A stretch of DNA of 64,000 nt from contig CAWVJB010000097.1 of NCBI GenBank assembly GCA_963929525.1, positions 22,914 through 86,913 of the forward strand, written 5' to 3'. Positions 1-64,000 of the stretch are shown in pieces. The position numbers and the translations under genes are program-made. The stretch comes from Bacillota bacterium (GTDB taxonomy: Bacteria > Bacillota > Clostridia > TANB77 > CAG-508). How positions within the stretch are numbered: the stretch's first letter is position 1; each line of letters starts with the position of its first letter. Below the pieces are notes generated by a model. The model made no database searches and was not told where the DNA came from. It saw nothing but the letters and a program-made list of their open reading frames with translations.

Positions 1-2960
1 TCGTCAAATGTTTTACTTATTGACAATCTATCCTCTGATAATGTCCATCCTTCTATTGGTTTTAATTCTTCATTTGCTTGTATGGTTACTTTTACTGCTT
101 TACCATTATTTATCGTTTCATAATTGATATTGATTTGTGGTCCTTCTTTATCTATCCAGGTAACTCTGGCTATATTTTGAGAAACATTACCTTCACTATC
201 CACATATTCAAAAATAAATGTGCCATTTTCTTCAAAAACATATTTATTATTTCCATTATTGTTGGTTATCGTAACATCATCTCTATTAAATGTAATGGTT
301 GCTGTCACATTTTGATTGGTTAATTCTGTATAATCATAAGAAATCATTGATATCAGTTCTTCCTCTTCCTCCATAACCGTAATTTTACATGTTGCTGTTT
401 TTTCTCCATCTTCTGTTGTTACGGTTATCGTTGTCTCGCCTGGTCCTATTGCTGTTACAATTCCATCATCTACACTTGCTATGTTTTCATCCTCAGAAGT
501 CCATGTTACAGTTTTATTTGTTGCATTATCTGGTGTTATGGTTGCCTGTAATGTTGATGTTTCTCCAATGTTTAAAGTCACATTATCTTGATTTAATACT
601 ACATTTTCTACTGGTATGACTTCAGGCTTAGGCTCTGGGTCAGGCTCTGGTTCTGGTTCTTGTTTTTCTTTAACTGTAACCTCACATGTTGCTGTTTTTT
701 GTCCATCCTCTGTTGTAACTGTTATGGTTGTTTTTCCTACTTCTTTTGCTGTCACTTTTCCATCTTCATCTACACTTGCTATATCAATATCTTCTGAACT
801 CCATATTACATTTTTATTTGTTGCATTGTCTGGTGTTATGCTTGCTTCTAAAGTTGTTGTTTCTCCAATTTTTAAAGTTATATTTTGTATATTTAGTGAA
901 ATTCCTTCTACTGCAATTTCTTCTGGATCTGGCTCTGGGTCCGGATCTTGTTCTTCTATAACTGTAACCTCACATGTTGCTGTTTTTTGTCCATCAGCTG
1001 TTGTAACTGTTATTGTTGTTTTTCCTTCTCCTTTTGCTGTTACTTCTCCATCTTTATCCACACTTGCTATATCACTATCTTCTGAACTCCATGTTACATT
1101 TTTGTTTGTTGCATTGTCTGGTGTTATGCTTGCTTCTAAAGTTGTTGTTTCTCCAATTTTCAATGTAACTTCTTGCATATTCAATGCTATACCTTCTACT
1201 GGAATCACTTGTGGATCCTCTGGTTCTTCTGGATCTTCTGGTTGTTCTGGCGAATTAATAGAATTTCCACCTACTGATAATAAATTGGTTTCATAATTTT
1301 CTAAAGCATTTTTTAGTTCTGTATTTAATTTATCTGATTCATCATCCTCAGAATCATTAAATTCCCATTTAAAATCTCCACCATTTAAACGACCAGCATA
1401 TGTTTCTACTTTTTGTTTTGCTACTTCTGGGCTATCTGCTTCATATTCATACATGATACTTGATGTATCAAAATTGTTATATGTATTTTCTCCTTGCAAT
1501 GATTTTACTGAACTTGGTACTGTTTCATCTATGTTTGATACTTCATAAGCATCAAAACTTTCATTGTCTTGTGAATATGGAATATAGGAATCTTGTCCAA
1601 TCATATAATTGTTATATGCTTTTATCATTCCTCCATCTTCATCAGAAAATGTTCCACTTGTGTCAGAACCTTGCATTGATATCATCATTGGTTTTTTACA
1701 ATTTCTAAAGTAGTTTCCTTCTACTAAAACAGATGAACCTAAACATGCTCCTACACCATATTTTGAATTTCCATCATAATAATTATTGTATACATGTGCA
1801 GAGTAAAATCTAATTCTTGGATGTCTTGAATCAGAATGGTCATACCAATTATGATGATATGTGATATATAATCCGTCTGTTGTATTTTCACTTAATCCTA
1901 AAAGGTTACTTTTTCCTGAATCCCAAAAATGATTATATGAGAATGTTACATAAGTTGATTTTTTACAATCTAATGCTCCATCACCTTTTGCTTGGTCTGA
2001 ATCACTACCTGCTTCTCCATAGAAGAAATCACAATTATGTACCCAGACATGGTCATTTTCTTGTTGTAATCCGATATTATCTCCTTCATCACTATCTGTT
2101 AACATGACCGCTATATTTCTAATTTCTACATTAGATGCATTTTTAATTCTGATACCATATCCATATAAAGTGGCATCTTCTCCAATTCCTTCTAATGTAA
2201 TTCCACAATTAATTCTATTATCTGATCCATTTCCACTAATAACAATATCTCCACCTTCTAATGTTGATGGGTCTGTTACTTTACCAATAAATCTGATAAC
2301 AAGTGGTGTGTTATCATATCCTTTTTTATATAAATCTAATATATTTTGTAATCCTTGTGCTGTTTCTGTTTTTCCATTTGAACTTGTTTGCACTTTTAGA
2401 GAAACGGTATCTTTAGTTTCTTCTGTAACATATATAACATTCGCATTTTCTTTTAATGTGCCATCTATATTATATGCACCTGTTGTTTCTCCATCTACCC
2501 ATGCAAATCCTGTTCTATCATGTGCTTGTACACTTATAACATCAGAATCAAATTGTTTACTACTATCATTTTGATTATTTATGATTGGTACAATTCTAAA
2601 ATGATATCTTCCTGCTTTTAAACCAACAGCATCTGCTCTCCAATAAGAAGCTGTTCCATCTTTATATCTTCTTATTAATTCATTATCTAGTTGCTCATAG
2701 TTACCAGATGACTCATCACATATATATACATTATATCCTGTTGATCCATCAACACTTTCCCATTCAATATATGCTGATTCTAGTCCACTTCCTACTATTC
2801 TTTGTTCCACATTGGCATTCATTGCATTTAACCAATTTCCTGCTAAAGATATAATTTCTGTATTACTTCGTAAATACATTGATACGATTCCTATTATTAA
2901 TATTACTATGAAAATAATGCTAATAATAATTTTACTTTTGTTTTTTAACTTCACTTTCAA
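1..2960 (-). CDS. secreted pectate lyase (PL1 family) with C-terminal Big_2 Ig-like repeats; 3' end runs off window
   Basis: Reverse-strand frame open from 2960 (TTG start after GGAAG RBS) to position 1. N-terminal signal/TM KLKNKSKIIISIIFIVILIIG. PL1 motifs DGALD, HVWVHNCDF, SRHPRIRFYSAHVYNNYY (RxPxxR + vHvyNNyy). Three Big_2-like repeats (VTLKIGETTTLEASITPDNATNKNVTW...) around 600-1300. Missing from ORF track because the stop lies outside the window. Confidence 0.75.
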   Translation of the reverse strand, partial: MKVKLKNKSKIIISIIFIVILIIGIVSMYLRSNTEIISLAGNWLNAMNANVEQRIVGSGLESAYIEWESVDGSTGYNVYICDESSGNYEQLDNELIRRYKDGTASYWRADAVGLKAGRYHFRIVPIINNQNDSSKQFDSDVISVQAHDRTGFAWVDGETTGAYNIDGTLKENANVIYVTEETKDTVSLKVQTSSNGKTETAQGLQNILDLYKKGYDNTPLVIRFIGKVTDPSTLEGGDIVISGNGSDNRINCGITLEGIGEDATLYGYGIRIKNASNVEIRNIAVMLTDSDEGDNIGLQQENDHVWVHNCDFFYGEAGSDSDQAKGDGALDCKKSTYVTFSYNHFWDSGKSNLLGLSENTTDGLYITYHHNWYDHSDSRHPRIRFYSAHVYNNYYDGNSKYGVGACLGSSVLVEGNYFRNCKKPMMISMQGSDTSGTFSDEDGGMIKAYNNYMIGQDSYIPYSQDNESFDAYEVSNIDETVPSSVKSLQGENTYNNFDTSSIMYEYEADSPEVAKQKVETYAGRLNGGDFKWEFNDSEDDESDKLNTELKNALENYETNLLSVGGNSINSPEQPEDPEEPEDPQVIPVEGIALNMQEVTLKIGETTTLEASITPDNATNKNVTWSSEDSDIASVDKDGEVTAKGEGKTTITVTTADGQKTATCEVTVIEEQDPDPEPDPEEIAVEGISLNIQNITLKIGETTTLEASITPDNATNKNVIWSSEDIDIASVDEDGKVTAKEVGKTTITVTTEDGQKTATCEVTVKEKQEPEPEPDPEPKPEVIPVENVVLNQDNVTLNIGETSTLQATITPDNATNKTVTWTSEDENIASVDDGIVTAIGPGETTITVTTEDGEKTATCKITVMEEEEELISMISYDYTELTNQNVTATITFNRDDVTITNNNGNNKYVFEENGTFIFEYVDSEGNVSQNIARVTWIDKEGPQININYETINNGKAVKVTIQANEELKPIEGWTLSEDRLSISKTFD

Positions 2961-3101
2961 TGCTTTTTCTTCCTTTCTTTTGTTAATTATATTTATCTTT
3001 TTTATTATATATGATTCTATAATTTTTTACAATATTTTTATAAACAATATGTCTAATTTTGTATAACCAATTTTTTCCTTCTTATATAGTTAACACTATA
3101 C

Positions 3102-3141
3102 AAAAAATAAGAATAAACAAAAGAAAATCTGTTTATTCTTA
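3102..3141 (-). terminator. rho-independent terminator after PBP gene (end of dcw transcription unit)
   Basis: 12-bp perfect stem taagaataaaca/tgtttattctta (3108-3119 / 3130-3141), 10-nt loop, followed on the minus strand by a U6 run (A-run 3102-3107 on + strand). Confidence 0.6.
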
Positions 3142-3147
3142 TCCATT

Positions 3148-5139
3148 TTAATATTCTATAATCACTTTACTTTGTTCATTTACAGTAATTCCTAAACTTG
3201 GAATTTGATTTTTCACATAGGTGTTTTCCATATCTACCTCTTCATTTTCTAAATATATTTCCAAGTTATTTTCTTTTAAAATTTGTTTTGCTTCTTCTAA
3301 TGTTTTTCCCATCACATCTGGTACCTGCACTTGATTTACCACTTCTTCTTCATCATCTTCTAATACTTCTTTGTTCACTTCTAAATATGGCAATATTTCA
3401 CTAAATATTTGCCCACCTACAGGTGCCGCTACTCCTCCTCCTTGATGTCCTCCTTCACCTGTTGGATTATATAAAGTAACTAGAACAACTACTTGTGGAT
3501 TATCAATTGGTGCTACTCCACAAAAAGATGTTACATATTTGTTGGTATTTACTCCATCTTCTGACGTTCCTGTTTTGCCCCCAATTCTATACCCTGCTAC
3601 TTTTGCATTTTTACCAGTTCCTTCTGATACAACACTTTCCATCATACTTAATACTTTTTCAGAAGTTTCTTTTGATATAACTGTATCTCCTTTTTCTACT
3701 GGAATATCTGTTACTTCTTTTGTTTCACTATTGATGATTTGTTTTACCACTCTTGGTTTTATACTAGTTCCTCCATTGGCAATACTTGATACCGCTGTTG
3801 CTAATTGTATTGGCGTAATTTCAAATCTTTGCCCAAAGCTAATAGTTGCTAACTCCACTGGTCCAGCCTTTTCCTTAGCTAAAAAAATACTTCCTGCTTC
3901 CCCTGGTAAATCTATCCCTGTCGTTTGTAGTAATTTGAATTTTTCCAAATATTCATAATACTTTGTTACACCTATTTTCTGCCCTAATCCTATGAAAACA
4001 GGGTTACAAGAATTCATCAAAGCTTGCCTTAAACTTTCTGAACCATGTGGTCTATAATATCGCCAACATTTTATCCTAACCCCTGCTACTTCAATTCCAC
4101 CTGTGCAAGTAAATTCTCCTTCATTATCTGTATCTGTAATACCTTCTTCTAATGCTGCTGAAGCTGTAATTAACTTGAATACAGAACCTGGTTCATAGGT
4201 ATCTGCAATCGCTTTATTTCTCCAAACTGCTTGTAAATGCGTTGTTTTTTCTGCCTGTTCTAAAGAATCCCATGTTGCTTTTAATTCCTCTGTATATGGC
4301 TCATATGGTTCATTTAAATTATAATTAGGATAATTTGCCATAGCCAAAATATCTCCATTTTGTGGATTCATAACAATAATACTTCCGCCATCTGTACAAA
4401 CATTATCTATACAAGCTTCTTCCAAATATTTTTCAACAATAGATTGTATGGTTAAATCAATCGTTAATACTAAATCGTTTCCATCTATGGCAGGTACATA
4501 GTTTTCTCCTTCTTCCCCTATTTCTCCCCCTTTGGCATCTGTATGTTTTTGGATAGCTCCTTGTTCTCCTTTTAGTTCTTCTTCATATTTTGCTTCTATT
4601 CCATCTAATCCTTGATTATCACTTCCACAAAACCCAATAATTTGCGATGCTAAATTGTTATAGGGATAATATCGTTTAGTATCTTCATCAATATTTATTC
4701 CACTTGTTATATTATTTTCTTCCATCCACTCTCTTAACTCATCTGTCTTATCTTTTTCTACTTTTTTTACAATGGTTTCAATAGAACTTCTTTTCTTTAC
4801 TTTTTTTAATACTGTTTCATAATCTAATTCAAATATATCTGATAACACTTTTGCCACTTTCTCTTTATTTTCAGCAGAAATGCTGCCTGGATTAACTGTA
4901 ACAGTTTCTACTGTACTACTAACAGCTAATATATTTTTTCCTGTTGCATCATAAATGGTTCCTCTTTTAGGATTAATCTTTCTATCTAATGTTTGTTGTT
5001 CATATGCAAGCTCAGCTAATTCTCTTCCTTGTATCAATTGGATATATCCAATTCTAACAATCAAACATATGATAATTAAAAAAGATATAAATAAAATATT
5101 CCTCATTTTTTTCTTGCTTGATAGTTTGATTTCATTCAT
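3148..5139 (-). CDS. class B penicillin-binding protein / transpeptidase (FtsI-SpoVD family) with C-terminal PASTA domain
   Basis: 663 aa. N-terminal TM, SxxK (GSVFK), SxN (SCN) and KTG(T) (GGKTGTSE) motifs, PASTA-like C-terminus (VPDVMGKTLEEAKQILKENNLEI). Position after ftsL in dcw order. Confidence 0.9.
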   Translation of the reverse strand: MNEIKLSSKKKMRNILFISFLIIICLIVRIGYIQLIQGRELAELAYEQQTLDRKINPKRGTIYDATGKNILAVSSTVETVTVNPGSISAENKEKVAKVLSDIFELDYETVLKKVKKRSSIETIVKKVEKDKTDELREWMEENNITSGINIDEDTKRYYPYNNLASQIIGFCGSDNQGLDGIEAKYEEELKGEQGAIQKHTDAKGGEIGEEGENYVPAIDGNDLVLTIDLTIQSIVEKYLEEACIDNVCTDGGSIIVMNPQNGDILAMANYPNYNLNEPYEPYTEELKATWDSLEQAEKTTHLQAVWRNKAIADTYEPGSVFKLITASAALEEGITDTDNEGEFTCTGGIEVAGVRIKCWRYYRPHGSESLRQALMNSCNPVFIGLGQKIGVTKYYEYLEKFKLLQTTGIDLPGEAGSIFLAKEKAGPVELATISFGQRFEITPIQLATAVSSIANGGTSIKPRVVKQIINSETKEVTDIPVEKGDTVISKETSEKVLSMMESVVSEGTGKNAKVAGYRIGGKTGTSEDGVNTNKYVTSFCGVAPIDNPQVVVLVTLYNPTGEGGHQGGGVAAPVGGQIFSEILPYLEVNKEVLEDDEEEVVNQVQVPDVMGKTLEEAKQILKENNLEIYLENEEVDMENTYVKNQIPSLGITVNEQSKVIIEY

Positions 5140-5235
5140 AAAAACACCTCTAATAATATGTATTAGAGGTGTTTATTTTTATTCCTACAGAAATATTTAT
5201 AATAAACAAAAAATAGATAACTGCTTTTCTTACAA

Positions 5236-5733
5236 TTATCTATTAAAAATCTTGTCTACCAATTTTTGAAACCAATTTTCATTCGTATCACTAATCTCTA
5301 CTTTTTCTGTTGCAGATTCTATATAATCTTTCTTTGGTAAACTGACATATACAGTTTGTTTATTGGTTAATTTTTGCATACCTAATTTTTCTTTTGCTTG
5401 TTTTTCGATATTACTTAAATTTAAACTATTTTCTATCGTTACTTGTAATTGTTCATTTTCCTTTTGTAGTGAAGATAACTCTGTTCTTAAATTTTGTATT
5501 TCATTAAACTTTTCATTAATTTGAGTGTTTCGATAACTTATGGTAAATAGCACAGCAAATATAGCCAAAACTAATAAAGTTGCTTTTCTATGTTTTTTCT
5601 TTTGTTCTTTTGATAATTTGATATCTTGTTTTGGCAAGTCTTTTACCACTTTAATATTTTGTCTTTTCTTTTCTCTTCTTATATCTGGCTCCAATTTTCT
5701 TGGGCTTGTCTCATATTGATATCTCGTTGCCAT
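5236..5733 (-). CDS. ftsL: cell division protein FtsL-like (septum formation initiator)
   Basis: 165 aa, basic N-terminus, single TM (TLLVLAIFAVLFTISY), coiled-coil periplasmic part, located between rsmH and the PBP gene. Confidence 0.7.
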   Translation of the reverse strand: MATRYQYETSPRKLEPDIRREKKRQNIKVVKDLPKQDIKLSKEQKKKHRKATLLVLAIFAVLFTISYRNTQINEKFNEIQNLRTELSSLQKENEQLQVTIENSLNLSNIEKQAKEKLGMQKLTNKQTVYVSLPKKDYIESATEKVEISDTNENWFQKLVDKIFNR

Positions 5734-5762
5734 AAGTTATCTCACCTCCTCTTTACTTTTGT

Positions 5763-6692
5763 TTATATCTTCTCAAAAATTCTTAATTTTGCACTTTTAC
5801 TTCTTGAATTTTCTTCTTGCTCTTCTTTTGTTGCAATCATTGGTTTTTTTGTAATGATTTTTCCTAATGTTTTTGCTCCACATACACAATATGGTAAATC
5901 ACTTGGACAAGTGCATTTTCCTTTTGCTTCTATGTAAGCATTTTTGACTGCTCTATCTTCTAAGGAATGAAATGTAATGATACATAATCTTCCTTGTGGT
6001 TTTAAACAGTCAATACAATCTTTTACTGTCTGATATAATGGTTTGATTTCATTATTGACTTCTATTCTTATTGCTTGAAATGTTCTTTTGGCTGGATGTC
6101 CATCAGTTTGTTTCGATTTTGGAATGGATTTTTCGATAATATCTACTAATTCTTTTGTCGTATGAATTGTCTTTTCTTTTCTATAATTACAAATATTTTT
6201 AGCAATTTGTCTTGAAAATCGTTCTTCTCCATATTCATAAATGATATTTGCCAATTCTTTTTCAGAATAGTCATTAACAACTTTTTTAGCTGTCAACTCT
6301 TGGCTTTTATCCATTCTCATATCTAGCTCATTTTCACCTAAATAGCTAAAGCCTCTATTTCTTTCATCCAATTGATATGAAGAAACACCTAAGTCTAATA
6401 AGATTCCATCCACTTGATTGATTTCAAGTTTTTGTAATATTTCTTTGATATTGTCATGATTATCATGGATATATGTTACATTTTTATATTCTGCTAGTCT
6501 TTCTTTTGAAGCTTTTAGAGCTTCTTCATCTCGGTCAATCCCTATTAGTTTTCCTTCACTTGATAATCTTTTTACAATTTCTATACTATGTCCTGCTCCT
6601 CCCATTGTGCCATCTATATATATTCCGTCTGGTTTTATTTGTAATCCTTCTATACATTCTTGTAGCAAGACTGGTTTATGTTCAAAATTCAA
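5763..6692 (-). CDS. rsmH: 16S rRNA (cytosine1402-N4)-methyltransferase RsmH (MraW)
   Basis: 309 aa. N-terminus [32 protein letters not shown] is the canonical RsmH SAM-binding signature. dcw position after mraZ. Confidence 0.92.
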
Positions 6693-6887
6693 TTTTACAC
6701 CTCTTACTTTTTATTATGCTTAAACAACTGGTAATTAGAAAACTACCAGTTGTCTTTATCTTTGTATATTGCTATTTTTCTTTTGGGTTTCAAATTGTTT
6801 TCACGAATTCTTTTGTAATAATCCGCTTTTGTATCTTATTATTTTTCGATTTGTATTCTAAATAAATCCTATGTACTTTAAAAAATT

Positions 6888-7006
6888 TATCTTTTGTATT
6901 TTTTAAAGCTTCTGTATGTTTATCTTTGGTATACTTATCTTTTGTTTTCTTTTTGACTTTATCTTTTGTAATTTTCTGATTTATCTTTTGTATATTTGTC
7001 TTTTGT
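6888..7006. repeat. array of six TTATCTTTTGT(A) direct repeats in mraZ-rsmH intergenic region
   Basis: Copies at ~6888, 6920, 6935, 6959, 6981, 6996 (one variant TTATCTTTGGT, one TGTCTTTTGT) inside an unusually long (335 bp) mraZ-rsmH spacer. Confidence 0.6.
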
Positions 7007-7027
7007 ATCTATATAAACTTTTTCAAG

Positions 7028-7453
7028 TTATATACCTAAGTTTGCCATGTTTTCAGCTATTTCATCTGCTGATATATCTTCATCACATTTTTCCCAAATG
7101 CCTTTATCCCATATTTCTAGTCTTGTCCCAACACCGATGATAACCACTTCTTTTTCTAGATTTGCTGCATTTCTTAAATTATTTGGTATTAAAAATCTTC
7201 CTTGTTTGTCTATTTCACATTCTGTTGCACCTGATAAGAAAAATCTTACAAAGTTTCTGGCATTTTTATCAGAAAGAGGCAATGCTTTTAATTTTGTTTC
7301 AAAGTTTAACCATTCTTCTTGTGAAAAAGCAAATAAACATCCATCTAACCCTTTTGTTACGATGAACTTTTCTCCCATATCTTGTCTTAATTTTACTGGC
7401 ATAATTAATCTGCCTTTAGCGTCTAGAGAATGCTCATATTCACCAATTAGCAA
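7028..7453 (-). CDS. mraZ: transcriptional regulator MraZ
   Basis: 141 aa. N-terminal [19 protein letters not shown] (first SpoVT/AbrB-like MraZ repeat) and a second repeat [12 protein letters not shown]. First gene of dcw cluster. Confidence 0.92.
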
Positions 7454-7481
7454 TGGTCTTCCACCTCATTTCCTTTTTCCA

Positions 7482-7507
7482 CCACTTTGTACCACTTCTC
7501 TCCACTT
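7482..7507 (-). promoter_or_regulatory. MraZ-box operator: three AAGTGG direct repeats at 10-bp spacing
   Basis: On minus strand AAGTGGagagAAGTGGtacaAAGTGG (+ strand CCACTT at 7482, 7492, 7502) between the putative -10 and the mraZ RBS. Matches known MraZ GTGG(G/T) repeat operators. Confidence 0.6.
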
Positions 7508-7514
7508 CACCTAA

Positions 7515-7543
7515 ATTCTAATATAACTTTTTTGATTTTGCAA
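7515..7543 (-). promoter_or_regulatory. putative sigma-A promoter of mraZ/dcw operon
   Basis: Minus-strand TTGCAA (7538-7543), 17-bp spacer, TAGAAT (7515-7520), directly upstream of the MraZ boxes. Confidence 0.45.
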
Positions 7544-7709
7544 TAGTTTTTACAAATTTTTTTATATTTTTTTGATTTTTTTATTTATGTTTATAAATTT
7601 CTTATGAATAGTTAGTTCTTGGCTATCTTTTTTCTCTAATTATAAGTTCGTTCTATTTTATTTTTCTAATTGATATACTTTTTATACAAATGAATATGGA
7701 GGAAAGTCT

Positions 7710-8090
7710 ATGGATAGTAATGAAAAATATTTAAGAAAAAATATTGGTAGAAAAATCAAATTAGCTAGATCTAGAACAAATTATACACAAGAAAAATTGG
7801 CAGAAAAACTCTCTTTATCAACAAGATACATTAGTCAATTAGAAAGAGGTATTGCTTTTGGAAGTGCTACAACTATCATCAATCTTTGTAAAGCACTAAA
7901 TATTAGTTCTAATTTTCTTTTTGATGATTTAATAGATAATCAAGCTTCCTCTTTGAATGATTTAGTAGATGATAAGTTTTTAGAAGCTTATTTAAAATTG
8001 AATAATTATAATAAGGAAATTGTTTATTTATTAACAATGCAACTTGTAAAAATGCAAGAAGAAAAAAGTGGTAATTATAAGGATGCATAA
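7710..8090 (+). CDS. XRE-family helix-turn-helix transcriptional regulator
   Basis: 126 aa. HTH_3 signature YTQEKLAEKLSLSTRYISQLERG. Divergent from mraZ. Confidence 0.8.
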   Translation: MDSNEKYLRKNIGRKIKLARSRTNYTQEKLAEKLSLSTRYISQLERGIAFGSATTIINLCKALNISSNFLFDDLIDNQASSLNDLVDDKFLEAYLKLNNYNKEIVYLLTMQLVKMQEEKSGNYKDA

Positions 8091-8093
8091 CAT

Positions 8094-8140
8094 GAAAAGA
8101 AAGTGTTCACTTTAATGGTGAACACTTTCTTTTCATATTT
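8094..8140. terminator. bidirectional rho-independent terminator between convergent genes
   Basis: Perfect 17-bp stem gaaaagaaagtgttcac/gtgaacactttcttttc (8094-8110 / 8118-8134), loop tttaatg, T-run follows. Confidence 0.65.
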
Positions 8141-8177
8141 TTATTATTAATTAATTGTTGTACTATGTAATAAAAGG

Positions 8178-9188
8178 TTATCTCGAATCGGTATCATCAC
8201 TAATATTAAGTTCCGTACTTTCACTTGTTATAGATTGATGTGCAACATCATTTCTTGAAGAAATCTTTTTTATTTCATAATCGTCAAGAATTTGACTGAT
8301 TTTCTCTTCTAGTTTACTAGCAAATTCTTTATTTTGTTGTCCTACACAATTATAATATGCCTCTATTCCCATTAATAATAACATCGCTTTGTCTCTAGAT
8401 GGAATTATATTTTGCATACTTATATAATAATCTGTTAAAGAATGGTTTCGTCTTGCAAAATGTAAATTTCTATCTGTAATTCTATCTAATCTATGTGCAA
8501 AATTTGGAGCAGTTGCACCATTTGTTCTTTCATCAGTTTCTAGTTCGTTAAATAATTCTTCTAATCCTCTAGCTCCATTTTCTTTTATCTCATGATTTTT
8601 ATCAATTATAAAATAATTATTTCCATCAGATGTTTTTTTAGATATTTTGATAGGTATTTTCATTTGTAAAAATCCAATATTTCCAACTAAATTGTTATCT
8701 TTATCTACAGATATATCACTAACACTCATATGCCCGACTTCATGACTAGTTATTTGATTCATAGTTATGGCATTTCTAATGCCTAACATTCCTGTAAAAT
8801 CAAGACATGGTTTTGGCAATATAAATGTAAATGTATTATTTAAAACATCATATGAAGCATCTGATTGTTCCAAGTCCGATTTATCACATGAGATAGACAA
8901 ATATTTGATATTTTTTTCTAAATTTGAATTCGAATATCCTTTTTTACTATTATAATTTCTACAATTATTTATAGAATTTTCTAGCAATTCTTTAAAATCC
9001 GTACTAGGACCTTCTGATAATTGAGATATCATCTTTATAACTTGGTTATGTACTACTTCATCTACTGGTAAAATTATTCCATCTCTTTTTGTATAAAAAC
9101 TTAATTCACGAGTATCTAAATTAGAACCTACCATAATACTAGTGCCATCTATATCTAGAGTATATAATTCAACTATATTAATACTCAT
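8178..9188 (-). CDS. hypothetical protein with HExxH zinc-metallopeptidase-like motif
   Basis: 336 aa. Single HEVGH motif (ITSHEVGHM). No other recognisable domain by eye. Confidence 0.55.
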   Translation of the reverse strand: MSINIVELYTLDIDGTSIMVGSNLDTRELSFYTKRDGIILPVDEVVHNQVIKMISQLSEGPSTDFKELLENSINNCRNYNSKKGYSNSNLEKNIKYLSISCDKSDLEQSDASYDVLNNTFTFILPKPCLDFTGMLGIRNAITMNQITSHEVGHMSVSDISVDKDNNLVGNIGFLQMKIPIKISKKTSDGNNYFIIDKNHEIKENGARGLEELFNELETDERTNGATAPNFAHRLDRITDRNLHFARRNHSLTDYYISMQNIIPSRDKAMLLLMGIEAYYNCVGQQNKEFASKLEEKISQILDDYEIKKISSRNDVAHQSITSESTELNISDDTDSR

Positions 9189-9237
9189 AATTCTTCCCCC
9201 TATTAAATTATTCTATATCATTTATTACTTTACCTTA

Positions 9238-10248
9238 TTAATTTTCACTACTTTCCATTAATTTATCAAAGTCAGATTTATATAATTTATCTTGTACAAC
9301 TCTGTACTTTTCAAATTCGGTTAACGCTTTTTCTTTTGCTATTTCGTGAGATATCTTACCCGCATCTTTTAATATATCTCTATCATCTGATAATAAATAT
9401 TTATCTATTCTGTTTGCCCAGTCTTCCATGGTCATTGGAATATTTCTTTTTGCTCTTGCTTCTGCTAAATCTAAGAAAGCTGAAACAATAAGTTCTAATT
9501 GTTCTAGTTCTTCCTTCTTTAAGTAATTTTTAGCAATAACTACATCTGTTTCTAATATTTTACCATTTGGAGAATTTTTCCAATTCGTTAAGTTCATATG
9601 TTCTTTTGTATGGTCTGCTCTATTATAAATTATCTCTGCTGCTGTTTGATGAGTCACTGCATAGTGCATCTTATTTTGGACTTTTTTGAAGAATTTGATT
9701 GTTGTAGGAGATTTACAATCATAATCAATAGCGGTCGCATATATATCTGTTATTTTTTGATAAAATCTTCTTTCTGATAATCTTATTTCTCTAATTTCTG
9801 CAAGTAATGATTCGAAATAATCCTCATCAAAAAATGTTCCATTTTCCATTCTTTTTTTATCTATAATATATCCTTTTTTTGAAAACTCTTTTAATACGTT
9901 TGTTGCCCATCTTCTAAATTGAATTGCTCTATCTGTATTTACTCTATATCCAACAGAAATTACTGCATCTAAATTATAGTAATTTGTTTTATATTTTTTT
10001 CCATCTGAAGCAGTTGTCAAATAATTTTTGACAACTGAATTTTGTTCCAATTCTATTTCCTTAAAGATATTACTCAAATGATAACTTATATCTTGTTTTG
10101 ATGTATTATACAATTCTCCTAACGCCTTTTGAGTTAACCATAAATCTCCATCTTCAAATCGCACTTCAATTCCTTGCTCTTTTTTCTGTTGTTCAAAAAT
10201 TAAAAATTCTGCACTACTACTTCTTATATATAAATCTTTTTTGCTCAT
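9238..10248 (-). CDS. RhuM-family (virulence protein RhuM-like) DNA-binding protein
   Basis: 336 aa. N-terminus ...SSSAEFLIFEQQ...VRFEDGDLWLTQKALGELYNTSKQDISYHLSNIFKE and YNLDAVISVGYRVNTDRAIQFRRWAT match the RhuM (PF13310) signature. Confidence 0.7.
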   Translation of the reverse strand: MSKKDLYIRSSSAEFLIFEQQKKEQGIEVRFEDGDLWLTQKALGELYNTSKQDISYHLSNIFKEIELEQNSVVKNYLTTASDGKKYKTNYYNLDAVISVGYRVNTDRAIQFRRWATNVLKEFSKKGYIIDKKRMENGTFFDEDYFESLLAEIREIRLSERRFYQKITDIYATAIDYDCKSPTTIKFFKKVQNKMHYAVTHQTAAEIIYNRADHTKEHMNLTNWKNSPNGKILETDVVIAKNYLKKEELEQLELIVSAFLDLAEARAKRNIPMTMEDWANRIDKYLLSDDRDILKDAGKISHEIAKEKALTEFEKYRVVQDKLYKSDFDKLMESSEN

Positions 10249-10428
10249 TTTTAATTCACCTCTATTTATTTGCTACATACTATCAAACTTTTGTTCTTTT
10301 GTCAATTGATTTACAACTATTTATTACAAAACTCCCTCCCTAAATGTTAAAAATGATAAATTCTTTAAAAATATTGCATATAAAAATAGGTTATGATATA
10401 TTTTCATTGAAATGATGAGAAGGGATTG

Positions 10429-11304
10429 ATGTGTATGATAGATTTACACACACATACTACATATTCTGATGGAACAGATGATGTAATCACATTATTAAAA
10501 AATGCTGAAAAATCTAAATTAGAAGTATTATCTATCACTGACCATGTGACATGTAAAGCTTATGAAGAGCTAAAACATATAGATATAACCCAATACTATA
10601 CTGGAAAAATAATAAAAGGCTGTGAATTGTATTCTACGATAGATGGGCAAACAATCGAATTATTAGCATACAACATAAATACTGACATATTTAATGAATT
10701 ATTACCAACCATGTATTGTAGTGAAACTGAAGACAATAAATGGCAAGCTAAAAAATTATTACAAATATGTAAAGATATTGGTATTTACATAGATTATGAT
10801 AATCTTCATATCGACTATGAGACACAATTCTGTGGTGATGTGATACTAAATGAGATTTCTAAATATCCTAAAAATAAACTGTATTTTGATAATGAAAAAG
10901 CATTTTATGATAATAATATTTTCTATAGAGAATGTATGACAAATTCGAAGAGTAAATTTTTTATTGATAAAACTACATTCTATCCATCTATAGACAAAGT
11001 CATTCAGTTAATTAAAACTGCAGGTGGTCTTGTGTTTATACCTCATATATTTATATATGGAGATAATTCTATGAAATTTTTTGATATACTGACTCAAAAT
11101 TACAAAATAGATGGTATAGAATGCTATTATACATTATTTACAAATGAGCAAACTCAATTTTTATTAGATTATTGTAAAAAAAATCATTTACTTGTTTCTG
11201 GTGGTAGTGATTATCATGCCAATAATAAACCTGGTACAAAACTTGGAGTTGGAAAAGGAAATCTAAACATACCAATAGATATATTAGATGACTGGAATAT
11301 TTGA
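10429..11304 (+). CDS. PHP-domain metal-dependent phosphoesterase (TrpH/YciV-like), paralog 1
   Basis: MIDLHTHTTYSDGT PHP motif. ~290 aa. Track start 10426 is a TTG; ATG at 10429/10435 more likely. ~89% aa identical to the 54239-55114 copy. Confidence 0.8.
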   Translation: MCMIDLHTHTTYSDGTDDVITLLKNAEKSKLEVLSITDHVTCKAYEELKHIDITQYYTGKIIKGCELYSTIDGQTIELLAYNINTDIFNELLPTMYCSETEDNKWQAKKLLQICKDIGIYIDYDNLHIDYETQFCGDVILNEISKYPKNKLYFDNEKAFYDNNIFYRECMTNSKSKFFIDKTTFYPSIDKVIQLIKTAGGLVFIPHIFIYGDNSMKFFDILTQNYKIDGIECYYTLFTNEQTQFLLDYCKKNHLLVSGGSDYHANNKPGTKLGVGKGNLNIPIDILDDWNI

Positions 11305-11347
11305 AAAAAGTGTCCAATTGGGGACGTTTCTGTTTGAGACATTTGGG

Positions 11348-11511
11348 GACCATTGGGACCAGATCTGTTTGAACCCTTTTTTAGAATTTATAATTTTATA
11401 ATGAAATAACGAAATAAAAAGAAAGTATAGAAAATAAAAACTTTTTCATTCTATACTTTTTTCATATGACTATAATCAAAAAGGGTTCAAACAGATCTGG
11501 TCCCAATGGTC
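11348..11511. repeat. 34-bp perfect inverted repeat separated by a 96-bp AT-rich loop (MITE-like / cruciform element)
   Basis: gaccattgggaccagatctgtttgaacccttttt (11348-11381) and its exact reverse complement (11478-11511). Degenerate third copy at ~11318-11347. Loop contains a nested 8-bp hairpin gtatagaa..ttctatac. Right arm abuts the stop codon of the lysin remnant. Confidence 0.7.
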
Positions 11512-11803
11512 AATTAATTGTTGTACTTGTTGCTCCTGCTCCCACCACTTCTTCTTGAAGTGAACGCCATGTATTACAACCAACAATTCCATCAACAGCC
11601 AATCCTCTTGTTCGTTGATATTCTCTTACCGCATTTTGTGTTGCTGGTCCAAATATACCATCTAATCCGTTTGTACGATATCCCAAAGTATTTAAATCAT
11701 CTTGTGCAATCAGTACATAATTGCTTAAGCTTCCCCTCTTTAGCTGTGGAAATCCACCTGTACTGCAGGCAGGAGAACCAAACCTCTTATCAAAATGTAA
11801 TTG
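11510..11803 (-). pseudogene. 3' remnant (PG_binding_1 domain) of host M15 peptidase/cell-wall hydrolase gene split by prophage insertion
   Basis: Minus-strand frame with no start codon: (stop)QLHFDKRFGSPACSTGG...LGYRTNGLDGIFGPATQNAVREYQRTRGLAVDGIVGCNTWRSLQEE...*. Classic peptidoglycan-binding repeat. Its N-terminal residues HFDK duplicate the C-terminus (..TWVHFDK*) of the 53660-54067 ORF. Confidence 0.7.
11787..11799. other. attL core (TTATCAAAATGTA) of prophage
   Basis: 13-bp identical to 53664-53676. Flanks are host-like on the left and phage-like on the right. Confidence 0.6.
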
Positions 11804-11834
11804 TTACATGCATTCGCTCAAATTAATTTATTGA

Positions 11835-11969
11835 CAATTTTAATTCTAGCTATATTATATACTTTTGCGAAAGTTTTTGTAAACAATTTTACTATAATCC
11901 TTTCTTTCCAATTTAATTCTTTTTTTAATTCATTCAATACTACATCTTTCATATATCCATCTCCTCTTA
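11835..11969 (-). CDS. small hypothetical protein (44 aa)
   Basis: ATG with AGGAGA RBS. MKDVVLNELKKELNWKERIIVKLFTKTFAKVYNIARIKIVNKLI. Below ORF-track size cutoff. Weak support. Confidence 0.25.
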
Positions 11970-12004
11970 CATTTCTCTTTAAGGTATAGATATACTAAAC
12001 ATTG

Positions 12005-12018
12005 TCCACTATGGTGGA
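12005..12018. promoter_or_regulatory. 14-bp palindrome TCCACTATGGTGGA (putative operator), copy 1
   Basis: Perfect 5-4-5 palindrome within a 20-bp direct repeat acattgtccactatggtgga. Second copy at 12330-12343. The two copies bracket the decayed XRE gene. Confidence 0.45.
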
Positions 12019-12074
12019 TATTTTATGAAAGTGCCATTTTCATTTGCAAAAAATAAAATAGCACTAAAATTGTG

Positions 12075-12279
12075 CTATGGTATTACTTTATATAATTCTT
12101 CTATTTTTATATTTAATGCTTGTGCTATTCTTACAGCCATCGACAATGACGGTTCTTTTTCTCCTTTTTCGATATAATTAAGATGTGATTTTGAAATTCC
12201 TGTCATTTTTGCTAATTGTTCTAAACTATATCCGTTTTTCTTTTCTAATTTGCCTTAGTAAAATCTCTATTCTCATACA
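12075..12279 (-). pseudogene. XRE-family HTH regulator disrupted by two single-base insertions
   Basis: Minus strand reads MYENR..ILLRQIRKEK..YSLEQLAKMTGISKSHLNYIEKGEKEPSLSMAVRIAQALNIKIEELYKVIP* only if an extra G (after aatagaG) and an extra C (gaaaaaCgg) are removed. Hairpin gcactaaaattgtgc + U-run follows the stop. Confidence 0.6.
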
Positions 12280-12329
12280 TTTCCACCTTTGATTTAGTAT
12301 GTCCAGATTTCTATATAACATACATTTTG

Positions 12330-12343
12330 TCCACTATGGTGGA
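12330..12343. promoter_or_regulatory. 14-bp palindrome TCCACTATGGTGGA (putative operator), copy 2
   Basis: Identical palindrome ~50 bp upstream of the XRE pseudogene start. Likely autoregulatory operator. Confidence 0.45.
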
Positions 12344-12445
12344 AAAATACAATTTTCTTATATGAAAATTTTTATCAACTCTAATTGATGATATGACATA
12401 TTGGTTTGAATATATCATATTCATTTTAATTAAAATAAAAGAAGT

Positions 12446-12631
12446 CTATGCGACTTCTTTGGCTATCTTAACAATCTTTCTAAAACTTCTTGTTTGGCTT
12501 ATGTATTTTAGACTTTCAGAATTTAATAATAGATAGTTCTTTAGTAACTCATTATATTGTTTTTCATTCTTTAGATCTAATCTTTTTATCATTTGTAGAG
12601 ATTTAAAATATGCTTCTTTCATATTTGTCAC
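12446..12631 (-). CDS. hypothetical small protein (61 aa)
   Basis: ORF with GGGGTG RBS. No recognisable motif. Confidence 0.4.
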   Translation of the reverse strand: MTNMKEAYFKSLQMIKRLDLKNEKQYNELLKNYLLLNSESLKYISQTRSFRKIVKIAKEVA

Positions 12632-12814
12632 CCCTATTTTATTGTAGCATTTTTTGCTGGTTTTTGTCGCGAGAAATTTGTCGAAAATTTTGAAAAATCA
12701 GCTTACGACAATCGATTTTAAGACGTTTTCATTTTTAAGTAATATACTTACATACCTTGATTTTTAGGTATTTTCAAGGATTTTAAAAATTTTTTTACTT
12801 TTTTTGAAAAAAAC

Positions 12815-12843
12815 TTGACAATACGTAACGTATACTGTATAAT
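12815..12843 (+). promoter_or_regulatory. sigma-A promoter of hicAB with palindromic operator in spacer
   Basis: TTGACA (12815-12820), 17-bp spacer, TATAAT (12838-12843) with TG directly upstream. The spacer contains the palindrome ATACGTAACGTAT (12821-12833). Confidence 0.55.
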
Positions 12844-12881
12844 ATATTTATAATCTAAAAGAAAGGAGGATTATTTATATT

Positions 12882-13067
12882 ATGAATATGACATCAAAGG
12901 AATTGGTAAGACTTTTAAAGAAAAATGGTTGGTACGAAGTGAAACAAGAAGGTTCTCATTTAAGATTGAGAAAAAAACGGCTACATAGACATTATCGTTC
13001 CTATGCACAACATGGATTTGGCTAAAGGCTTACTAAAAAAATTATTAAAACAGGCAGGACTTGAATA
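12882..13067 (+). CDS. hicA: HicA-family mRNA interferase toxin, frameshifted in an A7 homopolymer
   Basis: MNMTSKELVRLLKKNGWYEVKQEGSHLRLRKK.. then +1 frame ..NGYIDIIVPMHNMDLAKGLLKKLLKQAGLE* (HicA/YcfA fold). Frame 1 stops at 13023-13025. A-run 12971-12977. Confidence 0.7.
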
Positions 13068-13111
13068 AGTCCTTCCTAGATGTGCATATTATAATATAAA
13101 GAGGTGTAAAT

Positions 13112-13519
13112 ATGAAAAAAGAAATATTATTAACATACCCTGCTATCTTCACATATGAAGATGATCAATATTGGGTTGAATTTGTTGACTTAAAAGGTTG
13201 TTTTAGTGATGGAAAAACTTTAGCTGAAGCAATGGAAAATGCTAAAGAAGCTATGGGATTATTTCTTGAAGATTTAGAAGAATATCCTAAGTGTACAACT
13301 GATATAAAAAAAATAAAATTAGAAGATAATCAAATTATTTCTTTTGTAACTATAAACTTGGAAGAACATAGAAAAAAATATGAAAACAAATCTGTAAAGA
13401 AAACTTTATCTATTCCAGCTTGGTTAAATACTATGGCTGAAAAAGAAAATATTAATTTTTCACAATTGTTACAAAAAGCTTTAATGGATACTTTAAATGT
13501 TGACAAATTAAGAAAATAA
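13112..13519 (+). CDS. hicB: HicB-family antitoxin (HicB N-domain + C-terminal RHH-like DNA-binding domain)
   Basis: 135 aa. MKKEILLTYPAIFTYEDDQYWVEFVDLKGCFSDGKTLAEAMENAKEAM is the UPF0150/HicB signature. Directly downstream of hicA. Confidence 0.8.
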   Translation: MKKEILLTYPAIFTYEDDQYWVEFVDLKGCFSDGKTLAEAMENAKEAMGLFLEDLEEYPKCTTDIKKIKLEDNQIISFVTINLEEHRKKYENKSVKKTLSIPAWLNTMAEKENINFSQLLQKALMDTLNVDKLRK

Positions 13520-13562
13520 TATTATAATTATATCAATAATATAAATAGTCCTTATCGGATAA

Positions 13563-13604
13563 TAAAAAAAGAGGTAGTTAGCCAACCAACTACTTCTTTT
13601 TTTA
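13563..13604. terminator. bidirectional rho-independent terminator
   Basis: Stem agaggtagtt/aactacttct (one mismatch), loop agccaacc, flanked by A-run and T-run. Lies between convergent hicB and the lysin gene. Confidence 0.6.
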
Positions 13605-13636
13605 TTTATTCATTAATCTAATCTAGCTCTTGAATT

Positions 13637-15166
13637 TTATCTGTAAACATTATTTCTTACATAAGCATATCTTCCCGTTTTGACTACATATACATAATCT
13701 ACACTAGAACTTACATTTCTTATTATTCTTACTTGTGTTAAGGGTAAATAAGTGTATCTTGTGCCTGTTAAATTACTGTTAGAATATAGATATGTTCTAT
13801 TTGCTAATCTCTTGTATTGTCCTACTGTTCCATTTGAATAATTAGAACTTGTAGAAGTTGTATAATTAGATGTGTTTATGTATGCTACTCTTCCAGTTAC
13901 ATTTACTCTAACTCTATCTACTGAACTAGATATATTAGATAGTATTGTTACGGTTGTATTAGCTTTATAAGAATATCTTGTACCTGTTAGATTAGAATTA
14001 GAATATAAATAACAAGCTTTTGTTTTTCTTGTTAGACCTACTGTGTTACTAGAACTTACATAACTAGTACTTAGATAAGAAGAACTTACCCAGCCACTTG
14101 CAGGATTTGTAATTCTGCTCCAGCTACCATTATTTTCTGCTACAGTTACTTGTGTTCCTTTTTTTAGTGAACCTATCACTGAACCGTTTGGTGCATTTCT
14201 TACATTTAGATTTAAACTGTTTGTATTAACATATCTAGTATATGTAGATGTTGTTACATTTCCTGTATTCTCTGTTGCTGTTCCATCATGTTCATAGCAG
14301 AAAAATCCTTTTGCATTTGCATAATTAATAAAATTACTAACACTTACATAGACTTTGTTACCGTCTACCGTTACTTTTCCTCTACGTGTACTTGTGTCGA
14401 ATTTCCCGCTATACAAGTATGGGTCATAAACGGTTATAGTATTTCCATTTAATTCTGTTAATACTATAAAATGTCCACCTGTTGTAAATAATCCATTTCC
14501 AACGGAAACTACTACATAATTATTACTTTCTAATAATTGCAATGCTCTTTGTATATCTGATGTTTCTGTATATCCAATATTAAACTCATCTGCAACTGCT
14601 CGGAAGGCTGACCAGTAAGTTCCATTGCTGGCACTTCTGTAACCATACTGAACAAATAAATCTCCTATTTGGTCTGGTGTTATAGCTCCTCTTGTAGCTG
14701 TTACAATCATTGCTGCAGAAGTTGGACCGCAACCCGATGTTCCGATTGTTTGAGAACTATCTCCAACAGAACTATACATATGATATCTCCAACGAGAGTC
14801 TGTTTGATTGTAATATGTTAAGCCTATATAATCTCCTAGTTCTACATTCCAGGTGTTAGCTTTGTCTCCTTCGTATGCAATCTCTCCTTGTAATTCAAAA
14901 CCTTCATCTTCTACTTCTTGTTCTGCAGATACTTCTTGTTCATCTTCTTCTGTTTGCTCTACAATCTCTGTAGAAGGTAATTCTTCGATTTCTTGTTGAG
15001 ACATATTATATGTAGTTATATAGTCTTTTATTTCGTTTACTGCACCTGCGACGATTTCTTCTGTAGAATTATCTTTGTTTACATTATAGAAACCTAAACC
15101 TGCTAATATAGCAACAACCACAGTTGCAATCGCTAGAATTATTTTCTTTTTCTTACTTTCATTCAT
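13637..15166 (-). CDS. putative phage endolysin / cell-wall hydrolase: signal-anchor + C39-like cysteine peptidase + SH3b + C-terminal wall-binding repeats
   Basis: 509 aa. N-terminal TM (KKKKIILAIATVVVAILAGLGF), acidic linker, Cys/His peptidase core (SGCGPTSAAMIV ... GGHFIVLT), SH3b-like segment (NVRNAPNGSVIGSLKKGTQVTV...GWVSSSYL), two ~55-aa C-terminal repeats. Adjacent to holin. Confidence 0.55.
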   Translation of the reverse strand: MNESKKKKIILAIATVVVAILAGLGFYNVNKDNSTEEIVAGAVNEIKDYITTYNMSQQEIEELPSTEIVEQTEEDEQEVSAEQEVEDEGFELQGEIAYEGDKANTWNVELGDYIGLTYYNQTDSRWRYHMYSSVGDSSQTIGTSGCGPTSAAMIVTATRGAITPDQIGDLFVQYGYRSASNGTYWSAFRAVADEFNIGYTETSDIQRALQLLESNNYVVVSVGNGLFTTGGHFIVLTELNGNTITVYDPYLYSGKFDTSTRRGKVTVDGNKVYVSVSNFINYANAKGFFCYEHDGTATENTGNVTTSTYTRYVNTNSLNLNVRNAPNGSVIGSLKKGTQVTVAENNGSWSRITNPASGWVSSSYLSTSYVSSSNTVGLTRKTKACYLYSNSNLTGTRYSYKANTTVTILSNISSSVDRVRVNVTGRVAYINTSNYTTSTSSNYSNGTVGQYKRLANRTYLYSNSNLTGTRYTYLPLTQVRIIRNVSSSVDYVYVVKTGRYAYVRNNVYR

Positions 15167-15182
15167 TTTTCTTTTTCCTCCT

Positions 15183-15491
15183 TTACTTTATAATTTTTGT
15201 CTTTAAGTTTAATAACTCATCCATCATTTTTTTAACGGTTCCATTTCCACCTAAATTTTTATATTGTTCGAACATTTCTTCTAAATTTTCTTTATCTAAA
15301 ATGGAGATTTCCCCTTTACTTTCAAACTCTCTATATCTTCTTATAATTTCGTTCCTAAGCAAGGCTTGTACACCTTGCTCTATTGCTAAGTCTTTCTTTT
15401 TATTCTTTTTAAAATTAGTAGCAATAAATCCTAATATTCCACCTAAAATTGTCGGAATTAGATAACTTAAAATCATTTGTAATATATTCAT
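15183..15491 (-). CDS. putative phage holin (single N-terminal TM)
   Basis: 102 aa. TM LIPTILGGILGFIATNF followed by KKNKKK and an amphipathic C-terminus. Sits next to the lysin at the end of the tail module. Confidence 0.45.
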   Translation of the reverse strand: MNILQMILSYLIPTILGGILGFIATNFKKNKKKDLAIEQGVQALLRNEIIRRYREFESKGEISILDKENLEEMFEQYKNLGGNGTVKKMMDELLNLKTKIIK

Positions 15492-15545
15492 CTCTTCCTC
15501 CTATAAACAGTATGAAAAATAATAGCAACATATATGCTATTATCT

Positions 15546-15866
15546 TTAAGATATCTCAAATATTTTTGTTAATTTTGTATTTTCTGTATTACTAAGTGAT
15601 GCCTCATTTATAGTTAAGATTTGTCCATTTTCGGACACATCAAATCTGTATCTAAAGCTGTTGGTTCCATCGCTGTAAGAATATTGAATGTAATTTTTAT
15701 CATATACAAAATTAAAATAAACATAATAAACAGATGAAATTCCTAAAAATTGCATTATATATATTCCACCTGGTTTTAATGGTTTTGCTAAATTTATTTT
15801 TGATCCAGATTGATATATATTTCCTTCCCAAATTACTTTATTTTTTTTCAATGAATTAGGTATCAC
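15546..15866 (-). CDS. hypothetical phage protein (tail fibre-associated region)
   Basis: 106 aa ORF translationally coupled between Tal and holin. Confidence 0.4.
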   Translation of the reverse strand: MIPNSLKKNKVIWEGNIYQSGSKINLAKPLKPGGIYIMQFLGISSVYYVYFNFVYDKNYIQYSYSDGTNSFRYRFDVSENGQILTINEASLSNTENTKLTKIFEIS

Positions 15867-16242
15867 TATATTCCCCCCTTACTACTAAATCTAGAACATC
15901 TCCTTCTTCTAAGTTCCAATCTGTTGTTGTTTTTATTTGGTTACTTATAGTATCAGCAGTTCCGACTTCGACATAATGTCCATCTGTTCCTGTATCGTCT
16001 GTGCTCTTTATTAGTCGTTCTCCGTTTAAATAAACATCTAGAACTTCTTCTCCGACCTTATAATAACAAGGTAATGTTATTTCTTGTCCTGCTGTTTTGT
16101 CTTCTGTAATTTCTAATGTATATTTAAACGCTTGTTTTTCTTTTATATCGGATTTAATCAATTTTTGCATCTGATTTATATTTGTGTCACTCATATACGG
16201 TGCTTGTCCATTTTTAAATTCTATATATGGCTCTTCTTCCAT
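15856..16242 (-). CDS. hypothetical phage protein (tail fibre-associated region)
   Basis: 128 aa ORF overlapping the neighbouring ORF by 11 bp. Confidence 0.4.
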   Translation of the reverse strand: MEEEPYIEFKNGQAPYMSDTNINQMQKLIKSDIKEKQAFKYTLEITEDKTAGQEITLPCYYKVGEEVLDVYLNGERLIKSTDDTGTDGHYVEVGTADTISNQIKTTTDWNLEEGDVLDLVVRGEYSDT

Positions 16243-16289
16243 TTTCTCACCTCATTCTTATAAAATATAAAAACCATAAAATAAAAAAA

Positions 16290-19172
16290 CTAATCATTAT
16301 TTTGATTAGCTTTTTGACTATTTTCTTTATCCATTTCATAATTTTTTAACTTTTCTTCCAATTTATTTATTTTTTCTTCTAATTCTTTGTTTTTAATTTC
16401 TTGTTTTTGTATGTATTCTTGAAATCCTGCATATAGTACTGATATCATACTATACAGACTTGACCCTTCTTTATTTTCACTTAATATTTCGTCAGGTGCA
16501 TCATATCCTTTTCCTATGACCACTCCAAATTGTTTGTATTTTTTGCCCTTAAAATTAAATTCACAAATATCTGTATTTTTTACAATATCTAAAAAACTTT
16601 TTTCAATTTCTTTTATTTTTTTTATATTTTCTTTCTTTTCTTTTTTTGATGTATTAACAAAGTCTGGTGCATAAACTGAAGCATCAAAATATCCATTGCT
16701 AGATGCATGTATCGTTCCTACATATAAAGTACCACTTTGCAAATGTATTTCTCCTTCTGATATTTCTATTTTTCCACCATTCATCATAATAGCAGGATAT
16801 GTTTTAAGTGGATATGATATCTCAAAAACTTTGGAATTTAATTCTGAATTATCATAAATTGTAAGTCCTGTATTCGATACATAAAGCCATGTTCCTTCTT
16901 CATTTTGTCTTATTTGCAATCCTTGAGCTTTATCAGATTGTGCATAAACATCTATATCTGTGCAAATAATTCTTCCATTTTGTATTACAACACCTCTTTT
17001 ATTGTTTTCGGTATCTGGAAAATCTCCACTTTGAAATTTTCCAGATAAATTGGCATTAATAGCCGATAATGTTCCATCTGTATCAACTTTAAAGTTTCCA
17101 TTTGCAGATATAGTTCCGTTAATATTTAATCTATTTGCATCTATTGTCACTTGTTCAGCACTTTGGTTTATCTTAGAAATAATTTCATCGTCTCCAACTT
17201 TTTTACTTACTTCTAAATTTATTTCTTTTGCTGTTTGAGTAATTGAACTATTCATTTCAACTACTGCATTTTGCAATCCTTCTTGTGTAGCAAAAATGTC
17301 TAAATAATCATTCTTTATAATATATTTTGCAGTATATTCTAATCCTTCGTATTCTTTTATATAAATATAAGTATCTTTATCAAAAGTCTTCAAGGTTATA
17401 TCTTGTAAATTTTCTACCACTTCATTTTCTAATTTATATAAATTTAAGTTTGAATCTACTCCTATTCTCCTTGTAACAGTAGTTTTTCCATTTACTATGT
17501 TCAATTCATCATATGTATCGTTTAAACTTCTCAATGGTTCACTTAGCATTACATCTATTATTTGTGCTTCATTGCTTATTGTACTTCTATTTTGTTTGTC
17601 ACTTATTAGTGTGAAGTGGTCCCCTAAAGGTACTAAAGTGTTACTAGGTACCAGTGTATTACTTGGAACTAAATAAATGAATTTATCACTATTTCCTTTT
17701 ATTTTAAAATTTAATAAATACTCTTCTCCTGCAACTGTATCTTCTAAATATATTTCGTTTGTTCCTGTTATTTCTCGACTAAATTCTTCTATACTAGAAA
17801 CCTGTTGTTGTATTTGTCCTAGTTGCAAGGTTATTGCTGCAATTTGTGTATTGTAATCAGAAATAATATTTGCTAATCCCTCTATTCTACTAACGTTCAT
17901 TGTTCCTGTTGTAATAAAATCAGCATTTATTTGTCCATCCATTGTGATAGCTACTTCAAAATGTCCTTCATAACCATTCGAGCTAAAACCAATACCACCC
18001 AATCCAAATCGCCATACATTTTCTGCTTCTTCTTTTGGAATTTTATCTAAAATCAATATTTCATTATCATCTATATATACATATCCATTTTTATTTAAAG
18101 AATTAATTAAATCTGTTTGTTGTTGTATAACTGTTTCTTGATTTGATACTGTTTGACTAATTTGATTTATAGTGTTTTTTATATTGTCGAATTTAGCTTT
18201 TACATCTCTTGTAAAGTTCCCAAAAGTTAAAGATTTTACTTTTTTAGATATAATGTCATATTGATACTCTAAGACTTCTGTTTGTATAGTTACAAGTGGA
18301 TGCAATACTTGAATAGTATCTCCTATTTCCATATCATCATTTATATCAGATGTAGTTGTATAGCTCATTTTAGGATATTGGTTTTCTTCTATATATGCCT
18401 CAGCATTTGTTCTTAATTCTTCTATTAATGCTTCTTCTGTTTGTTCCTCTTGTTCTAATTCAGTTTGAAAATCTACTGTTCTTGTATATGGCTTTTCATA
18501 TTGTACATCACTTTCTATATATTTTTCTGGTAACATTAATTCATTTGAGCCTACAGGATATAATCTAGTCACAACACTGGACCAATCTTCATAAATTTCC
18601 ATAGATTGCATATTTTTTCCGTATATAATGCTTTCTCCATTATCGTGTCCAACACTTTGTAAAAAACTAATATTCCAGTTATCTGCATCAAAAACACCAT
18701 TCCATCTTTCTTCTATTGTTGCCCATGCTTCTAACAGATTTTTTCTAATAAAATATGCAGTATTTACATTTTCAACATTAGAATATATAGTAAAAGGACT
18801 GACATTATCAGTCCTGTCATTTATGTAATTTAGAGCATTTAGTCCATTTTGATTTGTTGGTCTTACATCTACCAAGAAATAATCTTCTGCATCAAACATT
18901 ACATGGTTTGCCGTAAAAATTATTTTTCTATTTGTCTTTTTTATATCATTTCCAATTCTGAAAGCCTGTGGATTTAACTTTGATTTTGTTTTCACGACAC
19001 ACAATTTATCTTTTTCTATATAATCTTTATATTTAATTGGTATTTCAACTTCAATATACCAACCATTTAAAGATTTTTTCTTGTATTCTAAGCATTTTGT
19101 AGGATTAATAACTATATTGCCTGCACTAGTAAAATCTTTATCATTTGCATCAAATATTTTTATCATAGCCAT
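16290..19172 (-). CDS. phage tail-associated lysin / tail fibre protein (Tal, prophage endopeptidase-tail family N-domain)
   Basis: 960 aa directly after Dit. N-terminal ~350 aa typical of siphoviral Tal. C-terminal coiled coil (KNKELEEKINKLEEKLKNYEM). Confidence 0.65.
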   Translation of the reverse strand: MAMIKIFDANDKDFTSAGNIVINPTKCLEYKKKSLNGWYIEVEIPIKYKDYIEKDKLCVVKTKSKLNPQAFRIGNDIKKTNRKIIFTANHVMFDAEDYFLVDVRPTNQNGLNALNYINDRTDNVSPFTIYSNVENVNTAYFIRKNLLEAWATIEERWNGVFDADNWNISFLQSVGHDNGESIIYGKNMQSMEIYEDWSSVVTRLYPVGSNELMLPEKYIESDVQYEKPYTRTVDFQTELEQEEQTEEALIEELRTNAEAYIEENQYPKMSYTTTSDINDDMEIGDTIQVLHPLVTIQTEVLEYQYDIISKKVKSLTFGNFTRDVKAKFDNIKNTINQISQTVSNQETVIQQQTDLINSLNKNGYVYIDDNEILILDKIPKEEAENVWRFGLGGIGFSSNGYEGHFEVAITMDGQINADFITTGTMNVSRIEGLANIISDYNTQIAAITLQLGQIQQQVSSIEEFSREITGTNEIYLEDTVAGEEYLLNFKIKGNSDKFIYLVPSNTLVPSNTLVPLGDHFTLISDKQNRSTISNEAQIIDVMLSEPLRSLNDTYDELNIVNGKTTVTRRIGVDSNLNLYKLENEVVENLQDITLKTFDKDTYIYIKEYEGLEYTAKYIIKNDYLDIFATQEGLQNAVVEMNSSITQTAKEINLEVSKKVGDDEIISKINQSAEQVTIDANRLNINGTISANGNFKVDTDGTLSAINANLSGKFQSGDFPDTENNKRGVVIQNGRIICTDIDVYAQSDKAQGLQIRQNEEGTWLYVSNTGLTIYDNSELNSKVFEISYPLKTYPAIMMNGGKIEISEGEIHLQSGTLYVGTIHASSNGYFDASVYAPDFVNTSKKEKKENIKKIKEIEKSFLDIVKNTDICEFNFKGKKYKQFGVVIGKGYDAPDEILSENKEGSSLYSMISVLYAGFQEYIQKQEIKNKELEEKINKLEEKLKNYEMDKENSQKANQNND

Positions 19173-19858
19173 CTATCCTTTCTTTTAGCTTTTATTGTGC
19201 ATCCTCCTTCTTTTATTGTAACTACATTATTTCCTGGACTTAATTTTGGAAATTCATAACCTATAGTTAATTGTCTATTCCTGTTTAATCCTTCATACAA
19301 TGCCGTTTTTTCTTCACAATCTATTTCAACATATTCATTATCCTCAAAACTATATTGAAATCTTATTCCTGCTACTTCAATATCGACATCATCATAATCA
19401 GTTTTCTCTAATCTGATAATTGGTCTACTGTATATATTTCCTGTATTTTCAATATTGTTTGTAACAGCAACAAAATTGTCCTCAATTTTCGTCCAGAATG
19501 GATCACGTATAAAATTTGTATCAATTATTCTTATAATTGTATCTCTTTGTGGCTCTAATTCACTATAAAATCTTGCTATTGTTTTTCTTCCTTTATACTC
19601 AAACTCTCCTTCTCCGTCTAACCAAGCAAGAATGTCATCTATTTTATTTAGATTTAAGCATTGCACATAGATGGGTCTTTCAACATAAGAATAACCTAGT
19701 TCATTAAATATTGCTCCATCTCTTCCTTCTATTTCTATTGTTTCGTATCTTTTTGCTGCTCTTGCTATAAAATGTTCTTCTTCTTCAATTATTACTTGCA
19801 TATCTGTACTAGATATTCCTTTAAACTTAAACATGTTACACCACCTTGTACAATTCAT
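19163..19858 (-). CDS. distal tail protein (Dit, Sipho_tail family)
   Basis: 231 aa between TMP and Tal. Confidence 0.6.
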   Translation of the reverse strand: MNCTRWCNMFKFKGISSTDMQVIIEEEEHFIARAAKRYETIEIEGRDGAIFNELGYSYVERPIYVQCLNLNKIDDILAWLDGEGEFEYKGRKTIARFYSELEPQRDTIIRIIDTNFIRDPFWTKIEDNFVAVTNNIENTGNIYSRPIIRLEKTDYDDVDIEVAGIRFQYSFEDNEYVEIDCEEKTALYEGLNRNRQLTIGYEFPKLSPGNNVVTIKEGGCTIKAKRKDRWL

Positions 19859-22800
19859 CTTTTACTATTTTTGCAAATCCATCTTCATCTAAAGTAAATT
19901 TGCAATTTGTTAATGCTTTTGTTATTGCATTTGCCATTTTGTCATAATCTACATTAACAATCATTGTGTTTGTATTACTATTCATATTTGCGTTTCTTGT
20001 ATTTTCATAATCTATATTTTTTAATTCACCAGACATCTCTTGTGACATATTTCTTACTTTTTTTATTAATTGAGGAGAAGATTTTTCTAAAGTTTTGCCT
20101 AATCCTTCTACCATGTCAGGCATCCATTTTTCATATTCTCTTAGAGGTCCTGTATCCGGTCTTGAAAAGTGTAAGAAGCTTGCTATTTTACTAGCTAAAT
20201 TACTTAATTTGCTAGTAAACCAATTACTATTTCCCTTGGATTCTATTCCTTTTCCTAATCCTTCTACCATATCAGAACCCCAAGCATAGCTATTATTATT
20301 TCTAACAGCTGTTTCAGCTCTTCCTACAAGATTTCCTGCCTCGTTTTGCACAGATGTATCTTTTTTTAATGCTTCCGAACTTTCAGAAATCTTTTCTTTT
20401 GTCCTATCTGGTAAAGTTAAATTTCTGCCAAAGACATCAGTCACTACATTAGCCTTGTTTTCTGCGGCATCTGACATAGTTATATCTAGTGCTATTACAC
20501 CTGTAGATTCTTCAATTCTTTTTCTAGTTTCTTCTGGAAGTCTCATTAATCCATTTGAATACTCTGTATAACTTGAATCAGCTACTTTTTTCCAAGCTTG
20601 AATTTGCTCTGGTGTTAATTCTTCTATTGTAGAAGTTTGTTCTACTAAACTATTTACCAGATTAGCAAGTTTTTGTTTCTCTGTTTCTAATTGTGAATTT
20701 AATATATTAGCTTGATATTCATCGTTTGCATTTTGTGCTTCTTGTAAACTATTTTTTAACACGTTCATATACTCAGTTTGAGTATTTATTTGTTCCTCAA
20801 TTGTTTGTTGGGAAGCTTGTTTTACTTCTTCATAAGATGTCATTATACTTTGTGTGGCTTCTTGTATTTGTTGAGCATTTCCAGAAACACTTGCTGATTG
20901 TAAATTCTCATAATCTTGTATTGTTTTTCCATATTGTCCTATTAATTCTGTTTGTTCTCCTATTTGTTGAGCTATGCTGGTATATAATAACTCTGCTTCC
21001 GCTCTTTCTTTTGCATTTCCTGTTGCCATTTGATTAGCTGCATCTGCTAATTGTTGTTTTAATCCTACTAATGTTTTTGTAGCTTCCGCCTGCTCTTTTA
21101 TTGCTGTTTCATATTCTTGTTGATATGCATTTAATACTGCTTCTGCTTTTTTCTTTTCAATTATTTGATCTATATTATTTTTTAACTCTTGATATTGATC
21201 AATGATGTTTCCGTTTAAGTCATATTCTGTACCTAATGCATTATTTAACTGATTTAAAATAACTTGTGCTCTATCTTCATATCCCTGTTTTACTTTTCCG
21301 TTTTCATCAGTTATCTTTTTTAACTCATCTACTAACCTAGATGTATTTTCAATTTCAGATAAATTTCCAGATAATGTTTCATTTCTAGTCTCTGCTAGTG
21401 ATTGCCAAGATTGACTTTGATTTTCAACCTCTTCTCTTAGTCCTTCTAATGATGCTTTTTCTTGTGTTACTGCTATATGATGTGCTGTATACGCAGCAAT
21501 CAGACTTCCTATTGCAATAGTTGTTAAACCAATAGGATTGCTTAATTTTCCAAATACATTTGCCAAGCTGTTTACACTTGCAACGGATGAAGTTGTTTTC
21601 CCCGTTGCTACTCCTATTGCTTGAGTAAATATACCAATTCCTTGGGTGACACCACCTATTACCTGTCCTGCTGTTCCCATTGTTTTTATTAATGGTCCTA
21701 CTCCTGCTACAAACAATCCTATTTTTACAATGTTTTCTTTTTCTGCATCACTCATATCATTTAGTTTATCTACAAATCCTTCTGCCATATCTATCAAATC
21801 TTCTAAAACTGGTAGCATTTCTTCACCGAAGTCTGCTCCAAGACTTTGTAATCTCTTTAGTTGAGTTTCTGCCTTTTTCTTTGTTGTGTTATATAACTGG
21901 TCGATAGATTTTTGCATCGAATCACTACTTTTTGATATTCCAGCATCCATATTACTAAAGCTTGTAATAACTGTTGGTCCTAGGTCTTCCCACATAGTAC
22001 CAAATAAATCAACACCTGCAATGCTTTGAGAAACTTTATCATCCATACTTCCTAGTCTGTTTACGACTTCTATAAATGCTTGCTTTGCTTCTTCTCCACC
22101 ATTAGCGAATTTTTTTGCCATATCATCTGCATTTAGACCAATTCTCTTAAATCCATCTATTGTTGTATTACTTCCATCAATTACTCTTATAGAAAATTCT
22201 TTTACTGCATCACCTATTTTATCTAAGTTAAATGCTCCATTATCAGCGCCAACTTTAAAGATATTAAACATGTCTTCTGCTGATAGTCCTAATTTTCCAA
22301 ATTGAACAGAATACTCATTAATATTGTCTAGTAGCTCGTTTGAGAAATCTAATCCTTGTTTTTTACCTTCTGCAATTAAATTAAAAGCCTCATCTGCGCT
22401 AACATTAAGATTGTCCATCATTGCTTTTACTGCTCTTACACTTTCTGATACATCGTATCCAAACAAATCTCTTAATGCTATTGCTTTTTCTGTAATATTT
22501 TGCAAATCCTGTTCATTTAAGTCTTGCAACTGCATCGTTACTTGTGCCATAGAATCTGCAATATCTTCATATCCTTCACCATAATTATTGCTATTAATAC
22601 TTTCTAATACTCGTTTGTATTTTTCTGTTTCATTTTCAGCTGTATTTGTAGTGCTAACATATTTAGCTACTGCATTTTCTAAATTCATAGCATTATTTGC
22701 TAGTGCGACACCACCTGCTGCTACTCCTGCAGAAATACCAGATGCTTTATTTCCAACATCACTTATTTTCTCACTTACGTCATTTATTTTTTTTGCATAA

Positions 22801-23213
22801 TTCTGCATTTTTTTACTATTATCATTTAAAGCTACATCAATGTCATTTATTCTGTTTTCATAATCTTTCAATTTTAGTTCTGCATTAACTAATTCATTTC
22901 TTTTTTTCTTTATTGCTGTTGTATTCTTATTTTCAGCATTCTCTAATTCTGATAATTCTTTTTTTAGTACAGTAACTTTATCTTGTTGTATTGCAAGTGC
23001 ATTTGTTAAATATTCTTGCTGTGCTCTTAATTTTTCTGTACTAGATGTGGAACTATCCCATTGCGATTGCGTCACTCTAAATTGGTTATAGTTTTTATTC
23101 ATTTCAAGATTGATTTCTTGTAACGTTTTCTTAAAATCTATTGCTCCTTCTTCTTTAAAAATTAATCCTACTTTTTGTAACTCATTTGCCATTTTCTCAC
23201 CTCTTTTTTGCAA
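19836..23213 (-). CDS. phage tail tape measure protein
   Basis: 1125 aa, highly coiled-coil/Ala-Gly-rich with central TM-like GLFVAGVGPLIKTMGTAGQVIGGV segment. Canonical position. Confidence 0.85.
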   Translation of the reverse strand: MQKRGEKMANELQKVGLIFKEEGAIDFKKTLQEINLEMNKNYNQFRVTQSQWDSSTSSTEKLRAQQEYLTNALAIQQDKVTVLKKELSELENAENKNTTAIKKKRNELVNAELKLKDYENRINDIDVALNDNSKKMQNYAKKINDVSEKISDVGNKASGISAGVAAGGVALANNAMNLENAVAKYVSTTNTAENETEKYKRVLESINSNNYGEGYEDIADSMAQVTMQLQDLNEQDLQNITEKAIALRDLFGYDVSESVRAVKAMMDNLNVSADEAFNLIAEGKKQGLDFSNELLDNINEYSVQFGKLGLSAEDMFNIFKVGADNGAFNLDKIGDAVKEFSIRVIDGSNTTIDGFKRIGLNADDMAKKFANGGEEAKQAFIEVVNRLGSMDDKVSQSIAGVDLFGTMWEDLGPTVITSFSNMDAGISKSSDSMQKSIDQLYNTTKKKAETQLKRLQSLGADFGEEMLPVLEDLIDMAEGFVDKLNDMSDAEKENIVKIGLFVAGVGPLIKTMGTAGQVIGGVTQGIGIFTQAIGVATGKTTSSVASVNSLANVFGKLSNPIGLTTIAIGSLIAAYTAHHIAVTQEKASLEGLREEVENQSQSWQSLAETRNETLSGNLSEIENTSRLVDELKKITDENGKVKQGYEDRAQVILNQLNNALGTEYDLNGNIIDQYQELKNNIDQIIEKKKAEAVLNAYQQEYETAIKEQAEATKTLVGLKQQLADAANQMATGNAKERAEAELLYTSIAQQIGEQTELIGQYGKTIQDYENLQSASVSGNAQQIQEATQSIMTSYEEVKQASQQTIEEQINTQTEYMNVLKNSLQEAQNANDEYQANILNSQLETEKQKLANLVNSLVEQTSTIEELTPEQIQAWKKVADSSYTEYSNGLMRLPEETRKRIEESTGVIALDITMSDAAENKANVVTDVFGRNLTLPDRTKEKISESSEALKKDTSVQNEAGNLVGRAETAVRNNNSYAWGSDMVEGLGKGIESKGNSNWFTSKLSNLASKIASFLHFSRPDTGPLREYEKWMPDMVEGLGKTLEKSSPQLIKKVRNMSQEMSGELKNIDYENTRNANMNSNTNTMIVNVDYDKMANAITKALTNCKFTLDEDGFAKIVKDELYKVV

Positions 23214-23297
23214 AATAAAAACACCAGAAATTAATCTGATGTTTTATGTCTAAGATAATATAAAAAACACACTACATTTCTGTAATGTGCTTGAATA

Positions 23298-24338
23298 TTA
23301 ATTTATTTCAACATATTTTCCATAAATGAGTGGTAATGTTACTGGTGTACCTAATGTACTTGTATATGTATAATCTCCTTGTGATGTTCCATATACTGTG
23401 ATAATATCATCTTCCAATATTTTATCTTCTCCCTCTTCTGGATAATATGTAACATATATTGTATCTGTATAATATGTTGTATATGTTCCTTCTTTTGTAA
23501 TATTAACCCTCAAATCAACACTAGATGTTCCATAAAGTGCTTGTACTACCTCTCCTGTTACTTTTACATTTGTTCCTTTGAAATTTTCTGGATTTCTTGC
23601 CATTTGTTCAAATGTATATGTTTGGCAACTTGCTTTAAATTCTGATTCTTCTTGTTGCTTTCTAGCTGTTTCTTCCTCTTGCTTTCTTTTTTCTTCTGAT
23701 TCTTTTTGTTCTTGTTCTAATCTTTCTTGTTCTAATCTCGCTTGCTTTTCTTTTTCAGTTTCTTTAATTATATTGGTTTTAGATATCATGTCTTCAACTA
23801 AATTAATAAACTTATTATTCATTTTATATTTCTGTCCAAACAGAAATACATATGCTTCATTTTCATTAGATGTAAAATACGATATTGTCTCATATTTTGT
23901 ATCATTAGAATACATATAATTCCTTACAATTCCATATGTGTTTCCATTTATTTCTTTTACATCCTTACTAATAAAATCTTCATCGTCTAAATCTAATCCA
24001 GATATGTAACCATCTAATGCAATATCAATGCTTTCATCATTTCCGTAATCATTTCCTTCAGAAATTATTACCATTATCATAGAATCTTCGCTTGGATAAT
24101 AATACTTATAAGAATCAGTTTCACTTGTATCTTCTTTATTTTTCCATTTATCAGAAACATAATATGTTAATTTTTCTTCTACAATTTCTTTGTTTAACTC
24201 TGTTTCTAAAGTTCCTGTGCCATATATTACTTTTATAATGATTCCAATTATTATAATAAGTACAACAATTAACCAAAACCACCATTGTTCATAAAAAGCT
24301 TTCTTTTCATTCTTTACTTCATTTTCTTCCATAAACAT
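23298..24338 (-). CDS. membrane-anchored hypothetical protein (moron) between major tail and TMP genes
   Basis: 346 aa. N-terminal TM WWFWLIVVLIIIIGIIIKVIY, central EQERLEQEQKESEEKRKQEEE coiled coil, beta-rich C-domain. Occupies the slot normally holding tail assembly chaperones. Confidence 0.5.
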   Translation of the reverse strand: MFMEENEVKNEKKAFYEQWWFWLIVVLIIIIGIIIKVIYGTGTLETELNKEIVEEKLTYYVSDKWKNKEDTSETDSYKYYYPSEDSMIMVIISEGNDYGNDESIDIALDGYISGLDLDDEDFISKDVKEINGNTYGIVRNYMYSNDTKYETISYFTSNENEAYVFLFGQKYKMNNKFINLVEDMISKTNIIKETEKEKQARLEQERLEQEQKESEEKRKQEEETARKQQEESEFKASCQTYTFEQMARNPENFKGTNVKVTGEVVQALYGTSSVDLRVNITKEGTYTTYYTDTIYVTYYPEEGEDKILEDDIITVYGTSQGDYTYTSTLGTPVTLPLIYGKYVEIN

Positions 24339-24544
24339 ATCCTCCCTTTATTTTCTAAGAGGATTATATACCAATATTTTACAATTTTCAACATAATTTG
24401 AAAAATTTTCCAAATATGCTCGATTTCACAAGTTGCATAACATATTTATATATTGTGTAACTTCTAAAATCAAATATTCTGACATCTAATTATATTATTA
24501 AAATTTAGAAAAGGCTCTAAATTTATTTTAGAGCCTCATATTTT

Positions 24545-25174
24545 TTAGGCTGCTGGTGCTGTTGCTGCAGTTAATCCTGCATCATCTAAAATTGGCGCTT
24601 CGAAGAATTTTTCTTCTGTTAATCCCTCTGGGAAACTAGACATTTCACTATTTACTCTTACACTCTTATTTCCAGCATTGTCAAATGCATATGCCGTAAT
24701 AGTTACTGTATCTGTTTGTTCAGAAAATTCTTCTTCAGATGTTGCAGCTTCATCTGTATTTTCTGTTAATTGGCATTTAGGGTACCAAACAAACTCTACT
24801 GCTCCCCCTAATTTTTTAACAACTTTTCCAAATGCAAAAAATGGTCTTTTTCCTGGAGCTCCACTTAAAACTAATCCATTTTCGTGAATATCGTCTCCTC
24901 TCATTTTTGCTAAATCTTCTGGATCTAATGCAATAACTTCTACTTCATTTTCAATACTAGAACTTTGATTTACTGTTTCATAATCTTGTCCACTAGCTCT
25001 TACTGTTGTTGTAGTAGCATTATCTGTAGTATTAATTGTTTTTACTACATCACTTTTATTTGTTGTTTCATAAGCTTCTGGATCAAATTCTCCATCTTCT
25101 GTCATTGTGTTAAATGCATAATATAATGCTCCAACTGTTTCTTTTATTTTAGGCTTCTTTGTAGTAATTGCCAT
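24545..25174 (-). CDS. phage major tail protein
   Basis: 209 aa. Position upstream of TMP, Thr/Ala-rich. Confidence 0.55.
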   Translation of the reverse strand: MAITTKKPKIKETVGALYYAFNTMTEDGEFDPEAYETTNKSDVVKTINTTDNATTTTVRASGQDYETVNQSSSIENEVEVIALDPEDLAKMRGDDIHENGLVLSGAPGKRPFFAFGKVVKKLGGAVEFVWYPKCQLTENTDEAATSEEEFSEQTDTVTITAYAFDNAGNKSVRVNSEMSSFPEGLTEEKFFEAPILDDAGLTAATAPAA

Positions 25175-25205
25175 TTATATCATTCCTTTCTTAAAATGCT
25201 CACTA

Positions 25206-25514
25206 TTACCAAGTTTTTAAACCTAGCTTAGTGAGCATTAATTTATAATATTTTTCTTTATTTTTATCCCATAGAGGATATAAATGAGGTTGTTCATTCA
25301 TCTTAGTTGTACCGCGTTCAACCATTGGACCATAATACTTGCCCCATCCTGCTTCAACCTCGTCTTTTTTTACTCTATAAGCAAAACTATCAATTAAATG
25401 TGTGTATCCCGATTTTCTTATTTGTGACATCGGTTTTGTTAATTTTAATAAATCTTTAACAAATTCTTTAGCTCCTACTACTAAAATTTCTGTAGGATTT
25501 TCTACATTTTTCAT
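25206..25514 (-). CDS. HK97 gp10-family tail component
   Basis: 102 aa. YGPMVERGTTKMNEQPHLYPL resembles the gp10 family C-terminal signature. Confidence 0.5.
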   Translation of the reverse strand: MKNVENPTEILVVGAKEFVKDLLKLTKPMSQIRKSGYTHLIDSFAYRVKKDEVEAGWGKYYGPMVERGTTKMNEQPHLYPLWDKNKEKYYKLMLTKLGLKTW

Positions 25515-25569
25515 ATATCCTTCTAATACATCTGATAAAGCTTGAAAACCACTATATCCATAAACTTCA

Positions 25570-25899
25570 TTAGATATTTTCTAACACCTCTAATGCAAAA
25601 TACGAATGCCATCTTCTTGTTTCTGAATCATATTCATGTTGGATTGAAGGATGCAAACCTAATTTATTAAGATTATGTTTGAGTTCTAGTAACTTTTGAC
25701 TTCTTGGAATTTCTGCTAGAAAAGATATTTGATATGTAACATTTGTGTTGTATTCTTTTCCACTTGCAATTAAATCATCCCAGTAATAATCCCAAAAATA
25801 TATTATTTCTGGTTCTTCTACTACTTTGTCGCTTGGTGTTCCTTCGTTAACTGGTATATTCAATTCTTTTAATAAATCTACTAATTCAGGCTTTGTCAT
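25570..25899 (-). CDS. phage head-tail joining region protein (hypothetical)
   Basis: 109 aa ORF in connector module. Confidence 0.35.
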   Translation of the reverse strand: MTKPELVDLLKELNIPVNEGTPSDKVVEEPEIIYFWDYYWDDLIASGKEYNTNVTYQISFLAEIPRSQKLLELKHNLNKLGLHPSIQHEYDSETRRWHSYFALEVLENI

Positions 25900-26275
25900 T
25901 TATATCCTCCTCCAATTTCACTCTTGGATATAATTCCAAGGTTAAATCTGTTTGTTTGTATCCATCACTATTTGTAAAGTGATATGCATTAAAAACTTTA
26001 TGATATGTGTCTCCAATTTTAACAACATGTAAAGAAGTAATCTCTTTTGTTTGAGGTATTCTTAATTTATAGGTTATATTTTTCTTTCTTTCTTCAGCTT
26101 CAAATTTTAATTTATCTGTGATTGATAATTCTTCAAACCATACATCTTTTCCAGTATCTTTTAGATATTCAACTGGATAAGTTGTATCAGTTTGTTTTAT
26201 TTCAAAGAGTCTAAATCTTCCATCATTGTACGTGGGAAGGTTTGTAATATTTTGCTTGTAAGTTAGCATATTCAC
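25886..26275 (-). CDS. phage head-tail adaptor (head-tail joining protein family)
   Basis: 129 aa. Pattern ...DGRFRLFEIKQ...VWFEELSITDKLKFEAEER...TYKLRI...TLELYP typical of this family. Confidence 0.5.
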   Translation of the reverse strand: MNMLTYKQNITNLPTYNDGRFRLFEIKQTDTTYPVEYLKDTGKDVWFEELSITDKLKFEAEERKKNITYKLRIPQTKEITSLHVVKIGDTYHKVFNAYHFTNSDGYKQTDLTLELYPRVKLEEDINDKA

Positions 26276-26513
26276 CCGCGTATAATTGCATAAATTCAGC
26301 TAATCGACTAAATCTAGAATATAATACATAATTTTTTAATAGACTCCTTGCTTTTAAATCTTCTTCATAATTAATTTTAGCTCCTGAGCTTTCGTTAATA
26401 TCATATTCTGCTTCTTTTATATAACCTTGTAATACCTCATCCTCTTCAAAAGGAGAGATGTGTTGCTCTTTCCTTATTTCAGTAATTAATTTTTTAATTT
26501 GTGTATCGTCCAT
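26223..26513 (-). CDS. gp6-like head-tail connector (DNA-packaging protein)
   Basis: 96 aa. IKKLITEIRKEQHISPFEEDEVLQGYIKEAEYDIN fits the Phage_connect_1 pattern. Confidence 0.55.
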   Translation of the reverse strand: MDDTQIKKLITEIRKEQHISPFEEDEVLQGYIKEAEYDINESSGAKINYEEDLKARSLLKNYVLYSRFSRLAEFMQLYAGEYANLQAKYYKPSHVQ

Positions 26514-26522
26514 AATACACCT

Positions 26523-26801
26523 CTATTCTTTATCTTCTTTTTCAACTTTTACTGCTTCAATAAGCACTTCTCCAATTTTATTCTTCTTAGAAGATAATTC
26601 GTTAATTCTCTTTTTAGTAGGATTTAATCCTTCACGAGGATATGTGTCGCCTTTTTTGTATAAATGCTCATTATCCTCTAAATCTTTAAAAGCTTTATAA
26701 ATAACTACATATTTTTCTTCCATGTTTCTTTTCCTCCTTAAAAAATATTTAAGGAGCTTATTTCTAAGCTCCTGGTGTTGTTTCTGTTTGTACTGTTCCA
26801 T
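26523..26801 (-). CDS. hypothetical phage head protein
   Basis: 92 aa ORF between capsid and connector genes. Confidence 0.35.
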   Translation of the reverse strand: MEQYKQKQHQELRNKLLKYFLRRKRNMEEKYVVIYKAFKDLEDNEHLYKKGDTYPREGLNPTKKRINELSSKKNKIGEVLIEAVKVEKEDKE

Positions 26802-27936
26802 TTACAGTTGCTTCTGTTTTTACAATTGGTTTTAGTGGTTCTAAGTTTGTTATGTCTAAAACAACTGCATCGTCATTTGATTTTAGTCTTCCATTTCCAT
26901 ATGTTAATACCGTATAAGTTCTTAATTGTTCTAGGAATTTATAATGGTCACTATAATCAATACCCATTCTTGAAATACCTGCTGTATATTTATTTGGTAT
27001 ATATGCTATTGCTTTATTTTCAGGTACATCTGGACTTGCAACATATACAAAGTTTTTATAATTATCTGCTTTTACATAACCATTGAAACCTAATACATGT
27101 GTTGCCTTATAGATTTTTGTATCAAGTTCATTTTGATTTGCTATAATAACTATAGTATCTATATTTCTTTTTCCTTCCCTGTTTAGAGTTGGTAATACTG
27201 ATTTTCCAAAGCTATCTGGTCCTAAGTCTGTTATTGCAACAGGAGTTTTATCTGGATAAACACCACTTTGTACTGAACCCTCTAAGTCTTTTAATAATCC
27301 AATTGGAGCATCATTACCGTTTCCAGCAATAATTCCTGTTTCAAGTCCTTCTTCATTTACTTCTAATAAAACAGTTCTTACAAATCTATCTATCCATTTG
27401 TATCCCATGTTAATAATTGCTTTTGGAACAAACATAAATGCAGATAAAGAATTTACTTCTAAATCTAATGTTTTGATTCCAGCTTCAATTTGGTCAATAA
27501 TTGCTCTTGTTAATTTACCCCAAGTAGCTTTTCCACTTCTCTCAGACAAAAACCATTTTTGCACACCTGCTGGAGCCCAATCAATATATTGAAATAAAGG
27601 ATGTGCTGTTTTTAAATCTTCGAAAATATAACTTACTGTAGTTTCTGGTAAATAATCAATTTCATTACCTGTTAAACTACTTGTGTCTTCTTGTTTAATC
27701 GCTCTATCAATCCATTGTTTTTCCTCTGCTGTTAATGAACGTAATCCAAATTTTTTATCATTTTCTTTTGAAGCTGAATACTCTTCAAATTCTCTTTGAT
27801 ATTGATTAATTACCTCTGCATAATTTTCATCTACAATGCTTTGAATAGTTTCAACTATTTTTTCTGATTTTTGCTCTGCTGGAGCATCATTTAATTCTTT
27901 GATTAAATCTTCAATTTTCTTTTCATTAAATTTCAT
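26764..27936 (-). CDS. major capsid protein (HK97 family)
   Basis: 390 aa directly downstream of the ClpP-like prohead protease. N-terminal delta-domain-like coiled coil. Confidence 0.75.
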   Translation of the reverse strand: MKFNEKKIEDLIKELNDAPAEQKSEKIVETIQSIVDENYAEVINQYQREFEEYSASKENDKKFGLRSLTAEEKQWIDRAIKQEDTSSLTGNEIDYLPETTVSYIFEDLKTAHPLFQYIDWAPAGVQKWFLSERSGKATWGKLTRAIIDQIEAGIKTLDLEVNSLSAFMFVPKAIINMGYKWIDRFVRTVLLEVNEEGLETGIIAGNGNDAPIGLLKDLEGSVQSGVYPDKTPVAITDLGPDSFGKSVLPTLNREGKRNIDTIVIIANQNELDTKIYKATHVLGFNGYVKADNYKNFVYVASPDVPENKAIAYIPNKYTAGISRMGIDYSDHYKFLEQLRTYTVLTYGNGRLKSNDDAVVLDITNLEPLKPIVKTEATVNGTVQTETTPGA

Positions 27937-27955
27937 CTTTTTTACCTTCCTTTTC

Positions 27956-28813
27956 TTATTTTTTTGTATTAAAAAAAGACTCCCAAGAGTCTTCTTTAAC
28001 CTTGTTTTGATACAACCCTATAGGTATTTCTTTTGGATTGCCTTTTAATAAATCTTCTTCTAGTTGTTTTATTGTTTCTTGAACAATTTCCTTAATATTT
28101 AATTTTTGTTCTTCTGTTGTTACAAATAATTCTTGCGTTTTTTCTGATTGTAAGTCTTCAATTTGTTTTTGAAGAGCTTTATTCTTCATAACTAAATCAT
28201 GAACAAAATCAGCTTCTAATGCTTGCATATAATCATTTTTTCTTTCTTGTGTGGTTGAAAATCCCCACTCATAAGCTTCTTGCGAGGTTATCCATTCTTC
28301 TCTATCCATCTTTTCTTTAATTTCTTCTTCTGTTAATTTAGTTTTACTTGTATAAATATTCAAAGATGGTTGTGTAATTTTTTCAAGGTCTTCTGCTACT
28401 TTTTTCATAGTATTAGAATCTCCTCTTGCTTCTGTCCACGCATTGTGTATCATTAGTAGTCCATTTTCTGGTACTACTCTTTCTTGTCCTGCCATAAAAA
28501 TAACACTGGCAGCACTACAAGCAAATCCATCTACTATTGTTTTTAAATGTCCTTTAAATTCAGACAATAAACTATAAATTGCTAAACCTTCTGATACATC
28601 TCCGCCATAAGAATTTATTCTTACAGTTAGATTAGGTGTATCAACTTGTGCTAAGGCATCCTTTAATGTAAAAGCATCTGTTTTTTCTTTTCCTGTCCCT
28701 AGCCAATCATCAATCCATGTTTTTGGTTCTATGTTTCCATAAATATATAATTCTGTTTCAGATTTGCTTTTTTTCTTAAAATTTAAGAAATTATCCTCCA
28801 ATTTCTTCTGCAC
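27956..28813 (-). CDS. prohead maturation protease (ClpP/S14 family)
   Basis: 285 aa. ELYIYGNI...VRINSYGGDVSEGLAIYSLL...GFACSAASVIFMAG is the ClpP serine protease core. Confidence 0.8.
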   Translation of the reverse strand: MQKKLEDNFLNFKKKSKSETELYIYGNIEPKTWIDDWLGTGKEKTDAFTLKDALAQVDTPNLTVRINSYGGDVSEGLAIYSLLSEFKGHLKTIVDGFACSAASVIFMAGQERVVPENGLLMIHNAWTEARGDSNTMKKVAEDLEKITQPSLNIYTSKTKLTEEEIKEKMDREEWITSQEAYEWGFSTTQERKNDYMQALEADFVHDLVMKNKALQKQIEDLQSEKTQELFVTTEEQKLNIKEIVQETIKQLEEDLLKGNPKEIPIGLYQNKVKEDSWESFFNTKK

Positions 28814-29957
28814 CTCCTTTTGAATAATTTTTAGTTATATAATGTTCATCAGCCCAAGGCTCATTTATCTTAGGCAAACCTAATATCTTGTTTATTTCAT
28901 TTCTGCTAAATCCATCTGCTGTCAATTTATCTATTCCATTTGCTGAATCAATAATATCTCGATGATTTATATTCATTCTATTAAACCTTGCATATTCACC
29001 TTTTAAGAAATCTTTTTTTCCTATCAATGAAATATTAATTCCATCTTCAAGAATTTTAAAATATGGTGCTATTGCAAAAGTAATAAAATCTTCATTTCCT
29101 GTTGATTTTTCTGTCTTGTTTCCATAAAAAATATCTAATGGTATATTCCAATTTCTAGCAACTGTATCTCCTATCTGTTTTACTATTTTTTCATAATCCG
29201 TTAAATCTTTTCCTTTGTCTTTATTCAAATTTTCTAATTCATAAGCTTGTGCTAATAATACAATTGCTTCTTCGTCGCTCAATAATCCATCTGTAATTTT
29301 TTTCTTGTACTCCTCATGTGTAATTGGTTGTTTTGTTTCTGCATCTAACATTCTTGGTTGTGACCCTGGTATCGATAATCGCCATTTTGATGTATTGGAT
29401 TTTGTAAAATTAGTAGAGATTGTTTTTAATAGTTTAGAAGTTTTACTTTTGAAATTTTCATTTGCTATTGTTAATCCTGTGTTTTTTATACTGTAATAAA
29501 TCGTATTGTCCGAAGTATAGATTTTTTGTAAAGATATTGAGTTGCCTTCATTATCAGATATTGAAATATTAGAAAATGTTTTTTCATATAATAATTTATC
29601 ACTTACTTTGAAATCATCAGCTACATATAATAGTTTCGAATTTTTTATATCCTTATTTATTATTACTAATGCTCTTTTTTCTGTTAATAATTTAGTTACT
29701 AATTTGTACCAAAACATTGTTCCATTCTCATTATAATTTGGTTGTATGTTTAATCTCCAATAAGTATCGCCTTTTTCTTCTTCTATCTTTTTTTCTTTGT
29801 TTAATGTAAATGTTTGTATCTCACATTTTGATATTGTTTTGGCAATTAGATTTATTGCATGTGCTTCAGCTAATGTATAAATATAATCTAAACCATCTTT
29901 TTTGTTTATAAGAACATCAAAAATATTTTCACCTTTTTCGTTTTTTATCCAAAACAT
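28791..29957 (-). CDS. phage portal protein (HK97 family)
   Basis: 388 aa between terminase large subunit and protease. Confidence 0.7.
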   Translation of the reverse strand: MFWIKNEKGENIFDVLINKKDGLDYIYTLAEAHAINLIAKTISKCEIQTFTLNKEKKIEEEKGDTYWRLNIQPNYNENGTMFWYKLVTKLLTEKRALVIINKDIKNSKLLYVADDFKVSDKLLYEKTFSNISISDNEGNSISLQKIYTSDNTIYYSIKNTGLTIANENFKSKTSKLLKTISTNFTKSNTSKWRLSIPGSQPRMLDAETKQPITHEEYKKKITDGLLSDEEAIVLLAQAYELENLNKDKGKDLTDYEKIVKQIGDTVARNWNIPLDIFYGNKTEKSTGNEDFITFAIAPYFKILEDGINISLIGKKDFLKGEYARFNRMNINHRDIIDSANGIDKLTADGFSRNEINKILGLPKINEPWADEHYITKNYSKGGAEEIGG

Positions 29958-29966
29958 TTTTTCCTC

Positions 29967-31640
29967 CTAAACATATATAACTTCTTCGTCTAATAATTCA
30001 TTTCCGGACATAGCCATTACAAAAGCCATAAATGGATCGTTTTTTCTTAATTTCGGTTCTATTTTTTCATATACCTTATTGCCGTCTTTTCTATTTTTTG
30101 TGCATGTGTTATTGATTGACCATCTCATCATTGCACTATCTCCAATGTTTATATTTCCTTTTATAAATTCAATTTCTATTTTAGGTGCTATAATGGATTC
30201 AATAGAAGGCAAGTTTCTAATCATTCTAATTAATCCGTTTGGATTTTTTGGAGTTTCTATATCTGTTATTCCTTTATCTGTAAAAGCTTTTTTTATTAAT
30301 TTAAATCTATACATGTCCATTATTATTTTTCTTACATTATATTTTTGCATTTGTTGTATACACCAATCTACAACATCATTTTCATCTATGCTTTCTTCAT
30401 TTGTAACGTAGAAATCAGTAAATCCCTTTTGACCTGCTCTATCAAAAGGGAATTTAATATTTCCATAAAATTTATTTTGTTTACATATCCATGTTTTACA
30501 TCTCCAAATATATTCTCCATTAAATTTAAATAATAACCCTGCTGATGTAAAATCATTTAATGTTGATAAGTCAATTCCAATGATTGCTGAATTATTTTCT
30601 AGATTTGGAAATGCTCTTTCTATTTTTTTCTTAACATCCGAGTAAGATGCTTTTAATATGTTTTCCCAATCTGTTACTATTAATTCTTGATTTTGCTTTG
30701 GTATATTCATTCTTTTTGTCATAAATTCTTGGACATTAGAAGGCATCTTTTTCATTTCCAAATAATCCATTTTCATTTCATGTTGTAAAGTAGGTAGAAA
30801 TGGTAAGCTAGGATTTGCCTTTTCCCACATTTCAAAATCATCTACTTCCTCTTCTTTGTCTAATTTACAAATAAAAGGAAAATATCTTAATTCATTACTT
30901 TCTCCATTTAAAACTCCTTCACATACATCTAGTAAATTATCTAAAGGACCTTCTCTAACATCTCCATTCGTAGTAATAATAAATATTCTAAAATGTCTTA
31001 CTTTTCCTGCTCCACTTTTAAATACTTTTATTTGTTTGTCATCTTCATACGCATGATATTCATTAAATACTAATGCGCCATCTTTTTTACCATCTTTTGT
31101 TTTTGCATTTGAAGTATTATATTTCAATTTAGATTTTGTTTTTTTATTGATAGATTCTTCCTTGTTCCAATAAAAATGCTTTTTCATTTTTACTTTATTG
31201 TCTTCTAGCATATTATAAACAACATCATATGTATCTTTTGATTGTTCTTCTGATGTTGCAATTATATCTATGTTATAGTTTTTAATTCCATAATATTCTG
31301 ATTGTAGAAAGCTTAATAAAGGTGCTATCATACCATCTTTTCCGTTCCCTCTTCCCATCATAATAAAGATAGTTCTGAAAACCGGAAAATCATTTTCATA
31401 CATAAAAACAAATGCATAAATAAATTTTTGATAAGGAAATAATTTGTAGAAATACATTTCGCAGTATTTTATGCAATTTTTATATGTCTCTTCATCAAAA
31501 AAAATATCGTCCCTTTTCAATGTAGGTTTAACAATATTTTCCATCAATAAAATTCTTTCCTTATTAAATTTTCTTTTATTTTTTTCATAATAATCTATGT
31601 ATTCATTAATCTCCTGACAACAAATCATCTCCTTCACCAT
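29967..31640 (-). CDS. terminase large subunit (Terminase_1 family)
   Basis: 557 aa. ATPase P-loop-like FIMMGRGNGKDG, nuclease C-half. Overlaps terS end. Confidence 0.85.
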   Translation of the reverse strand: MVKEMICCQEINEYIDYYEKNKRKFNKERILLMENIVKPTLKRDDIFFDEETYKNCIKYCEMYFYKLFPYQKFIYAFVFMYENDFPVFRTIFIMMGRGNGKDGMIAPLLSFLQSEYYGIKNYNIDIIATSEEQSKDTYDVVYNMLEDNKVKMKKHFYWNKEESINKKTKSKLKYNTSNAKTKDGKKDGALVFNEYHAYEDDKQIKVFKSGAGKVRHFRIFIITTNGDVREGPLDNLLDVCEGVLNGESNELRYFPFICKLDKEEEVDDFEMWEKANPSLPFLPTLQHEMKMDYLEMKKMPSNVQEFMTKRMNIPKQNQELIVTDWENILKASYSDVKKKIERAFPNLENNSAIIGIDLSTLNDFTSAGLLFKFNGEYIWRCKTWICKQNKFYGNIKFPFDRAGQKGFTDFYVTNEESIDENDVVDWCIQQMQKYNVRKIIMDMYRFKLIKKAFTDKGITDIETPKNPNGLIRMIRNLPSIESIIAPKIEIEFIKGNINIGDSAMMRWSINNTCTKNRKDGNKVYEKIEPKLRKNDPFMAFVMAMSGNELLDEEVIYV

Positions 31641-32049
31641 CTTCCTCTGGTGCTTTCAAGTCCAAATCTTGTAAGATTTTAAGCATCTGTCCATTTGTTT
31701 TTTGTAATCTTTCAACACTTTCGTTTGGTTTATAAGTTGAAAATCCGTTTCCTCCTGTATTTCTATATCTTATTCCGTTTATATCTATATCATGTTTTAA
31801 TCTTTCTTTTAATTCAAAAAAATATAAATAGTCTTCTACCATATCATCAAACTGTTTCCCAAATTTATTTTGAGACATTAATTGATTTTTCAAATCTTCT
31901 CTGATAGCTTCTTTATTTTCTGCTATTTTTTCTTCTATTTGTTGTGCTTCTTCTATTCTTTTGAGTATTTCTTCCATTGTTTCTATTTCTTTCTCAAGCT
32001 CTTTTTCCTTTTTGTCTGTAGCTTTTGATGTCTTTTTCTTGGCTGGCAT
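31606..32049 (-). CDS. terminase small subunit (P27 family)
   Basis: 147 aa. GIRYRNTGGNGFSTYKPNESVERLQKTNGQMLKILQDLDL matches the P27-family C-terminal signature. Unusual AAAGGGGGG RBS. Confidence 0.7.
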   Translation of the reverse strand: MPAKKKTSKATDKKEKELEKEIETMEEILKRIEEAQQIEEKIAENKEAIREDLKNQLMSQNKFGKQFDDMVEDYLYFFELKERLKHDIDINGIRYRNTGGNGFSTYKPNESVERLQKTNGQMLKILQDLDLKAPEEDGEGDDLLSGD

Positions 32050-32163
32050 TCCTATACCCCCCTTTACACGCGAGAAATTTAAAATTGTTGTTTAGTCTTC
32101 GCCCCACACCCGCTCCAAATAAGGGCTTTATCCTTTCAGATTTTAGAGGGGGGCTTTTATTTT
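32050..32163. other. candidate cos region (GC-rich island upstream of terS, between HNH and terminase genes)
   Basis: cgccccacacccgctcc ... agaggggggc in a ~28% GC genome. HNH + P27 TerS + HK97 architecture is typical of cos-packaging phages. Confidence 0.3.
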
Positions 32164-32565
32164 TTATTTAAGTTTAAAATTTTCTTTTATAAAATTTTTT
32201 GCATATTTTTTATTTAATGTATGTGTACAATAATTATATATTGTACAACATTCTTTGCTACACGCTTTATTATTTTCTTTATCGCATTCATATGCTATAT
32301 CTGTTCTTCCATTTTCATATTCGAATATCTCTGCTTTATATATTGCTTTAAGTTTATCTTTTTTTAATGCCTCTTTCTTTTTTAATACTTTTTCTAATTC
32401 CATATCTTGTTCTAATATTATACATTTACAACCTGTACGTTCTTCTAAATATCTTATATATTCTTCTCTTATTACACTAACATCTTTTATTTTAAATATT
32501 AAAACTGTATCATTATCTATATCTATTACTTGTGTTTGTTTCATTTTACTTTCACCTCTATCCAA
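32164..32565 (-). CDS. hypothetical protein, Cys-rich C-terminus
   Basis: 133 aa. C-terminus CDKENNKACSKECCTIYNYCTH. Confidence 0.35.
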   Translation of the reverse strand: MDRGESKMKQTQVIDIDNDTVLIFKIKDVSVIREEYIRYLEERTGCKCIILEQDMELEKVLKKKEALKKDKLKAIYKAEIFEYENGRTDIAYECDKENNKACSKECCTIYNYCTHTLNKKYAKNFIKENFKLK

Positions 32566-32996
32566 ATTTCAGTTATTACTTCATCTATATCTGCTATTCC
32601 TCTTCTAGATAATTGCAAACCACAATCACATGCTAATCCTGTCCTTTTCTCTTCATCTCTTGCCTCTTGTAATTCCTTTAATGCTTCTTCACATTCTTCT
32701 TTGTCTTGATAATTATATTTACAATAATAATTATCTTTATTACATTTCATATATTCTAAATCTAGTATTGAATATTCATATGTTTTCTGAGGATTGTATG
32801 GTCTTGTTATTATTATAAAATTATCATTTCTTGCTATAACTTCAAATCTTCTCTTTTGTCCTTTCCATTGTAACTTTGTTCCTGGTATTGCAAATAAATA
32901 TAATAACTGTTTTAAATCATATTTATCATTCTTTAAGATAATATCTTTAACATCTTTTTCTATTTCTTCATATTTAGAATATATCTTTTTAAACAT
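32541..32996 (-). CDS. hypothetical phage protein
   Basis: 151 aa ORF. Several Cys (CNKDNYYCKY, ACDCGLQ). Confidence 0.35.
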   Translation of the reverse strand: MFKKIYSKYEEIEKDVKDIILKNDKYDLKQLLYLFAIPGTKLQWKGQKRRFEVIARNDNFIIITRPYNPQKTYEYSILDLEYMKCNKDNYYCKYNYQDKEECEEALKELQEARDEEKRTGLACDCGLQLSRRGIADIDEVITEIWIEVKVK

Positions 32997-33362
32997 TTAC
33001 CATCTCTCCTCTGTTAATCTTTTCTTTTTATTTCTCCACGTCCATCGATGTCTGTCTTCTATTATTTCATGTGCTTCAAAGCTAAGGCTGATACAATTGT
33101 CTGGATTCAATGCTAAATCTGGTCTTTGCTTTATTGGAATTATATGGTGAACTGTATCAGCATCTACTATCTTTATCTTATCTGGAAAATGTTTTCCATC
33201 ATTCCATTTACCTAGAAAAAACTGACATTTGCCTTTATCTCTATTTAAAACTTTTTCTCTTACAATATCCCAATCTGTTGAATTATAAAAAGCATTTGTG
33301 TTTCCTTTTGCTATTTCTTCTACCCAATTATAATGCTTTCTTCTTTTTCTTCTTTGTTTCAT
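32997..33362 (-). CDS. HNH endonuclease (terminase-associated)
   Basis: 121 aa. CQFFLGK...DADTVHHIIPIKQRPDLALNPDNCISLSFEAHE = HNH ββα-Me motif. Position just upstream of terS as in HK97-like cos phages. Confidence 0.75.
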   Translation of the reverse strand: MKQRRKRRKHYNWVEEIAKGNTNAFYNSTDWDIVREKVLNRDKGKCQFFLGKWNDGKHFPDKIKIVDADTVHHIIPIKQRPDLALNPDNCISLSFEAHEIIEDRHRWTWRNKKKRLTEERW

Positions 33363-33370
33363 TATATATG

Positions 33371-33601
33371 TTATACTAATCCTTTCATAATTGGTTTTAA
33401 TTGTTTAGCTGTAATATCCATGTACTGTTTCTTCTTTTTTTCTGGTCTGCTCGCTCTCTCATACGGTTCGCAATATAATGTTCCATCTAACCTTCGTCTT
33501 ATTTCGCAGTCTTTCTTCTCTTTATCCTTACAATTGCTACACATCTCTTCTATAAATCTTTCATATGTATTTTTCATATGTTTTCTCCTTTTTATAAACA
33601 C
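33371..33601 (-). CDS. hypothetical small Cys-rich protein
   Basis: 76 aa. CSNCKDKEKKDCEIRRRLDGTLYC. Confidence 0.35.
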   Translation of the reverse strand: MFIKRRKHMKNTYERFIEEMCSNCKDKEKKDCEIRRRLDGTLYCEPYERASRPEKKKKQYMDITAKQLKPIMKGLV

Positions 33602-33869
33602 TATGCAAAAATATATGGATTTAAAAAAGCTTAATTCTATTCGTCAATAAAATCAGTTCTTTTTATTTGTAATAGTTTTTTCGCTCTCCTTGTGATTATC
33701 TATTACCACAACCACTCAACCTTCGTGGAAAGACTATTTTTATATTTCTGCATACTATTTACATTAGAACTCGCTAGGAAAGTTCTTGTCTTCTATTTCC
33801 ATCTTCTTTGAAAGGAGGTGTTATTACGCGACACCTTATATATTAATATTACCTGGCATATATTAATAA

Positions 33870-34196
33870 CTAATAAAAATTTATTCTGTATGTGCTTAAC
33901 ATTGGTTCCCACATTACTATTTCTGCATTTAGTATTTTAATTTCTTTACATCTGTTGAGTTCAAGATTATTGTTATAATTTTTACAATAATAATCTAACT
34001 TATAATCAATATTACTATTTTTTACAATTATTATTTCTGTTTCTTTTTGCCCTGGTACTGTTAATTCTAATGCAACATCCCTATTGCATTCTTTTGCCTT
34101 TATACAAATATCTATTAAATCTTGGAATTTTTCTAATTTCATTTTTTCTCTTCCCTTCCTTACAAAACTAAAAAGAGCAGACATTAATATTAACAT
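33870..34196 (-). CDS. hypothetical phage protein
   Basis: 108 aa ORF. Confidence 0.35.
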   Translation of the reverse strand: MLILMSALFSFVRKGREKMKLEKFQDLIDICIKAKECNRDVALELTVPGQKETEIIIVKNSNIDYKLDYYCKNYNNNLELNRCKEIKILNAEIVMWEPMLSTYRINFY

Positions 34197-34308
34197 CTAC
34201 TCTTCTTGAAAAATAAAAAATACTTATAAAAGGGGATATCCTTTTTTAGCTTTTTGTCTTGCGACAATCTTACTATTGTTATTATACTATATATATTTGT
34301 ACAATACT

Positions 34309-34340
34309 ACGACATATTTACGACATTTTAACGACATTTT
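34309..34340. repeat. three tandem 11-bp repeats ACGACAT(A/T)TTTA
   Basis: tACGACATATTTACGACATTTTAACGACATTTTa immediately after the ArpU-like gene stop and upstream of the next gene. Confidence 0.55.
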
Positions 34341-34836
34341 ATAAATCTAACATCTTGTTTGTTGCTTTTTCTATTATTCTTTGTATATGTCTATCACTTC
34401 TTGTTTGATTAAATAATTGAAAATATAATTTATTTCCAATATCTTCTGCTGTTCTTCCTTCTACATAGTAAGCTGTTAATATTTCTCTTTCTTTATATTT
34501 TAATCCTATTAATCTATCATCTACTGATTCTACTTTATCTCTTAATTCTCTTACTGTTTTTTCTAGCTCTTTAATCTCCTCTTCTAATTCTCTTCTTTTA
34601 CTATCATTTTCTTCTACTTGTCTTCCCACTTTGTCAGATATTTTATTCTTACTATGTATATCTTGATTTAATCCATATGCTACAGATAAACTAACATCTA
34701 CCTCTTCTAATGATTTTAGCTTTATCCTTGCTAGTTTTAATTCTTTTAGTCTTATATTTAATTTAGCTTTATTTTCTTTATAACTTTTTAACAATTCTAT
34801 TAATTCTGGTTTAGTCATTTGTTCCTCCTTATTCAT
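34339..34836 (-). CDS. putative phage late-gene regulator (ArpU-like / sigma-70 region-4-like HTH)
   Basis: 165 aa. Coiled-coil N-half. C-terminus LKYKEREILTAYYVEGRTAEDIGNKLYFQLFNQTRSDRHIQRIIEKATNKM resembles sigma region 4. Located upstream of the packaging module. Confidence 0.4.
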   Translation of the reverse strand: MNKEEQMTKPELIELLKSYKENKAKLNIRLKELKLARIKLKSLEEVDVSLSVAYGLNQDIHSKNKISDKVGRQVEENDSKRRELEEEIKELEKTVRELRDKVESVDDRLIGLKYKEREILTAYYVEGRTAEDIGNKLYFQLFNQTRSDRHIQRIIEKATNKMLDL

Positions 34837-34968
34837 TTATTAATTCTTGAAAAAACATAACTACTTCCATGTATATCTCTTGTGCTTCTCCTTCTGTTAT
34901 ATTTACTAAGCTTTCATATTTCTTTAAGTCTTTCTTTAATATGTTTTTTATTTCTTTTGTCATATTTA

Positions 34969-35841
34969 TCACTTACTTTCTACATATTCCTTTATATTAG
35001 GAATTGCTTGTTTTTTTATTATTCTATTAATATCCTTTAATATCTGTTCTTTTTCTTCTTCTAAAATATCTTGTGCTATAACATCTAAATGTTTAAATAT
35101 TTCTCTATAATCTTCTGGTTTTGGATTTTCTATTCCTAATGTAGTTAGGAACTTGCATATTCTCATAGGTGTTATATATCTATCTAAAAATGCAAATGGA
35201 CTTTTTGTTTCTGTATTTTTTATACTTTTTACTTCTTGAAATTTATCTCCTACTATTTTTATTCTTTTTTCTCCGTCTAGTGTTTTAATTACTATTCCTT
35301 CTCTTATACAGTCTGTTCCTTCTAATGCTGATTTTTGATTGTCTACATATATTTCTTTCAATTCTTCATAATTTGTAAAATTCATTACTTTTAGTTCAGG
35401 AACTGTCCTTAATCCTATTTTTTCTGCTACTTCTTTCATTTCTGCTATAGTAGCAAATACTCTTGTAAAATCTTCATCTTCAGTTGGTCTTTGTTCTATC
35501 TTTTCTACTAGATCAAAAGCATAATATGGTTCTATTTTTTCTTGTTTTGCTAAAGAATTATAATTTATCTTACCTTGTCCTAACCATTCTCCAAAAAGTA
35601 CGTATCCTTTTGGCAAATATTCTAATATTTTATCTTCTTTGGCTTTCATGTATTTTACAAATCCACCTAAACCGTCTTCTCCTTTTAATTCTTGACTTCT
35701 ACTAAAATATCTTATTTTTCCATTATCGTTATATATTGCTGTATTACTTCCGTCTAATTTTTCTTGAATTACTACAAGTTGTCCTTTTTCTATTTGATAT
35801 TTTGCATTGTCTGGTCTTTTTATCTTACAATACATTTTCAT
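34969..35841 (-). CDS. ATP-dependent RNA/DNA-ligase-family nucleotidyltransferase (KxDG motif)
   Basis: 290 aa. Motif I EKLDGSN, motif III LFGEW, motif IV EGIVIK, motif V KRIKIVGDK. Order and spacing fit the RNA ligase (Rnl2-like) superfamily. Confidence 0.6.
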   Translation of the reverse strand: MKMYCKIKRPDNAKYQIEKGQLVVIQEKLDGSNTAIYNDNGKIRYFSRSQELKGEDGLGGFVKYMKAKEDKILEYLPKGYVLFGEWLGQGKINYNSLAKQEKIEPYYAFDLVEKIEQRPTEDEDFTRVFATIAEMKEVAEKIGLRTVPELKVMNFTNYEELKEIYVDNQKSALEGTDCIREGIVIKTLDGEKRIKIVGDKFQEVKSIKNTETKSPFAFLDRYITPMRICKFLTTLGIENPKPEDYREIFKHLDVIAQDILEEEKEQILKDINRIIKKQAIPNIKEYVESK

Positions 35842-35861
35842 ATTACTTTTCCTCTCTTTCT

Positions 35862-36263
35862 TTAAAACATTTTATTTGATTCTCTTTCAACTGTATCTAT
35901 ATCTTCTGTTTCCTGTTCTTCTAATTGTTTGTTTATTTTGTTTACTGCTCGTACTATTTCGTTGATTTTGTCGTACTCAATATTTGTTAAATCAAATCTG
36001 TGCTTAGTGTCTGTATATTTAAACTCATTATAAGATATTTTGTTTAGTTCTTCTATTTCTTTGTTTTCTTCTATTACTTCTACGTTTGTATATATTCTTT
36101 CTATACAATCTAAATAATCTGAAATTAGAAAATAATTTTTCTTATGTATTTTGTATAAATCAAGTTGATTGTCATATATATATGTTTCATCGTCTACTTT
36201 TATCTTTTTAGGTAATTTATTCCTGTCTTCTACCCATATATTTAATAAATCTATTATTTTCAT
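35862..36263 (-). CDS. hypothetical phage protein
   Basis: 133 aa ORF. Confidence 0.35.
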   Translation of the reverse strand: MKIIDLLNIWVEDRNKLPKKIKVDDETYIYDNQLDLYKIHKKNYFLISDYLDCIERIYTNVEVIEENKEIEELNKISYNEFKYTDTKHRFDLTNIEYDKINEIVRAVNKINKQLEEQETEDIDTVERESNKMF

Positions 36264-36267
36264 TTTT

Positions 36268-36552
36268 CTACCTTCTTCCTTTTATAAATTTTCTAAAGTT
36301 TTCTTTGTTTTGTCTTAATTCTGCTTTTTTCTCTTTATCTGTTTTTAACATTTGTCTCATTTTTCTAATTGCGTTTTTATTTTTTATTTCAAATTCATAC
36401 TCTCCATCTGGTTCATAAGTTCTTTTTACTGTTTCTAATTCTTCATCTTCTTCTAATGTTAATTCTGAATCAGTAAATTTTAATTCTTTGTATTCAACAT
36501 CGTCTATTGCCTTAAAATATATTTTTCCTTTTTCATATTCTTCTGTTGGCAT
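36268..36552 (-). CDS. hypothetical phage protein (acidic)
   Basis: 94 aa ORF. Confidence 0.35.
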   Translation of the reverse strand: MPTEEYEKGKIYFKAIDDVEYKELKFTDSELTLEEDEELETVKRTYEPDGEYEFEIKNKNAIRKMRQMLKTDKEKKAELRQNKENFRKFIKGRR

Positions 36553-36792
36553 TATTTCTTTTCTCCTTATATGATATTTAAAAGATTCGTAATTTCTTGT
36601 GCGTAATAACCGAATCCATCGTCATCTAGTTCTCTTCTTATTTCTTTTAATTTATCTGTTACTTTATCTAATATAGATTCTTTTTGTTCTAAATATTGCA
36701 CTAACTTTCTTTTTCCATATTGGGTTAATCTATCTTAAAAAAATAATTTTTTAATTTCTTCTATTTCTTCTTTATTCATTAGTCAGTCCTCC

Positions 36793-37257
36793 TTACCTTA
36801 ATACTGGTATTCCACAAGCATTACTATCTTTTTTCTTTAAGCCTTTTCTATCTAATTTGAAGTAACTCATATTTTCTCCAAGTGGTCTCGGTTCTGGTAA
36901 ATCTATATCATCTTGCCAATTTATGTGTTTAGCCATTCCTCCACATTTACATCTTATTATAAATGGACATGGCATTATTTTATCTTTTCCTTCAACACCT
37001 ACTTCAAGCCACATTTTCCAAGTCTTTCCACATTCTTCGCATTCATAAGTCATTGCACCATGTACTAAAGTAATCCCCATTTCTTCTTCTATTTTTATTA
37101 AAGTTCTTATTTTCTCCTCGTTTTTTAATATTTCTTTTTCTACTTTTTCTTTTCTCTGCTTTTGTAATTCTTCTATATTCTCAATACTTATTCTATTTCT
37201 TCTTCTTTCCTTTGCTCTTTTATTTCTTGCATAACTCATCTTTATTCTCCTTCCCAT
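36793..37257 (-). CDS. hypothetical Zn-finger protein
   Basis: 154 aa. CEECGKTW...CPFIIRCKCGG Cys cluster. Confidence 0.4.
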   Translation of the reverse strand: MGRRIKMSYARNKRAKERRRNRISIENIEELQKQRKEKVEKEILKNEEKIRTLIKIEEEMGITLVHGAMTYECEECGKTWKMWLEVGVEGKDKIMPCPFIIRCKCGGMAKHINWQDDIDLPEPRPLGENMSYFKLDRKGLKKKDSNACGIPVLR

Positions 37258-37478
37258 GCAGCATCATTTATTTCAAGAAATTCTAATAAATCTGCATAAC
37301 AATTTTCACATAATACACACATCGTTCTTGTTGTTTGCTCTTTTCTAACAATTATTGTTCTTTTATTTAATACAAAATCTCCACACTTTGCACATATTCT
37401 TCTTTCATCTTTTTGTATTTTTGCTAGAAAAGAATTTAGTTCTTTGTCAGTCATTTGTTTTATATCTGTTATATTCAT
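37242..37478 (-). CDS. hypothetical zinc-ribbon protein
   Basis: 78 aa. CAKCGDF...CVLCENC. Confidence 0.4.
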   Translation of the reverse strand: MNITDIKQMTDKELNSFLAKIQKDERRICAKCGDFVLNKRTIIVRKEQTTRTMCVLCENCYADLLEFLEINDAAWEGE

Positions 37479-37480
37479 CT

Positions 37481-37759
37481 TTATTCTCCTTCCTCTAACA
37501 TTTTCATCATTAAATTATAGTCCTTTAATTCTGCTACTGATTTCGTTGTCCATATTGATAATACTTTGTAATCTGTTTCTGTTTTTGGTGGTATGAAACT
37601 TATTATTAATCTGTCATACACATAATTCCATCTATCTTCTGGTGCTTTAAACCTTAAACTATATTCTATGTTTTCTATGTTAGCCTCTATTTCTCCATAT
37701 TCTTCATTTTCTTTTAAAACTTCTTTTATTTGCTCTAATACCTTAAATATATCTCTCAC
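37481..37759 (-). CDS. hypothetical phage protein
   Basis: 92 aa ORF. Confidence 0.35.
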   Translation of the reverse strand: MRDIFKVLEQIKEVLKENEEYGEIEANIENIEYSLRFKAPEDRWNYVYDRLIISFIPPKTETDYKVLSIWTTKSVAELKDYNLMMKMLEEGE

Positions 37760-37815
37760 TATTATTCTCCTTTCTCTAACAATTCTGGGTTGTCATATAT
37801 GAAAAAAGAGTAGCA

Positions 37816-38565
37816 TTACCTACTCTTTGAAAATCTTCCATTTTTCCTTGGCTGTTTTTTAGCAATATTACTAAGTTTTTTCTTTGTTTCTTCCGAATGC
37901 TTTCTCGGTATCTCTTTAAACTCATTTATATCACTTATTAAGCCATTTCTTAATCTTTGCCATTGTAATTTATAATGTTTATTACATAATTGCATTTTAC
38001 TATTTGTCATTTCACAACAACCAGGATATTTGCATTTTTTTCTTTTATTTCCTTTATGTTTTTCTTTTTCATTATCTTCATGATATTTTGTATGCTCGCT
38101 TTTTGTCATTAACTCTAAATTATTTATGTCATTATTAGTTTTATTTTTATCTTTATGATGTACATCTTCATTTTTTGACAAAGGTCTTCCAATATATTCA
38201 GACATAACTAATCTATGTTCTAAGACATATCCTTTCTTGTTTGCATTTGGATTTTCTGGTTTCCACACTTCAACATATCCTTGTTTATTTATTCTTCTTC
38301 CACCTCTATTGTTAAATCCTTTTTTCCCTTTATGTGCTTTTATTGAATTTTCTAAGCATTTTTTTAATGGAAAAGGTTTACTTACTTCCATCCCTGCTGC
38401 CTTTAATGCTTCTCCCCAACTTCCAAATGCTGTCCTAAATGACATTTCACTTGGCAAATCTTTTCTGGAATTTATGTATCTTTTTGTAGGTACTTTTCCT
38501 TCTTTCTCATATATATTTTTTAAAATTTCTATTAATTGTTTCTGTTTAGTATTCACAATAATCAC
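37816..38565 (-). CDS. HNH homing endonuclease
   Basis: 249 aa. GYVLEHRLVMSEYIGRPLSKNEDVHHKDKNKTNNDINNLELMTKSEHTKYH = HNH_3 motif. Basic C-terminus. Confidence 0.7.
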   Translation of the reverse strand: MIIVNTKQKQLIEILKNIYEKEGKVPTKRYINSRKDLPSEMSFRTAFGSWGEALKAAGMEVSKPFPLKKCLENSIKAHKGKKGFNNRGGRRINKQGYVEVWKPENPNANKKGYVLEHRLVMSEYIGRPLSKNEDVHHKDKNKTNNDINNLELMTKSEHTKYHEDNEKEKHKGNKRKKCKYPGCCEMTNSKMQLCNKHYKLQWQRLRNGLISDINEFKEIPRKHSEETKKKLSNIAKKQPRKNGRFSKSR

Positions 38566-38638
38566 CTCGTTGTTATCTTATCATATTCATATACTTATTG
38601 CAATACTATTTTATCTTTTTATCCTGTGCTTATATCTC

Positions 38639-38968
38639 TCATCTTTCTTCCTCTACTTTCTCGACTAACCCTGCTTGAATTAAGTCGTATAATTTATCTA
38701 TTGTATCTTTAGATATTCCTATATCATAATCATTTGAGATTACATATATTTCTCTTTCTTTATTCATGTGTTTCCAGTCGCTATTTTCTCTTTTTTCTAA
38801 TATTTCTATTGTATTTAATCCATTGTCGTATTTATATGTAGTTTCTGTATAATAATCTTCTTTACCATTTTCAAATAAGCATTTGTGTGTCCTAGAATAA
38901 TTTTCTGTCTTTTCAAAGCCAAACTTTTCTAATTCTTTTAAATCTACACTATCTTTTATTCTTAACAT
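38639..38968 (-). CDS. hypothetical phage protein
   Basis: 109 aa ORF. Confidence 0.35.
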   Translation of the reverse strand: MLRIKDSVDLKELEKFGFEKTENYSRTHKCLFENGKEDYYTETTYKYDNGLNTIEILEKRENSDWKHMNKEREIYVISNDYDIGISKDTIDKLYDLIQAGLVEKVEEER

Positions 38969-39333
38969 TCTTCCTTTCTCCTCACTGTATAACAGTTTGC
39001 TTGGTATTGTTCTTTAGTTAGTATTGTTTCTATTTCATTTTCTTCAAATGTATATCCCTTAGCTGTTACAAAACAATCTATAGTATCATAATGTTTACGT
39101 GATTGTTTTAAATCCATAATTATTTTATGTCCATTTACATAGTCTCCTACTTCTATTAGATCTATTAAATTTTTAGAATGTTTTGCTATATTTTCTATCT
39201 TAAAAGCAAAAGGTAATTCAAAGTTCATTTTTACATATATTGTGTCTTGATTGATTCTTATTACTTCTCCTATTCCCAAAGCAATTAATCTAAAATCATT
39301 ATTTATTCTTACATATTCTCCTACTTCAATCAT
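38962..39333 (-). CDS. hypothetical phage protein
   Basis: 123 aa ORF. Confidence 0.35.
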   Translation of the reverse strand: MIEVGEYVRINNDFRLIALGIGEVIRINQDTIYVKMNFELPFAFKIENIAKHSKNLIDLIEVGDYVNGHKIIMDLKQSRKHYDTIDCFVTAKGYTFEENEIETILTKEQYQANCYTVRRKEEC

Positions 39334-39863
39334 TCTTCATACCTCCAAATAAATCCATGTGATTTTTTATATTTTCCTTGACAACAAGCTATTATATTTG
39401 CAGTATTTATTTTTAATTTATCTGCCGCCTGTTTTATTGTGTCCCAAGTTCTAATAAAATTCCCATTTAAATCATATTGTTCAACTTTTCTACTCCTGTT
39501 GTTTTCTCTTCCAAATCTTTTTTTATTTAAACCTATTTTCCAGGCCTCATTTATATTATATTTGCAATCGCACCATTCTAAGTTTTCTATACTATTATCC
39601 AATTTATTTCCATCAATATGGTTAACTTGTGGTAAGTTTTTAGGATTAGGTATGAAAGTTTTTGCCACTAACCTATTTACCCTTTCAGTTTTTGTTTTTC
39701 CATTTTTAGCTAGAGACACCTGTAAATATCCTTTTTTGTTCTTTGTATATGTTAATATCTTCTCTTCTTTTACAAATTTTCTTTTTAAACTTTTTGTTCT
39801 TCCTAAATTGCTTACTTGATATAATCCTTCATATCCTTCAATATCTTTCCAAATTTCTTGCAT
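39330..39863 (-). CDS. NUMOD4-HNH homing endonuclease with C-terminal NUMOD1-like DNA-binding motif
   Basis: 177 aa. WKDIEGYEGLYQVSNLGRTKS (NUMOD4), NHIDGNKLDNSIENLEW (HNH), IKQAADKLKINTANIIACCQGKYKKSHGFIWRY (IENR/NUMOD1-like). Confidence 0.8.
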   Translation of the reverse strand: MQEIWKDIEGYEGLYQVSNLGRTKSLKRKFVKEEKILTYTKNKKGYLQVSLAKNGKTKTERVNRLVAKTFIPNPKNLPQVNHIDGNKLDNSIENLEWCDCKYNINEAWKIGLNKKRFGRENNRSRKVEQYDLNGNFIRTWDTIKQAADKLKINTANIIACCQGKYKKSHGFIWRYEE

Positions 39864-39876
39864 TATGTTTCTCCTT

Positions 39877-40248
39877 TCAATTGATAATCGGATAATTTGT
39901 CTTATTAATTCCGTCTATCATCTTGTTTAATTTTTCGTTTTCTTCTTTTAATTGTTCTATCTCTTTATCTTTTATCATATTTTCTTTTTGTTGTCGCTTA
40001 AACATTCCTTTGTATGAGCTAACTGTATTTATTAATTTATTCATTTCTTTTTGCTTTTCATTTAATATTGCTAATTCTTGTTTTTGATTATTTCTTTTTT
40101 CTTCTAGATGCTCTATTTTTGCATCTTTTTCTTTTAGCATAGATAAGACTGTTTCTAATGCTTCTTTGAAATTTCTTGTTCCACATATTTCATTAAAATT
40201 TAGATATTTTGCTACTATTTCTATTGCTTTTTCTTCTTCCTTTATCAT
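39877..40248 (-). CDS. hypothetical coiled-coil protein
   Basis: 123 aa ORF. Confidence 0.35.
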   Translation of the reverse strand: MIKEEEKAIEIVAKYLNFNEICGTRNFKEALETVLSMLKEKDAKIEHLEEKRNNQKQELAILNEKQKEMNKLINTVSSYKGMFKRQQKENMIKDKEIEQLKEENEKLNKMIDGINKTNYPIIN

Positions 40249-40442
40249 TTAATCACCTTCTTTTTTTGTTCTTTCATTTCTCTATGGTACTTCTTTAAGA
40301 ACTTGCTAAATGTGTCAAATCCTATGTAAGTCTCATATGTGTAAGCTATCACATTTAATATTAATATTATTAATCCCAATAAAATTGCTAAGCTTACTAA
40401 TCCTCCACATATATATAAATAAATTTCAAATACTTTACACAT
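40245..40442 (-). CDS. hypothetical small membrane protein
   Basis: 65 aa. TM GGLVSLAILLGLIILILNVIAY. Confidence 0.35.
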   Translation of the reverse strand: MCKVFEIYLYICGGLVSLAILLGLIILILNVIAYTYETYIGFDTFSKFLKKYHREMKEQKKKVIK

Positions 40443-40489
40443 ATTATTTATTTCTCCTCTAAAACATTTTCAAAAATTGTTCTTTTGCT

Positions 40490-41218
40490 TTATCTACAAT
40501 AATTCCGCTTTTTATTGTTTGTTTTTATTCTTTTAAGTAAATCTATATATTTTAAATAATATTCTGGCAAATATAAACGCATATTTTCTAATTCTTTCTT
40601 GTTTTTATTTGCACAACACCAGCAGCTTACTCTGTCTAGAATGTCATAAAGTCTTATCCCATTCTCTTTCCAGTAAAATCCTCTATTGTAGCAATACTCT
40701 AAACAATCTGCTTCCGTCATTTTCCAATCCACAAGCGGTAATAATTTATGCTCGTTCCTTTCTTTTTCTATTCTTGTTGTTTCATCATAAGCTATTCCTA
40801 TAAATTCCATATAATCTTTTCCATATTTTTCTTTTAAATATTTTTCAATTGTTTTATTTTTCTCTGTCGTTCCCCATCTACATCTACCACCACATAAACC
40901 ATAACCTTTTTGTACTGTTCCTTCTCTTTTGTGTACTTCTATATTAAGCATTTTGTCTAAAAATGGTACTTTAGGTTTTAGCTCTGTATATTTTATATTT
41001 AATTCTTCTAGCAACTTTTTTATAATATCTCTAGTATCGTAGATAGCTTGAAATTCCATGCCAGTATCGTAAAATATTGCTTCATCTATGTCATATCTTT
41101 TTTCTATAAGTAAAAGTAACATTGCTAAACTATCTTTTCCAAAGCTTACACTTGCTATATATTTCATCTTATTTATTCCTCCTCTAATAATTCTTCTAAA
41201 TCTTCTACTGCTATACAT
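40490..41218 (-). CDS. PAPS-reductase-like PP-loop ATP-pyrophosphatase (phosphoadenosine phosphosulfate reductase family)
   Basis: 242 aa. PP-loop SVSFGKDS near the N-terminus, C-terminal Cys pair (VSCWCCANK). Confidence 0.7.
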   Translation of the reverse strand: MYSSRRFRRIIRGGINKMKYIASVSFGKDSLAMLLLLIEKRYDIDEAIFYDTGMEFQAIYDTRDIIKKLLEELNIKYTELKPKVPFLDKMLNIEVHKREGTVQKGYGLCGGRCRWGTTEKNKTIEKYLKEKYGKDYMEFIGIAYDETTRIEKERNEHKLLPLVDWKMTEADCLEYCYNRGFYWKENGIRLYDILDRVSCWCCANKNKKELENMRLYLPEYYLKYIDLLKRIKTNNKKRNYCR

Positions 41219-41520
41219 TCAAATCCACTTATATTTATAGTTTCATTTTCTATTAAATCTTTTACTTTTTGTTTTGATACAAACTGACTCATATATTCTT
41301 CAAATTGTGTGTTGTCTAAATCTCCCCATTGCTTAAATTCTAGTTTTGCTTCTAATTCTTTTACTCTATCTACTACATGTGCTATTGCTAGTTGATTAGA
41401 CATTCCTATCCAATTTGCATGTTCTGTTTTTATTAGCTCTTCACATCTTTTTATATCTTCTTCTATGCGTATCTCCATATATAACCTCCTGCTGTTTTGT
41501 TTTTTCCTTTTAAGCAGCAA
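41173..41520 (-). CDS. hypothetical phage protein
   Basis: 115 aa ORF overlapping the PAPS-reductase-like gene. Confidence 0.35.
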   Translation of the reverse strand: MLLKRKKQNSRRLYMEIRIEEDIKRCEELIKTEHANWIGMSNQLAIAHVVDRVKELEAKLEFKQWGDLDNTQFEEYMSQFVSKQKVKDLIENETINISGFECIAVEDLEELLEEE

Positions 41521-41982
41521 ACAATTCTTGTTGAAGTGATATTGTTTTCTTTACTTGCAATATTTATTGATGAATATGTTTGTAGTTCTATCATATTTTT
41601 TGTATATTTTTTAACTTTCTTTGCTCTATTCCCTACTTCACTATATTTTCCCTTTGCTAAACCATTCAACCATGCATGTTTTATATTTTCTTTACATGTA
41701 ACCCACTCTAAATTTTCAACTCTATTGTCTGTCTTTATTCCATTTTTGTGATTTACTTGTGGTTTATTATCTATGTTAGGAATAAAATTTTCTGCTACTA
41801 GTCTATGAATCCTCCTATATTTTTGAGATTTATTATTGTTTAAAGTAATTACTCTATATCCATCTTTGTTTATTTCTCCTTTTAATTCTTTTTTAGTTTT
41901 TCTATTTCTAATTTTTCCTAAATTACTAATTTCATATTTTTCAAATCCGCTTTATAATTTTCCATTCTTCTATATTACTCAT
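41463..41982 (-). pseudogene. NUMOD4-HNH homing endonuclease disrupted by a 1-bp insertion
   Basis: ATG at 41982 (GGGGTGG RBS) gives MSNIEEWKIIKRI*. The +1 frame continues GFEKYEISNLGKIRNRKTKKEL...VNHKNGIKTDNRVENLEWVTCKENIKHAWLNGLAKGK...IVCCLKGKNKTAGGYIWRYA*. An extra C in aagCggattt breaks the frame. Confidence 0.6.
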
Positions 41983-42214
41983 CTAACCACCCCAGTTCTT
42001 CTACTTTTTTATTTATTGCTTTTAGTTCTTGAATTGTAATTCCATATTCATTTTTGTCTGTAATATCTAAAATTTCATATTGATAATTAAACGAGAATGT
42101 TTTTGTTAAATCTTCATTTTCCCATTCTTCCCAAAATCTTGAAAAGATAAAATCTAGTTTTTTCTTTTTATATCCTAACTCTTCAAACATCTTATTTGCT
42201 GTTTTATTACTCAT
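41975..42214 (-). CDS. hypothetical phage protein
   Basis: 79 aa ORF. Confidence 0.35.
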   Translation of the reverse strand: MSNKTANKMFEELGYKKKKLDFIFSRFWEEWENEDLTKTFSFNYQYEILDITDKNEYGITIQELKAINKKVEELGWLDE

Positions 42215-42217
42215 TCT

Positions 42218-43171
42218 TTACACCTCTTTGTCTATCAAACTCCAGAATTTTTCTGCTCCATAATCATTTATCAATATCTTTCTTAATTCTTCTAAGCTAA
42301 TTTCTTCTAAATCTTGAATGTTATGCTCTTCACAAAATTTATTAGTTCCATATTGACATGCTCCTGTTATTGCTCTGTATTGTGCTCTATTTACTTTTCC
42401 TGTTCTCTTAATTTCTGCTACTATATTTTCTATTTCTTCATTTTGTGTTTTCTTATATATTAAATCATCCATTGCTTCTTTTAATGTCTCTCCGTGTGCT
42501 GATAAGTCTTTCTCTTTTACTATATAAACTTCTTCATTTGTATTATATAAATCTAATGCTTTTATTATTGTTATTCCTTCCCTCTTCTTTTCTGATATTT
42601 TTATAGTCTTTATATCATCTGAAATATCAACTGGATAAAGCTTTTTATTATATAATGTGTAATATTCTGTTTCTTTCAATATTCTTCCTTTATAATCTTT
42701 ATAATCTTTATTGCCTATTTGAGCTGATATAGCAAAACTTGGTATGTAATTATCATTTTCATCTTGTTCATATTCGCACAATGAAATCCATGTTCCTTTT
42801 TTAGCTTTTATTATAGATTTATAGCCACAAGCAAATCCAACAGAATTGTTTCCATTGATACCTATTTGTGCACTGTTTCCACTTGAACCTATTTGTGCAC
42901 TGTATCCACTTGAACCTATTCGTGCACTGTTTCCACTTGAACCTATTTGTGCACTGTATCCACTTGAACCTATTCGTGCCCAGTCTCCACTTGAACCTAT
43001 TTGTGCACTGTATCCACTTGAACCTATTTGTGCACTGTATCCACCGTTATCATTATTTTCATCATTACTATTTTGTTTTACATTTCTTATAAAATCAATT
43101 AATTTTTCACTAAAGTCACTAACTAATCTAACTCCTAATTTTTCTATTAATCCTTCAAAAAATTCAAACAT
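42218..43171 (-). CDS. hypothetical protein with seven tandem nonapeptide repeats (GSSGYSAQI)
   Basis: 317 aa. Repeats YSAQIGSSG/NSARIGSSG/DWARIGSSG encoded by near-perfect 27-bp DNA repeats. Confidence 0.5.
   Translation of the reverse strand: MFEFFEGLIEKLGVRLVSDFSEKLIDFIRNVKQNSNDENNDNGGYSAQIGSSGYSAQIGSSGDWARIGSSGYSAQIGSSGNSARIGSSGYSAQIGSSGNSAQIGINGNNSVGFACGYKSIIKAKKGTWISLCEYEQDENDNYIPSFAISAQIGNKDYKDYKGRILKETEYYTLYNKKLYPVDISDDIKTIKISEKKREGITIIKALDLYNTNEEVYIVKEKDLSAHGETLKEAMDDLIYKKTQNEEIENIVAEIKRTGKVNRAQYRAITGACQYGTNKFCEEHNIQDLEEISLEELRKILINDYGAEKFWSLIDKEV
42848..43046. repeat. 7 x 27-bp in-frame tandem repeat (cctatttgtgcactgtWtccacttgaa)
   Basis: Units start at 42861, 42888, 42915, 42942, 42969, 42996 with 0-4 substitutions each, plus a degenerate unit at each end. 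Confidence 0.75.
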
Positions 43172-43379
43172 ACTTATTTTTCCTCCGTTTCCATTAAATA
43201 TATTATTTCTTTTAAATTGTCTATCTCAACTTGATATTCTCTAATCTGTTTTTCTTTATTTTGTAATTCCATGTAGTTTATTGCTAATCCTATGTACATT
43301 CCGAATCAAAAATACAACTAATATAATAAATGCTGTTTTTATTTTCTTTTCTGTTTCGTATAAGTTTTTATTAAAATAT

Positions 43380-43925
43380 TTAGTCCTTTTCATTTGATTT
43401 CTCCTCCATTTCAAATTTATATTTATTTAAAATGTTATTTGTTTTTGTATAATCAAATATATCTTGTCTTTCTTCTATAATCTTATCTTTATAGAATTTA
43501 ATTTCTTCATTTATTTCTTTTATAAGTTCTGTATTTTCAAATTTTATTCCTTTAAAAATTTGATTTATGAAATATGGTTCTTCCAAATATTTAAAATTAA
43601 ATCCTCTATAATTAAAATTATCTTGTGGCTTTTCTACATTAACCTCTTCCATTAAATTTTCTTCTAGATAGTCATATATATTGATTTCTTCTGATAGCAA
43701 GACTTGTATTAAGTCTTCACTATCAGAATTATAAAATGTTATGTATGTTTTTTCTTTGTTGCTTGCTATACAAAAATATGTAATTGTATTATTTTTTCTT
43801 TCTTCTTTGATAACCTCTTCTGAATCTATTTTTAATACTTGAAATAAATTTTTGAATCTTTCTTTTTCTTTTATAATTTCTTCATATTCTTTTTTTGTAA
43901 TATATTCTTTCATTATTTTCCCCAC
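43380..43925 (-). CDS. hypothetical phage protein
   Basis: 181 aa ORF, last gene of the channel operon. Confidence 0.4.
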   Translation of the reverse strand: MGKIMKEYITKKEYEEIIKEKERFKNLFQVLKIDSEEVIKEERKNNTITYFCIASNKEKTYITFYNSDSEDLIQVLLSEEINIYDYLEENLMEEVNVEKPQDNFNYRGFNFKYLEEPYFINQIFKGIKFENTELIKEINEEIKFYKDKIIEERQDIFDYTKTNNILNKYKFEMEEKSNEKD

Positions 43926-44527
43926 ATTTCTTCAAAATTTGATTCACTTTCTAATTTATCTAAATCTATTTTTGTTTCTTGTTCTGCAAGTTGAGCATTA
44001 CTTGCATTAAACTCTATATCAATATCTTTTTGTATATCATCTATATTAAATTCTTCAAATTCTCCAAATTGACTTTCATATTCTTTTACTGCTTTACTAA
44101 ATCTATTTTTTGATTTCATTGTTTCTAAATTGTTCTGTAAATTTCTTATTTCTTTTTCATATCTTTCTTTTGCTTCTTTAAATCTTTGAACTATTAATTC
44201 TTGTTTTTGACTTTGCTCTTTTAAAACTATAATTCTTTGTTTTGTTGTATTTAATTCTTCAAATATTTGCTTAGCTCCCTCTTTATCATTTTTTGTTTTA
44301 CAAATCCCAAAACATTTATTTAATTTCTTTTCATTTTCTTGATTTTTCTTTAATTCATTTTTATAAGATTCTAATGCTCCTTGTGCGTTATAATAACTAT
44401 TATTTAAGTTTTTTAATGCTTCCTTTTGTCTGTTTAACCCCTCTTCTATTTTTTCTATATTATCTACCTTCACAAACTTATTAAATATCCTATCAAATAC
44501 TATTTTTAATTTTGTTAATTTTTTCAT
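43913..44527 (-). CDS. hypothetical coiled-coil protein
   Basis: 204 aa, overlaps the K+ channel gene stop by 4 bp. Confidence 0.4.
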   Translation of the reverse strand: MKKLTKLKIVFDRIFNKFVKVDNIEKIEEGLNRQKEALKNLNNSYYNAQGALESYKNELKKNQENEKKLNKCFGICKTKNDKEGAKQIFEELNTTKQRIIVLKEQSQKQELIVQRFKEAKERYEKEIRNLQNNLETMKSKNRFSKAVKEYESQFGEFEEFNIDDIQKDIDIEFNASNAQLAEQETKIDLDKLESESNFEEMWGK

Positions 44528-45243
44528 TCTTCATCATTCTCCTTTTTTTTATTTAATTCTTCTACAAATCCACTTGTTATAATTCCTGTTGGAAGTGCTA
44601 CAAATGCAATTCCTACTAAACTAGATATTATACTTATCAATCTTCCTATTTCTGTTTTAGGACATATGTCTCCATATCCTACTGTTGTTAATACTGTTGT
44701 AGACCAGTATATTGCTTCAAAAAAATTCTTAAAGCTTTGATTTTCAAACTGAAACATTATTAATGCTGAAATGAATATAAATCCTGCTGTAAATCCACAT
44801 ACTACCTCTAATATTTTTTTATTTTTATTAACTACACTTTTGATTATTTCAAATTTACTAGAGTATCTTAATGTTTTTGCTATTCTTAATATTCTAAATA
44901 TACTAAATATTCTTAAAATATATGAACTGTTAAATATTTCACTAAAACATGATAAGATAATTACTAAATCAAATATTGCTGAAAGCGTAAATGGGTATTT
45001 TATAAAGCTAGTTATTCCTTTTTTTAACCTAAAATCTGACGTTATCCATCTCAATATGTAATCAATCACAAATACTATTGTTGTTAAAATTGTTAGAATA
45101 TATGTAAAATTATTTTGTTCTTTAAATGTTAACGGAATTATACTAATCCATATGCAAATTAGTATTAATATGTCATACCATTCGTAATATGTTGTATCTT
45201 TTTCAACTATCTTAAACAACTTTTTTCTTACCATGTTAACCAT
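44524..45243 (-). CDS. voltage-gated-type (6TM, Kv/KvAP-like) potassium channel
   Basis: Selectivity filter TTVGYGD. S4-like helix ILRIFSIFRILRIAKTLR with R/K every third residue. 6 predicted TMs + pore helix. Likely ATG at 45243 (MVNMVRKK...). The track's TTG at 45303 gives a 259-aa version. Confidence 0.8.
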   Translation of the reverse strand: MVNMVRKKLFKIVEKDTTYYEWYDILILICIWISIIPLTFKEQNNFTYILTILTTIVFVIDYILRWITSDFRLKKGITSFIKYPFTLSAIFDLVIILSCFSEIFNSSYILRIFSIFRILRIAKTLRYSSKFEIIKSVVNKNKKILEVVCGFTAGFIFISALIMFQFENQSFKNFFEAIYWSTTVLTTVGYGDICPKTEIGRLISIISSLVGIAFVALPTGIITSGFVEELNKKKENDEE

Positions 45244-45878
45244 ATAGCTAATCCTACTACTCCTCCAATTATTGCTAATATAATAACCACAAATAGTAGC
45301 CAATTATACCATTTCCAACCATCATAAAATGGTTTATTTGCTTTTTCTTCTGTTCTTGCTTCATCTAGAATTTGATCTACTTCTTCTTTACTATATCCTC
45401 TCTCTTCTAATGCTTTTGCTACATCTTGTTCTGTTACTTGTTCTTTGCCAGAAAATATTTGGTCTAACATATAGAATTGAAATATACTATTTGTTAAAGA
45501 AAATCCTGTGTCTGTACTGTATGTTGTATAATATGTTGGATTATTATTAACTATTGTTGATTTCCCAGTTGAATCTGTCTTTGGTTTAACTGTATCATGA
45601 CTAACCGTTGTCCTTCCAGAACTGCTTTTAGTTGTTGTATAGCTTTTTCCTGATGTGCTACTTTTTGTTGTGCTAGATTTTGGTGTACTAGCTTTTACTG
45701 AACTACTTGTACTACTCTTAGTAGAGCTTTTAGGTGTACTAGACTTCACACTACTATGCGAACCACTACTTCTTGCACCACTTGAATGTGCCCTTGCATA
45801 AATTGTTGGAGTTGTTACTCCTATTATTGTTATTATTATTGCTATTGCACTAATTATTTTAATTACTTTATTTTTCAT
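45228..45878 (-). CDS. Ser/Thr-rich bitopic membrane protein (signal peptide + C-terminal TM)
   Basis: 216 aa. AGGAGG RBS. N-terminal signal MKNKVIKIISAIAIIITIIG, long S/T/K low-complexity region, C-terminal TM WLLFVVIILAIIGGVVGLAIWLTW. Overlaps the channel gene start. Confidence 0.55.
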   Translation of the reverse strand: MKNKVIKIISAIAIIITIIGVTTPTIYARAHSSGARSSGSHSSVKSSTPKSSTKSSTSSSVKASTPKSSTTKSSTSGKSYTTTKSSSGRTTVSHDTVKPKTDSTGKSTIVNNNPTYYTTYSTDTGFSLTNSIFQFYMLDQIFSGKEQVTEQDVAKALEERGYSKEEVDQILDEARTEEKANKPFYDGWKWYNWLLFVVIILAIIGGVVGLAIWLTW

Positions 45879-46135
45879 TTATTTTCCTCCTCTAAACCAT
45901 TTATAAATTTCTTTTTATCCTCTTCTGATAATTCTTTTATAATCATTCCAAACTCGCAAAGAGATTTTCTAAATTTTTCAATGCTATTTTGTAAAGTAAA
46001 AGTATTGATATCTATTTCCAAATATTTTGGATTTGTTTCTAGTCTCTCTAATTGCCCTGCTTGTAAAAATGTCACTTGTTCACATTTTCTTCTGTCACAT
46101 GTTAAGAATTTTGCACAATTATTACATTTATTCAT
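45875..46135 (-). CDS. hypothetical small protein with CxxC motif
   Basis: 86 aa. MNKCNNCAKFLTCDRRKC. Confidence 0.4.
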   Translation of the reverse strand: MNKCNNCAKFLTCDRRKCEQVTFLQAGQLERLETNPKYLEIDINTFTLQNSIEKFRKSLCEFGMIIKELSEEDKKKFINGLEEENK

Positions 46136-46141
46136 TTTCTA

Positions 46142-46426
46142 TCACTCTTTCTTTTTGTATACTGCTACCCTCTTCTTTGTTAAACTATCTTCTTTTACAC
46201 CGCATTCAACTAACTTTCCATAGTCTTTTACTAATTCTGTCAATCTTGGTCTTACATGATTCATGTCAAAATACTTTGAATATCCTCTTCTGTTCATTTC
46301 TTTTTCTAGCTCTCTTGCAGTCATTTTTCTGTCTCCAATTATTTCTAATATTTGCATGTATTTATTTCTTTTTTGTGGCTTTATATCTTCGAAACTTAAT
46401 TGTCTTGTTTCTATCATCTTCAACAC
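46142..46426 (-). CDS. hypothetical winged-helix-like protein
   Basis: 94 aa. MTARELEKEM...RPRLTELVKDYGKLVECGV pattern suggests a wHTH. First gene of the operon. Confidence 0.35.
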   Translation of the reverse strand: MLKMIETRQLSFEDIKPQKRNKYMQILEIIGDRKMTARELEKEMNRRGYSKYFDMNHVRPRLTELVKDYGKLVECGVKEDSLTKKRVAVYKKKE

Positions 46427-46556
46427 TTCCTTTAATGTGTTTTTATATCTTGTGTATATATTGCTTGTCCTTGTATAATCATTAGTAGTAATCTACATCT
46501 TTCTAGATTATTTGCTTTTCTAATATCCTCTTCATTAATTACTTTTTTCATATGTT

Positions 46557-47777
46557 TCACCTCACTAAATTCACGAATGTACTTAGTTGTTTATTAAATT
46601 TAACTTTTACTTTTCCAATGTCTCCTGCTCTCTGTTTTGCTAGTTTTAATGTTGTAATATTATCCTCTTCATTTTCTTTATAAATAAAAATTATATTATC
46701 TGCATCTTGTTCTAAACTTCCACTTTCTCTTAAATCTGCTAGCGTTGGCTCTCCTATGTTTGCATTTCTGTTTAATTGGCAAAGTGCAATTATTGGAATA
46801 TTTATTTCTAAGCTTAATAGTTTTAGTCTTCTACTTATTTCTGCTACCTCTTGTTCTCTTAAATTAAATTTTCCTTGACTTTTTAGTAGTTGAATATAAT
46901 CTATTATCAATAAATCTAATTTATCTTTATTTTTTAATCTCTTAGCCATAACTTCTATATCTTGTATTGTTCTTACTCTTGTATTTATTGTCAAATTTAA
47001 TTCAGATAATTGTATACTTGCTCTTGCTATCTTTTCCCAATCTCCCTCTTCTAATGTTCCGAGTCTCATCTTGTAACTGTTTACTATACTCTGTTTTGCT
47101 ATCATTTTTTGAATCAATTGTGTTTGAGACATTTCTAAACTTGCAAATACAACATTTTTCTTTTTTGCTATTTCTTGTGCTATCTGTAATGTTAATGTTG
47201 TTTTTCCCATTCCTGGTCTTGCTCCTATGATTGTTAATTCTTGATTATGTAGTCCACATGTTAATTTGTCTAAATCAAAAATTCCTGTATATAGACTATA
47301 ATCATTTCTGTTGTTGTAATTTCTTTCTATCTCATTTGTTGTTTCTGCTATTTGCTCTACAAATGTCTTTTCTTTTGTATTTATTTTTTCTATATTGTTT
47401 AATTTATCTATACAATCTTGAATATATATATCTATGTTTCCCTCTTCTGTAACATTTGCTAAAATACTTTGTGCTAATTCAAATACTTTTCTTTTTTTAG
47501 ACAATTCTTTTAATCTGTTATAGCAACCTTCTGCTGTTATTCCATAGATGTTATTTCCCAAATTTGATATGTATTCTAAAATTTGTTTTTGATTTCCTTT
47601 TATTTTATTTTGTACTGCTAAAATTGATATATCTTCCTTTTCTAGTTTTAGCTCTTCTATTGCTTTTGCTATCATTTTGTTTTTTATATTTATAAAATCT
47701 GATTCTTCGATGTCTAATTCTTCGTTTTTAAAAATTATGTAATAAAGTACTGCTTTTTCAATTTCTTCATCATACAT
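46557..47777 (-). CDS. replicative DNA helicase (DnaB family)
   Basis: 406 aa. Walker A GARPGMGKTT, Walker B LLIIDYIQLL, DnaB C-domain motifs. Confidence 0.85.
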   Translation of the reverse strand: MYDEEIEKAVLYYIIFKNEELDIEESDFINIKNKMIAKAIEELKLEKEDISILAVQNKIKGNQKQILEYISNLGNNIYGITAEGCYNRLKELSKKRKVFELAQSILANVTEEGNIDIYIQDCIDKLNNIEKINTKEKTFVEQIAETTNEIERNYNNRNDYSLYTGIFDLDKLTCGLHNQELTIIGARPGMGKTTLTLQIAQEIAKKKNVVFASLEMSQTQLIQKMIAKQSIVNSYKMRLGTLEEGDWEKIARASIQLSELNLTINTRVRTIQDIEVMAKRLKNKDKLDLLIIDYIQLLKSQGKFNLREQEVAEISRRLKLLSLEINIPIIALCQLNRNANIGEPTLADLRESGSLEQDADNIIFIYKENEEDNITTLKLAKQRAGDIGKVKVKFNKQLSTFVNLVR

Positions 47778-48540
47778 CTTTTTCTCCTCTCAGTTTTTTA
47801 AAGTATTCTTCTTCTGTCATTGTACATTCTTTGTATTCTATTTCCTCTTCTTCTGTTTGTTCTTTCTTATTGCTTTGATTTTTATTCGACTTAAATTCTT
47901 CTTGACTGATTCTAAATTGTTTGGCTGTTTTTATATTGTTATCCACACAGTTAACTAAGATTGTGGATATATATTTCCAATTTCTTTTATTTCTCGAAAC
48001 TGCCTCTTTCATTACTTCGATTATTAAATCCTCTTCTAAGTTATCTACTTTTAAAAATTTATCAATATCTTCTGAAACGAATGGTGTGATTAATGTGATA
48101 TTGTTTTCATAAAATTCTATAATTTTTTTATATGCTTCTTCTTTTTCTTTTTTATTATTAATACTTGTAATATTCTCTTTGACGTTTTCGTCAATACCCT
48201 CTTGATTTTTTTGACAATACCCCTTGACGATTTCGTCAATACCCCCTTGATTTTCAATATTAACTAAAGAAATTATTCTTTTGTCTATTTCTTTAGAGTC
48301 TTTTTTATAAAAAAATGTAATGTATATATATCCTTTTTTATTTAGTTGACTAATCCATCTTGATATTGTTTCTTTACTAACACCATACAAATTTGCAAAA
48401 TATTCATTTCCTGCCCAGCATATTCCTTTTTCGTTACATAGTGCCGTTATTTCACTGTATAACAATTTTGCGTTAGCCATTAATTCTTTATCATATCGAA
48501 CTTTTGCAGGTATAATTGCATAATAATTTGGATTTTCCAT
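47770..48540 (-). CDS. phage replisome organizer / replication initiator (N-terminal Phage_rep_org_N-like)
   Basis: 256 aa. YSEITALCNEKGICWAGNEYFANLYGVSKETISRWISQL typical of the replisome-organizer N-domain. Carries the internal iteron array. Confidence 0.6.
   Translation of the reverse strand: MENPNYYAIIPAKVRYDKELMANAKLLYSEITALCNEKGICWAGNEYFANLYGVSKETISRWISQLNKKGYIYITFFYKKDSKEIDKRIISLVNIENQGGIDEIVKGYCQKNQEGIDENVKENITSINNKKEKEEAYKKIIEFYENNITLITPFVSEDIDKFLKVDNLEEDLIIEVMKEAVSRNKRNWKYISTILVNCVDNNIKTAKQFRISQEEFKSNKNQSNKKEQTEEEEIEYKECTMTEEEYFKKLRGEKDV
48181..48254. repeat. phage origin iterons inside replisome-organizer gene
   Basis: Three copies of (T)TCGTCAATACCC(C)CTTGAT at ~21-22 bp spacing, plus palindromes GACGttttCGTC / GACGatttCGTC. 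GC-rich island in an AT-rich gene. Confidence 0.6.
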
Positions 48541-48598
48541 TTTTATACTTCTCCTTTACTTTTGTTATGATATAATCATCTCGAAAGGTGGTGATTAT

Positions 48599-48802
48599 AT
48601 GGTTGTCTATGCTAATCTTTTAGGTAAATGGACTGAACTTGGAGATGAGGACATGATTGAAGATGAAACCGCTGAAATATATGTTAATTTTGAATTATCT
48701 AAGAAAAATTTAAACACAACCAATCAGTTTCTTAATGTTATTCATAAAAATGAAATTTATCATATTCATATCTCACAAATCCAATGGAAATCAGCATTAT
48801 AG
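48599..48802 (+). CDS. hypothetical small protein
   Basis: 67 aa + strand ORF in the gap between replication and regulator genes. Weak support. Confidence 0.25.
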   Translation: MVVYANLLGKWTELGDEDMIEDETAEIYVNFELSKKNLNTTNQFLNVIHKNEIYHIHISQIQWKSAL

Positions 48803-48964
48803 TGCATTGCTTTGCAATGTGCTATTTGTATATTCTTCATCTATGTATGTTTTTATAAATTCCCATTCCTTATAGGTTATTTTTTCTCCTTCTAACCACC
48901 TTATAATTTCTTTCCTTTTCTCCTTTATTTCGTCTGTTCTACTTTTTTCCATTTTTATCTCCTC

Positions 48965-49384
48965 CTAAATATAATTTTTCCCATATCTTTTTCTAAATTC
49001 TTCTTTTGTTTTTTTATAATATTTCATCCATGCTTCTTGTCCTTTTTTCTTTAAATATCTATTGAGTTTGTCTCCATTTTTTCCATGCACTCCATTAGTT
49101 CCTCTATGATCCTCTTCTGTTAAAAATATTATTAATCCGTCTTTTATACTTTTCATTCTGTAAGCTTTTGAAAAGAAAACTTCATGCCTTTCACTATATT
49201 TTTTAGTTCTTACTGTGCTATACTTTGTGCTTTTAGGCATAATACAAAAATCTGATTCTAACTCTTTTTTCTGTTTCTTAATTTCTTTAAGGACCTCTTT
49301 TTTACTATCTTTTGATACAACCTTATTTTTCGGACATGGATTAAAACTTTTTGACAAATCTTTCACTACCATCTCGCACCTCAT
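48965..49384 (-). CDS. hypothetical basic phage protein (possible nuclease-like)
   Basis: 139 aa, Lys-rich. HRGTNGVHGKNGDKLNRYL segment weakly HNH-like. Confidence 0.35.
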   Translation of the reverse strand: MRCEMVVKDLSKSFNPCPKNKVVSKDSKKEVLKEIKKQKKELESDFCIMPKSTKYSTVRTKKYSERHEVFFSKAYRMKSIKDGLIIFLTEEDHRGTNGVHGKNGDKLNRYLKKKGQEAWMKYYKKTKEEFRKRYGKNYI

Positions 49385-49612
49385 TTAAACTAAATGTCCA
49401 AAATTTAATCCACAATTTCTACAATAATTGTCTGTATGTTCACACCTTGTTAAGCATTCTGGACAAAATGTATCTTTATATTTAGAAATATTAAAACTAT
49501 TTCCTGTTTGTAATATTTCCACTTCATCTCCTGGTTTTAAATCCATTTCTTTTCTTATTTCTACTGGAATTACAATTCTTCCTAATTTATCTAATTTTCT
49601 ATTCATTTTCAT
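49385..49612 (-). CDS. AbrB/MazE/SpoVT-family DNA-binding protein with C-terminal zinc ribbon
   Basis: 75 aa. LDKLGRIVIPVEIRKEMDLKPGDEVEI is the swapped-hairpin AbrB fold motif, followed by CPEC...C..CRNC. Confidence 0.6.
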   Translation of the reverse strand: MKMNRKLDKLGRIVIPVEIRKEMDLKPGDEVEILQTGNSFNISKYKDTFCPECLTRCEHTDNYCRNCGLNFGHLV

Positions 49613-49688
49613 TCCCTTTCTTGATTTTCTGCCTAATTTTTGTTATACTGTAGTAGAAAATCATATGTTTATATATGTTTATGTAGAG

Positions 49689-49964
49689 CTAGTTTAATGA
49701 TTGGTAGTCGCTAACTAGTTCTTTTAATTTGCTCAAAATTGCTTTTTCATTATTGTATTTGTTAGAATTTACTAATCTATCTATTCTACTGATAAAATCT
49801 TTTTGTTCTTCATTTTCAAATCTTAAGTCTTTATTTTCTTCATATAATGCTAAATTTTCTTGTTTTTGCAATACTTCTTTGCTTTTCAAATCCTCTATTA
49901 AAATGTCTCTATTTAATACTTTAGTTTCTAAATTTCTTATTTTCCTATCTTTTCTTGTAAACAT
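49689..49964 (-). CDS. hypothetical coiled-coil protein
   Basis: 91 aa ORF. Confidence 0.35.
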   Translation of the reverse strand: MFTRKDRKIRNLETKVLNRDILIEDLKSKEVLQKQENLALYEENKDLRFENEEQKDFISRIDRLVNSNKYNNEKAILSKLKELVSDYQSLN

Positions 49965-50325
49965 TTCTTTTTCTCCTTTCTAATAAATTACTGTTCTAGT
50001 ACATGCCCAGATAAAAAACATTACTGCTGTTACATATCCTGCTGTATATACTACTGCTCGTCCTATAAAAGCATAAATTTTATTCGGATCTAGTTTTCTT
50101 TTCATTTGTATCACCTTCTTTCATTTGTCTAAATTAAGAATTTCCCAACCTATTTTGTTAAATTCTTCATAAACCATTTCTTTTTCTTCTTCTGTTTTAG
50201 GATAAAATTCATCGTCAACTTCTATTGTTGTATTTCCTAATTTAAATTCTTTTACTACCATTTTGTAACCACCTCTTTAAATGTCTATTCATGTTGCTTG
50301 TACCTTTTTCTTGTACCGTGTCGCA

Positions 50326-50562
50326 TTATCTTGTTGATTTTTTATCAACTTCTGTCGTAAAAAAATAATCCATTGTTTCTTGTGCTGTTAAATCAAAAAT
50401 ATCAATGGCTGTTTGTATTTCATCTTGATCAAACACATTCTTATTGTTCAACTTATAACTTAATGATGCCTCTGAAATACCTAATTTTTGTGCAAATTCT
50501 GATTGTTTTGAAAAACATTCCTTTATTCTTCCTTTTAACTTACTGTAATCATATTGTTTCAT
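50326..50562 (-). CDS. Cro-like HTH regulator
   Basis: 78 aa. SEFAQKLGISEASLSYKLNN HTH. Divergent from the CI-like repressor. GGAGGAG RBS. Confidence 0.55.
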   Translation of the reverse strand: MKQYDYSKLKGRIKECFSKQSEFAQKLGISEASLSYKLNNKNVFDQDEIQTAIDIFDLTAQETMDYFFTTEVDKKSTR

Positions 50563-50733
50563 TTTTCTCCTCCTTTCGGTTGATTTTTTATCAACTTCGT
50601 AATTATATTAACAAAACAAAAATATCTTGTCAATAGCTTTTTTGATTTTTTTTCAACTTTTTTTGATTTTTTATAAAATAAACTTGATTTTTTGTCAATT
50701 TTACTTTATAATACAATTATTGGAGGTACATAT
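50563..50733. promoter_or_regulatory. divergent PR/PRM-like promoters with repeated TTGATTTTTT(A)TCAA operators
   Basis: Perfect palindrome TTGATTTTTTATCAA at 50580-50594 (between cro -10 and RBS) and again at 50334-50348. Degenerate copies near 50650-50700. cro promoter TTGACA-17-TAATAT/TATAAT on the minus strand. cI promoter TTGATT-17-TATAAT on the + strand. Confidence 0.55.
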
Positions 50734-51381
50734 ATGAAATTAGTAGACACATTTGGGAATAGACTACAAAAAGCGTTAGAAGATTCTAACATGAAGCAAG
50801 TAGATTTAGTAGAAAAAACTGGCCTAGATAAAACCTTAATAAATAAATATCTAGCAGGGTTAATGAAAGCTAAGCAAGATAAATTAACTATTCTTGCAGA
50901 AGCTTTAAACGTTAATGAAGTTTGGCTTATGGGGTATGACATTCCCAAAGATAGAAATATTAAATTAGATAAGCTCGGAAATCCAGTAGCTGAAATTCCT
51001 CTTTTAGGTACAGTAAAAGCAGGATATGATTATATGGCACAAGAAAACTGGGAAGGTATGATAGAAGTTGATAAAGATGTAATCAAGGATGGTGCCGATT
51101 ATTTTGCTTTAAAAATAAAAGGAGATAGTATGTCCCCTGTACTAATAGAAAATGACATAGTTGTTATAAAAAAACAAGAAGATTTTGAAAATGGAGACTT
51201 GGTTGTTGCTATTATCAACGGAGATGAAGCCACAATAAAAAAAGGTAGAAAAAATGATACTAGTATTGTTTTACAGCCATTTAATCCTAACTATGAGCCA
51301 CTTATATTTACTAATGATGAAATGAAAACTATACCTGTTACTATAGTTGGAATAGTGAAACAATTAAAAAGGGATTTTTAA
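50734..51381 (+). CDS. CI-like phage repressor (HTH + S24 LexA-type peptidase domain)
   Basis: HTH QVDLVEKTGLDKTLINKYLAG. S24 domain with Ser-Lys dyad (KGDSMSP ... IKKGRK). ATG 50734 with GGAGG RBS. Track start 50692 is a TTG. Confidence 0.8.
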   Translation: MKLVDTFGNRLQKALEDSNMKQVDLVEKTGLDKTLINKYLAGLMKAKQDKLTILAEALNVNEVWLMGYDIPKDRNIKLDKLGNPVAEIPLLGTVKAGYDYMAQENWEGMIEVDKDVIKDGADYFALKIKGDSMSPVLIENDIVVIKKQEDFENGDLVVAIINGDEATIKKGRKNDTSIVLQPFNPNYEPLIFTNDEMKTIPVTIVGIVKQLKRDF

Positions 51382-51401
51382 TTATAGAGGAGAAATATAA
51401 T

Positions 51402-51908
51402 ATGTTAAAAGATAGAAAAAATATCATTATTTTAATACTATCAATAATCATATTTATAATGGTTATCGGAATAATTGTTTTCTTAAGTATTAATTCAGCT
51501 ACTAAAGAAAGAAAATTAGATGGATCTAAGATGTCTTCTTCTGAATTACTAGAAATGTTTGAAAATGAAGGCTATGAAATCAAGATGAGCAACATTGATG
51601 GAACTCTTTATATCAACCTAGAAAACGAAAGAGATGGTATTACTATTCAAAGGATTCCTGATACTCTAATAGGTACTTTAATGACTTTTGATGATGATAG
51701 TATTAATGATGAAATGGCAGATTTAATAACTATTTCAGAAAACGACTCAAAGGAAAAACAAGAACAATATGAAGCTTATAAAAGTTGGATGGAATATTAT
51801 AATATAACTAAAACACAATTATCTGAAATGCTAGATACGTATTACAATAACAATAAAGATAAAATTGAAACAATTAATACAGAAGATTTATTAAAATCAC
51901 TTAATTAA
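51402..51908 (+). CDS. membrane-anchored hypothetical protein co-transcribed with cI (candidate superinfection-exclusion/lysogenic-conversion gene)
   Basis: 168 aa. N-terminal TM IIILILSIIIFIMVIGIIVFL. Immediately downstream of the repressor gene. Confidence 0.45.
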   Translation: MLKDRKNIIILILSIIIFIMVIGIIVFLSINSATKERKLDGSKMSSSELLEMFENEGYEIKMSNIDGTLYINLENERDGITIQRIPDTLIGTLMTFDDDSINDEMADLITISENDSKEKQEQYEAYKSWMEYYNITKTQLSEMLDTYYNNNKDKIETINTEDLLKSLN

Positions 51909-52056
51909 AAAGAGAATTTATGCTCCACTGCGACACGGTACATAAATTCTCATACATAAACACTATTGAAAGTGGTTACTTTTATATTATATATGAAAGT
52001 ATCTCTATTTTCAATAGCTTATTTACAAATTTATTGAAAATGGAGGTATTTTTAAT

Positions 52057-53610
52057 ATGAAAAACAATATAAATAATAATATGGAATATTATTGTTGTTA
52101 TCTTAGAAAATCAAGAAAAGATATGGAAGCTGAAGCTCATGGACAAGGTGAAACCTTAGCCAGGCATGAAAAGAGATTAAAAGAATATGCATCTTCTGTT
52201 GGTATTAAAATAAGTAAATTCTATAGAGAAGTAGTATCTGGTGAAACTATTTCTGCTCGACCAGTTATGCAACAGTTGTTAACAGATGTTGAAAATGGAA
52301 TGTGGACAGGAGTATTAGTTGTAGAAGTAGAACGTTTAGCAAGGGGTAATACTTTAGACCAAGGTATCGTGTCTAATGCATTTCAATACTCTAATACAAA
52401 AATAATCACACCTTTAAAAACTTATGATCCTAACAATGATTATGATGAAGAATATTTTGAATTTGGATTATTTATGTCTAGAAGAGAATATAAAAAAATA
52501 AATCAGAGACTTCATGATGGTATTTTAGCTAGTGTAAAAGAAGGCAAACATGTTGGAACCTCTGCTCCATACGGATACGAAAAATACAAATTACCAAAGC
52601 AAAAAGGATATTCTTTAAAGATAAACCAACGCGAAGCAGAAATGATAAAGTTAATATTTGATTTATATAATTCTGGAAATGGACTAGATTTTATATCTCA
52701 TAAGTTAAATGCTCTAGGTTTTAAACCTCGCAGAGGAAAAGATTTTGCAAAATCTTCAATAAAACATATCCTTACTAATCCAGTTTATATAGGAAAAATT
52801 AAATATACAGATAAAGCAACAACTAAAAAAGTTATTAACGGAGAAATTGTTAGAGTAAAAAATGAGAATAAAAATATTATATATGTAGATGGTTTACATG
52901 AGCCAATAATTGATTTAAACACATGGAATAAAGCACAAAATATACGCAAAAACAATTTAATTAATCACGTTAAAGTAGATTATACGTTAAAGAATCCAAT
53001 GGCTTCTATTTTGAAATGTGGAATTTGTGGAAAATCTTTAGAAAGAATTACTTATTCTGGAAGAAACGATATCAGAGTTTGTTGCAGAAAATGTAAAGAA
53101 AACATTGGTAGTAATATAAATTTTGTAGAAGAACGATTATTAGAATCATTAAAATTGTTGCTCAATGATTATAGAATGAAAGTACTTAATAATGATAATA
53201 CAGATATTGATGCATTAGTAGACATGAATAATAAGAGTATTAATAATTTTAAAACCGAACTAGAAAAAAATCAATCTCAATTAAATAAGACTTATGATTT
53301 ATTAGAACAAGACATATATACTAAAGAAATATTTCTTGAACGTTCTACTTATCTAAAACAACAAATAGAAAATATTAGCGAACATATAAAACAATTAGAA
53401 AAAAATAATAAAGATATTTTAAAAGGAAAGAATAATAAAGAAGTTCTAATCCCCAAAATAGAAAAAGTAATAGATACTTATTATGAAACAGAAAATATAG
53501 AATTAAAAAATAAATTATTAAAAAGTGTATTAGAAAAAGTTGAATATTTAAAGATTAATCCTAAAAATAAAGATGATTTTAAATTGAAATTATATCTTAA
53601 ACTATACTAA
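52057..53610 (+). CDS. large serine recombinase (phage integrase, resolvase/invertase N-domain + recombinase + zinc-ribbon domains)
   Basis: 517 aa. N-terminal catalytic-domain motif YLRKSRKDMEAEAHGQGETLARHEKRL (nucleophile Ser in RKS), GVLVVEVERLARG, Cys cluster CGICGK...CCRKCKE, C-terminal coiled coil. Confidence 0.9.
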   Translation: MKNNINNNMEYYCCYLRKSRKDMEAEAHGQGETLARHEKRLKEYASSVGIKISKFYREVVSGETISARPVMQQLLTDVENGMWTGVLVVEVERLARGNTLDQGIVSNAFQYSNTKIITPLKTYDPNNDYDEEYFEFGLFMSRREYKKINQRLHDGILASVKEGKHVGTSAPYGYEKYKLPKQKGYSLKINQREAEMIKLIFDLYNSGNGLDFISHKLNALGFKPRRGKDFAKSSIKHILTNPVYIGKIKYTDKATTKKVINGEIVRVKNENKNIIYVDGLHEPIIDLNTWNKAQNIRKNNLINHVKVDYTLKNPMASILKCGICGKSLERITYSGRNDIRVCCRKCKENIGSNINFVEERLLESLKLLLNDYRMKVLNNDNTDIDALVDMNNKSINNFKTELEKNQSQLNKTYDLLEQDIYTKEIFLERSTYLKQQIENISEHIKQLEKNNKDILKGKNNKEVLIPKIEKVIDTYYETENIELKNKLLKSVLEKVEYLKINPKNKDDFKLKLYLKLY

Positions 53611-53612
53611 CT

Positions 53613-53646
53613 ACAAGCATAGATTATTTTTATAGTCTATGCTTGT
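53613..53646 (+). terminator. hairpin after integrase gene
   Basis: acaagcatagatta / tagtctatgcttgt 14-bp stem (1 mismatch), loop ttttta. Weak U-tract. Confidence 0.4.
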
Positions 53647-53659
53647 AACAATTACACCT

Positions 53660-54067
53660 TCATTTATCAAAATGTACCCATGTTGGTGTTAATGAAATTG
53701 GCTCTACATATGTCCATACTCCTGAATTATTCGCACTATTCCAAAGAACTCTTCTTCTCTCTGCTGACAAAGTTTGCCCAACATCAAAAGCTACTCCTGC
53801 ATAATGTTGACTTTGATTTCCATGTCCCCCTTCATATGGTCTTTTAAAAGCAAATCCCACTGGTATTGGTCCTCCAAAAATATATCTTTGACTATTCCAG
53901 CTTTGCATCGTTCTTTTCGTTGTCCATAATATATTACTTTTGCTTGAACCTCTAAATTCTCTTACTCTTAATGTTCCATTTGTATTGTATGGCATTGGGT
54001 CAGCTTCATTCCTATAATAGGTTTCCATTTTATCTGTATCATTGTTAAACACTAATATTTTTGCCAT
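53660..54067 (-). CDS. M15-family (LAS) L-Ala-D-Glu peptidase catalytic domain; 5' half of a host cell-wall hydrolase gene truncated by the prophage
   Basis: 135 aa. Zn-ligand motifs SQHYAGVAFD (SxHxxGxAxD) and WVHFD. Stop codon supplied by phage DNA directly after the att core. PG-binding C-half found at 11510-11803. Confidence 0.65.
   Translation of the reverse strand: MAKILVFNNDTDKMETYYRNEADPMPYNTNGTLRVREFRGSSKSNILWTTKRTMQSWNSQRYIFGGPIPVGFAFKRPYEGGHGNQSQHYAGVAFDVGQTLSAERRRVLWNSANNSGVWTYVEPISLTPTWVHFDK
53664..53676. other. attR core (TTATCAAAATGTA) of prophage
   Basis: Identical 13-mer to 11787-11799. Lies in the last codons (VHFDK*) of the truncated M15 peptidase ORF, ~55 bp from the integrase stop. 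Reconstructed attP has flanking inverted repeat GTAACAAT/ATTGTTAC. Confidence 0.6.
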
Positions 54068-54238
54068 AAAAAATAATCCTCCCTTTATAGTTTTTTACTA
54101 TTATATATATGAGAAAATTATTTTTTTGTTACGTTTTATATTTTCTTTTAAAATGTTAAAAATTGTAAATTTTATATAAAAATATTGAAACAAAAATCGG
54201 TTATGATATATTTTGATTGAAATTCTCAGAAGGGATTG

Positions 54239-55114
54239 ATGAATATGATAGATTTGCACACACATACTACATATTCTGATGGAACAGATGATGTAATCAC
54301 ATTATTAAAAAATGCTGAAAAATCTAAATTAGAAGTTTTATCTATCACTGACCATGTTACATGTAAAGCTTACGAAGAACTAAAACATATAGATATAAAA
54401 CAATACTATACGGGAAAAATAATAAAAGGTTGTGAATTGTATTCTACAATAGAAGGGCAAACAATCGAATTATTAGCATACAACATGGATACTAACCTAT
54501 TTAATGAATTATTACCAACTATGTATTGTAGTGAAACAGAGGACAATAGATGGCAAGCTAAAAGATTATTACAAATATGTAAGGATATCGGTATCTATTT
54601 GGGTTATAATAATATTCATATTGACTATGATACACAATTCTGTGGTGATGTAATATTAAATGAGATTTCTAAGTATTCTCAAAATAAACAGTATTTTGAG
54701 GATGAAAAAGCATTTTATGATAGTAATATTTTCTATAGAGAATATATGACAAATTCAAAAAGTAAATTTTTTATTGATAAAACTACATTCTATCCATCTA
54801 TAGACAAAGTTGTTCAACTAATTACAACTTCTGGTGGTCTCGTGTTTATCCCCCATATCTTTATATATGGAAATAATTCTATGAAGTTTTTTAATGAACT
54901 TACTCAAAATTACGAAATAGATGGTATAGAATGCTATTATACATTATTTACGAATAATCAAACTCAATTTTTATTAGATTATTGTCAGAAAAATCATTTA
55001 CTTGTTTCTGGTGGTAGTGATTATCATGCTGATAATAAACCTGGTACAAAACTTGGTATTGGAAAAGGAAATCTAAATATACCAATAGATATATTAGATG
55101 ATTGGAATATTTAA
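54239..55114 (+). CDS. PHP-domain metal-dependent phosphoesterase (TrpH/YciV-like), paralog 2
   Basis: MIDLHTHTTYSDGT. ~89% aa identical to the 10429-11304 copy, including the ~45-bp leader. Confidence 0.8.
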   Translation: MNMIDLHTHTTYSDGTDDVITLLKNAEKSKLEVLSITDHVTCKAYEELKHIDIKQYYTGKIIKGCELYSTIEGQTIELLAYNMDTNLFNELLPTMYCSETEDNRWQAKRLLQICKDIGIYLGYNNIHIDYDTQFCGDVILNEISKYSQNKQYFEDEKAFYDSNIFYREYMTNSKSKFFIDKTTFYPSIDKVVQLITTSGGLVFIPHIFIYGNNSMKFFNELTQNYEIDGIECYYTLFTNNQTQFLLDYCQKNHLLVSGGSDYHADNKPGTKLGIGKGNLNIPIDILDDWNI

Positions 55115-55168
55115 TAAGAATATGTTTCTTTATATGGTAAAAGACTATTTCTCTGTTAGAAATAGTCT

Positions 55169-58100
55169 TTACATATACACTTCTATATTATATACTCTAT
55201 TACTTCCCTCTAATTTAATTTTATTTTCAACCTCTTCTCCATTTAATACTACTTTTTCTACACCTGTATTTTTCTGATTTTGATTAATGACTTTTATATT
55301 ATAAATACAATCTTTCCATTTATATCTCATAAAATATTCTTTCCAATCTTTTGGAATACATGGTTCTATCGTTAAATATCCTTCCTGTATTTTTAGTCCT
55401 AATATATATTCGATTCCTGCAATATAATACCAACTACTTGAACCTGTATACCAAGTCCAGCCACCTCTTCCTGCTAAATTACTAGCTCCATAAATATCTG
55501 CTGCAATGACATATGGTTCTACTTTATATTTACTACTAGCATCTTTGGTTCTTGCATGTTCAATTGGATTAATCATTCGATAAAATTCTAAGGCTTTATC
55601 GCCAAATCCTAATAATGCTTCTGCAATAATGGTCCAACAACTGGCATGGGTATATTGTCCCCCATTTTCTCTCACACCTGGTAAGTAAGCTTTGATATAT
55701 CCTGGTTCTAAATGTCCTTTTTCAAATGGCGGATCTAATAGTTTTATAATACCATTTTCTTTATCCACTAGATGATTTTCTAAACTTTCCATTGAAATAT
55801 ATTTTTTATCATTATCTCCTGCTTTTGATATCACACTCCAACTTTGTGCAATACTATCAATTCTACATTCATCATTTTCCATACTCCCTAATACATTTCC
55901 ATCATCCATAAATGCTCTTTTATACCATCTGCCATCCCAACCATTTGTATTTAATGCTTTTTTCAATTGTATTTTGATTTCTTTCCATTTTTCCACTCGG
56001 CTTTTCTCCTCTCTTTCATCATCTGTTTCGTTATATTTATCTCCATTTTCTATTTTTTCTTTGTGTATACTGTTAATTTGCCCTTTTCTTTCTATCTCTT
56101 TTTCTTTATTTACAAAATTAAATTCTTGATGATTTTCCTTTAGCTTAAGACTTTCTGGTAAACGTTGTTCTTTTTTTGATTCCATCATTTCACATATAGG
56201 AATAAATTCATCTAAAATGTTGTATAAGAAAAATCCTAGCCATACACTTTCTCCTCTACCTTTATTCCCCACTGTACTAAATCCATCGTTCCAATCTCCA
56301 CTCCCAATTTTCGGTAATCCATTTTCTCCAAAATTGAAACTCTTTTCGATTGCTCTGATACAATGTAAATAAATACTTTCTTGATTCTCACTTAATGGAT
56401 ATTGATCATATCTTTCATCTACATCTTCTTCTAAGATTGCACCTTTTAAATATGGTATTTCCATTTCTAAAATACTAGTATCTCCTGTAAAGTGAATATA
56501 TTGTAACACAAGATATGGTAACCATAGTAAATCATCTGAAAATCTAGTTCGAATTCCTCTCCCCGTTTCTTCATGCCACCAATGTTCTACATCTCCTTCT
56601 TCAAATTGATGTTTACTATGTTTGATAATTTGCTGTTTTAAAATTTCTGGTGAAATATATTTTAAGGCTATTGTATCTTGTAATTGGTCTCTAAAACCAA
56701 AAGCACCTCCTGATTGATAATATCCACTTCTTCCTAAAAGCCTACTTTCTAATGTCTGATAAATACACCAACCATTTAACAAAATATTGGTTGATTCTAA
56801 TGGGGTATATACTTGAAGTTTTCCTAATAAGTCTTTCCAATGATTTTTGACACGCTCTAATTCTTGCCTACAATTTTGTAATTTACTATATTTGTATGAC
56901 ATATTTTTACAATCAATATTGTTTTCTTCTGCCCCTAGTACAAAAGAAATTTCTTTATTTGAAAAGCTTTCAATGTCTACTTCAACTTCCAATACGATAC
57001 AGGTATCTCTACCAATTGCATTACTATTATTTAATCTAAGTTTCTTGATACCATTTGGATTAGTTAATCCGTTTTTTCCTAAGAAAAATTTTTTATCTCC
57101 TGTATAAGTTTTTATTTTCTCACTAGATGATATATATAATTTTGTATTGTCTATTTCACTAGCGTATAAATTGTTTGCTGTTAATGTGTTACTGTTTCTA
57201 TCAAATTTGATACTAATATTACCAGATGTTTTAAATTCATCTTCTCCCATCACTGGTTTGATATAATAATATAATTTTAAGTGTTTTCGATTTGGAGTTT
57301 TATTACTTAGTTTTAAAATTCCTACTTTACAACTATCTTCTTTAGGAACAAAAATTTCTAATTCTTGTTCCATTCCTAGATTGCTATGGATATATTTACA
57401 ATATCCAAACCCATAGATGATATTATAATTTCGATTATCTGGCATTGGATTTAATCCTAAAGACCAACTTTCTTTTGTATCCATATCTTTTACATAGATA
57501 ATTTCTGATGGAATATCAGAACTTGGATGATTATTCCAACTAGTCAAGCGATTTAATCTGCTATTTTTATACCAACTATATCCTCCCATATTTTCTGTAA
57601 CAATGGTTCCAAATTTTTCATTTGCCATAATGTGTGACCATACAGTTGGTAATCTTTTTTCTTTATTAACACATATCCAATACTCTTTTCCATCTTCTGA
57701 AAAAGCCCCATATTCATTATAGTATTTTAAATTTTCTGTATCTTTTAAGATATCGATATCTTCAGTAGTTTCTTCAACAAATTGCTTGATATTTTCTTCT
57801 TCACTAATTTCCTTATAGTTTTCTAGATAGGTTTCTTCTATTTCTTTTAGGTTATTTTCTAGATTTCCCTTTGCACAGTCAATCGTGATAACAGATATAA
57901 ATTCTAGAAATGTAATATCTTTTTTATCCATTTCCTCTTCATTTAAAATAAAAATGCCACCCTTTATATTTTTTAAATATCCCATATGTTGGTTTAATAT
58001 AGTAGAATCAATTTCTTCTCTTACATAATTTTCATAGCTGTATTTTTCTTCATCTATGATGACAATTTCTGTTTCTACATTTTTTGTTCTAAAATATTCA

Positions 58101-61100
58101 TAAGCTTTTAATACTTCTTTTAAGCCTTGTACATCATTTGCATTTTTCATCTTTACCAAGACAATTGGTAAGTCACCTGATATTCCATATTTCCACAAAT
58201 CGCTTTGCTTATAATTTGGTGTTTGATTAATTTTTTCTTTTTCTACACTTTTTATAGAATCATCAAACACAATATAGGATAACATCTTTTGATAAATTTC
58301 AATGTCTTTTCCTTTCATATTTAAATATCGTGTTTCTGCCTCTACCCTTGCTTTTGACAATTCAAATTCATTTTTTACATTTTCAAATGAAGTATATTTT
58401 TCCAAGTTTTGAATGGCTTGTTCTTTTTCTTCTTCTACAGATAATATAAAATCAATTACGACTTTTTCCTGGCTCTTTATTTTAATGGTTCTTTTCAAAG
58501 CTACTACTGGTTCTGTTACAAATCCTATTCTTTTAGAAAATGGCAATGAATCTTTTACCATTTGGGGTATTTTTAAATTTCCTCTCCCTATAAATTTTTC
58601 TTCTTCTATTTCATATTCTAAATCACCAATTCTATCTTCTCTACTTGCATGCAATGTCGTTGCTAAATAGACTTCCTTTCCTCCTAAATCTCTTTTCTTC
58701 CTTTTTACCATTAAAGCTTCATTTTTTTCATCATACCCATACACTAAGAATAAATTGTTAAAAGCTGGATGGGCATAATATTGCTCATTTGGTGTTAAGA
58801 TTGGTTCAAAATACCCTGTTAATTCTACGATTTCTTCTTCATTTCCTAAGTTTTCTAATAGGATTCTTCTCAATTCTACTGGTTCATTTGATGCAACTGT
58901 TGTTTTTATCGTTGCTTTTATATTTCCGCTTATTATCTCTTGTTCATCCTTATCTGGCATAAATCGAATTTGATATTGATTTTCATTTTTTATATTTTGT
59001 AAATAACTAGAACTAATCATTTGTTTATTTTTGATACTTTTTATATAAAATATTATTCCTTGTGTATCATCATCTGTACGTTTAAAATGATTGACATAAA
59101 TATTTTTATACTTACTAACCCCTTCTCCTTTTTGATTCATTGCTATCATATAATTTTCATTAGAAATAATATTTCCTGTAATCAATCTTTCATCTATTTT
59201 GGTATATGTTCGTACACTATAGTCTTCATAATCTTTATATTTTAATTTTTCTACTTTTTCTTTATCTTCTTTTGTGATAATTGCTTTTTCTGGCATTGTT
59301 TCTTGAAGTAAAATCGTAACTGCTTGGATTTCTGGATTTTTCGTAAATCGTTTTTGCAAGATTAGTTGATTGATTAAGTTATTGATTGATAATAAAATTA
59401 ATCCTTGATGATGTGCCATATATGTTTTAACTACTTCCGCTTTTTTTCCTTTACCAACTCTTTCTGGTGTAAAATCTAAAGATTCATAAAATCCATATTT
59501 GTGATACATACCATATTGCTCTAATACTTTTAAATTCTTAACGACTTCTTTAGGAATGTCTGTAATAGCTAACATACTACCATAAGAAGATATTACCATT
59601 TCATCTGCTAGTCCTCTTTTTAATCCAAGCCATGGAATTCCAAATGCTTTATATTGATAATTAGATTGTAAATCTTTTAAATTAAATGCAGCTTCTGAAA
59701 CACCAAATGGTAAGTGTAATTCTTCTGCATATTTTATTTGACTCATTATCATAAATTTACAAGATTCATCTAATAAGCTCCCTTTATATTTGGGAATATT
59801 GATATTTGGCATTAAATATTCAAATGCCGTTCCTGACCAAGAAATCAATCCTTTATATTTTCCTAAAACCGTTAATGTTCTACTTAAATGATTCCAATGT
59901 TTTGATGGAATATCTTTTTTCGCAATAGCAACTAAACTTGCTTGTCTTGCCTCTGTTGCCAGCAAATCATAATACGAGTCTGTTAGTTTGTTTTCCTCAA
60001 TATTGTATCCGATTGAAAATATTTGATGTTCTTGACTATATAAATAAGTAAAGTCTGTTTGCTTAATGATTCTTTTTATGATTTCTAACATTTCTTGTAT
60101 TTGATTTTGTATTTTTACCTTTTCTTCTTCATTTGTAATATCTATTGTTCTTTTTGTTTCTATTACCTTATTCCTTTGTTCTTTTGATAATGTGTTTCCT
60201 TCAGATATTGTATCATATTCTACTCTATTTTTCTTATATCCTATACTTTGTTCAAAATGCAAGTTATCTTGATTTTGCAACCTTTCTTGTATTTCTTCTA
60301 AAAAGGCTTTTGTTACATACAAATATCCAATAAAATTACCACTATCCACTGTTGATATATATCTTGGTCTTAATGGTTCTTTTGTTTTGGTGTCATACCA
60401 ATTATATAAATGTCCATTCCATTTTTGCAAACCATCTACTGATGTTAATACTTTATGCAATAAATCAATTGTATCTGGTAAATTTTCATATTGCAAGTCA
60501 TAACTTGAAACAATCGCCAAAATGGATAAGCCAATATTAGTGGAAGATGTTCTTGCTACAACTTTTTGTTTTCTATCCTCTTGATAATTATCTGGCATTA
60601 GATAATTATTTTCTTTATTAATATATTGTTTAAAAAATTCCCATGTTTTTTTTCCGATTTCTAAGACATAGTCTAATTCTGTTTGATTTAATGTTTCAAC
60701 AGCTTTTACATCTTTTTTCTCTTTACTAATATACCACATGATAAAAGGTATCATTATCCATAAAATACCTAATATAGTCTGAATGATAAAATTCCCAAGT
60801 CCTTTGTTGGTCAATGCAAGCCCTAGACTCAAAATTCCCAAAGAAATATTAAACCACATTTGTCTTATATATGACAACACATCATTTTTCGCATGTTTTT
60901 CTGCTTCTTCTGATGTCATCCATTCTAATAATTTTTTATGGCTCACCCATTTTCGATACAAAGTTTTTATGATCGCTATAAAGGAAATATATGCTTTATA
61001 TGGTAATACGCCTATCGTTATTAATATTCTGAATATAATTCCTTTATATCCTGATATCCTAGGAGAAAAATTTTTTTGCTTATGCTCCCCTTCCTTTTTT

Positions 61101-63652
61101 ACTAACATGGTATTAAAAATTTCTAATATATAAGGCATGACTACTGCTATGAGACTTATCACCATGAATGGATATGTTTCAAAATGATATTGTTTTCCTA
61201 CTATAACAAACAAAATTAGGGAAAAGATAACCGCTATTTCTATTAAACTTCTTCTTAAATTATCAAAGATTTTATATTTTGAAAGAGAATTTAAGGGGTT
61301 TTGTATGTTTCCTATTTTGCTATTTACTTTTCCTTTTAACCAACTAATAATTTGCCAATCTCCTCTTATCCATCTAGATAATCGGTTCATAAAACTATTA
61401 TATTTGCAAGGATATCCATCCATTAGCATAATATCTGTTGCTAACCCACAACGTAAATAACATCCTTCTAATAAATCATGACTTAATACAGTATTTTCTG
61501 GTATCGCATTTTTTAATACTTTTGAAAATACCTTTACATCATAAATTCCTTTTCCTGTAAAAATCCCTTCTCCAAAGTTATCTTGATATAAATCAGAAAT
61601 CGCATTTGTATAAGAATCAATTCCACCTGCTCCTGCAAATATTTGTGTAAATATGGTTTTATAGGAAATATCTAAATTTATTCCTATTCTTGGCTGAATG
61701 ATTCCATGCCCTTCTATGACAATATTTTTTTCTTCGTCCATCACTGGTTTATTCAAGATATGTGCCATTGCACCTACCAATTCAAAGGCAGAATTTAAAA
61801 TCAAATCAGTGTCTGCATCTAAGGTTATCACATATTGTATTTTTGGAATACAATATGTGTATTCTTCTATGGTATTGGCACGAAATACATTTTTTTCATT
61901 TCCTAACAGATATTCATTAAATTGTGTCAGCATTCCTCTTTTTCTTTCCCATCCTATATAGCAATTTTCTTTTTCATTCCATTCTCTTTTTCTATAAATA
62001 AAATGAAAAATTGGAAATTCATTTTCTTTTGCATATTTCTCATTTAAGCTTTCGGCTAATGTCATTCCTGTTTCTATAACTTCATTATCGAATGTTTCTT
62101 CTTTTATACTACTTTCTGAGCAATCACCTAATAAAGTAAAATATAGATTATCGGATTGATTAGCAATATAATACACTTCTAATTTATGCATGAGTTCTTT
62201 TACTTTCTCTTTGTTTTTCAAAACAGTTGGAATAACTACCATACATGCATGTTCTTCATTAATTCCTTTTGAAAAATCTATTTTGGGAATTGGTTTTGGT
62301 TTCACAATTTTACTTAAAATATATTGTATTACTTGTGTTACCACTTCTGATGATGGAATGAATAAAATAAGAAAACTCAAAAAATATATTCCTATATTTT
62401 TTGTATATAGATTTAAAATGCTACTAAATATAAGAGATAATACAATTGATAAAATGATATTTGTTGCAATATATAGTTTTTGTTTGGTTTTTCCTTGCAT
62501 ATGCTTTGGCACTTTACACTGTAATTCTTCATAAACCTTTTTAATTCCTTTATCAATTAGGTAATATCCTATATGTGCTTTTCTTTCCTCTTCTTTATTC
62601 TCTTTTGCTAGTTGTAAAATCTTTTTAGCTATATAGATTTCTGATATTTTTGTTTTTTTCGATATTTCTTTAATGGTATTTCTATAACTTTCTTTTGTCG
62701 GATTATCCATTTTAGAATATACATCTGCTGGATCTTGTTTTAAGATTTCTTCTACCCCATTTATTTTTTCAAAAATTTCTAAGAAATTAATTCTTTGAAT
62801 AGTCTTTATACTTGTAATACTATTTCCAATTGAAACTTTTTTAACAGCAATATCAAAATGTTCTTTTTTAATCACTTCTTGTACAGTTGTGCCTGTCATT
62901 TCTACAATTTCATCTAATACTTTTAAATAACGATATCCTTTTTTTCCATATCGTTTTAGGATACATGACATATATTCAATAAATGGATATTTGACATCAT
63001 GTAACATATCTTTTTTGATATTCTTCAAATGATATATATGACTTTCTTTATTTTCTTTAGGTATTTCAATTAATTTTTGTACGATATTTTCTGCTTTCAT
63101 TTTTTGTATTTGACTACTATATATTTTTTCACAAATTTCTCGAATATTTTCAATAATAGCTATTTGAAGAAACAAACCAATATTCCATATTTCTTCCATA
63201 CTTAATGTCTTTTTTTCTTGATAACTTGACAGATAATCTTCTAAGTCCTCTTTTTGGATTTTATTATCTGTATATGCTACAATTTCTGCAGCTAATACAT
63301 ATATTCTGGCAAATCCTTTATATTTTCCATTCCCAATTCCTAGAAAATTCATATATTTTTTTAATGTTAATTCTTTTTGAATTTGTTTTACCGTTTTTTC
63401 TATGATATAAAAATTATCTAACAACCACTCACCTGCTGGATGTGTTGCCATTCCTATTTTTACATGTTCATTCAATAAATTATATACCATCTTAATAGTT
63501 TCATAATTTTCGATCAATTGAGGAATTGGATAAGTTTCTTTTGATGGTTTATTCATTAAATTATGGTTTGATGCAATTTTTTGTAGATGGTTTTCTAATT
63601 GCTTTTTGTCTAATATGGTTCCATCAATTTTTAATATTTTATTTGTTTTCAA
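55169..63652 (-). CDS. cyclic beta-1,2-glucan synthase-like giant protein (membrane GT domain + GH94 phosphorylase-type domains)
   Basis: 2827 aa, TTG start. N-terminal ...IGMATHPAGEWLLDNFYIIEKTVKQI like NdvB/Cgs. Multiple TM segments, DxD-containing GT region (ITLDADTDL), C-terminal GH94-like regions (DDLLWLPYLVLQYIHFTGD). Confidence 0.6.
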   Translation of the reverse strand: MKTNKILKIDGTILDKKQLENHLQKIASNHNLMNKPSKETYPIPQLIENYETIKMVYNLLNEHVKIGMATHPAGEWLLDNFYIIEKTVKQIQKELTLKKYMNFLGIGNGKYKGFARIYVLAAEIVAYTDNKIQKEDLEDYLSSYQEKKTLSMEEIWNIGLFLQIAIIENIREICEKIYSSQIQKMKAENIVQKLIEIPKENKESHIYHLKNIKKDMLHDVKYPFIEYMSCILKRYGKKGYRYLKVLDEIVEMTGTTVQEVIKKEHFDIAVKKVSIGNSITSIKTIQRINFLEIFEKINGVEEILKQDPADVYSKMDNPTKESYRNTIKEISKKTKISEIYIAKKILQLAKENKEEERKAHIGYYLIDKGIKKVYEELQCKVPKHMQGKTKQKLYIATNIILSIVLSLIFSSILNLYTKNIGIYFLSFLILFIPSSEVVTQVIQYILSKIVKPKPIPKIDFSKGINEEHACMVVIPTVLKNKEKVKELMHKLEVYYIANQSDNLYFTLLGDCSESSIKEETFDNEVIETGMTLAESLNEKYAKENEFPIFHFIYRKREWNEKENCYIGWERKRGMLTQFNEYLLGNEKNVFRANTIEEYTYCIPKIQYVITLDADTDLILNSAFELVGAMAHILNKPVMDEEKNIVIEGHGIIQPRIGINLDISYKTIFTQIFAGAGGIDSYTNAISDLYQDNFGEGIFTGKGIYDVKVFSKVLKNAIPENTVLSHDLLEGCYLRCGLATDIMLMDGYPCKYNSFMNRLSRWIRGDWQIISWLKGKVNSKIGNIQNPLNSLSKYKIFDNLRRSLIEIAVIFSLILFVIVGKQYHFETYPFMVISLIAVVMPYILEIFNTMLVKKEGEHKQKNFSPRISGYKGIIFRILITIGVLPYKAYISFIAIIKTLYRKWVSHKKLLEWMTSEEAEKHAKNDVLSYIRQMWFNISLGILSLGLALTNKGLGNFIIQTILGILWIMIPFIMWYISKEKKDVKAVETLNQTELDYVLEIGKKTWEFFKQYINKENNYLMPDNYQEDRKQKVVARTSSTNIGLSILAIVSSYDLQYENLPDTIDLLHKVLTSVDGLQKWNGHLYNWYDTKTKEPLRPRYISTVDSGNFIGYLYVTKAFLEEIQERLQNQDNLHFEQSIGYKKNRVEYDTISEGNTLSKEQRNKVIETKRTIDITNEEEKVKIQNQIQEMLEIIKRIIKQTDFTYLYSQEHQIFSIGYNIEENKLTDSYYDLLATEARQASLVAIAKKDIPSKHWNHLSRTLTVLGKYKGLISWSGTAFEYLMPNINIPKYKGSLLDESCKFMIMSQIKYAEELHLPFGVSEAAFNLKDLQSNYQYKAFGIPWLGLKRGLADEMVISSYGSMLAITDIPKEVVKNLKVLEQYGMYHKYGFYESLDFTPERVGKGKKAEVVKTYMAHHQGLILLSINNLINQLILQKRFTKNPEIQAVTILLQETMPEKAIITKEDKEKVEKLKYKDYEDYSVRTYTKIDERLITGNIISNENYMIAMNQKGEGVSKYKNIYVNHFKRTDDDTQGIIFYIKSIKNKQMISSSYLQNIKNENQYQIRFMPDKDEQEIISGNIKATIKTTVASNEPVELRRILLENLGNEEEIVELTGYFEPILTPNEQYYAHPAFNNLFLVYGYDEKNEALMVKRKKRDLGGKEVYLATTLHASREDRIGDLEYEIEEEKFIGRGNLKIPQMVKDSLPFSKRIGFVTEPVVALKRTIKIKSQEKVVIDFILSVEEEKEQAIQNLEKYTSFENVKNEFELSKARVEAETRYLNMKGKDIEIYQKMLSYIVFDDSIKSVEKEKINQTPNYKQSDLWKYGISGDLPIVLVKMKNANDVQGLKEVLKAYEYFRTKNVETEIVIIDEEKYSYENYVREEIDSTILNQHMGYLKNIKGGIFILNEEEMDKKDITFLEFISVITIDCAKGNLENNLKEIEETYLENYKEISEEENIKQFVEETTEDIDILKDTENLKYYNEYGAFSEDGKEYWICVNKEKRLPTVWSHIMANEKFGTIVTENMGGYSWYKNSRLNRLTSWNNHPSSDIPSEIIYVKDMDTKESWSLGLNPMPDNRNYNIIYGFGYCKYIHSNLGMEQELEIFVPKEDSCKVGILKLSNKTPNRKHLKLYYYIKPVMGEDEFKTSGNISIKFDRNSNTLTANNLYASEIDNTKLYISSSEKIKTYTGDKKFFLGKNGLTNPNGIKKLRLNNSNAIGRDTCIVLEVEVDIESFSNKEISFVLGAEENNIDCKNMSYKYSKLQNCRQELERVKNHWKDLLGKLQVYTPLESTNILLNGWCIYQTLESRLLGRSGYYQSGGAFGFRDQLQDTIALKYISPEILKQQIIKHSKHQFEEGDVEHWWHEETGRGIRTRFSDDLLWLPYLVLQYIHFTGDTSILEMEIPYLKGAILEEDVDERYDQYPLSENQESIYLHCIRAIEKSFNFGENGLPKIGSGDWNDGFSTVGNKGRGESVWLGFFLYNILDEFIPICEMMESKKEQRLPESLKLKENHQEFNFVNKEKEIERKGQINSIHKEKIENGDKYNETDDEREEKSRVEKWKEIKIQLKKALNTNGWDGRWYKRAFMDDGNVLGSMENDECRIDSIAQSWSVISKAGDNDKKYISMESLENHLVDKENGIIKLLDPPFEKGHLEPGYIKAYLPGVRENGGQYTHASCWTIIAEALLGFGDKALEFYRMINPIEHARTKDASSKYKVEPYVIAADIYGASNLAGRGGWTWYTGSSSWYYIAGIEYILGLKIQEGYLTIEPCIPKDWKEYFMRYKWKDCIYNIKVINQNQKNTGVEKVVLNGEEVENKIKLEGSNRVYNIEVYM

Positions 63653-63654
63653 AA

Positions 63655-63705
63655 AAATTCCACTCCTTGCAAATATGTTTTACACATATTGTTTGCAAAG
63701 AGTGG
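63655..63705 (-). promoter_or_regulatory. RBS-sequestering stem-loop in 5' leader of the glucan-synthase-like gene
   Basis: ccactccttgcaaa ... tttgcaaagagtgg. 14-bp stem (1 mismatch), 18-nt loop with inner palindrome atatgt..acatat. One arm contains the AAGGAG Shine-Dalgarno. Confidence 0.4.
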
Positions 63706-63785
63706 ATTTTTTATACTCTTCTGTTATTTTTTATTCTATATTATTTTTTTCTGTAACCCTTGCATAAAATCATTTGATTAGTATT

Positions 63786-64000
63786 TTTAGAATTCAAGTC
63801 CATCATCTTCTATTTCTTTTTTTTGATTTTCTTCTTGTTGTTGAATTCTTTCTTGATAATATCTTGAAAAATCTTGGTAAGCTTTGTCCATATCAACATT
63901 TTCTGGTAATCCCACATAAGTTTCATCATTCTTTGTATAATCTTCATCTAATCTTACAAACTCTACATCTATCTCAGAAATTTCATCATCAATTTTTCCA
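63786..64000 (-). CDS. C-terminal end of a hypothetical protein (partial, start outside window)
   Basis: Minus-strand frame open to the window edge: ...GKIDDEISEIDVEFVRLDEDYTKNDETYVGLPENVDMDKAYQDFSRYYQERIQQQEENQKKEIEDDGLEF*. Confidence 0.45.

Follow-up and report, generated by a model that had tools for sequence, protein, structure and literature searches.

The locus and its prophage

The window, a single stretch of 64,000 nucleotides with a GC content of about 28%, carries a prophage that separates the two parts of a host cell-wall hydrolase gene. The GC content of the prophage is 27.6%, against 28.5% in its flanks. The prophage and its genes are listed below; positions are counted from the first letter of the window.

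11789..53665: prophage, 41,877 bp, siphovirus-type
12882-13025, plus strand: HicA-like, apparently truncated; toxin-antitoxin cargo, left arm
13112-13519, plus strand: HicB; toxin-antitoxin cargo, left arm
13637..15166, minus strand: putative phage lysin, 509 aa, Peptidase_C39_2-like and SH3 domains
16290-19172, minus strand: tail protein (tail module, 16290..25174)
19163-19858, minus strand: Dit (tail module)
19836-23213, minus strand: tape measure protein (tail module)
24545-25174, minus strand: major tail protein (tail module)
26764-27936, minus strand: major capsid protein (packaging/head module, 26764..32049)
27956-28813, minus strand: head protease (packaging/head module)
28791-29957, minus strand: portal (packaging/head module)
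29967-31640, minus strand: TerL (packaging/head module)
31606-32049, minus strand: TerS (packaging/head module)
46557-47777, minus strand: DnaB-like helicase (replication module, 46557..48540)
47770-48540, minus strand: DnaD-like loader/initiator (replication module)
50326-50562, minus strand: cro-like HTH gene (lysogeny switch, 50326..51908)
50692-51381, plus strand: cI-like HTH and Peptidase_S24 repressor (lysogeny switch)
51402-51908, plus strand: 168-aa ORF with no assigned function (lysogeny switch)
52057..53610, plus strand: large serine recombinase, 517 aa
53614-53645: hairpin 3' of the recombinase gene, abutting attP

The recombinase contains Resolvase (PF00239, E 2.8e-16) and Recombinase (PF07508, 1.3e-21) domains, a weakly matched Zn-ribbon (PF13408, 0.0049) and the motif YLRKS19. 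It matches the phrog_95 integrase (6.7e-100), and a full-length comparison with the enzyme of the C. tetani phage phiCT453A gives 40% identity. Its gene lies near the right-hand junction, as had been reported, and stops 53 nt before the repeat described below. The repressor gene and the 168-aa ORF are located upstream of it on the same strand. The structural, replication, lysogeny and recombinase ORFs are all long and intact; an XRE HTH gene and hicA, both small left-arm cargo, look frameshifted or truncated, which could reflect slight decay or sequencing error. Excision by serine integrases requires a phage-encoded recombination directionality factor, and these factors are non-homologous between phages; no candidate for this factor was found in the prophage.

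Cargo in the flanks of the locus is variable; RhuM, a toxin-antitoxin pair and PHP genes are among it. Two PHP genes, 91% identical to each other, flank the locus and had been missed in the earlier note on this DNA.

The interrupted hydrolase gene

The host gene is divided as follows.

11510..11788, minus strand: hydrolase 3' fragment, codons 135-226 and stop; conserved linker and PG_binding_1
53660..54067, minus strand: hydrolase 5' fragment, codons 1-134 and Lys135; stop from phage DNA
54077-54085, minus strand: hydrolase RBS (upstream block, 54077..54132)
54100-54132, minus strand: hydrolase promoter block, GTAACA-N16-CATATATATAAT

The 5' fragment is a 135-aa ORF that ends in ...TPTWVHFDK and, as originally proposed, takes its stop from the phage. 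It holds the entire M15/LAS catalytic domain, in which H82, S86, H88, D95, H132 and D134 are invariant. The 3' fragment is part of a frame at 11510-11803 on the minus strand that reads QLHFDKRFGSP...TTIN to its stop and includes the PG_binding_1 domain. This frame was correctly described as start-less; it has no ATG start, and in-frame TTG or GTG codons occur only at least 39 codons into it. Neither half contains a frameshift or a stop in the window. Joining 54067..53664 to 11786..11510 restores one reading frame, so that the reconstruction put forward in the earlier note holds, although the product has 226 aa rather than about 228. A total of 3,526 homologs of the joined ORF were found, and the best 120 are nearly all of 226 aa with 100% coverage. 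Intact orthologs are 98-99.6% identical to the joined protein. In addition, a contig from the same strain (L097) carries the gene uninterrupted; the fragments are two parts of one gene, as suspected, and the refutations proposed with the earlier note fail.

In the complete hydrolase, which has no signal peptide, a conserved linker joins an N-terminal zinc peptidase domain to a C-terminal PG_binding_1 domain. Its zinc-binding H-x6-D ... H triad (SQH88YAGVAFD95 and WVH132FD134) is invariant in 98 diverse relatives. PF08291 matches 40 of the 98 (E <= 0.01; best 9.5e-6) but not the window protein, the N-domain of which has no sequence-level match in Pfam, NCBIfam or PDB. The N-domain has the M15 fold (MEROPS clan MD, LAS/Hedgehog-DD-peptidase). 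Thus, the previous M15 assignment is correct for the family and the fold, whereas the window protein itself falls below every Pfam M15 model. At least 564 species-level genomes encode the hydrolase gene. Intact loci adjoin the dcw cluster in hundreds of species, and in many species the gene is found upstream of mraZ-rsmH-ftsL-PBP. Truncated or frameshifted copies are common in the family.

The promoters of the family share a sigma-K-type consensus, xACA-N16/17-CATAwwATA. Of 81 upstream regions, 57 contain a strict version of this pattern, AC-N16/17-CATAnnnTA (mean in shuffles, 0.26), and 61 of its 73 well-placed occurrences in 1.43 Mb precede the hydrolase gene; an additional TA puts the copies in the window and its closest relatives outside the strict pattern. 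The hydrolase promoter, classed purely by consensus, agrees with the published C. difficile sigma-K consensus of -35 AC and -10 CATATAAT (PMC3789822). This predicted, conserved sigma-K-type promoter on the hydrolase gene is new here. Since the protein also has no signal peptide, it is plausibly a late mother-cell hydrolase. Judged from this promoter, it is probably a late sporulation enzyme of the mother cell that acts in the lysis of that cell or on the spore cortex or coat. A relative (L002, L003) with an 82% identical hydrolase encodes an alpha/beta-type SASP.

Attachment sites and related lysogens

The two junctions are as follows.

11757..11829: attL; host B arm, TT at 11787-11788, phage P' arm; 13-nt identity at 11787-11799
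53634..53706: attR; phage P arm, TT at 53664-53665, host B' arm; 13-nt identity at 53664-53676

The 13-mer TTATCAAAATGTA has two exact matches in the window, one at each gene junction as previously stated, and no others. The expected number of matches is 0.05, and none of 100 shuffles had two or more. Identity between the junctions stops at 13 nt. The same-strain contig L097 has an empty attB and is 99.7-99.96% identical to the window at the nucleotide level; it aligns to the window in two segments, and their overlap is precisely the 13-mer. The lysogen junction (attR) of L100 is identical to that of the window. L103 and L104 represent free phage, with attP exactly as predicted and a recombinase protein of 100% identity. 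They are considered very close relatives and not necessarily the same phage clone, because they are only about 93-94% identical to the window across the immunity region. Precise empty sites and free attP occur in nature.

The attP site spans about 42 bp, with a TT centre and 13-bp inverted distal arms, which appear as TGTAACAATTACA at 53644-53656 in the P arm of attR and as TGTAATTGTTACA at 11796-11808 in attL. TT is the dyad centre in four attP sites, in which 20, 17, 19 and 20 of 25 positions are complementary. A TT is found at the matching position of attB, within the TWVHFDK codons, the best-conserved stretch of the hydrolase gene, and the crossover there falls at GAT-[AA]-G, Asp134-Lys135. 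When natural sites were aligned (attB from L097 and L098; attP from L103 and L104; attR from the window, L100, L101 and L102; attL from the window), attL and attR proved to be exact attP/attB hybrids. In L101 and L102 the same phage occupies another host allele (GAC), in which a host G directly follows the TT. With this A/G marker the exchange can be placed only at T|TT, the attP dyad centre. The 13-bp sequence that had been taken as the core is shared by both junctions, but strand exchange occurs at the TT on its edge; in the remaining 11 nt the attP and attB half-sites mimic each other.

The same dinucleotide is used in the window and in L085, L086, L090, L091, L092, L094, L101 and L102, with recombinases that are 63-100% identical. 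L090, L092 and L094 are independent lysogens oriented as in the window. The AA-centre relatives L085, L086 and L091 occupy the same gene in the opposite orientation, and their AA also lies 20 nt from the arm. Integration orientation depends on the attP centre, TT or AA, and the phage lineage is specialised on the hydrolase site across host species in either orientation. Mageeney et al. (2020) identified candidates for regulated gene integrity by at least two independent integrations, within a tight integrase clade, that disrupt one gene at a single position (PMC7192596), and the window prophage and its relatives present this pattern. An element with an unrelated serine recombinase is inserted about 11 nt from the prophage site. 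The hydrolase gene is a target of two serine recombinase families that are unrelated to each other. One strain background has a target gene without its promoter and about the first 91 codons, and the same phage has integrated there too. The 5' fragment in the L090 lysogen is frameshifted.

Interpretation and comparison with known systems

In all likelihood, the locus harbours an intact-looking temperate siphovirus, 41,877 bp in length and currently active, that enters and leaves a hydrolase gene of an uncultured gut Clostridia bacterium precisely by means of its serine recombinase. On integration, the large serine recombinase joined attP to attB by exchange at a single TT dinucleotide, cutting the catalytic domain off from the linker and wall-binding domain. 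Phage DNA provides the third base of the Lys135 codon and the stop, and the shortened fragment may be expressed. Lysogeny is probably maintained by the cI-like repressor, and the S24 autocleavage domain of this protein suggests that the phage is inducible by DNA damage. Excision by the recombinase and a directionality factor would then restore the gene exactly. Insertion and exit by a serine recombinase is a familiar mechanism, and this is a clean, mechanistically ordinary serine-integrase lysogeny.

A fixed, defective prophage that has lost excision, with the hydrolase permanently inactive and both fragments decaying as pseudogenes, is improbable. The damaged left-arm cargo genes and the frequency of damaged hydrolase genes in the family, which suggests a dispensable gene, would fit such decay, but the major phage ORFs are long and intact, the same strain has a precise empty site, free-attP contigs encode the identical recombinase protein, and both undamaged gene halves join into a protein close to intact orthologs. 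It is scarcely credible that the hydrolase is phage-derived, as the endolysin of a neighbouring degraded element, or that the two fragments belong to unrelated genes or to a chimeric assembly. Independent assemblies show the same two junctions and the same empty site. An endolysin-like architecture (catalytic domain and PG_binding_1, no signal peptide) and the variable flanking cargo (RhuM, toxin-antitoxin pair, PHP genes) could point to a phage source; against this stand the fixed place of the gene upstream of mraZ-rsmH-ftsL-PBP in many species, its presence in at least 564 species-level genomes and the lack of the N-domain in 50,697 phage records except for two unverified contigs, of which the one examined is bacterial chromosome.

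The earlier note had cautiously raised excision during sporulation, for which the sigma-K-type promoter on the target gives indirect support, whereas the phage side gives none. As in SPbeta and skin elements, a sporulation-controlled directionality factor could excise the prophage in the mother cell, besides SOS induction; the hydrolase would be rebuilt in time for mother-cell lysis or spore maturation, and the forespore would retain the prophage. Such control is possible but rather unlikely here. It is consistent with the promoter and the lack of a signal peptide, with the occurrence of peptidoglycan hydrolases in sigma-K regulons (CwlC and CwlH in B. subtilis; CD1898, CD2184 and sleC in C. 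difficile; PMC3789822), with the SASP gene in a relative of the lineage and with the undamaged gene halves in the window. The recombinase gene lies downstream of the repressor in a lysogeny-operon layout, like the constitutively expressed recombinase genes of SPbeta and the skin element of C. difficile (PMC5595907). The convergence of two unrelated serine recombinase families on the gene and the many independent integrations at one position (PMC7192596) also favour regulation, as does the 40% identity of the recombinase to that of phiCT453A, apparently a site-A (sigK) phage judging from its name and the 'similar to CTC01067' of its record.

Conversely, a strict motif scan found no sigma-K or sigma-E consensus promoters in the prophage intergenic regions, with counts not above those of shuffles, although imperfect promoters such as that of sprB could escape this consensus-based scan. 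Integration of the same phage into a target without promoter and first codons indicates that reconstitution is not the point in that host, and the frameshifted L090 fragment speaks in the same direction. Sequence conservation suffices to explain the targeting of catalytic-motif codons, and host sporulation is itself presumptive, the SASP gene being that of a relative. The fuller proposal, that this phage lineage is fully active and SPbeta-like and that its excision from a sigma-K-dependent peptidase gene in the mother cell limits production of the enzyme to the end of sporulation, is put forward as doubtful. If it were true, phage carriage would gate mother-cell lysis or spore release, and convergence on one set of catalytic-motif codons would have taken place in at least two unrelated families of serine recombinases.

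The active, precisely integrating prophage adds a well-documented natural attP/attB pair, with variants in both orientations, to the serine integrase catalogue, and natural polymorphism maps its crossover to a dinucleotide. It is also a new candidate for phage-regulated gene integrity in abundant, uncultured gut Clostridia. If the sigma-K promoter and mother-cell excision are both real, the SPbeta/skin paradigm would reach a cell-wall hydrolase and gut commensals, and lysogeny would be linked to spore release and transmission.

SPbeta resides in spsM of B. subtilis, where the serine integrase SprA and the directionality factor SprB excise it precisely and rebuild the ORF (PMC4191935). Like SPbeta, the present prophage is an intact temperate phage with a large serine recombinase, is inserted inside a coding region and has att sites with a short core and inverted repeats. 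SPbeta is inducible and occupies a sigma-K-dependent mother-cell gene; here, the sigma-K-type promoter is assigned by consensus. Unlike spsM, a polysaccharide synthesis gene, the target here is a peptidoglycan peptidase, no sporulation-type promoter was found in this prophage, and the host is uncultured. A clostridial host, a split gene and a serine recombinase beside the att site are shared with the sigK-intervening (skin) elements and prophages, examples of which include the C. tetani site-A prophages, C. perfringens PhiS63 and the C. difficile skin element (PMC5553647); the target gene and att sequence are different. As with Listeria phages A118 and phi10403S in comK, a site-specific integrase makes the disruption of a gene reversible. 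In contrast to comK and the regulated gene integrity cases, both orientations occur here, and any phenotype or regulated excision would be hypothetical.

The N-domain compares with M15/LAS peptidases such as the L-Ala-D-Glu endopeptidases Ply500 and LysB4, VanX, VanY and the Streptomyces DD-peptidase, and with the Hedgehog N-domain. The domain order, in which the catalytic domain is followed by a conserved Cys-containing linker and PG_binding_1, differs from that of 1LBU and 4XXT. In predicted promoter type, lack of a signal peptide and possession of a wall-binding module, the hydrolase resembles CwlC, CwlH, CD1898, CD2184 and SleC, the last of which also has PG_binding_1. Its catalytic domain is unrelated to theirs. 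These enzymes are amidases or a lytic transglycosylase, whereas the hydrolase described here is a predicted M15-like peptidase.

The split gene and its natural junctions

The earlier note had described a prophage that splits a host hydrolase gene at a short repeat next to a recombinase gene, and each of these features was located in the sequence at the coordinates that it gave:

53660-54067, - strand: 5' hydrolase fragment ORF, 135 aa, C-terminus ...LTPTWVHFDK-stop
11510-11803, - strand: 3' hydrolase frame, reading QLHFDKRFGSPAC...TTIN-stop
52057-53610, + strand: large serine recombinase gene, 517 aa, with Resolvase, Recombinase and Zn-ribbon domains

The 13-mer TTATCAAAATGTA occurs in exactly two copies in the 64-kb window (11787-11799 and 53664-53676), against a chance expectation of 0.05 copies, and none of 100 shuffles contained two. 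Junction identity ends sharply on either side of it, and its right copy lies 53 nt from the end of the recombinase gene. Joining 54067..53664 to 11786..11510 in silico gives an in-frame ORF of 226 aa. Full-length homologs of this joined ORF do exist: 3,526 were found in the databases, and almost all of the best 120 have a length of exactly 226 aa, with 100% query coverage and 81-98% identity. In one genome scan, the joined protein was encoded in at least 564 species-level genomes of uncultured gut Clostridia, sampled from human, rabbit, chicken and goat.

Contigs of the same species were retrieved via exact-protein look-ups, and the junctions were found in this way; in pattern searches of IMG/VR, neither a degenerate attR pattern nor the exact 25-nt attP junction had any match (0 each).

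Same-species contigs with empty, occupied and free forms
L097: prophage-free attB; aligns to window right flank 57009-53664 at 99.67% and left flank 11799-1 at 99.96%
L098: second attB allele; Asp134 codon GAC, not GAT
L100: occupied; 100% identity to the window across attR
L101, L102: same phage (99.75% nt identity) integrated in the L098-type allele
L103, L104: free phage; recombinase protein 100% identical, followed by exactly the in silico attP

The gene is uninterrupted in the prophage-free L097, and the two alignments of this contig to the window overlap by exactly the 13-nt core. In the free phages, the 86 nt past the core match window 11787-11872 at 100% identity. All three forms (empty site, occupied site and free phage) are found in nature, and the phage is therefore active now or was so very recently. 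The interpretation that a serine-recombinase phage splits a hydrolase gene is borne out, with natural attB, attP, attL and attR sequences as its basis.

A duplicated locus was considered instead of a split gene, as paralogous PHP-domain genes form direct repeats on either side of the hydrolase locus. This reading was rejected, since the duplication (10342-11302 versus 54151-55112) leaves out the hydrolase; it is also ruled out by L097, in which both PHP copies surround the intact gene. Three truncated family variants (P0479, P0416 and P0411) were likewise rejected as further insertions, since they depart from the family near residue 142, apparently through frameshifts.

The crossover site and its relatives

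In the rebuilt attP, the 13-bp arms TGTAACAATTACA and TGTAATTGTTACA form a perfect inverted repeat. Its best dyad centre is a TT, the same as in three related free phages (L087-L089), and 17-20 of 25 positions are complementary in these four sites. In the window this central TT is 53664-65 and 11787-88, i.e. the first two bases of the 13-mer. The attR of GAC-allele lysogens reads, in order, phage arm ...CACCTTCAT, TT and GTCAAAATGTACCC; directly after TT stands a host-type base (G, as against A in attP), and the base two positions before is phage-type, which confines the exchange to T|TT. In the remaining 11 nt of the '13-bp core', two half-sites mimic each other, the P' arm of the phage and the B' arm of the host; the attP variants of L087 and L088 mimic the GAC allele instead. 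In the coding sense the crossover lies at GAT-[AA]-G, Asp134-Lys135. No part of the gene is more conserved than the target stretch ACNTGGGTNCATTTTGAYAARAG: among 84 intact genes, CATTTTGATAA is present in 41 and GAYAA in 71.

Viral and metagenome collections yielded three groups of recombinase relatives (63-81% identical):

Group 1 (L087, L088, L089, L093): free phages with attP
Group 2 (L090, L092, L094): lysogens joined to the 5' fragment as in the window; host genes 75-95% identical to the window's
Group 3 (L085, L086, L091): recombinase, then the 3' fragment on the same strand

In group 3, AA replaces TT exactly 20 nt from the arm. The central dinucleotide sets orientation in serine integrases, and the flipped dinucleotide gives this group its opposite orientation, in keeping with textbook polarity. 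In a Logan contig (L095, SRR26434397), an unrelated 533-aa serine recombinase (29% identical) is inserted about 11 nt upstream of this site, after TGGGTA, in a 65%-identical, more distant homolog (gene 464-1015, recombinase 947-2548). Two database fragments, P0182 and P0252, diverge immediately past ...TPTWV, which suggests further element families at this hotspot.

The hydrolase, its promoter and surroundings

When the window's single protein sequence was searched against Pfam, NCBIfam and PDB, PG_binding_1 alone was found (residues 159-211) and the N-domain had no match. A profile of diverse N-domains retrieved only Hedgehog N-domains from PDB, weakly (E 0.04-1), with 24 of 24 matches aligning on the SxHYxGxAxD Zn motif; Pfam Peptidase_M15_3 was matched individually by 40 of 98 diverse relatives. 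The invariant residues are H82, S86, H88, D95, H132 and D134. A first AF2 model, built from a shallow alignment (80-98% identity), reached a pLDDT of 54.6 and was discarded, and modelling was repeated with a diverse alignment. The protein has no signal peptide: in the AF2 model, residues 2-8 are a strand that belongs to the fold and is modelled with confidence. The 135-aa fragment retains all invariant catalytic residues. Missing from it are the conserved linker, in which R136, F137, G138 and C142 are invariant and P140 and A141 almost invariant, and the wall-binding domain with its invariant C205.

Phage genomes essentially lack this family. Two 'phage' records carry a homolog, and the one examined, MT835563.1 (L096), is bacterial chromosome. 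Deposited as 'UNVERIFIED: Bacteriophage sp.', it is a high-GC fragment with ProRS, an EF-G-like GTPase and DapF, and also encodes a protein with six PG_binding_1 repeats.

Diverged species share the motif xACA-N16/17-CATAwwATA, 31-44 nt (mostly 35-42) before the hydrolase start codon, in unconserved surroundings. Of 81 distinct upstream regions, 57 contain its strict form, AC-N16/17-CATAnnnTA (shuffle mean 0.26, maximum 3). Across 1.43 Mb of related loci, 73 occurrences are correctly positioned relative to a following RBS and ORF; 61 of them belong to the hydrolase gene, and other gene families have at most two each. Given this concentration, the motif is not the generic promoter type. It matches mapped sigma-K promoters of C. 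difficile, with 'AC' at -35 and 'CATATAAT' at -10, while sigma-E promoters have 'ATA' at -35 (PMC3789822). Peptidoglycan hydrolases are found among sigma-K regulons (sleC, CD1898, CD2184, CwlC and CwlH; PMC3789822), and an alpha/beta-type SASP gene is present in a relative of the lineage. In the window and its closest relatives, the promoter copy has two additional bases, TA (CATATATATAAT), and does not fit the strict form. From the conserved sigma-K-like promoter, the C. difficile match and the SASP, we infer that the gene probably encodes a late mother-cell hydrolase.

In intact loci the hydrolase gene lies just upstream of the dcw cluster (mraZ-rsmH-ftsL-PBP-murE), with a small variable island between, and the left flank of the window has the same gene order:

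3148-5139: PBP
5236-5733: FtsL
5763-6692: RsmH
7028-7453: MraZ

The variable island, between the hydrolase gene and mraZ (window 8178-10248), holds a RhuM gene, a 336-aa neighbour and an HTH gene; related locus L001 has a nucleotidyltransferase/HEPN pair there and L002 a 417-aa unknown protein, the latter locus also having a Fic gene upstream of the hydrolase gene. The PHP-domain proteins are 292 aa each (89% aa and 91% nt identity). Compared with the closest other species (L005-L012), the right copy (about 54150-55169) is an insertion of ~1 kb; L097 has both copies, and the L099 assembly breaks inside the left one. Homologous recombination between the two copies could remove the hydrolase gene and prophage together. 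Inserted between murE and the PBP gene of the dcw cluster is an ORF longer than 1,008 aa (window 1-3100, - strand), which runs past the left window end and has tandem ~290-nt repeats (374-1226, 78-82% identical); its product is a surface protein with Big_2 and pectate-lyase domains, as seen in L097-L099. On the right, the locus adjoins a giant 2,827-aa protein (55169-63652, - strand) with GH94 supersandwich and catalytic domains and a glucoamylase-like domain, resembling cyclic beta-1,2-glucan synthase or phosphorylase and kept in the closest relatives; an exact look-up with it to extend the right edge found no record.

Prophage content, lysogeny and excision

From TT to TT the element is 41,877 bp long, with a GC content (27.6%) similar to that of the host (28.5%), and is a complete siphovirus-type prophage:

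31606-32049: TerS, packaging/head
29967-31640: TerL, packaging/head
28791-29957: portal, packaging/head
27956-28813: head protease, packaging/head
26764-27936: major capsid, packaging/head
24545-25174: major tail, tail
19836-23213: tape measure, tail
19163-19858: Dit, tail
16290-19172: tail protein, tail
13637-15166: lysin-like protein, C39_2 and SH3 domains, lysis
47770-48540: DnaD-like, replication
46557-47777: DnaB-like, replication
50326-50562, - strand: cro-like, divergent from the repressor, lysogeny
50692-51381, + strand: cI-like HTH + S24 repressor, lysogeny

HNH endonuclease, RNA ligase and PAPS-reductase-like genes were recognised as well. Past the repressor, on its strand, come a 168-aa ORF and then the recombinase gene. 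When 24 kb of the prophage was compared by megablast with 50,697 deposited phage records, no match and no close relative emerged.

A sigma-70 scan of the lysogeny region gave counts not above shuffles. A conserved block (window 51930-52020, CGACA.GGTACATAATTCTCA...) lies ~40-130 nt upstream of the recombinase start in six of six phages (this one and L085-L089) and carries an inverted repeat with 9-bp arms, CTATTGAAA (51963-71) and TTTCAATAG (52009-17); the block could control expression of the recombinase as an operator or through a 5'-UTR structure. Directly 3' of the recombinase stop codon is a perfect 10-bp hairpin (53614-53645, CAAGCATAGA...TCTATGCTTG), kept in all relatives, whose 3' arm extends into the attP distal arm GCTTGTAAC. 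In the left arm, TCCACCATAGTGGACAA occurs twice (12000-12340, - strand) ahead of two small genes, each copy just downstream of a promoter-like CATA(A/T)AA element. One of these genes, of XRE-type HTH (about 12075-12274), is apparently split by a 1-nt insertion, and its neighbour hicA (12882-13025) likewise seems truncated. A 317-aa early-region ORF (42218-43171) contains a 90-nt sequence in two tandem copies (90% identical, 42847-43044).

The earlier note had considered regulated excision during sporulation conceivable. A motif scan of all prophage intergenic regions found no sigma-K or sigma-E consensus promoters, with counts not above chance, and no candidate recombination directionality factor was identified in the prophage. 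In the L098 background (433-1442), the hydrolase promoter and first ~91 codons are replaced by a 186-aa NT5C/HAD-like gene; this pseudogene keeps attB, and the same phage still integrates there (L101 3726-4286; L102). The lysogen L090 (recombinase 81% identical) has a 1-nt insertion in the 5' fragment at codon 82/83, outside homopolymers (4098-4503), which is either a pseudogene or an assembly error, and frameshifted members are common in the family. Given the decayed target in L098 and the frameshifts in L090 and other members, the gene is dispensable in at least some strains. The conserved catalytic-motif codons alone suffice to explain the choice of this gene by the phage, and the mechanism is ordinary serine-integrase lysogeny. 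Mother-cell excision of the SPbeta/skin type, for which comparison systems have been described (PMC4191935; PMC5595907), is rather unlikely, though a live possibility. By the criterion of Mageeney et al. (PMC7192596), the locus is a candidate case of regulated gene integrity. Over its whole length, the recombinase shares 40% identity with that of C. tetani phage phiCT453A, which we infer to be a site-A phage; 'site A' prophages of C. tetani are located in sigK and have been described as skin-like (PMC5553647).

Follow-up and report, generated by a model that had tools for sequence, protein, structure and literature searches.

We identified, in a prophage of a gut Clostridium-like bacterium, a compact cassette that joins the gene for a voltage-gated-type (Kv-type) K+ channel to a gene for a predicted relative of PspA. 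The conserved unit consists of four genes, encoding a Ser/Thr-rich membrane protein (hereafter ST), the channel, the PspA-like protein of 204 aa and a soluble protein of 177 aa (p177), and this unit is mobile between phages and under purifying selection. For the pairing of a K+ channel with a phage PspA-like protein, no previous description was found. The features of the window, that is the whole stretch of 64,000 nucleotides analysed, are listed in Table 1.

Table 1. Cassette genes, channel motifs and surrounding prophage genes in the window
Feature	Coordinates	Strand	Description	Basis
Serine recombinase	52057-53610			
S24 repressor	50692-51381			
DnaD-like and DnaB genes			immediately upstream of the cassette	
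wHTH-like	46142..46417	(-)	91-aa protein, accessory	phrog_1123
CxxC	45875..46135	(-)	86-aa Cys-rich protein (C4, C7, C13, C18), accessory	sequence
ST	45228..45878	(-)	216-aa Ser/Thr-rich membrane protein, first core gene	ORF, hydropathy, family alignment
Channel	44524-45243	(-)	239-aa 6-TM Kv-type K+ channel	Ion_trans, PHROG 7872 and KCNQ2 matches
S4 of channel	44866-44922	(-)	YILRIFSIFRILRIAKTLR, residues 108-126	register from KCNQ2 alignment
Selectivity filter of channel	44668-44688	(-)	TTVGYGD, residues 186-192	sequence
PspA-like	43913..44527	(-)	204-aa divergent PspA/IM30/Vipp1 (bacterial ESCRT-III) homologue, predicted	profiles and predicted fold
p177	43380..43916	(-)	177-aa soluble protein, last core gene	
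TerL, portal, capsid, tape measure, SPP1-type Dit, lysin			downstream of the cassette	
Lysin	13637-15166		~28 kb from the cassette	

Location of the cassette in the prophage

In agreement with the first-pass annotation, the channel is phage-borne: its gene is one of a closely packed, co-directional string in a temperate siphophage with recombinase, repressor and structural genes. The cassette is located on the lytic strand between the DnaB/replication genes and the packaging and late genes; some 5 kb of the lytic early string come before it, and the repressor gene is about 4-7 kb away. The six ORFs that had been proposed as one operon all lie on the minus strand at the positions then given (ORF list), and the stop/start overlaps proposed for them were seen at four junctions: as read from the sequence, CxxC/ST and channel/PspA-like share ATGA, ST and channel overlap by 16 nt, and PspA-like/p177 share TAATG. 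The wHTH-like and CxxC genes, however, are separated by a 6-nt gap without overlap. No terminator-like site was found on the cassette strand between 41000 and 51000, promoter-like sites in a consensus scan were not enriched (59 seen against 65 expected), and no conserved intergenic region was found upstream of the cassette across the backbones compared. From its position and these consensus scans we infer that the cassette is expressed in the lytic phase.

The Kv-type channel

The channel gene starts with ATG, preceded by AGGA 9 nt upstream, to give a protein of 239 aa; a 259-aa form starting at TTG is unlikely because the homologues begin where the 239-aa form does. By its sequence, the product has all the parts of a 6-TM K+ channel and belongs to the Ion_trans family. 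It matched Pfam Ion_trans (PF00520) at 1.1e-26 (93.9 bits against a cut-off of 25) over profile positions 2-237 of 241, Ion_trans_2 at 2.9e-17 and PHROG 7872 at 3.8e-36, and its best solved relative was KCNQ2 (1.6e-23 over residues 18-232, covering S1-S6; phmmer, PDB sequences), so that the earlier call of a genuine Kv-type channel with a canonical filter is upheld by profile search. The hydropathy plot gave five peaks plus the charged S4, and the architecture is that of an S1-S4 voltage-sensor-like domain and a pore, without a cytoplasmic ligand-binding domain. A total of 2243 homologues were recovered; the channel scored below the curated NCBIfam cut-offs for the MVP-type and Kch-type equivalogs. 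The filter columns T186-D192 are invariant in 15 of 15 aligned sequences, TTVGYGD being kept in all the cassette-clade proteins, and the residues of the charge-transfer centre, F58 and D61 in S2 and D92 in S3, also form invariant alignment columns.

Relative to its relatives, the cassette-clade channel has lost S4 charges and gained a Cys at the pore mouth. The S4 helix had been described as having R or K at every third position; five K/R are indeed present in the register R-S-R-R-K-R, but the R2 position is Ser, and the motif, present in the window protein, is eroding across the cassette clade. The number of K/R in S4 ranges from 2 to 6 in this phage clade (mostly 5 or 3; 3 in each of the two sister subclades of the window channel), in contrast to 6-10 in the cellular and other viral relatives. 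The DNA encoding S4 has a 9-nt periodicity, which is detectable even by Tandem Repeats Finder. After TTVGYGD the window channel continues with I-C, so that the outer mouth of the pore has Cys in place of the Tyr of its relatives; Cys was found in 69 of 70 phage-clade proteins, while Tyr occupies this position in 41 of 46 cellular channels and in 67 of the 71 remaining viral ones.

The PspA-like protein and its partners

The products of the two genes downstream of the channel had both been described as coiled-coil proteins, a description that we replace. The 204-aa protein is, on profile and predicted-fold evidence, a member of the PspA/Vipp1 (ESCRT-III) superfamily. It has no direct Pfam match, PspA_IM30 (PF04012) being absent even at E <= 10; it falls below every Pfam threshold, and the assignment depends on these two lines of evidence. 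When the profile of its family (A1) was run against PDB sequences, the top 4 matches were Vipp1/PspA (E 0.006, in register with 14-147 on 14-149), and the second-round profile A4 matched Vipp1/PspA at 7.8e-15 (1-160 on 1-163). Exhaustive HMMER searching with the family yielded 59 relatives, and PF04012 was matched by 17 of 49 relatives with a best value of 2.5e-12; for one relative, P0213, a precomputed PspA_IM30 match exists but is flagged as weak. The AF2 model, with a pLDDT of only 74, has helices at 3-78 and 82-137 followed by four short ones, and in Foldseek on PDB its top 11 matches were Vipp1/PspA (probability 1.00, TM ~0.53), with 17-20% identity to Vipp1 in the structural alignments. 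From the N-terminus onward, the protein is predicted to have a cationic amphipathic helix, then a long helical hairpin and several short helices, and to end in a conserved acidic-aromatic tail, NFEEMWGK. For residues 1-20, taken as a helix with a cationic face, the hydrophobic moment is 0.55-0.56 (95th percentile of shuffles, 0.44), and in the alignment to Vipp1 an FDR motif is matched to its N-terminal region. More distant PspA-like relatives were found in phage-like contigs as well. Neither in papers nor among PHROG families or GenBank phage records did we find a phage-encoded PspA family described.

At its N-terminus, the ST protein carries a segment resembling a signal peptide (residues 5-23), after which come a conserved Y-[AG]|R-[AG]-H site, a stretch that is basic and rich in Ser/Thr (residues 29-110; 55% S+T, 14 K/R against 2 D/E), a conserved region with NPTYY..NSIFQYYML and VTEQD.AKALEE.GYSKEEVDQILDEA, an aromatic KPFYDGWKWYNW belt and, at the C-terminus, a transmembrane helix (194-212). 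These features suggest an extracytoplasmic single-pass protein. ST matched phrog_30129 (3e-16; function unassigned) and no Pfam family, including PspB, PspC, LiaI and TPM. The 177-aa protein p177 is confidently predicted to be globular rather than coiled-coil, with an alpha/beta fold (pLDDT 87.6) of an N-terminal helix, a six-stranded sheet and three C-terminal helices, for which no relatives were found; we regard it as a candidate for binding or regulating the PspA-like protein. Neither ST nor p177 falls into the known Psp/Lia partner families (PspB, PspC, LiaI/LiaF, YdjH-TPM, Band-7, CesT/Tir); no family or structural clue was found for either, and the roles proposed for them below are guesses.

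The two remaining genes are accessory, and the six-gene unit of the first-pass annotation is accordingly reduced to a core of four. The CxxC protein matched no family in Pfam and PHROG searches, and its gene is full-length only in loci L001-L006, being truncated or missing elsewhere. The 91-aa protein had been labelled wHTH-like, which its matches do not confirm, the sole one being phrog_1123 (7.5e-12), of unassigned function, with none in Pfam; its gene accompanies the cassette in the nearest relatives only and elsewhere is not linked to it.

Conservation of the four-gene unit among phages

About 35 loci on unrelated phage backbones have the gene order ST-Kv-PspA-like-p177, and the Ser/Thr-rich partner of the channel pointed out in the first-pass annotation is conserved. 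In six loci ST, PspA-like and p177 are kept in the absence of the channel, indicating that these three genes can do without it, and ST is directly upstream in every cassette locus whether the channel is present or not. Where the channel is present it always occupies exactly the position between ST and PspA-like, the reading frames overlapping or nearly touching. The surroundings vary: the neighbours are DnaD/DnaB, DUF927 primase, Sipho_Gp157/AAA_24, RecT, ERF or PolIII/RNR genes, the integrases of the cassette-bearing phages are of serine or tyrosine type, and on one 124-kb contig the cassette lies beside PolIII-alpha, RNR and UvrD. Genes for T7 Gp5.9-like and Tad2-like proteins, a methyltransferase and an RNA ligase/kinase are found near the cassette in relatives, a typical takeover or counter-defence neighbourhood, which offers a weak argument on function by association. 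The dN/dS ratio is 0.10-0.5 across all four genes; that of the channel is 0.15-0.21 within the phage clade and, when more divergent sequences are compared, at or near the minimum among the four genes. Close homologues (>= 45-52% identity) of the 204-aa and 177-aa proteins are few, and all those examined are inside the cassette; the cellular channel relatives examined (~46-48% identity) were without cassette partners.

Kv-like channels in phages and prophages are not rare, contrary to what had been supposed: they are encoded on 111 IMG/VR contigs, form PHROG 7872 and stand behind 'ion transport protein' annotations of GenBank phages. We examined 71 viral channel loci other than the cassette, which mostly lie beside repressor and integrase genes and have S4 charges of 6-10; none of them has ST, PspA-like or p177 within 4 kb. 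Their 138 neighbours include HTH_3 (38), Phage_integrase (15), Peptidase_S24 (13), Abi_2 (8) and serine recombinase domains (7-9). In Dulem virus 33, for instance, the order is XRE, channel (annotated 'Ion transport protein') and integrase.

Possible function of the cassette

We tentatively propose, with a confidence somewhat short of an even chance, that the cassette is a lytic-cycle membrane-maintenance module. Transcribed together with the lytic early and middle genes, it would supply a PspA-like protein that attaches by its amphipathic N-terminal helix to the cytoplasmic side of the host membrane and polymerises there, sealing or stabilising the membrane as do cellular PspA, LiaH and Vipp1. 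The p177 protein may bind or regulate the PspA-like protein, plausibly via the acidic-aromatic C-terminal tail, and ST, as an extracytoplasmic single-pass protein, may anchor or target the system at the envelope; with ST apparently outside and the PspA-like protein in the cytoplasm, direct contact between the two would be possible only through the transmembrane helix. The charge-depleted channel would conduct K+ with weak voltage dependence and thereby keep the membrane potential close to the K+ equilibrium potential. The infected cell would then stay energised until programmed lysis, protected against premature holin triggering or against depolarising abortive-infection effectors of the host. 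In a gut lumen rich in K+, though, opening of the channel could lead to depolarisation instead of stabilisation. More specifically, tailed phages may possess their own ESCRT-III/PspA membrane repair, in effect a phage-made 'phage shock protein', to which this Clostridia phage lineage would have added a Kv channel with a deliberately blunted voltage sensor, creating an anti-depolarisation module against Abi effectors or early holin firing; in this full form we regard the scenario as rather unlikely.

The alternative that the cassette is a defence system expressed from the prophage is improbable; one argument against it is that, by basic electrophysiology, a K+-selective pore pulls the membrane potential to the equilibrium value of K+ and not to zero. 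In this reading a RexB- or Sbash-gp31-like channel would collapse or perturb the potential when another phage infects, or ST would block DNA entry at the surface, while the PspA-like protein would shield the lysogen from its own channel. This superinfection-exclusion or abortive-infection idea, already raised in the first-pass annotation, fits the other phage Kv-like channels, most of which sit in the immunity module, and ion-channel abortive-infection systems expressed by prophages are known in RexAB and Sbash gp30/31 (PMC6426596); ST, a predicted surface-exposed membrane protein, would be suited to such a role. It fits the cassette of the lytic string poorly, however, since this cassette lies outside the immunity region, with neither promoter-like enrichment nor an isolating terminator-like site, and in one phage beside PolIII, RNR and UvrD genes. 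In addition, no cassette protein gave a convincing PADLOC model match (the best was coiled-coil noise), Pfam profile searches found no RexA/DUF4747-like sensor, and three of the genes persist without the channel.

Holins of the lambda and T4 types are triggered by loss of membrane potential. A function in lysis timing, in which channel and PspA-like protein tune holin firing (delaying it via the proton-motive force or hastening it via K+ efflux) and thereby set the burst size, would agree with this trigger, with the pairing of a potential-setting channel and a membrane-stabilising protein, and with the position on the lytic side of the prophage. We consider it unlikely as a separate explanation: the cassette is not in the lysis module, the lysin gene being about 28 kb off, and it moves between backbones independently of lysis genes, while the idea overlaps heavily with membrane maintenance, from which it is inseparable by sequence alone.

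According to a further alternative, to which we give little credence, the channel mainly serves a takeover of K+ homeostasis, with K+ uptake or retention for phage translation, replication or turgor, while the trio with the PspA-like protein forms a separate envelope module that lies next to it by chance. Phage K+ channels of unassigned role have been described and their bearing on K+ fluxes during infection has been discussed (PMC6163359), gut phages of spore-formers show an enrichment of K10716 (yugO-type channel) genes (PMC10294663), and the trio does remain where the channel is lost. Against this, the insertion site of the channel between ST and PspA-like is constant, and the clade-specific S4 charge loss and Tyr-to-Cys exchange coincide with residence in the cassette, favouring functional integration over mere adjacency. 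Finally, that the ORFs are chance neighbours or an annotation artefact, or the channel a decaying passenger, as its dwindling S4 charges and its absence from six loci might suggest, is largely refuted and very improbable given the identical order on differing backbones, the low channel dN/dS, the invariant filter, pore helices and charge-transfer centre, and four intact ORFs.

If membrane maintenance is indeed the function, the cassette could reveal by what means phages keep an infected cell energised. The name of PspA goes back to its induction by a phage protein; if phages encode a PspA family of their own, they, too, exploit this ancient membrane-remodelling machinery. The fixed pairing of a PspA-like protein with a K+ channel offers a compact, testable system for the coupling of membrane potential and membrane repair in bacteria, and the series of charge-depleted S4 helices (8 to 5 to 3) in a minimal channel of 239 aa is a ready-made set for voltage-sensor studies. 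The cassette clade and the immunity-module channels also allow a natural comparison of one channel family on the lytic and lysogenic sides, and, the hosts being human-gut Clostridia, the cassette may influence the dynamics of prophage induction in the gut.

Comparison with known systems

Prokaryotic 6-TM voltage-gated-type K+ channels, such as KvAP and MVP, and, among solved structures, KCNQ (Kv7) share with the window channel S1-S6, TTVGYGD, the F-x-x-D motif of S2, the Asp of S3 and a Pro-containing S6, and also, in a form that is eroding in the cassette clade, the basic residues at every third position of S4. Unlike them, the window channel is phage-encoded, is only 239 aa long without any cytoplasmic domain, has fewer S4 charges (5 K/R, and 3 in its sisters, against 6-10) and carries Cys in place of Tyr after GYGD-I. 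Kv-like channels from other phages (PHROG 7872, Dulem virus 33 and the 71 IMG/VR contigs) are of the same family and length, with 30-49% identity, and are likewise borne by temperate phages of gut and other bacteria, but they belong to the lysogeny/immunity module (XRE/S24, integrase, Abi_2) and have a fully charged S4.

Viruses also encode 2-TM K+ channels, such as Kcv of chloroviruses and those of Vibrio, Mycobacterium and Acinetobacter phages (PMC6163359). The window channel resembles these in being virus-encoded and in its canonical G(Y/F)GD filter, whereas they are pore-only proteins of ~80-230 aa without a voltage-sensor domain or a reported PspA-like partner (PMC6163359). The word 'voltage' is absent from that survey of viral K+ channels. 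RexAB and Sbash gp30/gp31 also combine a phage-borne membrane ion-channel protein with a soluble partner gene (PMC6426596), but differ in lysogenic expression, location in or near the immunity region, 4-TM candidates for non-selective channels and a DUF4747 sensor, none of which was found in the cassette.

As in the cellular Psp, Lia and Vipp1 systems, a PspA-family gene, here for a 204-aa protein with a predicted ESCRT-III-like hairpin and amphipathic N-terminal helix, stands beside genes for a membrane protein and a small soluble partner; unlike those systems, the cassette is phage-encoded and its partners are not PspB, PspC, LiaI, TPM, Band-7 or CesT/Tir. The linkage of PspA to a K+ channel has a cellular counterpart in operons of the YjfI-YjfJ (CesT/Tir-PspA) dyad that include a K+ channel (PMC11237479). 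The channel of that cellular operon class is described as ligand-sensing, while that of the cassette is a bare Kv-type channel, and the dyad has its partner gene ahead of PspA (PMC11237479), whereas in the cassette the PspA-like gene precedes its partner.

The channel gene and its prophage

The prophage that carries the channel extends over roughly 13.6-53.6 kb of the window and is flanked by bacterial genes, among them a PBP and a giant GH94 glucan-synthase-like ORF. All of its genes except those for the serine recombinase and the S24/XRE repressor are on the minus strand, in the order DnaD-like, DnaB, six ORFs including the cassette, PAPS-reductase-like, homing endonucleases, RNA ligase, TerL, portal, capsid, tape measure, SPP1-type Dit, Tal and C39/SH3 lysin. 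No near-identical DNA was found among GenBank phages, and its close relatives were traced to uncultured Clostridia or Clostridium MAGs and to human-gut metagenomes. The giant 2827-aa host ORF, with GH94 and glucoamylase domains, resembles cyclic beta-1,2-glucan synthase and lies beyond the recombinase end, two ORFs (one with a PHP domain) standing between them. On the bacterial side of the prophage are also two adjoining 336-aa ORFs, one of the RhuM family (6e-105) and the other without a Pfam family.

The first-pass annotation had read the 239-aa protein as a 6-TM K+ channel with a TTVGYGD filter, and this observation was confirmed by a match to Pfam Ion_trans (1.1e-26, profile positions 2-237 of 241), by KCNQ2, KCNQ5 and KCNQ4 as the best solved relatives (E down to 1.6e-23, for KCNQ2, across S1-S6), by invariance of the filter, the S2 Phe and Asp and the S3 Asp in the alignment, and by an S4 segment in Kv register (R-S-R-R-K-R). 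The existence of 2243 homologues and a dN/dS of 0.15-0.21 within the phage clade show that the gene is not a sequencing or frame artefact. The best NCBIfam match, an MVP-type hyperpolarisation-activated channel, scored 44.8 bits where the cut-off is 300 and was rejected; no gating polarity was inferred from it.

Features of the window and of the compared loci (L-numbers)
Feature	Position	Strand	Remark
Two 336-aa ORFs	8178-10248	-	adjoining
RNA ligase	34969-35841	-	early/middle region
HNH/NUMOD homing endonuclease	37816-38565	-	early/middle region
HNH/NUMOD homing endonuclease	39330-39863	-	early/middle region
PAPS-reductase-like	40490-41218	-	phrog_424; early/middle region
317-aa repeat protein	42218-43171	-	
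45-aa ORF	43256-43393	-	overlaps p177 gene end
p177 (177-aa protein)	43380-43916	-	cassette
PspA-like 204-aa protein	43913-44527	-	cassette
K+ channel	44524-45243	-	cassette
ST (Ser/Thr-rich membrane protein)	45228-45878	-	cassette
CxxC protein	45875-46135	-	accessory
wHTH-like protein	46142-46417	-	accessory
Six co-directional ORFs	46426-43380	-	inside prophage
DnaB	46557-47777	-	
DnaD-like	47770-48540	-	
S24/XRE repressor	50692-51381	+	
168-aa ORF	51402-51908	+	
Serine recombinase	52057-53610	+	
ORF	53660-54067		
PHP-domain ORF	54236-55114		
2827-aa host ORF	55169-63652	-	
Distant PspA-like gene, L037	6001-6615		
Distant PspA-like gene, L038	197-811		
Distant PspA-like gene, L039	6001-6627		
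Distant PspA-like gene, L041	193-855		
Distant PspA-like gene, L042	5001-5666		
Partial PspA-like gene, L133	1426-2172		gut-metagenome contig
Kv-like channel, L040	5001-5708		PP511792.1

A conserved four-gene cassette

Contigs were found by exact protein sequence, collections were scanned, and the loci were scored with tblastn and local HMMs. About 35 loci were found to share the order ST (213-235 aa), channel (237-242 aa), a 204-205-aa protein and a 171-181-aa protein, so that the channel indeed co-occurs elsewhere with its Ser/Thr-rich partner. The six-gene coupled operon proposed initially is thus conserved in its four core genes, while the wHTH-like and CxxC ORFs stand alongside them only in the nearest relatives; the last five genes overlap at their junctions (ATGA, 16-nt overlap, ATGA, TAATG), and the first two are separated by a 6-nt spacer. 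By dN/dS, purifying selection acts on each of the four core genes. The surrounding replication modules vary (DnaD/DnaB, DUF927 primase, Sipho_Gp157/AAA_24, RecT/DUF1351, ERF, DnaG/DnaB), as do the integrases, of serine or tyrosine type, and one cassette locus is on a 124-kb contig, adjoining UvrD, PolIII-alpha and RNR genes.

At L030, L031, L036, L129, L130 and L131, ST is followed directly by the 205-aa and ~172-aa genes, with neither a channel nor a channel remnant. When the 204-aa proteins were placed on a neighbour-joining tree with distant relatives as the root, those from channel-less loci fell within the channel-bearing groups; the simplest history would be one gain of the channel and then one or two losses. 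An insertion sequence may now and then have disrupted the cassette: the PspA-like gene of L133 matches only residues 1-61, and the related protein cluster P0175 (341 aa) carries a transposase (PF00872) domain.

Neither a dedicated promoter nor a terminator of the cassette was found. Since promoter-like sites were not enriched (59 found, 65 expected), no terminator-like site was present on the cassette strand and no upstream intergenic region conserved across phage backbones was seen, the cassette is probably transcribed with the lytic early genes. Downstream of it, the relatives carry RNA ligase and KTI12/AAA_33 kinase, T7 Gp5.9-like, Tad2-like or YopX genes, as is typical of a region devoted to counter-defence or takeover. 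In the window, the 45-aa ORF has gene calls in related contigs, but its conservation (73-100%) is confined to the nearest relatives; its short hydrophobic stretch is below the transmembrane threshold. The 317-aa protein just downstream, not conserved alongside the cassette, contains 7.3 tandem 27-nt units encoding a 9-aa Gly/Ser-rich repeat (..SAQIGSSGY..), and gave a weak YdhT-like NCBIfam match (1.7e-11, below cut-off) and tail-fibre-like PHROG matches.

The 204-aa protein as a PspA relative

The 204-aa protein has no direct family in Pfam, PHROG or NCBIfam, and its close relatives form a narrow group of 61 clusters, none below 52% identity. Its membership of the PspA/IM30/Vipp1 superfamily (bacterial ESCRT-III) is supported by independent lines of evidence. 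With a profile from 13 members, Vipp1/PspA were the top four among PDB sequences (E 0.006, in register); the AF2 model consists of a long helical hairpin and short helices, for which the top 11 Foldseek matches in PDB were Vipp1/PspA (probability 1.00); and the N-terminus forms a cationic amphipathic helix, as expected of helix alpha0. HMMER, run exhaustively over 1.84 billion representatives, recruited 59 proteins, about 45 of them matching end-to-end (200-237 aa); Pfam PspA_IM30 was matched individually by 17 of 49 recruited relatives (best 2.5e-12), and the second-round profile matched Vipp1/PspA at 7.8e-15, with 1-160 aligned to 1-163.

A broader and very divergent family (~200-220 aa, with 20-33% identity to the window protein) is found on phage-like contigs, one of 202 kb; all five distant relatives looked up (L037, L038, L039, L041, L042) are in such contigs and share an acidic-aromatic C-terminal tail, and ST and the channel are absent from these loci. 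A local HMM found no partner family shared downstream of the distant genes, and hhalign of the downstream proteins gave only a 40-column C-terminal motif (probability 18%), a weak lead. A 'YYKDKI..DY' motif is common to p177 and proteins downstream in L037 and L038. None of 49 PspA-like relatives (0/49) was covered by a PHROG family, tblastn against 50,697 phage records gave no match for the PspA-like protein or two distant relatives, and no description of a phage-encoded PspA was found in the literature.

ST and p177

The N-terminus of ST resembles a signal peptide, and a small-x-small site ahead of R-[AG]-H is conserved. A strongly basic stretch rich in Ser and Thr comes next, then a conserved region spanning ~90 residues, a juxtamembrane belt rich in Trp and Tyr, and a transmembrane helix with almost no tail; the protein is predicted to be mostly extracytoplasmic and C-terminally anchored. 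As ST persists in channel-less loci, it cannot be a KCNE-like beta-subunit alone. Its likeness to DivIVA-, RecX- or RuvA-type helical motifs (E 0.02-0.06 over ~20 residues) is not diagnostic, and the only PDB match of a p177 profile, to a weak Piwi-domain stretch (E 0.029), was dismissed. Neither p177 nor the C-terminal half of ST matched the 50,697 phage records by tblastn.

Proposed role of the cassette

Beyond the established identities of the parts, their linkage, the selection on all four genes and the clade-specific channel changes, we propose, given the inferred lytic early expression, that the cassette is a membrane-maintenance module. The PspA-like protein would seal and stabilise the membrane from inside, as is established for PspA, LiaH and Vipp1 (PMC8281802, PMC7619361), with p177 as its regulator and ST as an anchor or targeting factor for the system at the envelope. 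A K+ conductance supplied by the channel, its sensor blunted, would clamp the membrane potential close to that of K+ equilibrium. The cell might thereby stay energised until programmed lysis or resist depolarising abortive-infection effectors. A cellular precedent is the PspA paralogue operon linked with a K+ channel (PMC11237479).

A lysis clock, also raised initially, overlaps with this membrane-maintenance model. Defence by a prophage-expressed channel, the first-pass suggestion, fits the immunity-module channels better than the cassette clade; PADLOC defence models matched the cassette proteins only as coiled-coil noise (ZorA, JetC and LmuB tails), which was rejected as defence evidence. 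The case for pure K+ homeostasis is weakened because the channel has a fixed insertion site and clade-specific changes.

Comparison with known phage channels

Phage K+ channels are already known (PMC6163359), K10716-type channel genes are among those listed as enriched in the gut phages that infect spore-formers (PMC10294663), and Kv-like channels occur in PHROGs and GenBank annotations, so that the channel alone is not new in kind. Two things appear to be undescribed in the literature and databases searched: the PspA-like family encoded by phages, and the fixed cassette that joins it to a charge-depleted Kv-type channel. In the IMG/VR scan, 111 viral contigs had a gene for a Kv-like relative, and the initial view of such a channel in a prophage as unusual is not supported.

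Among the best 80 of these 111 contigs, 9 belong to the cassette clade and 71 are others (30-49% identical), with no cassette partner within 4 kb of the 71 channels. Their immediate neighbours are mostly lysogeny-module genes: the 138 neighbours include 38 HTH_3, 13 Peptidase_S24, 15 tyrosine integrases, 7-9 serine recombinases and 8 Abi_2, and the order in Dulem virus 33 is XRE, channel, integrase. Fully charged Kv-like 6-TM channels beside XRE/S24, integrase or Abi_2 were seen in IMG/VR L052-L122 and GenBank PP511792.1. In the present prophage the corresponding immunity-module slot, which holds a Kv-like channel or Abi_2 in other phages, is taken by the 168-aa ORF, without a Pfam family, between repressor and recombinase. 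The rexAB genes of lambda sit in the same slot as the repressor-adjoining channels, which (~70 contigs) are candidates for a widespread prophage-expressed function, in defence or lysogenic conversion.

S4 contains 6-10 K/R in the non-cassette viral channels and the cellular Butyrivibrio-like relatives, but 5 (window subclade) or 3 in the cassette clade, and the residue after GYGD-I is Tyr or Phe in the former and Cys in the latter. Both groups are of the same channel family, but the non-cassette channels mostly adjoin lysogeny-module genes such as the repressor or integrase, whereas the cassette clade occupies the lytic early region; given these differences, residence in the cassette coincides with lytic early relocation, erosion of S4 charge and substitution at the pore mouth.
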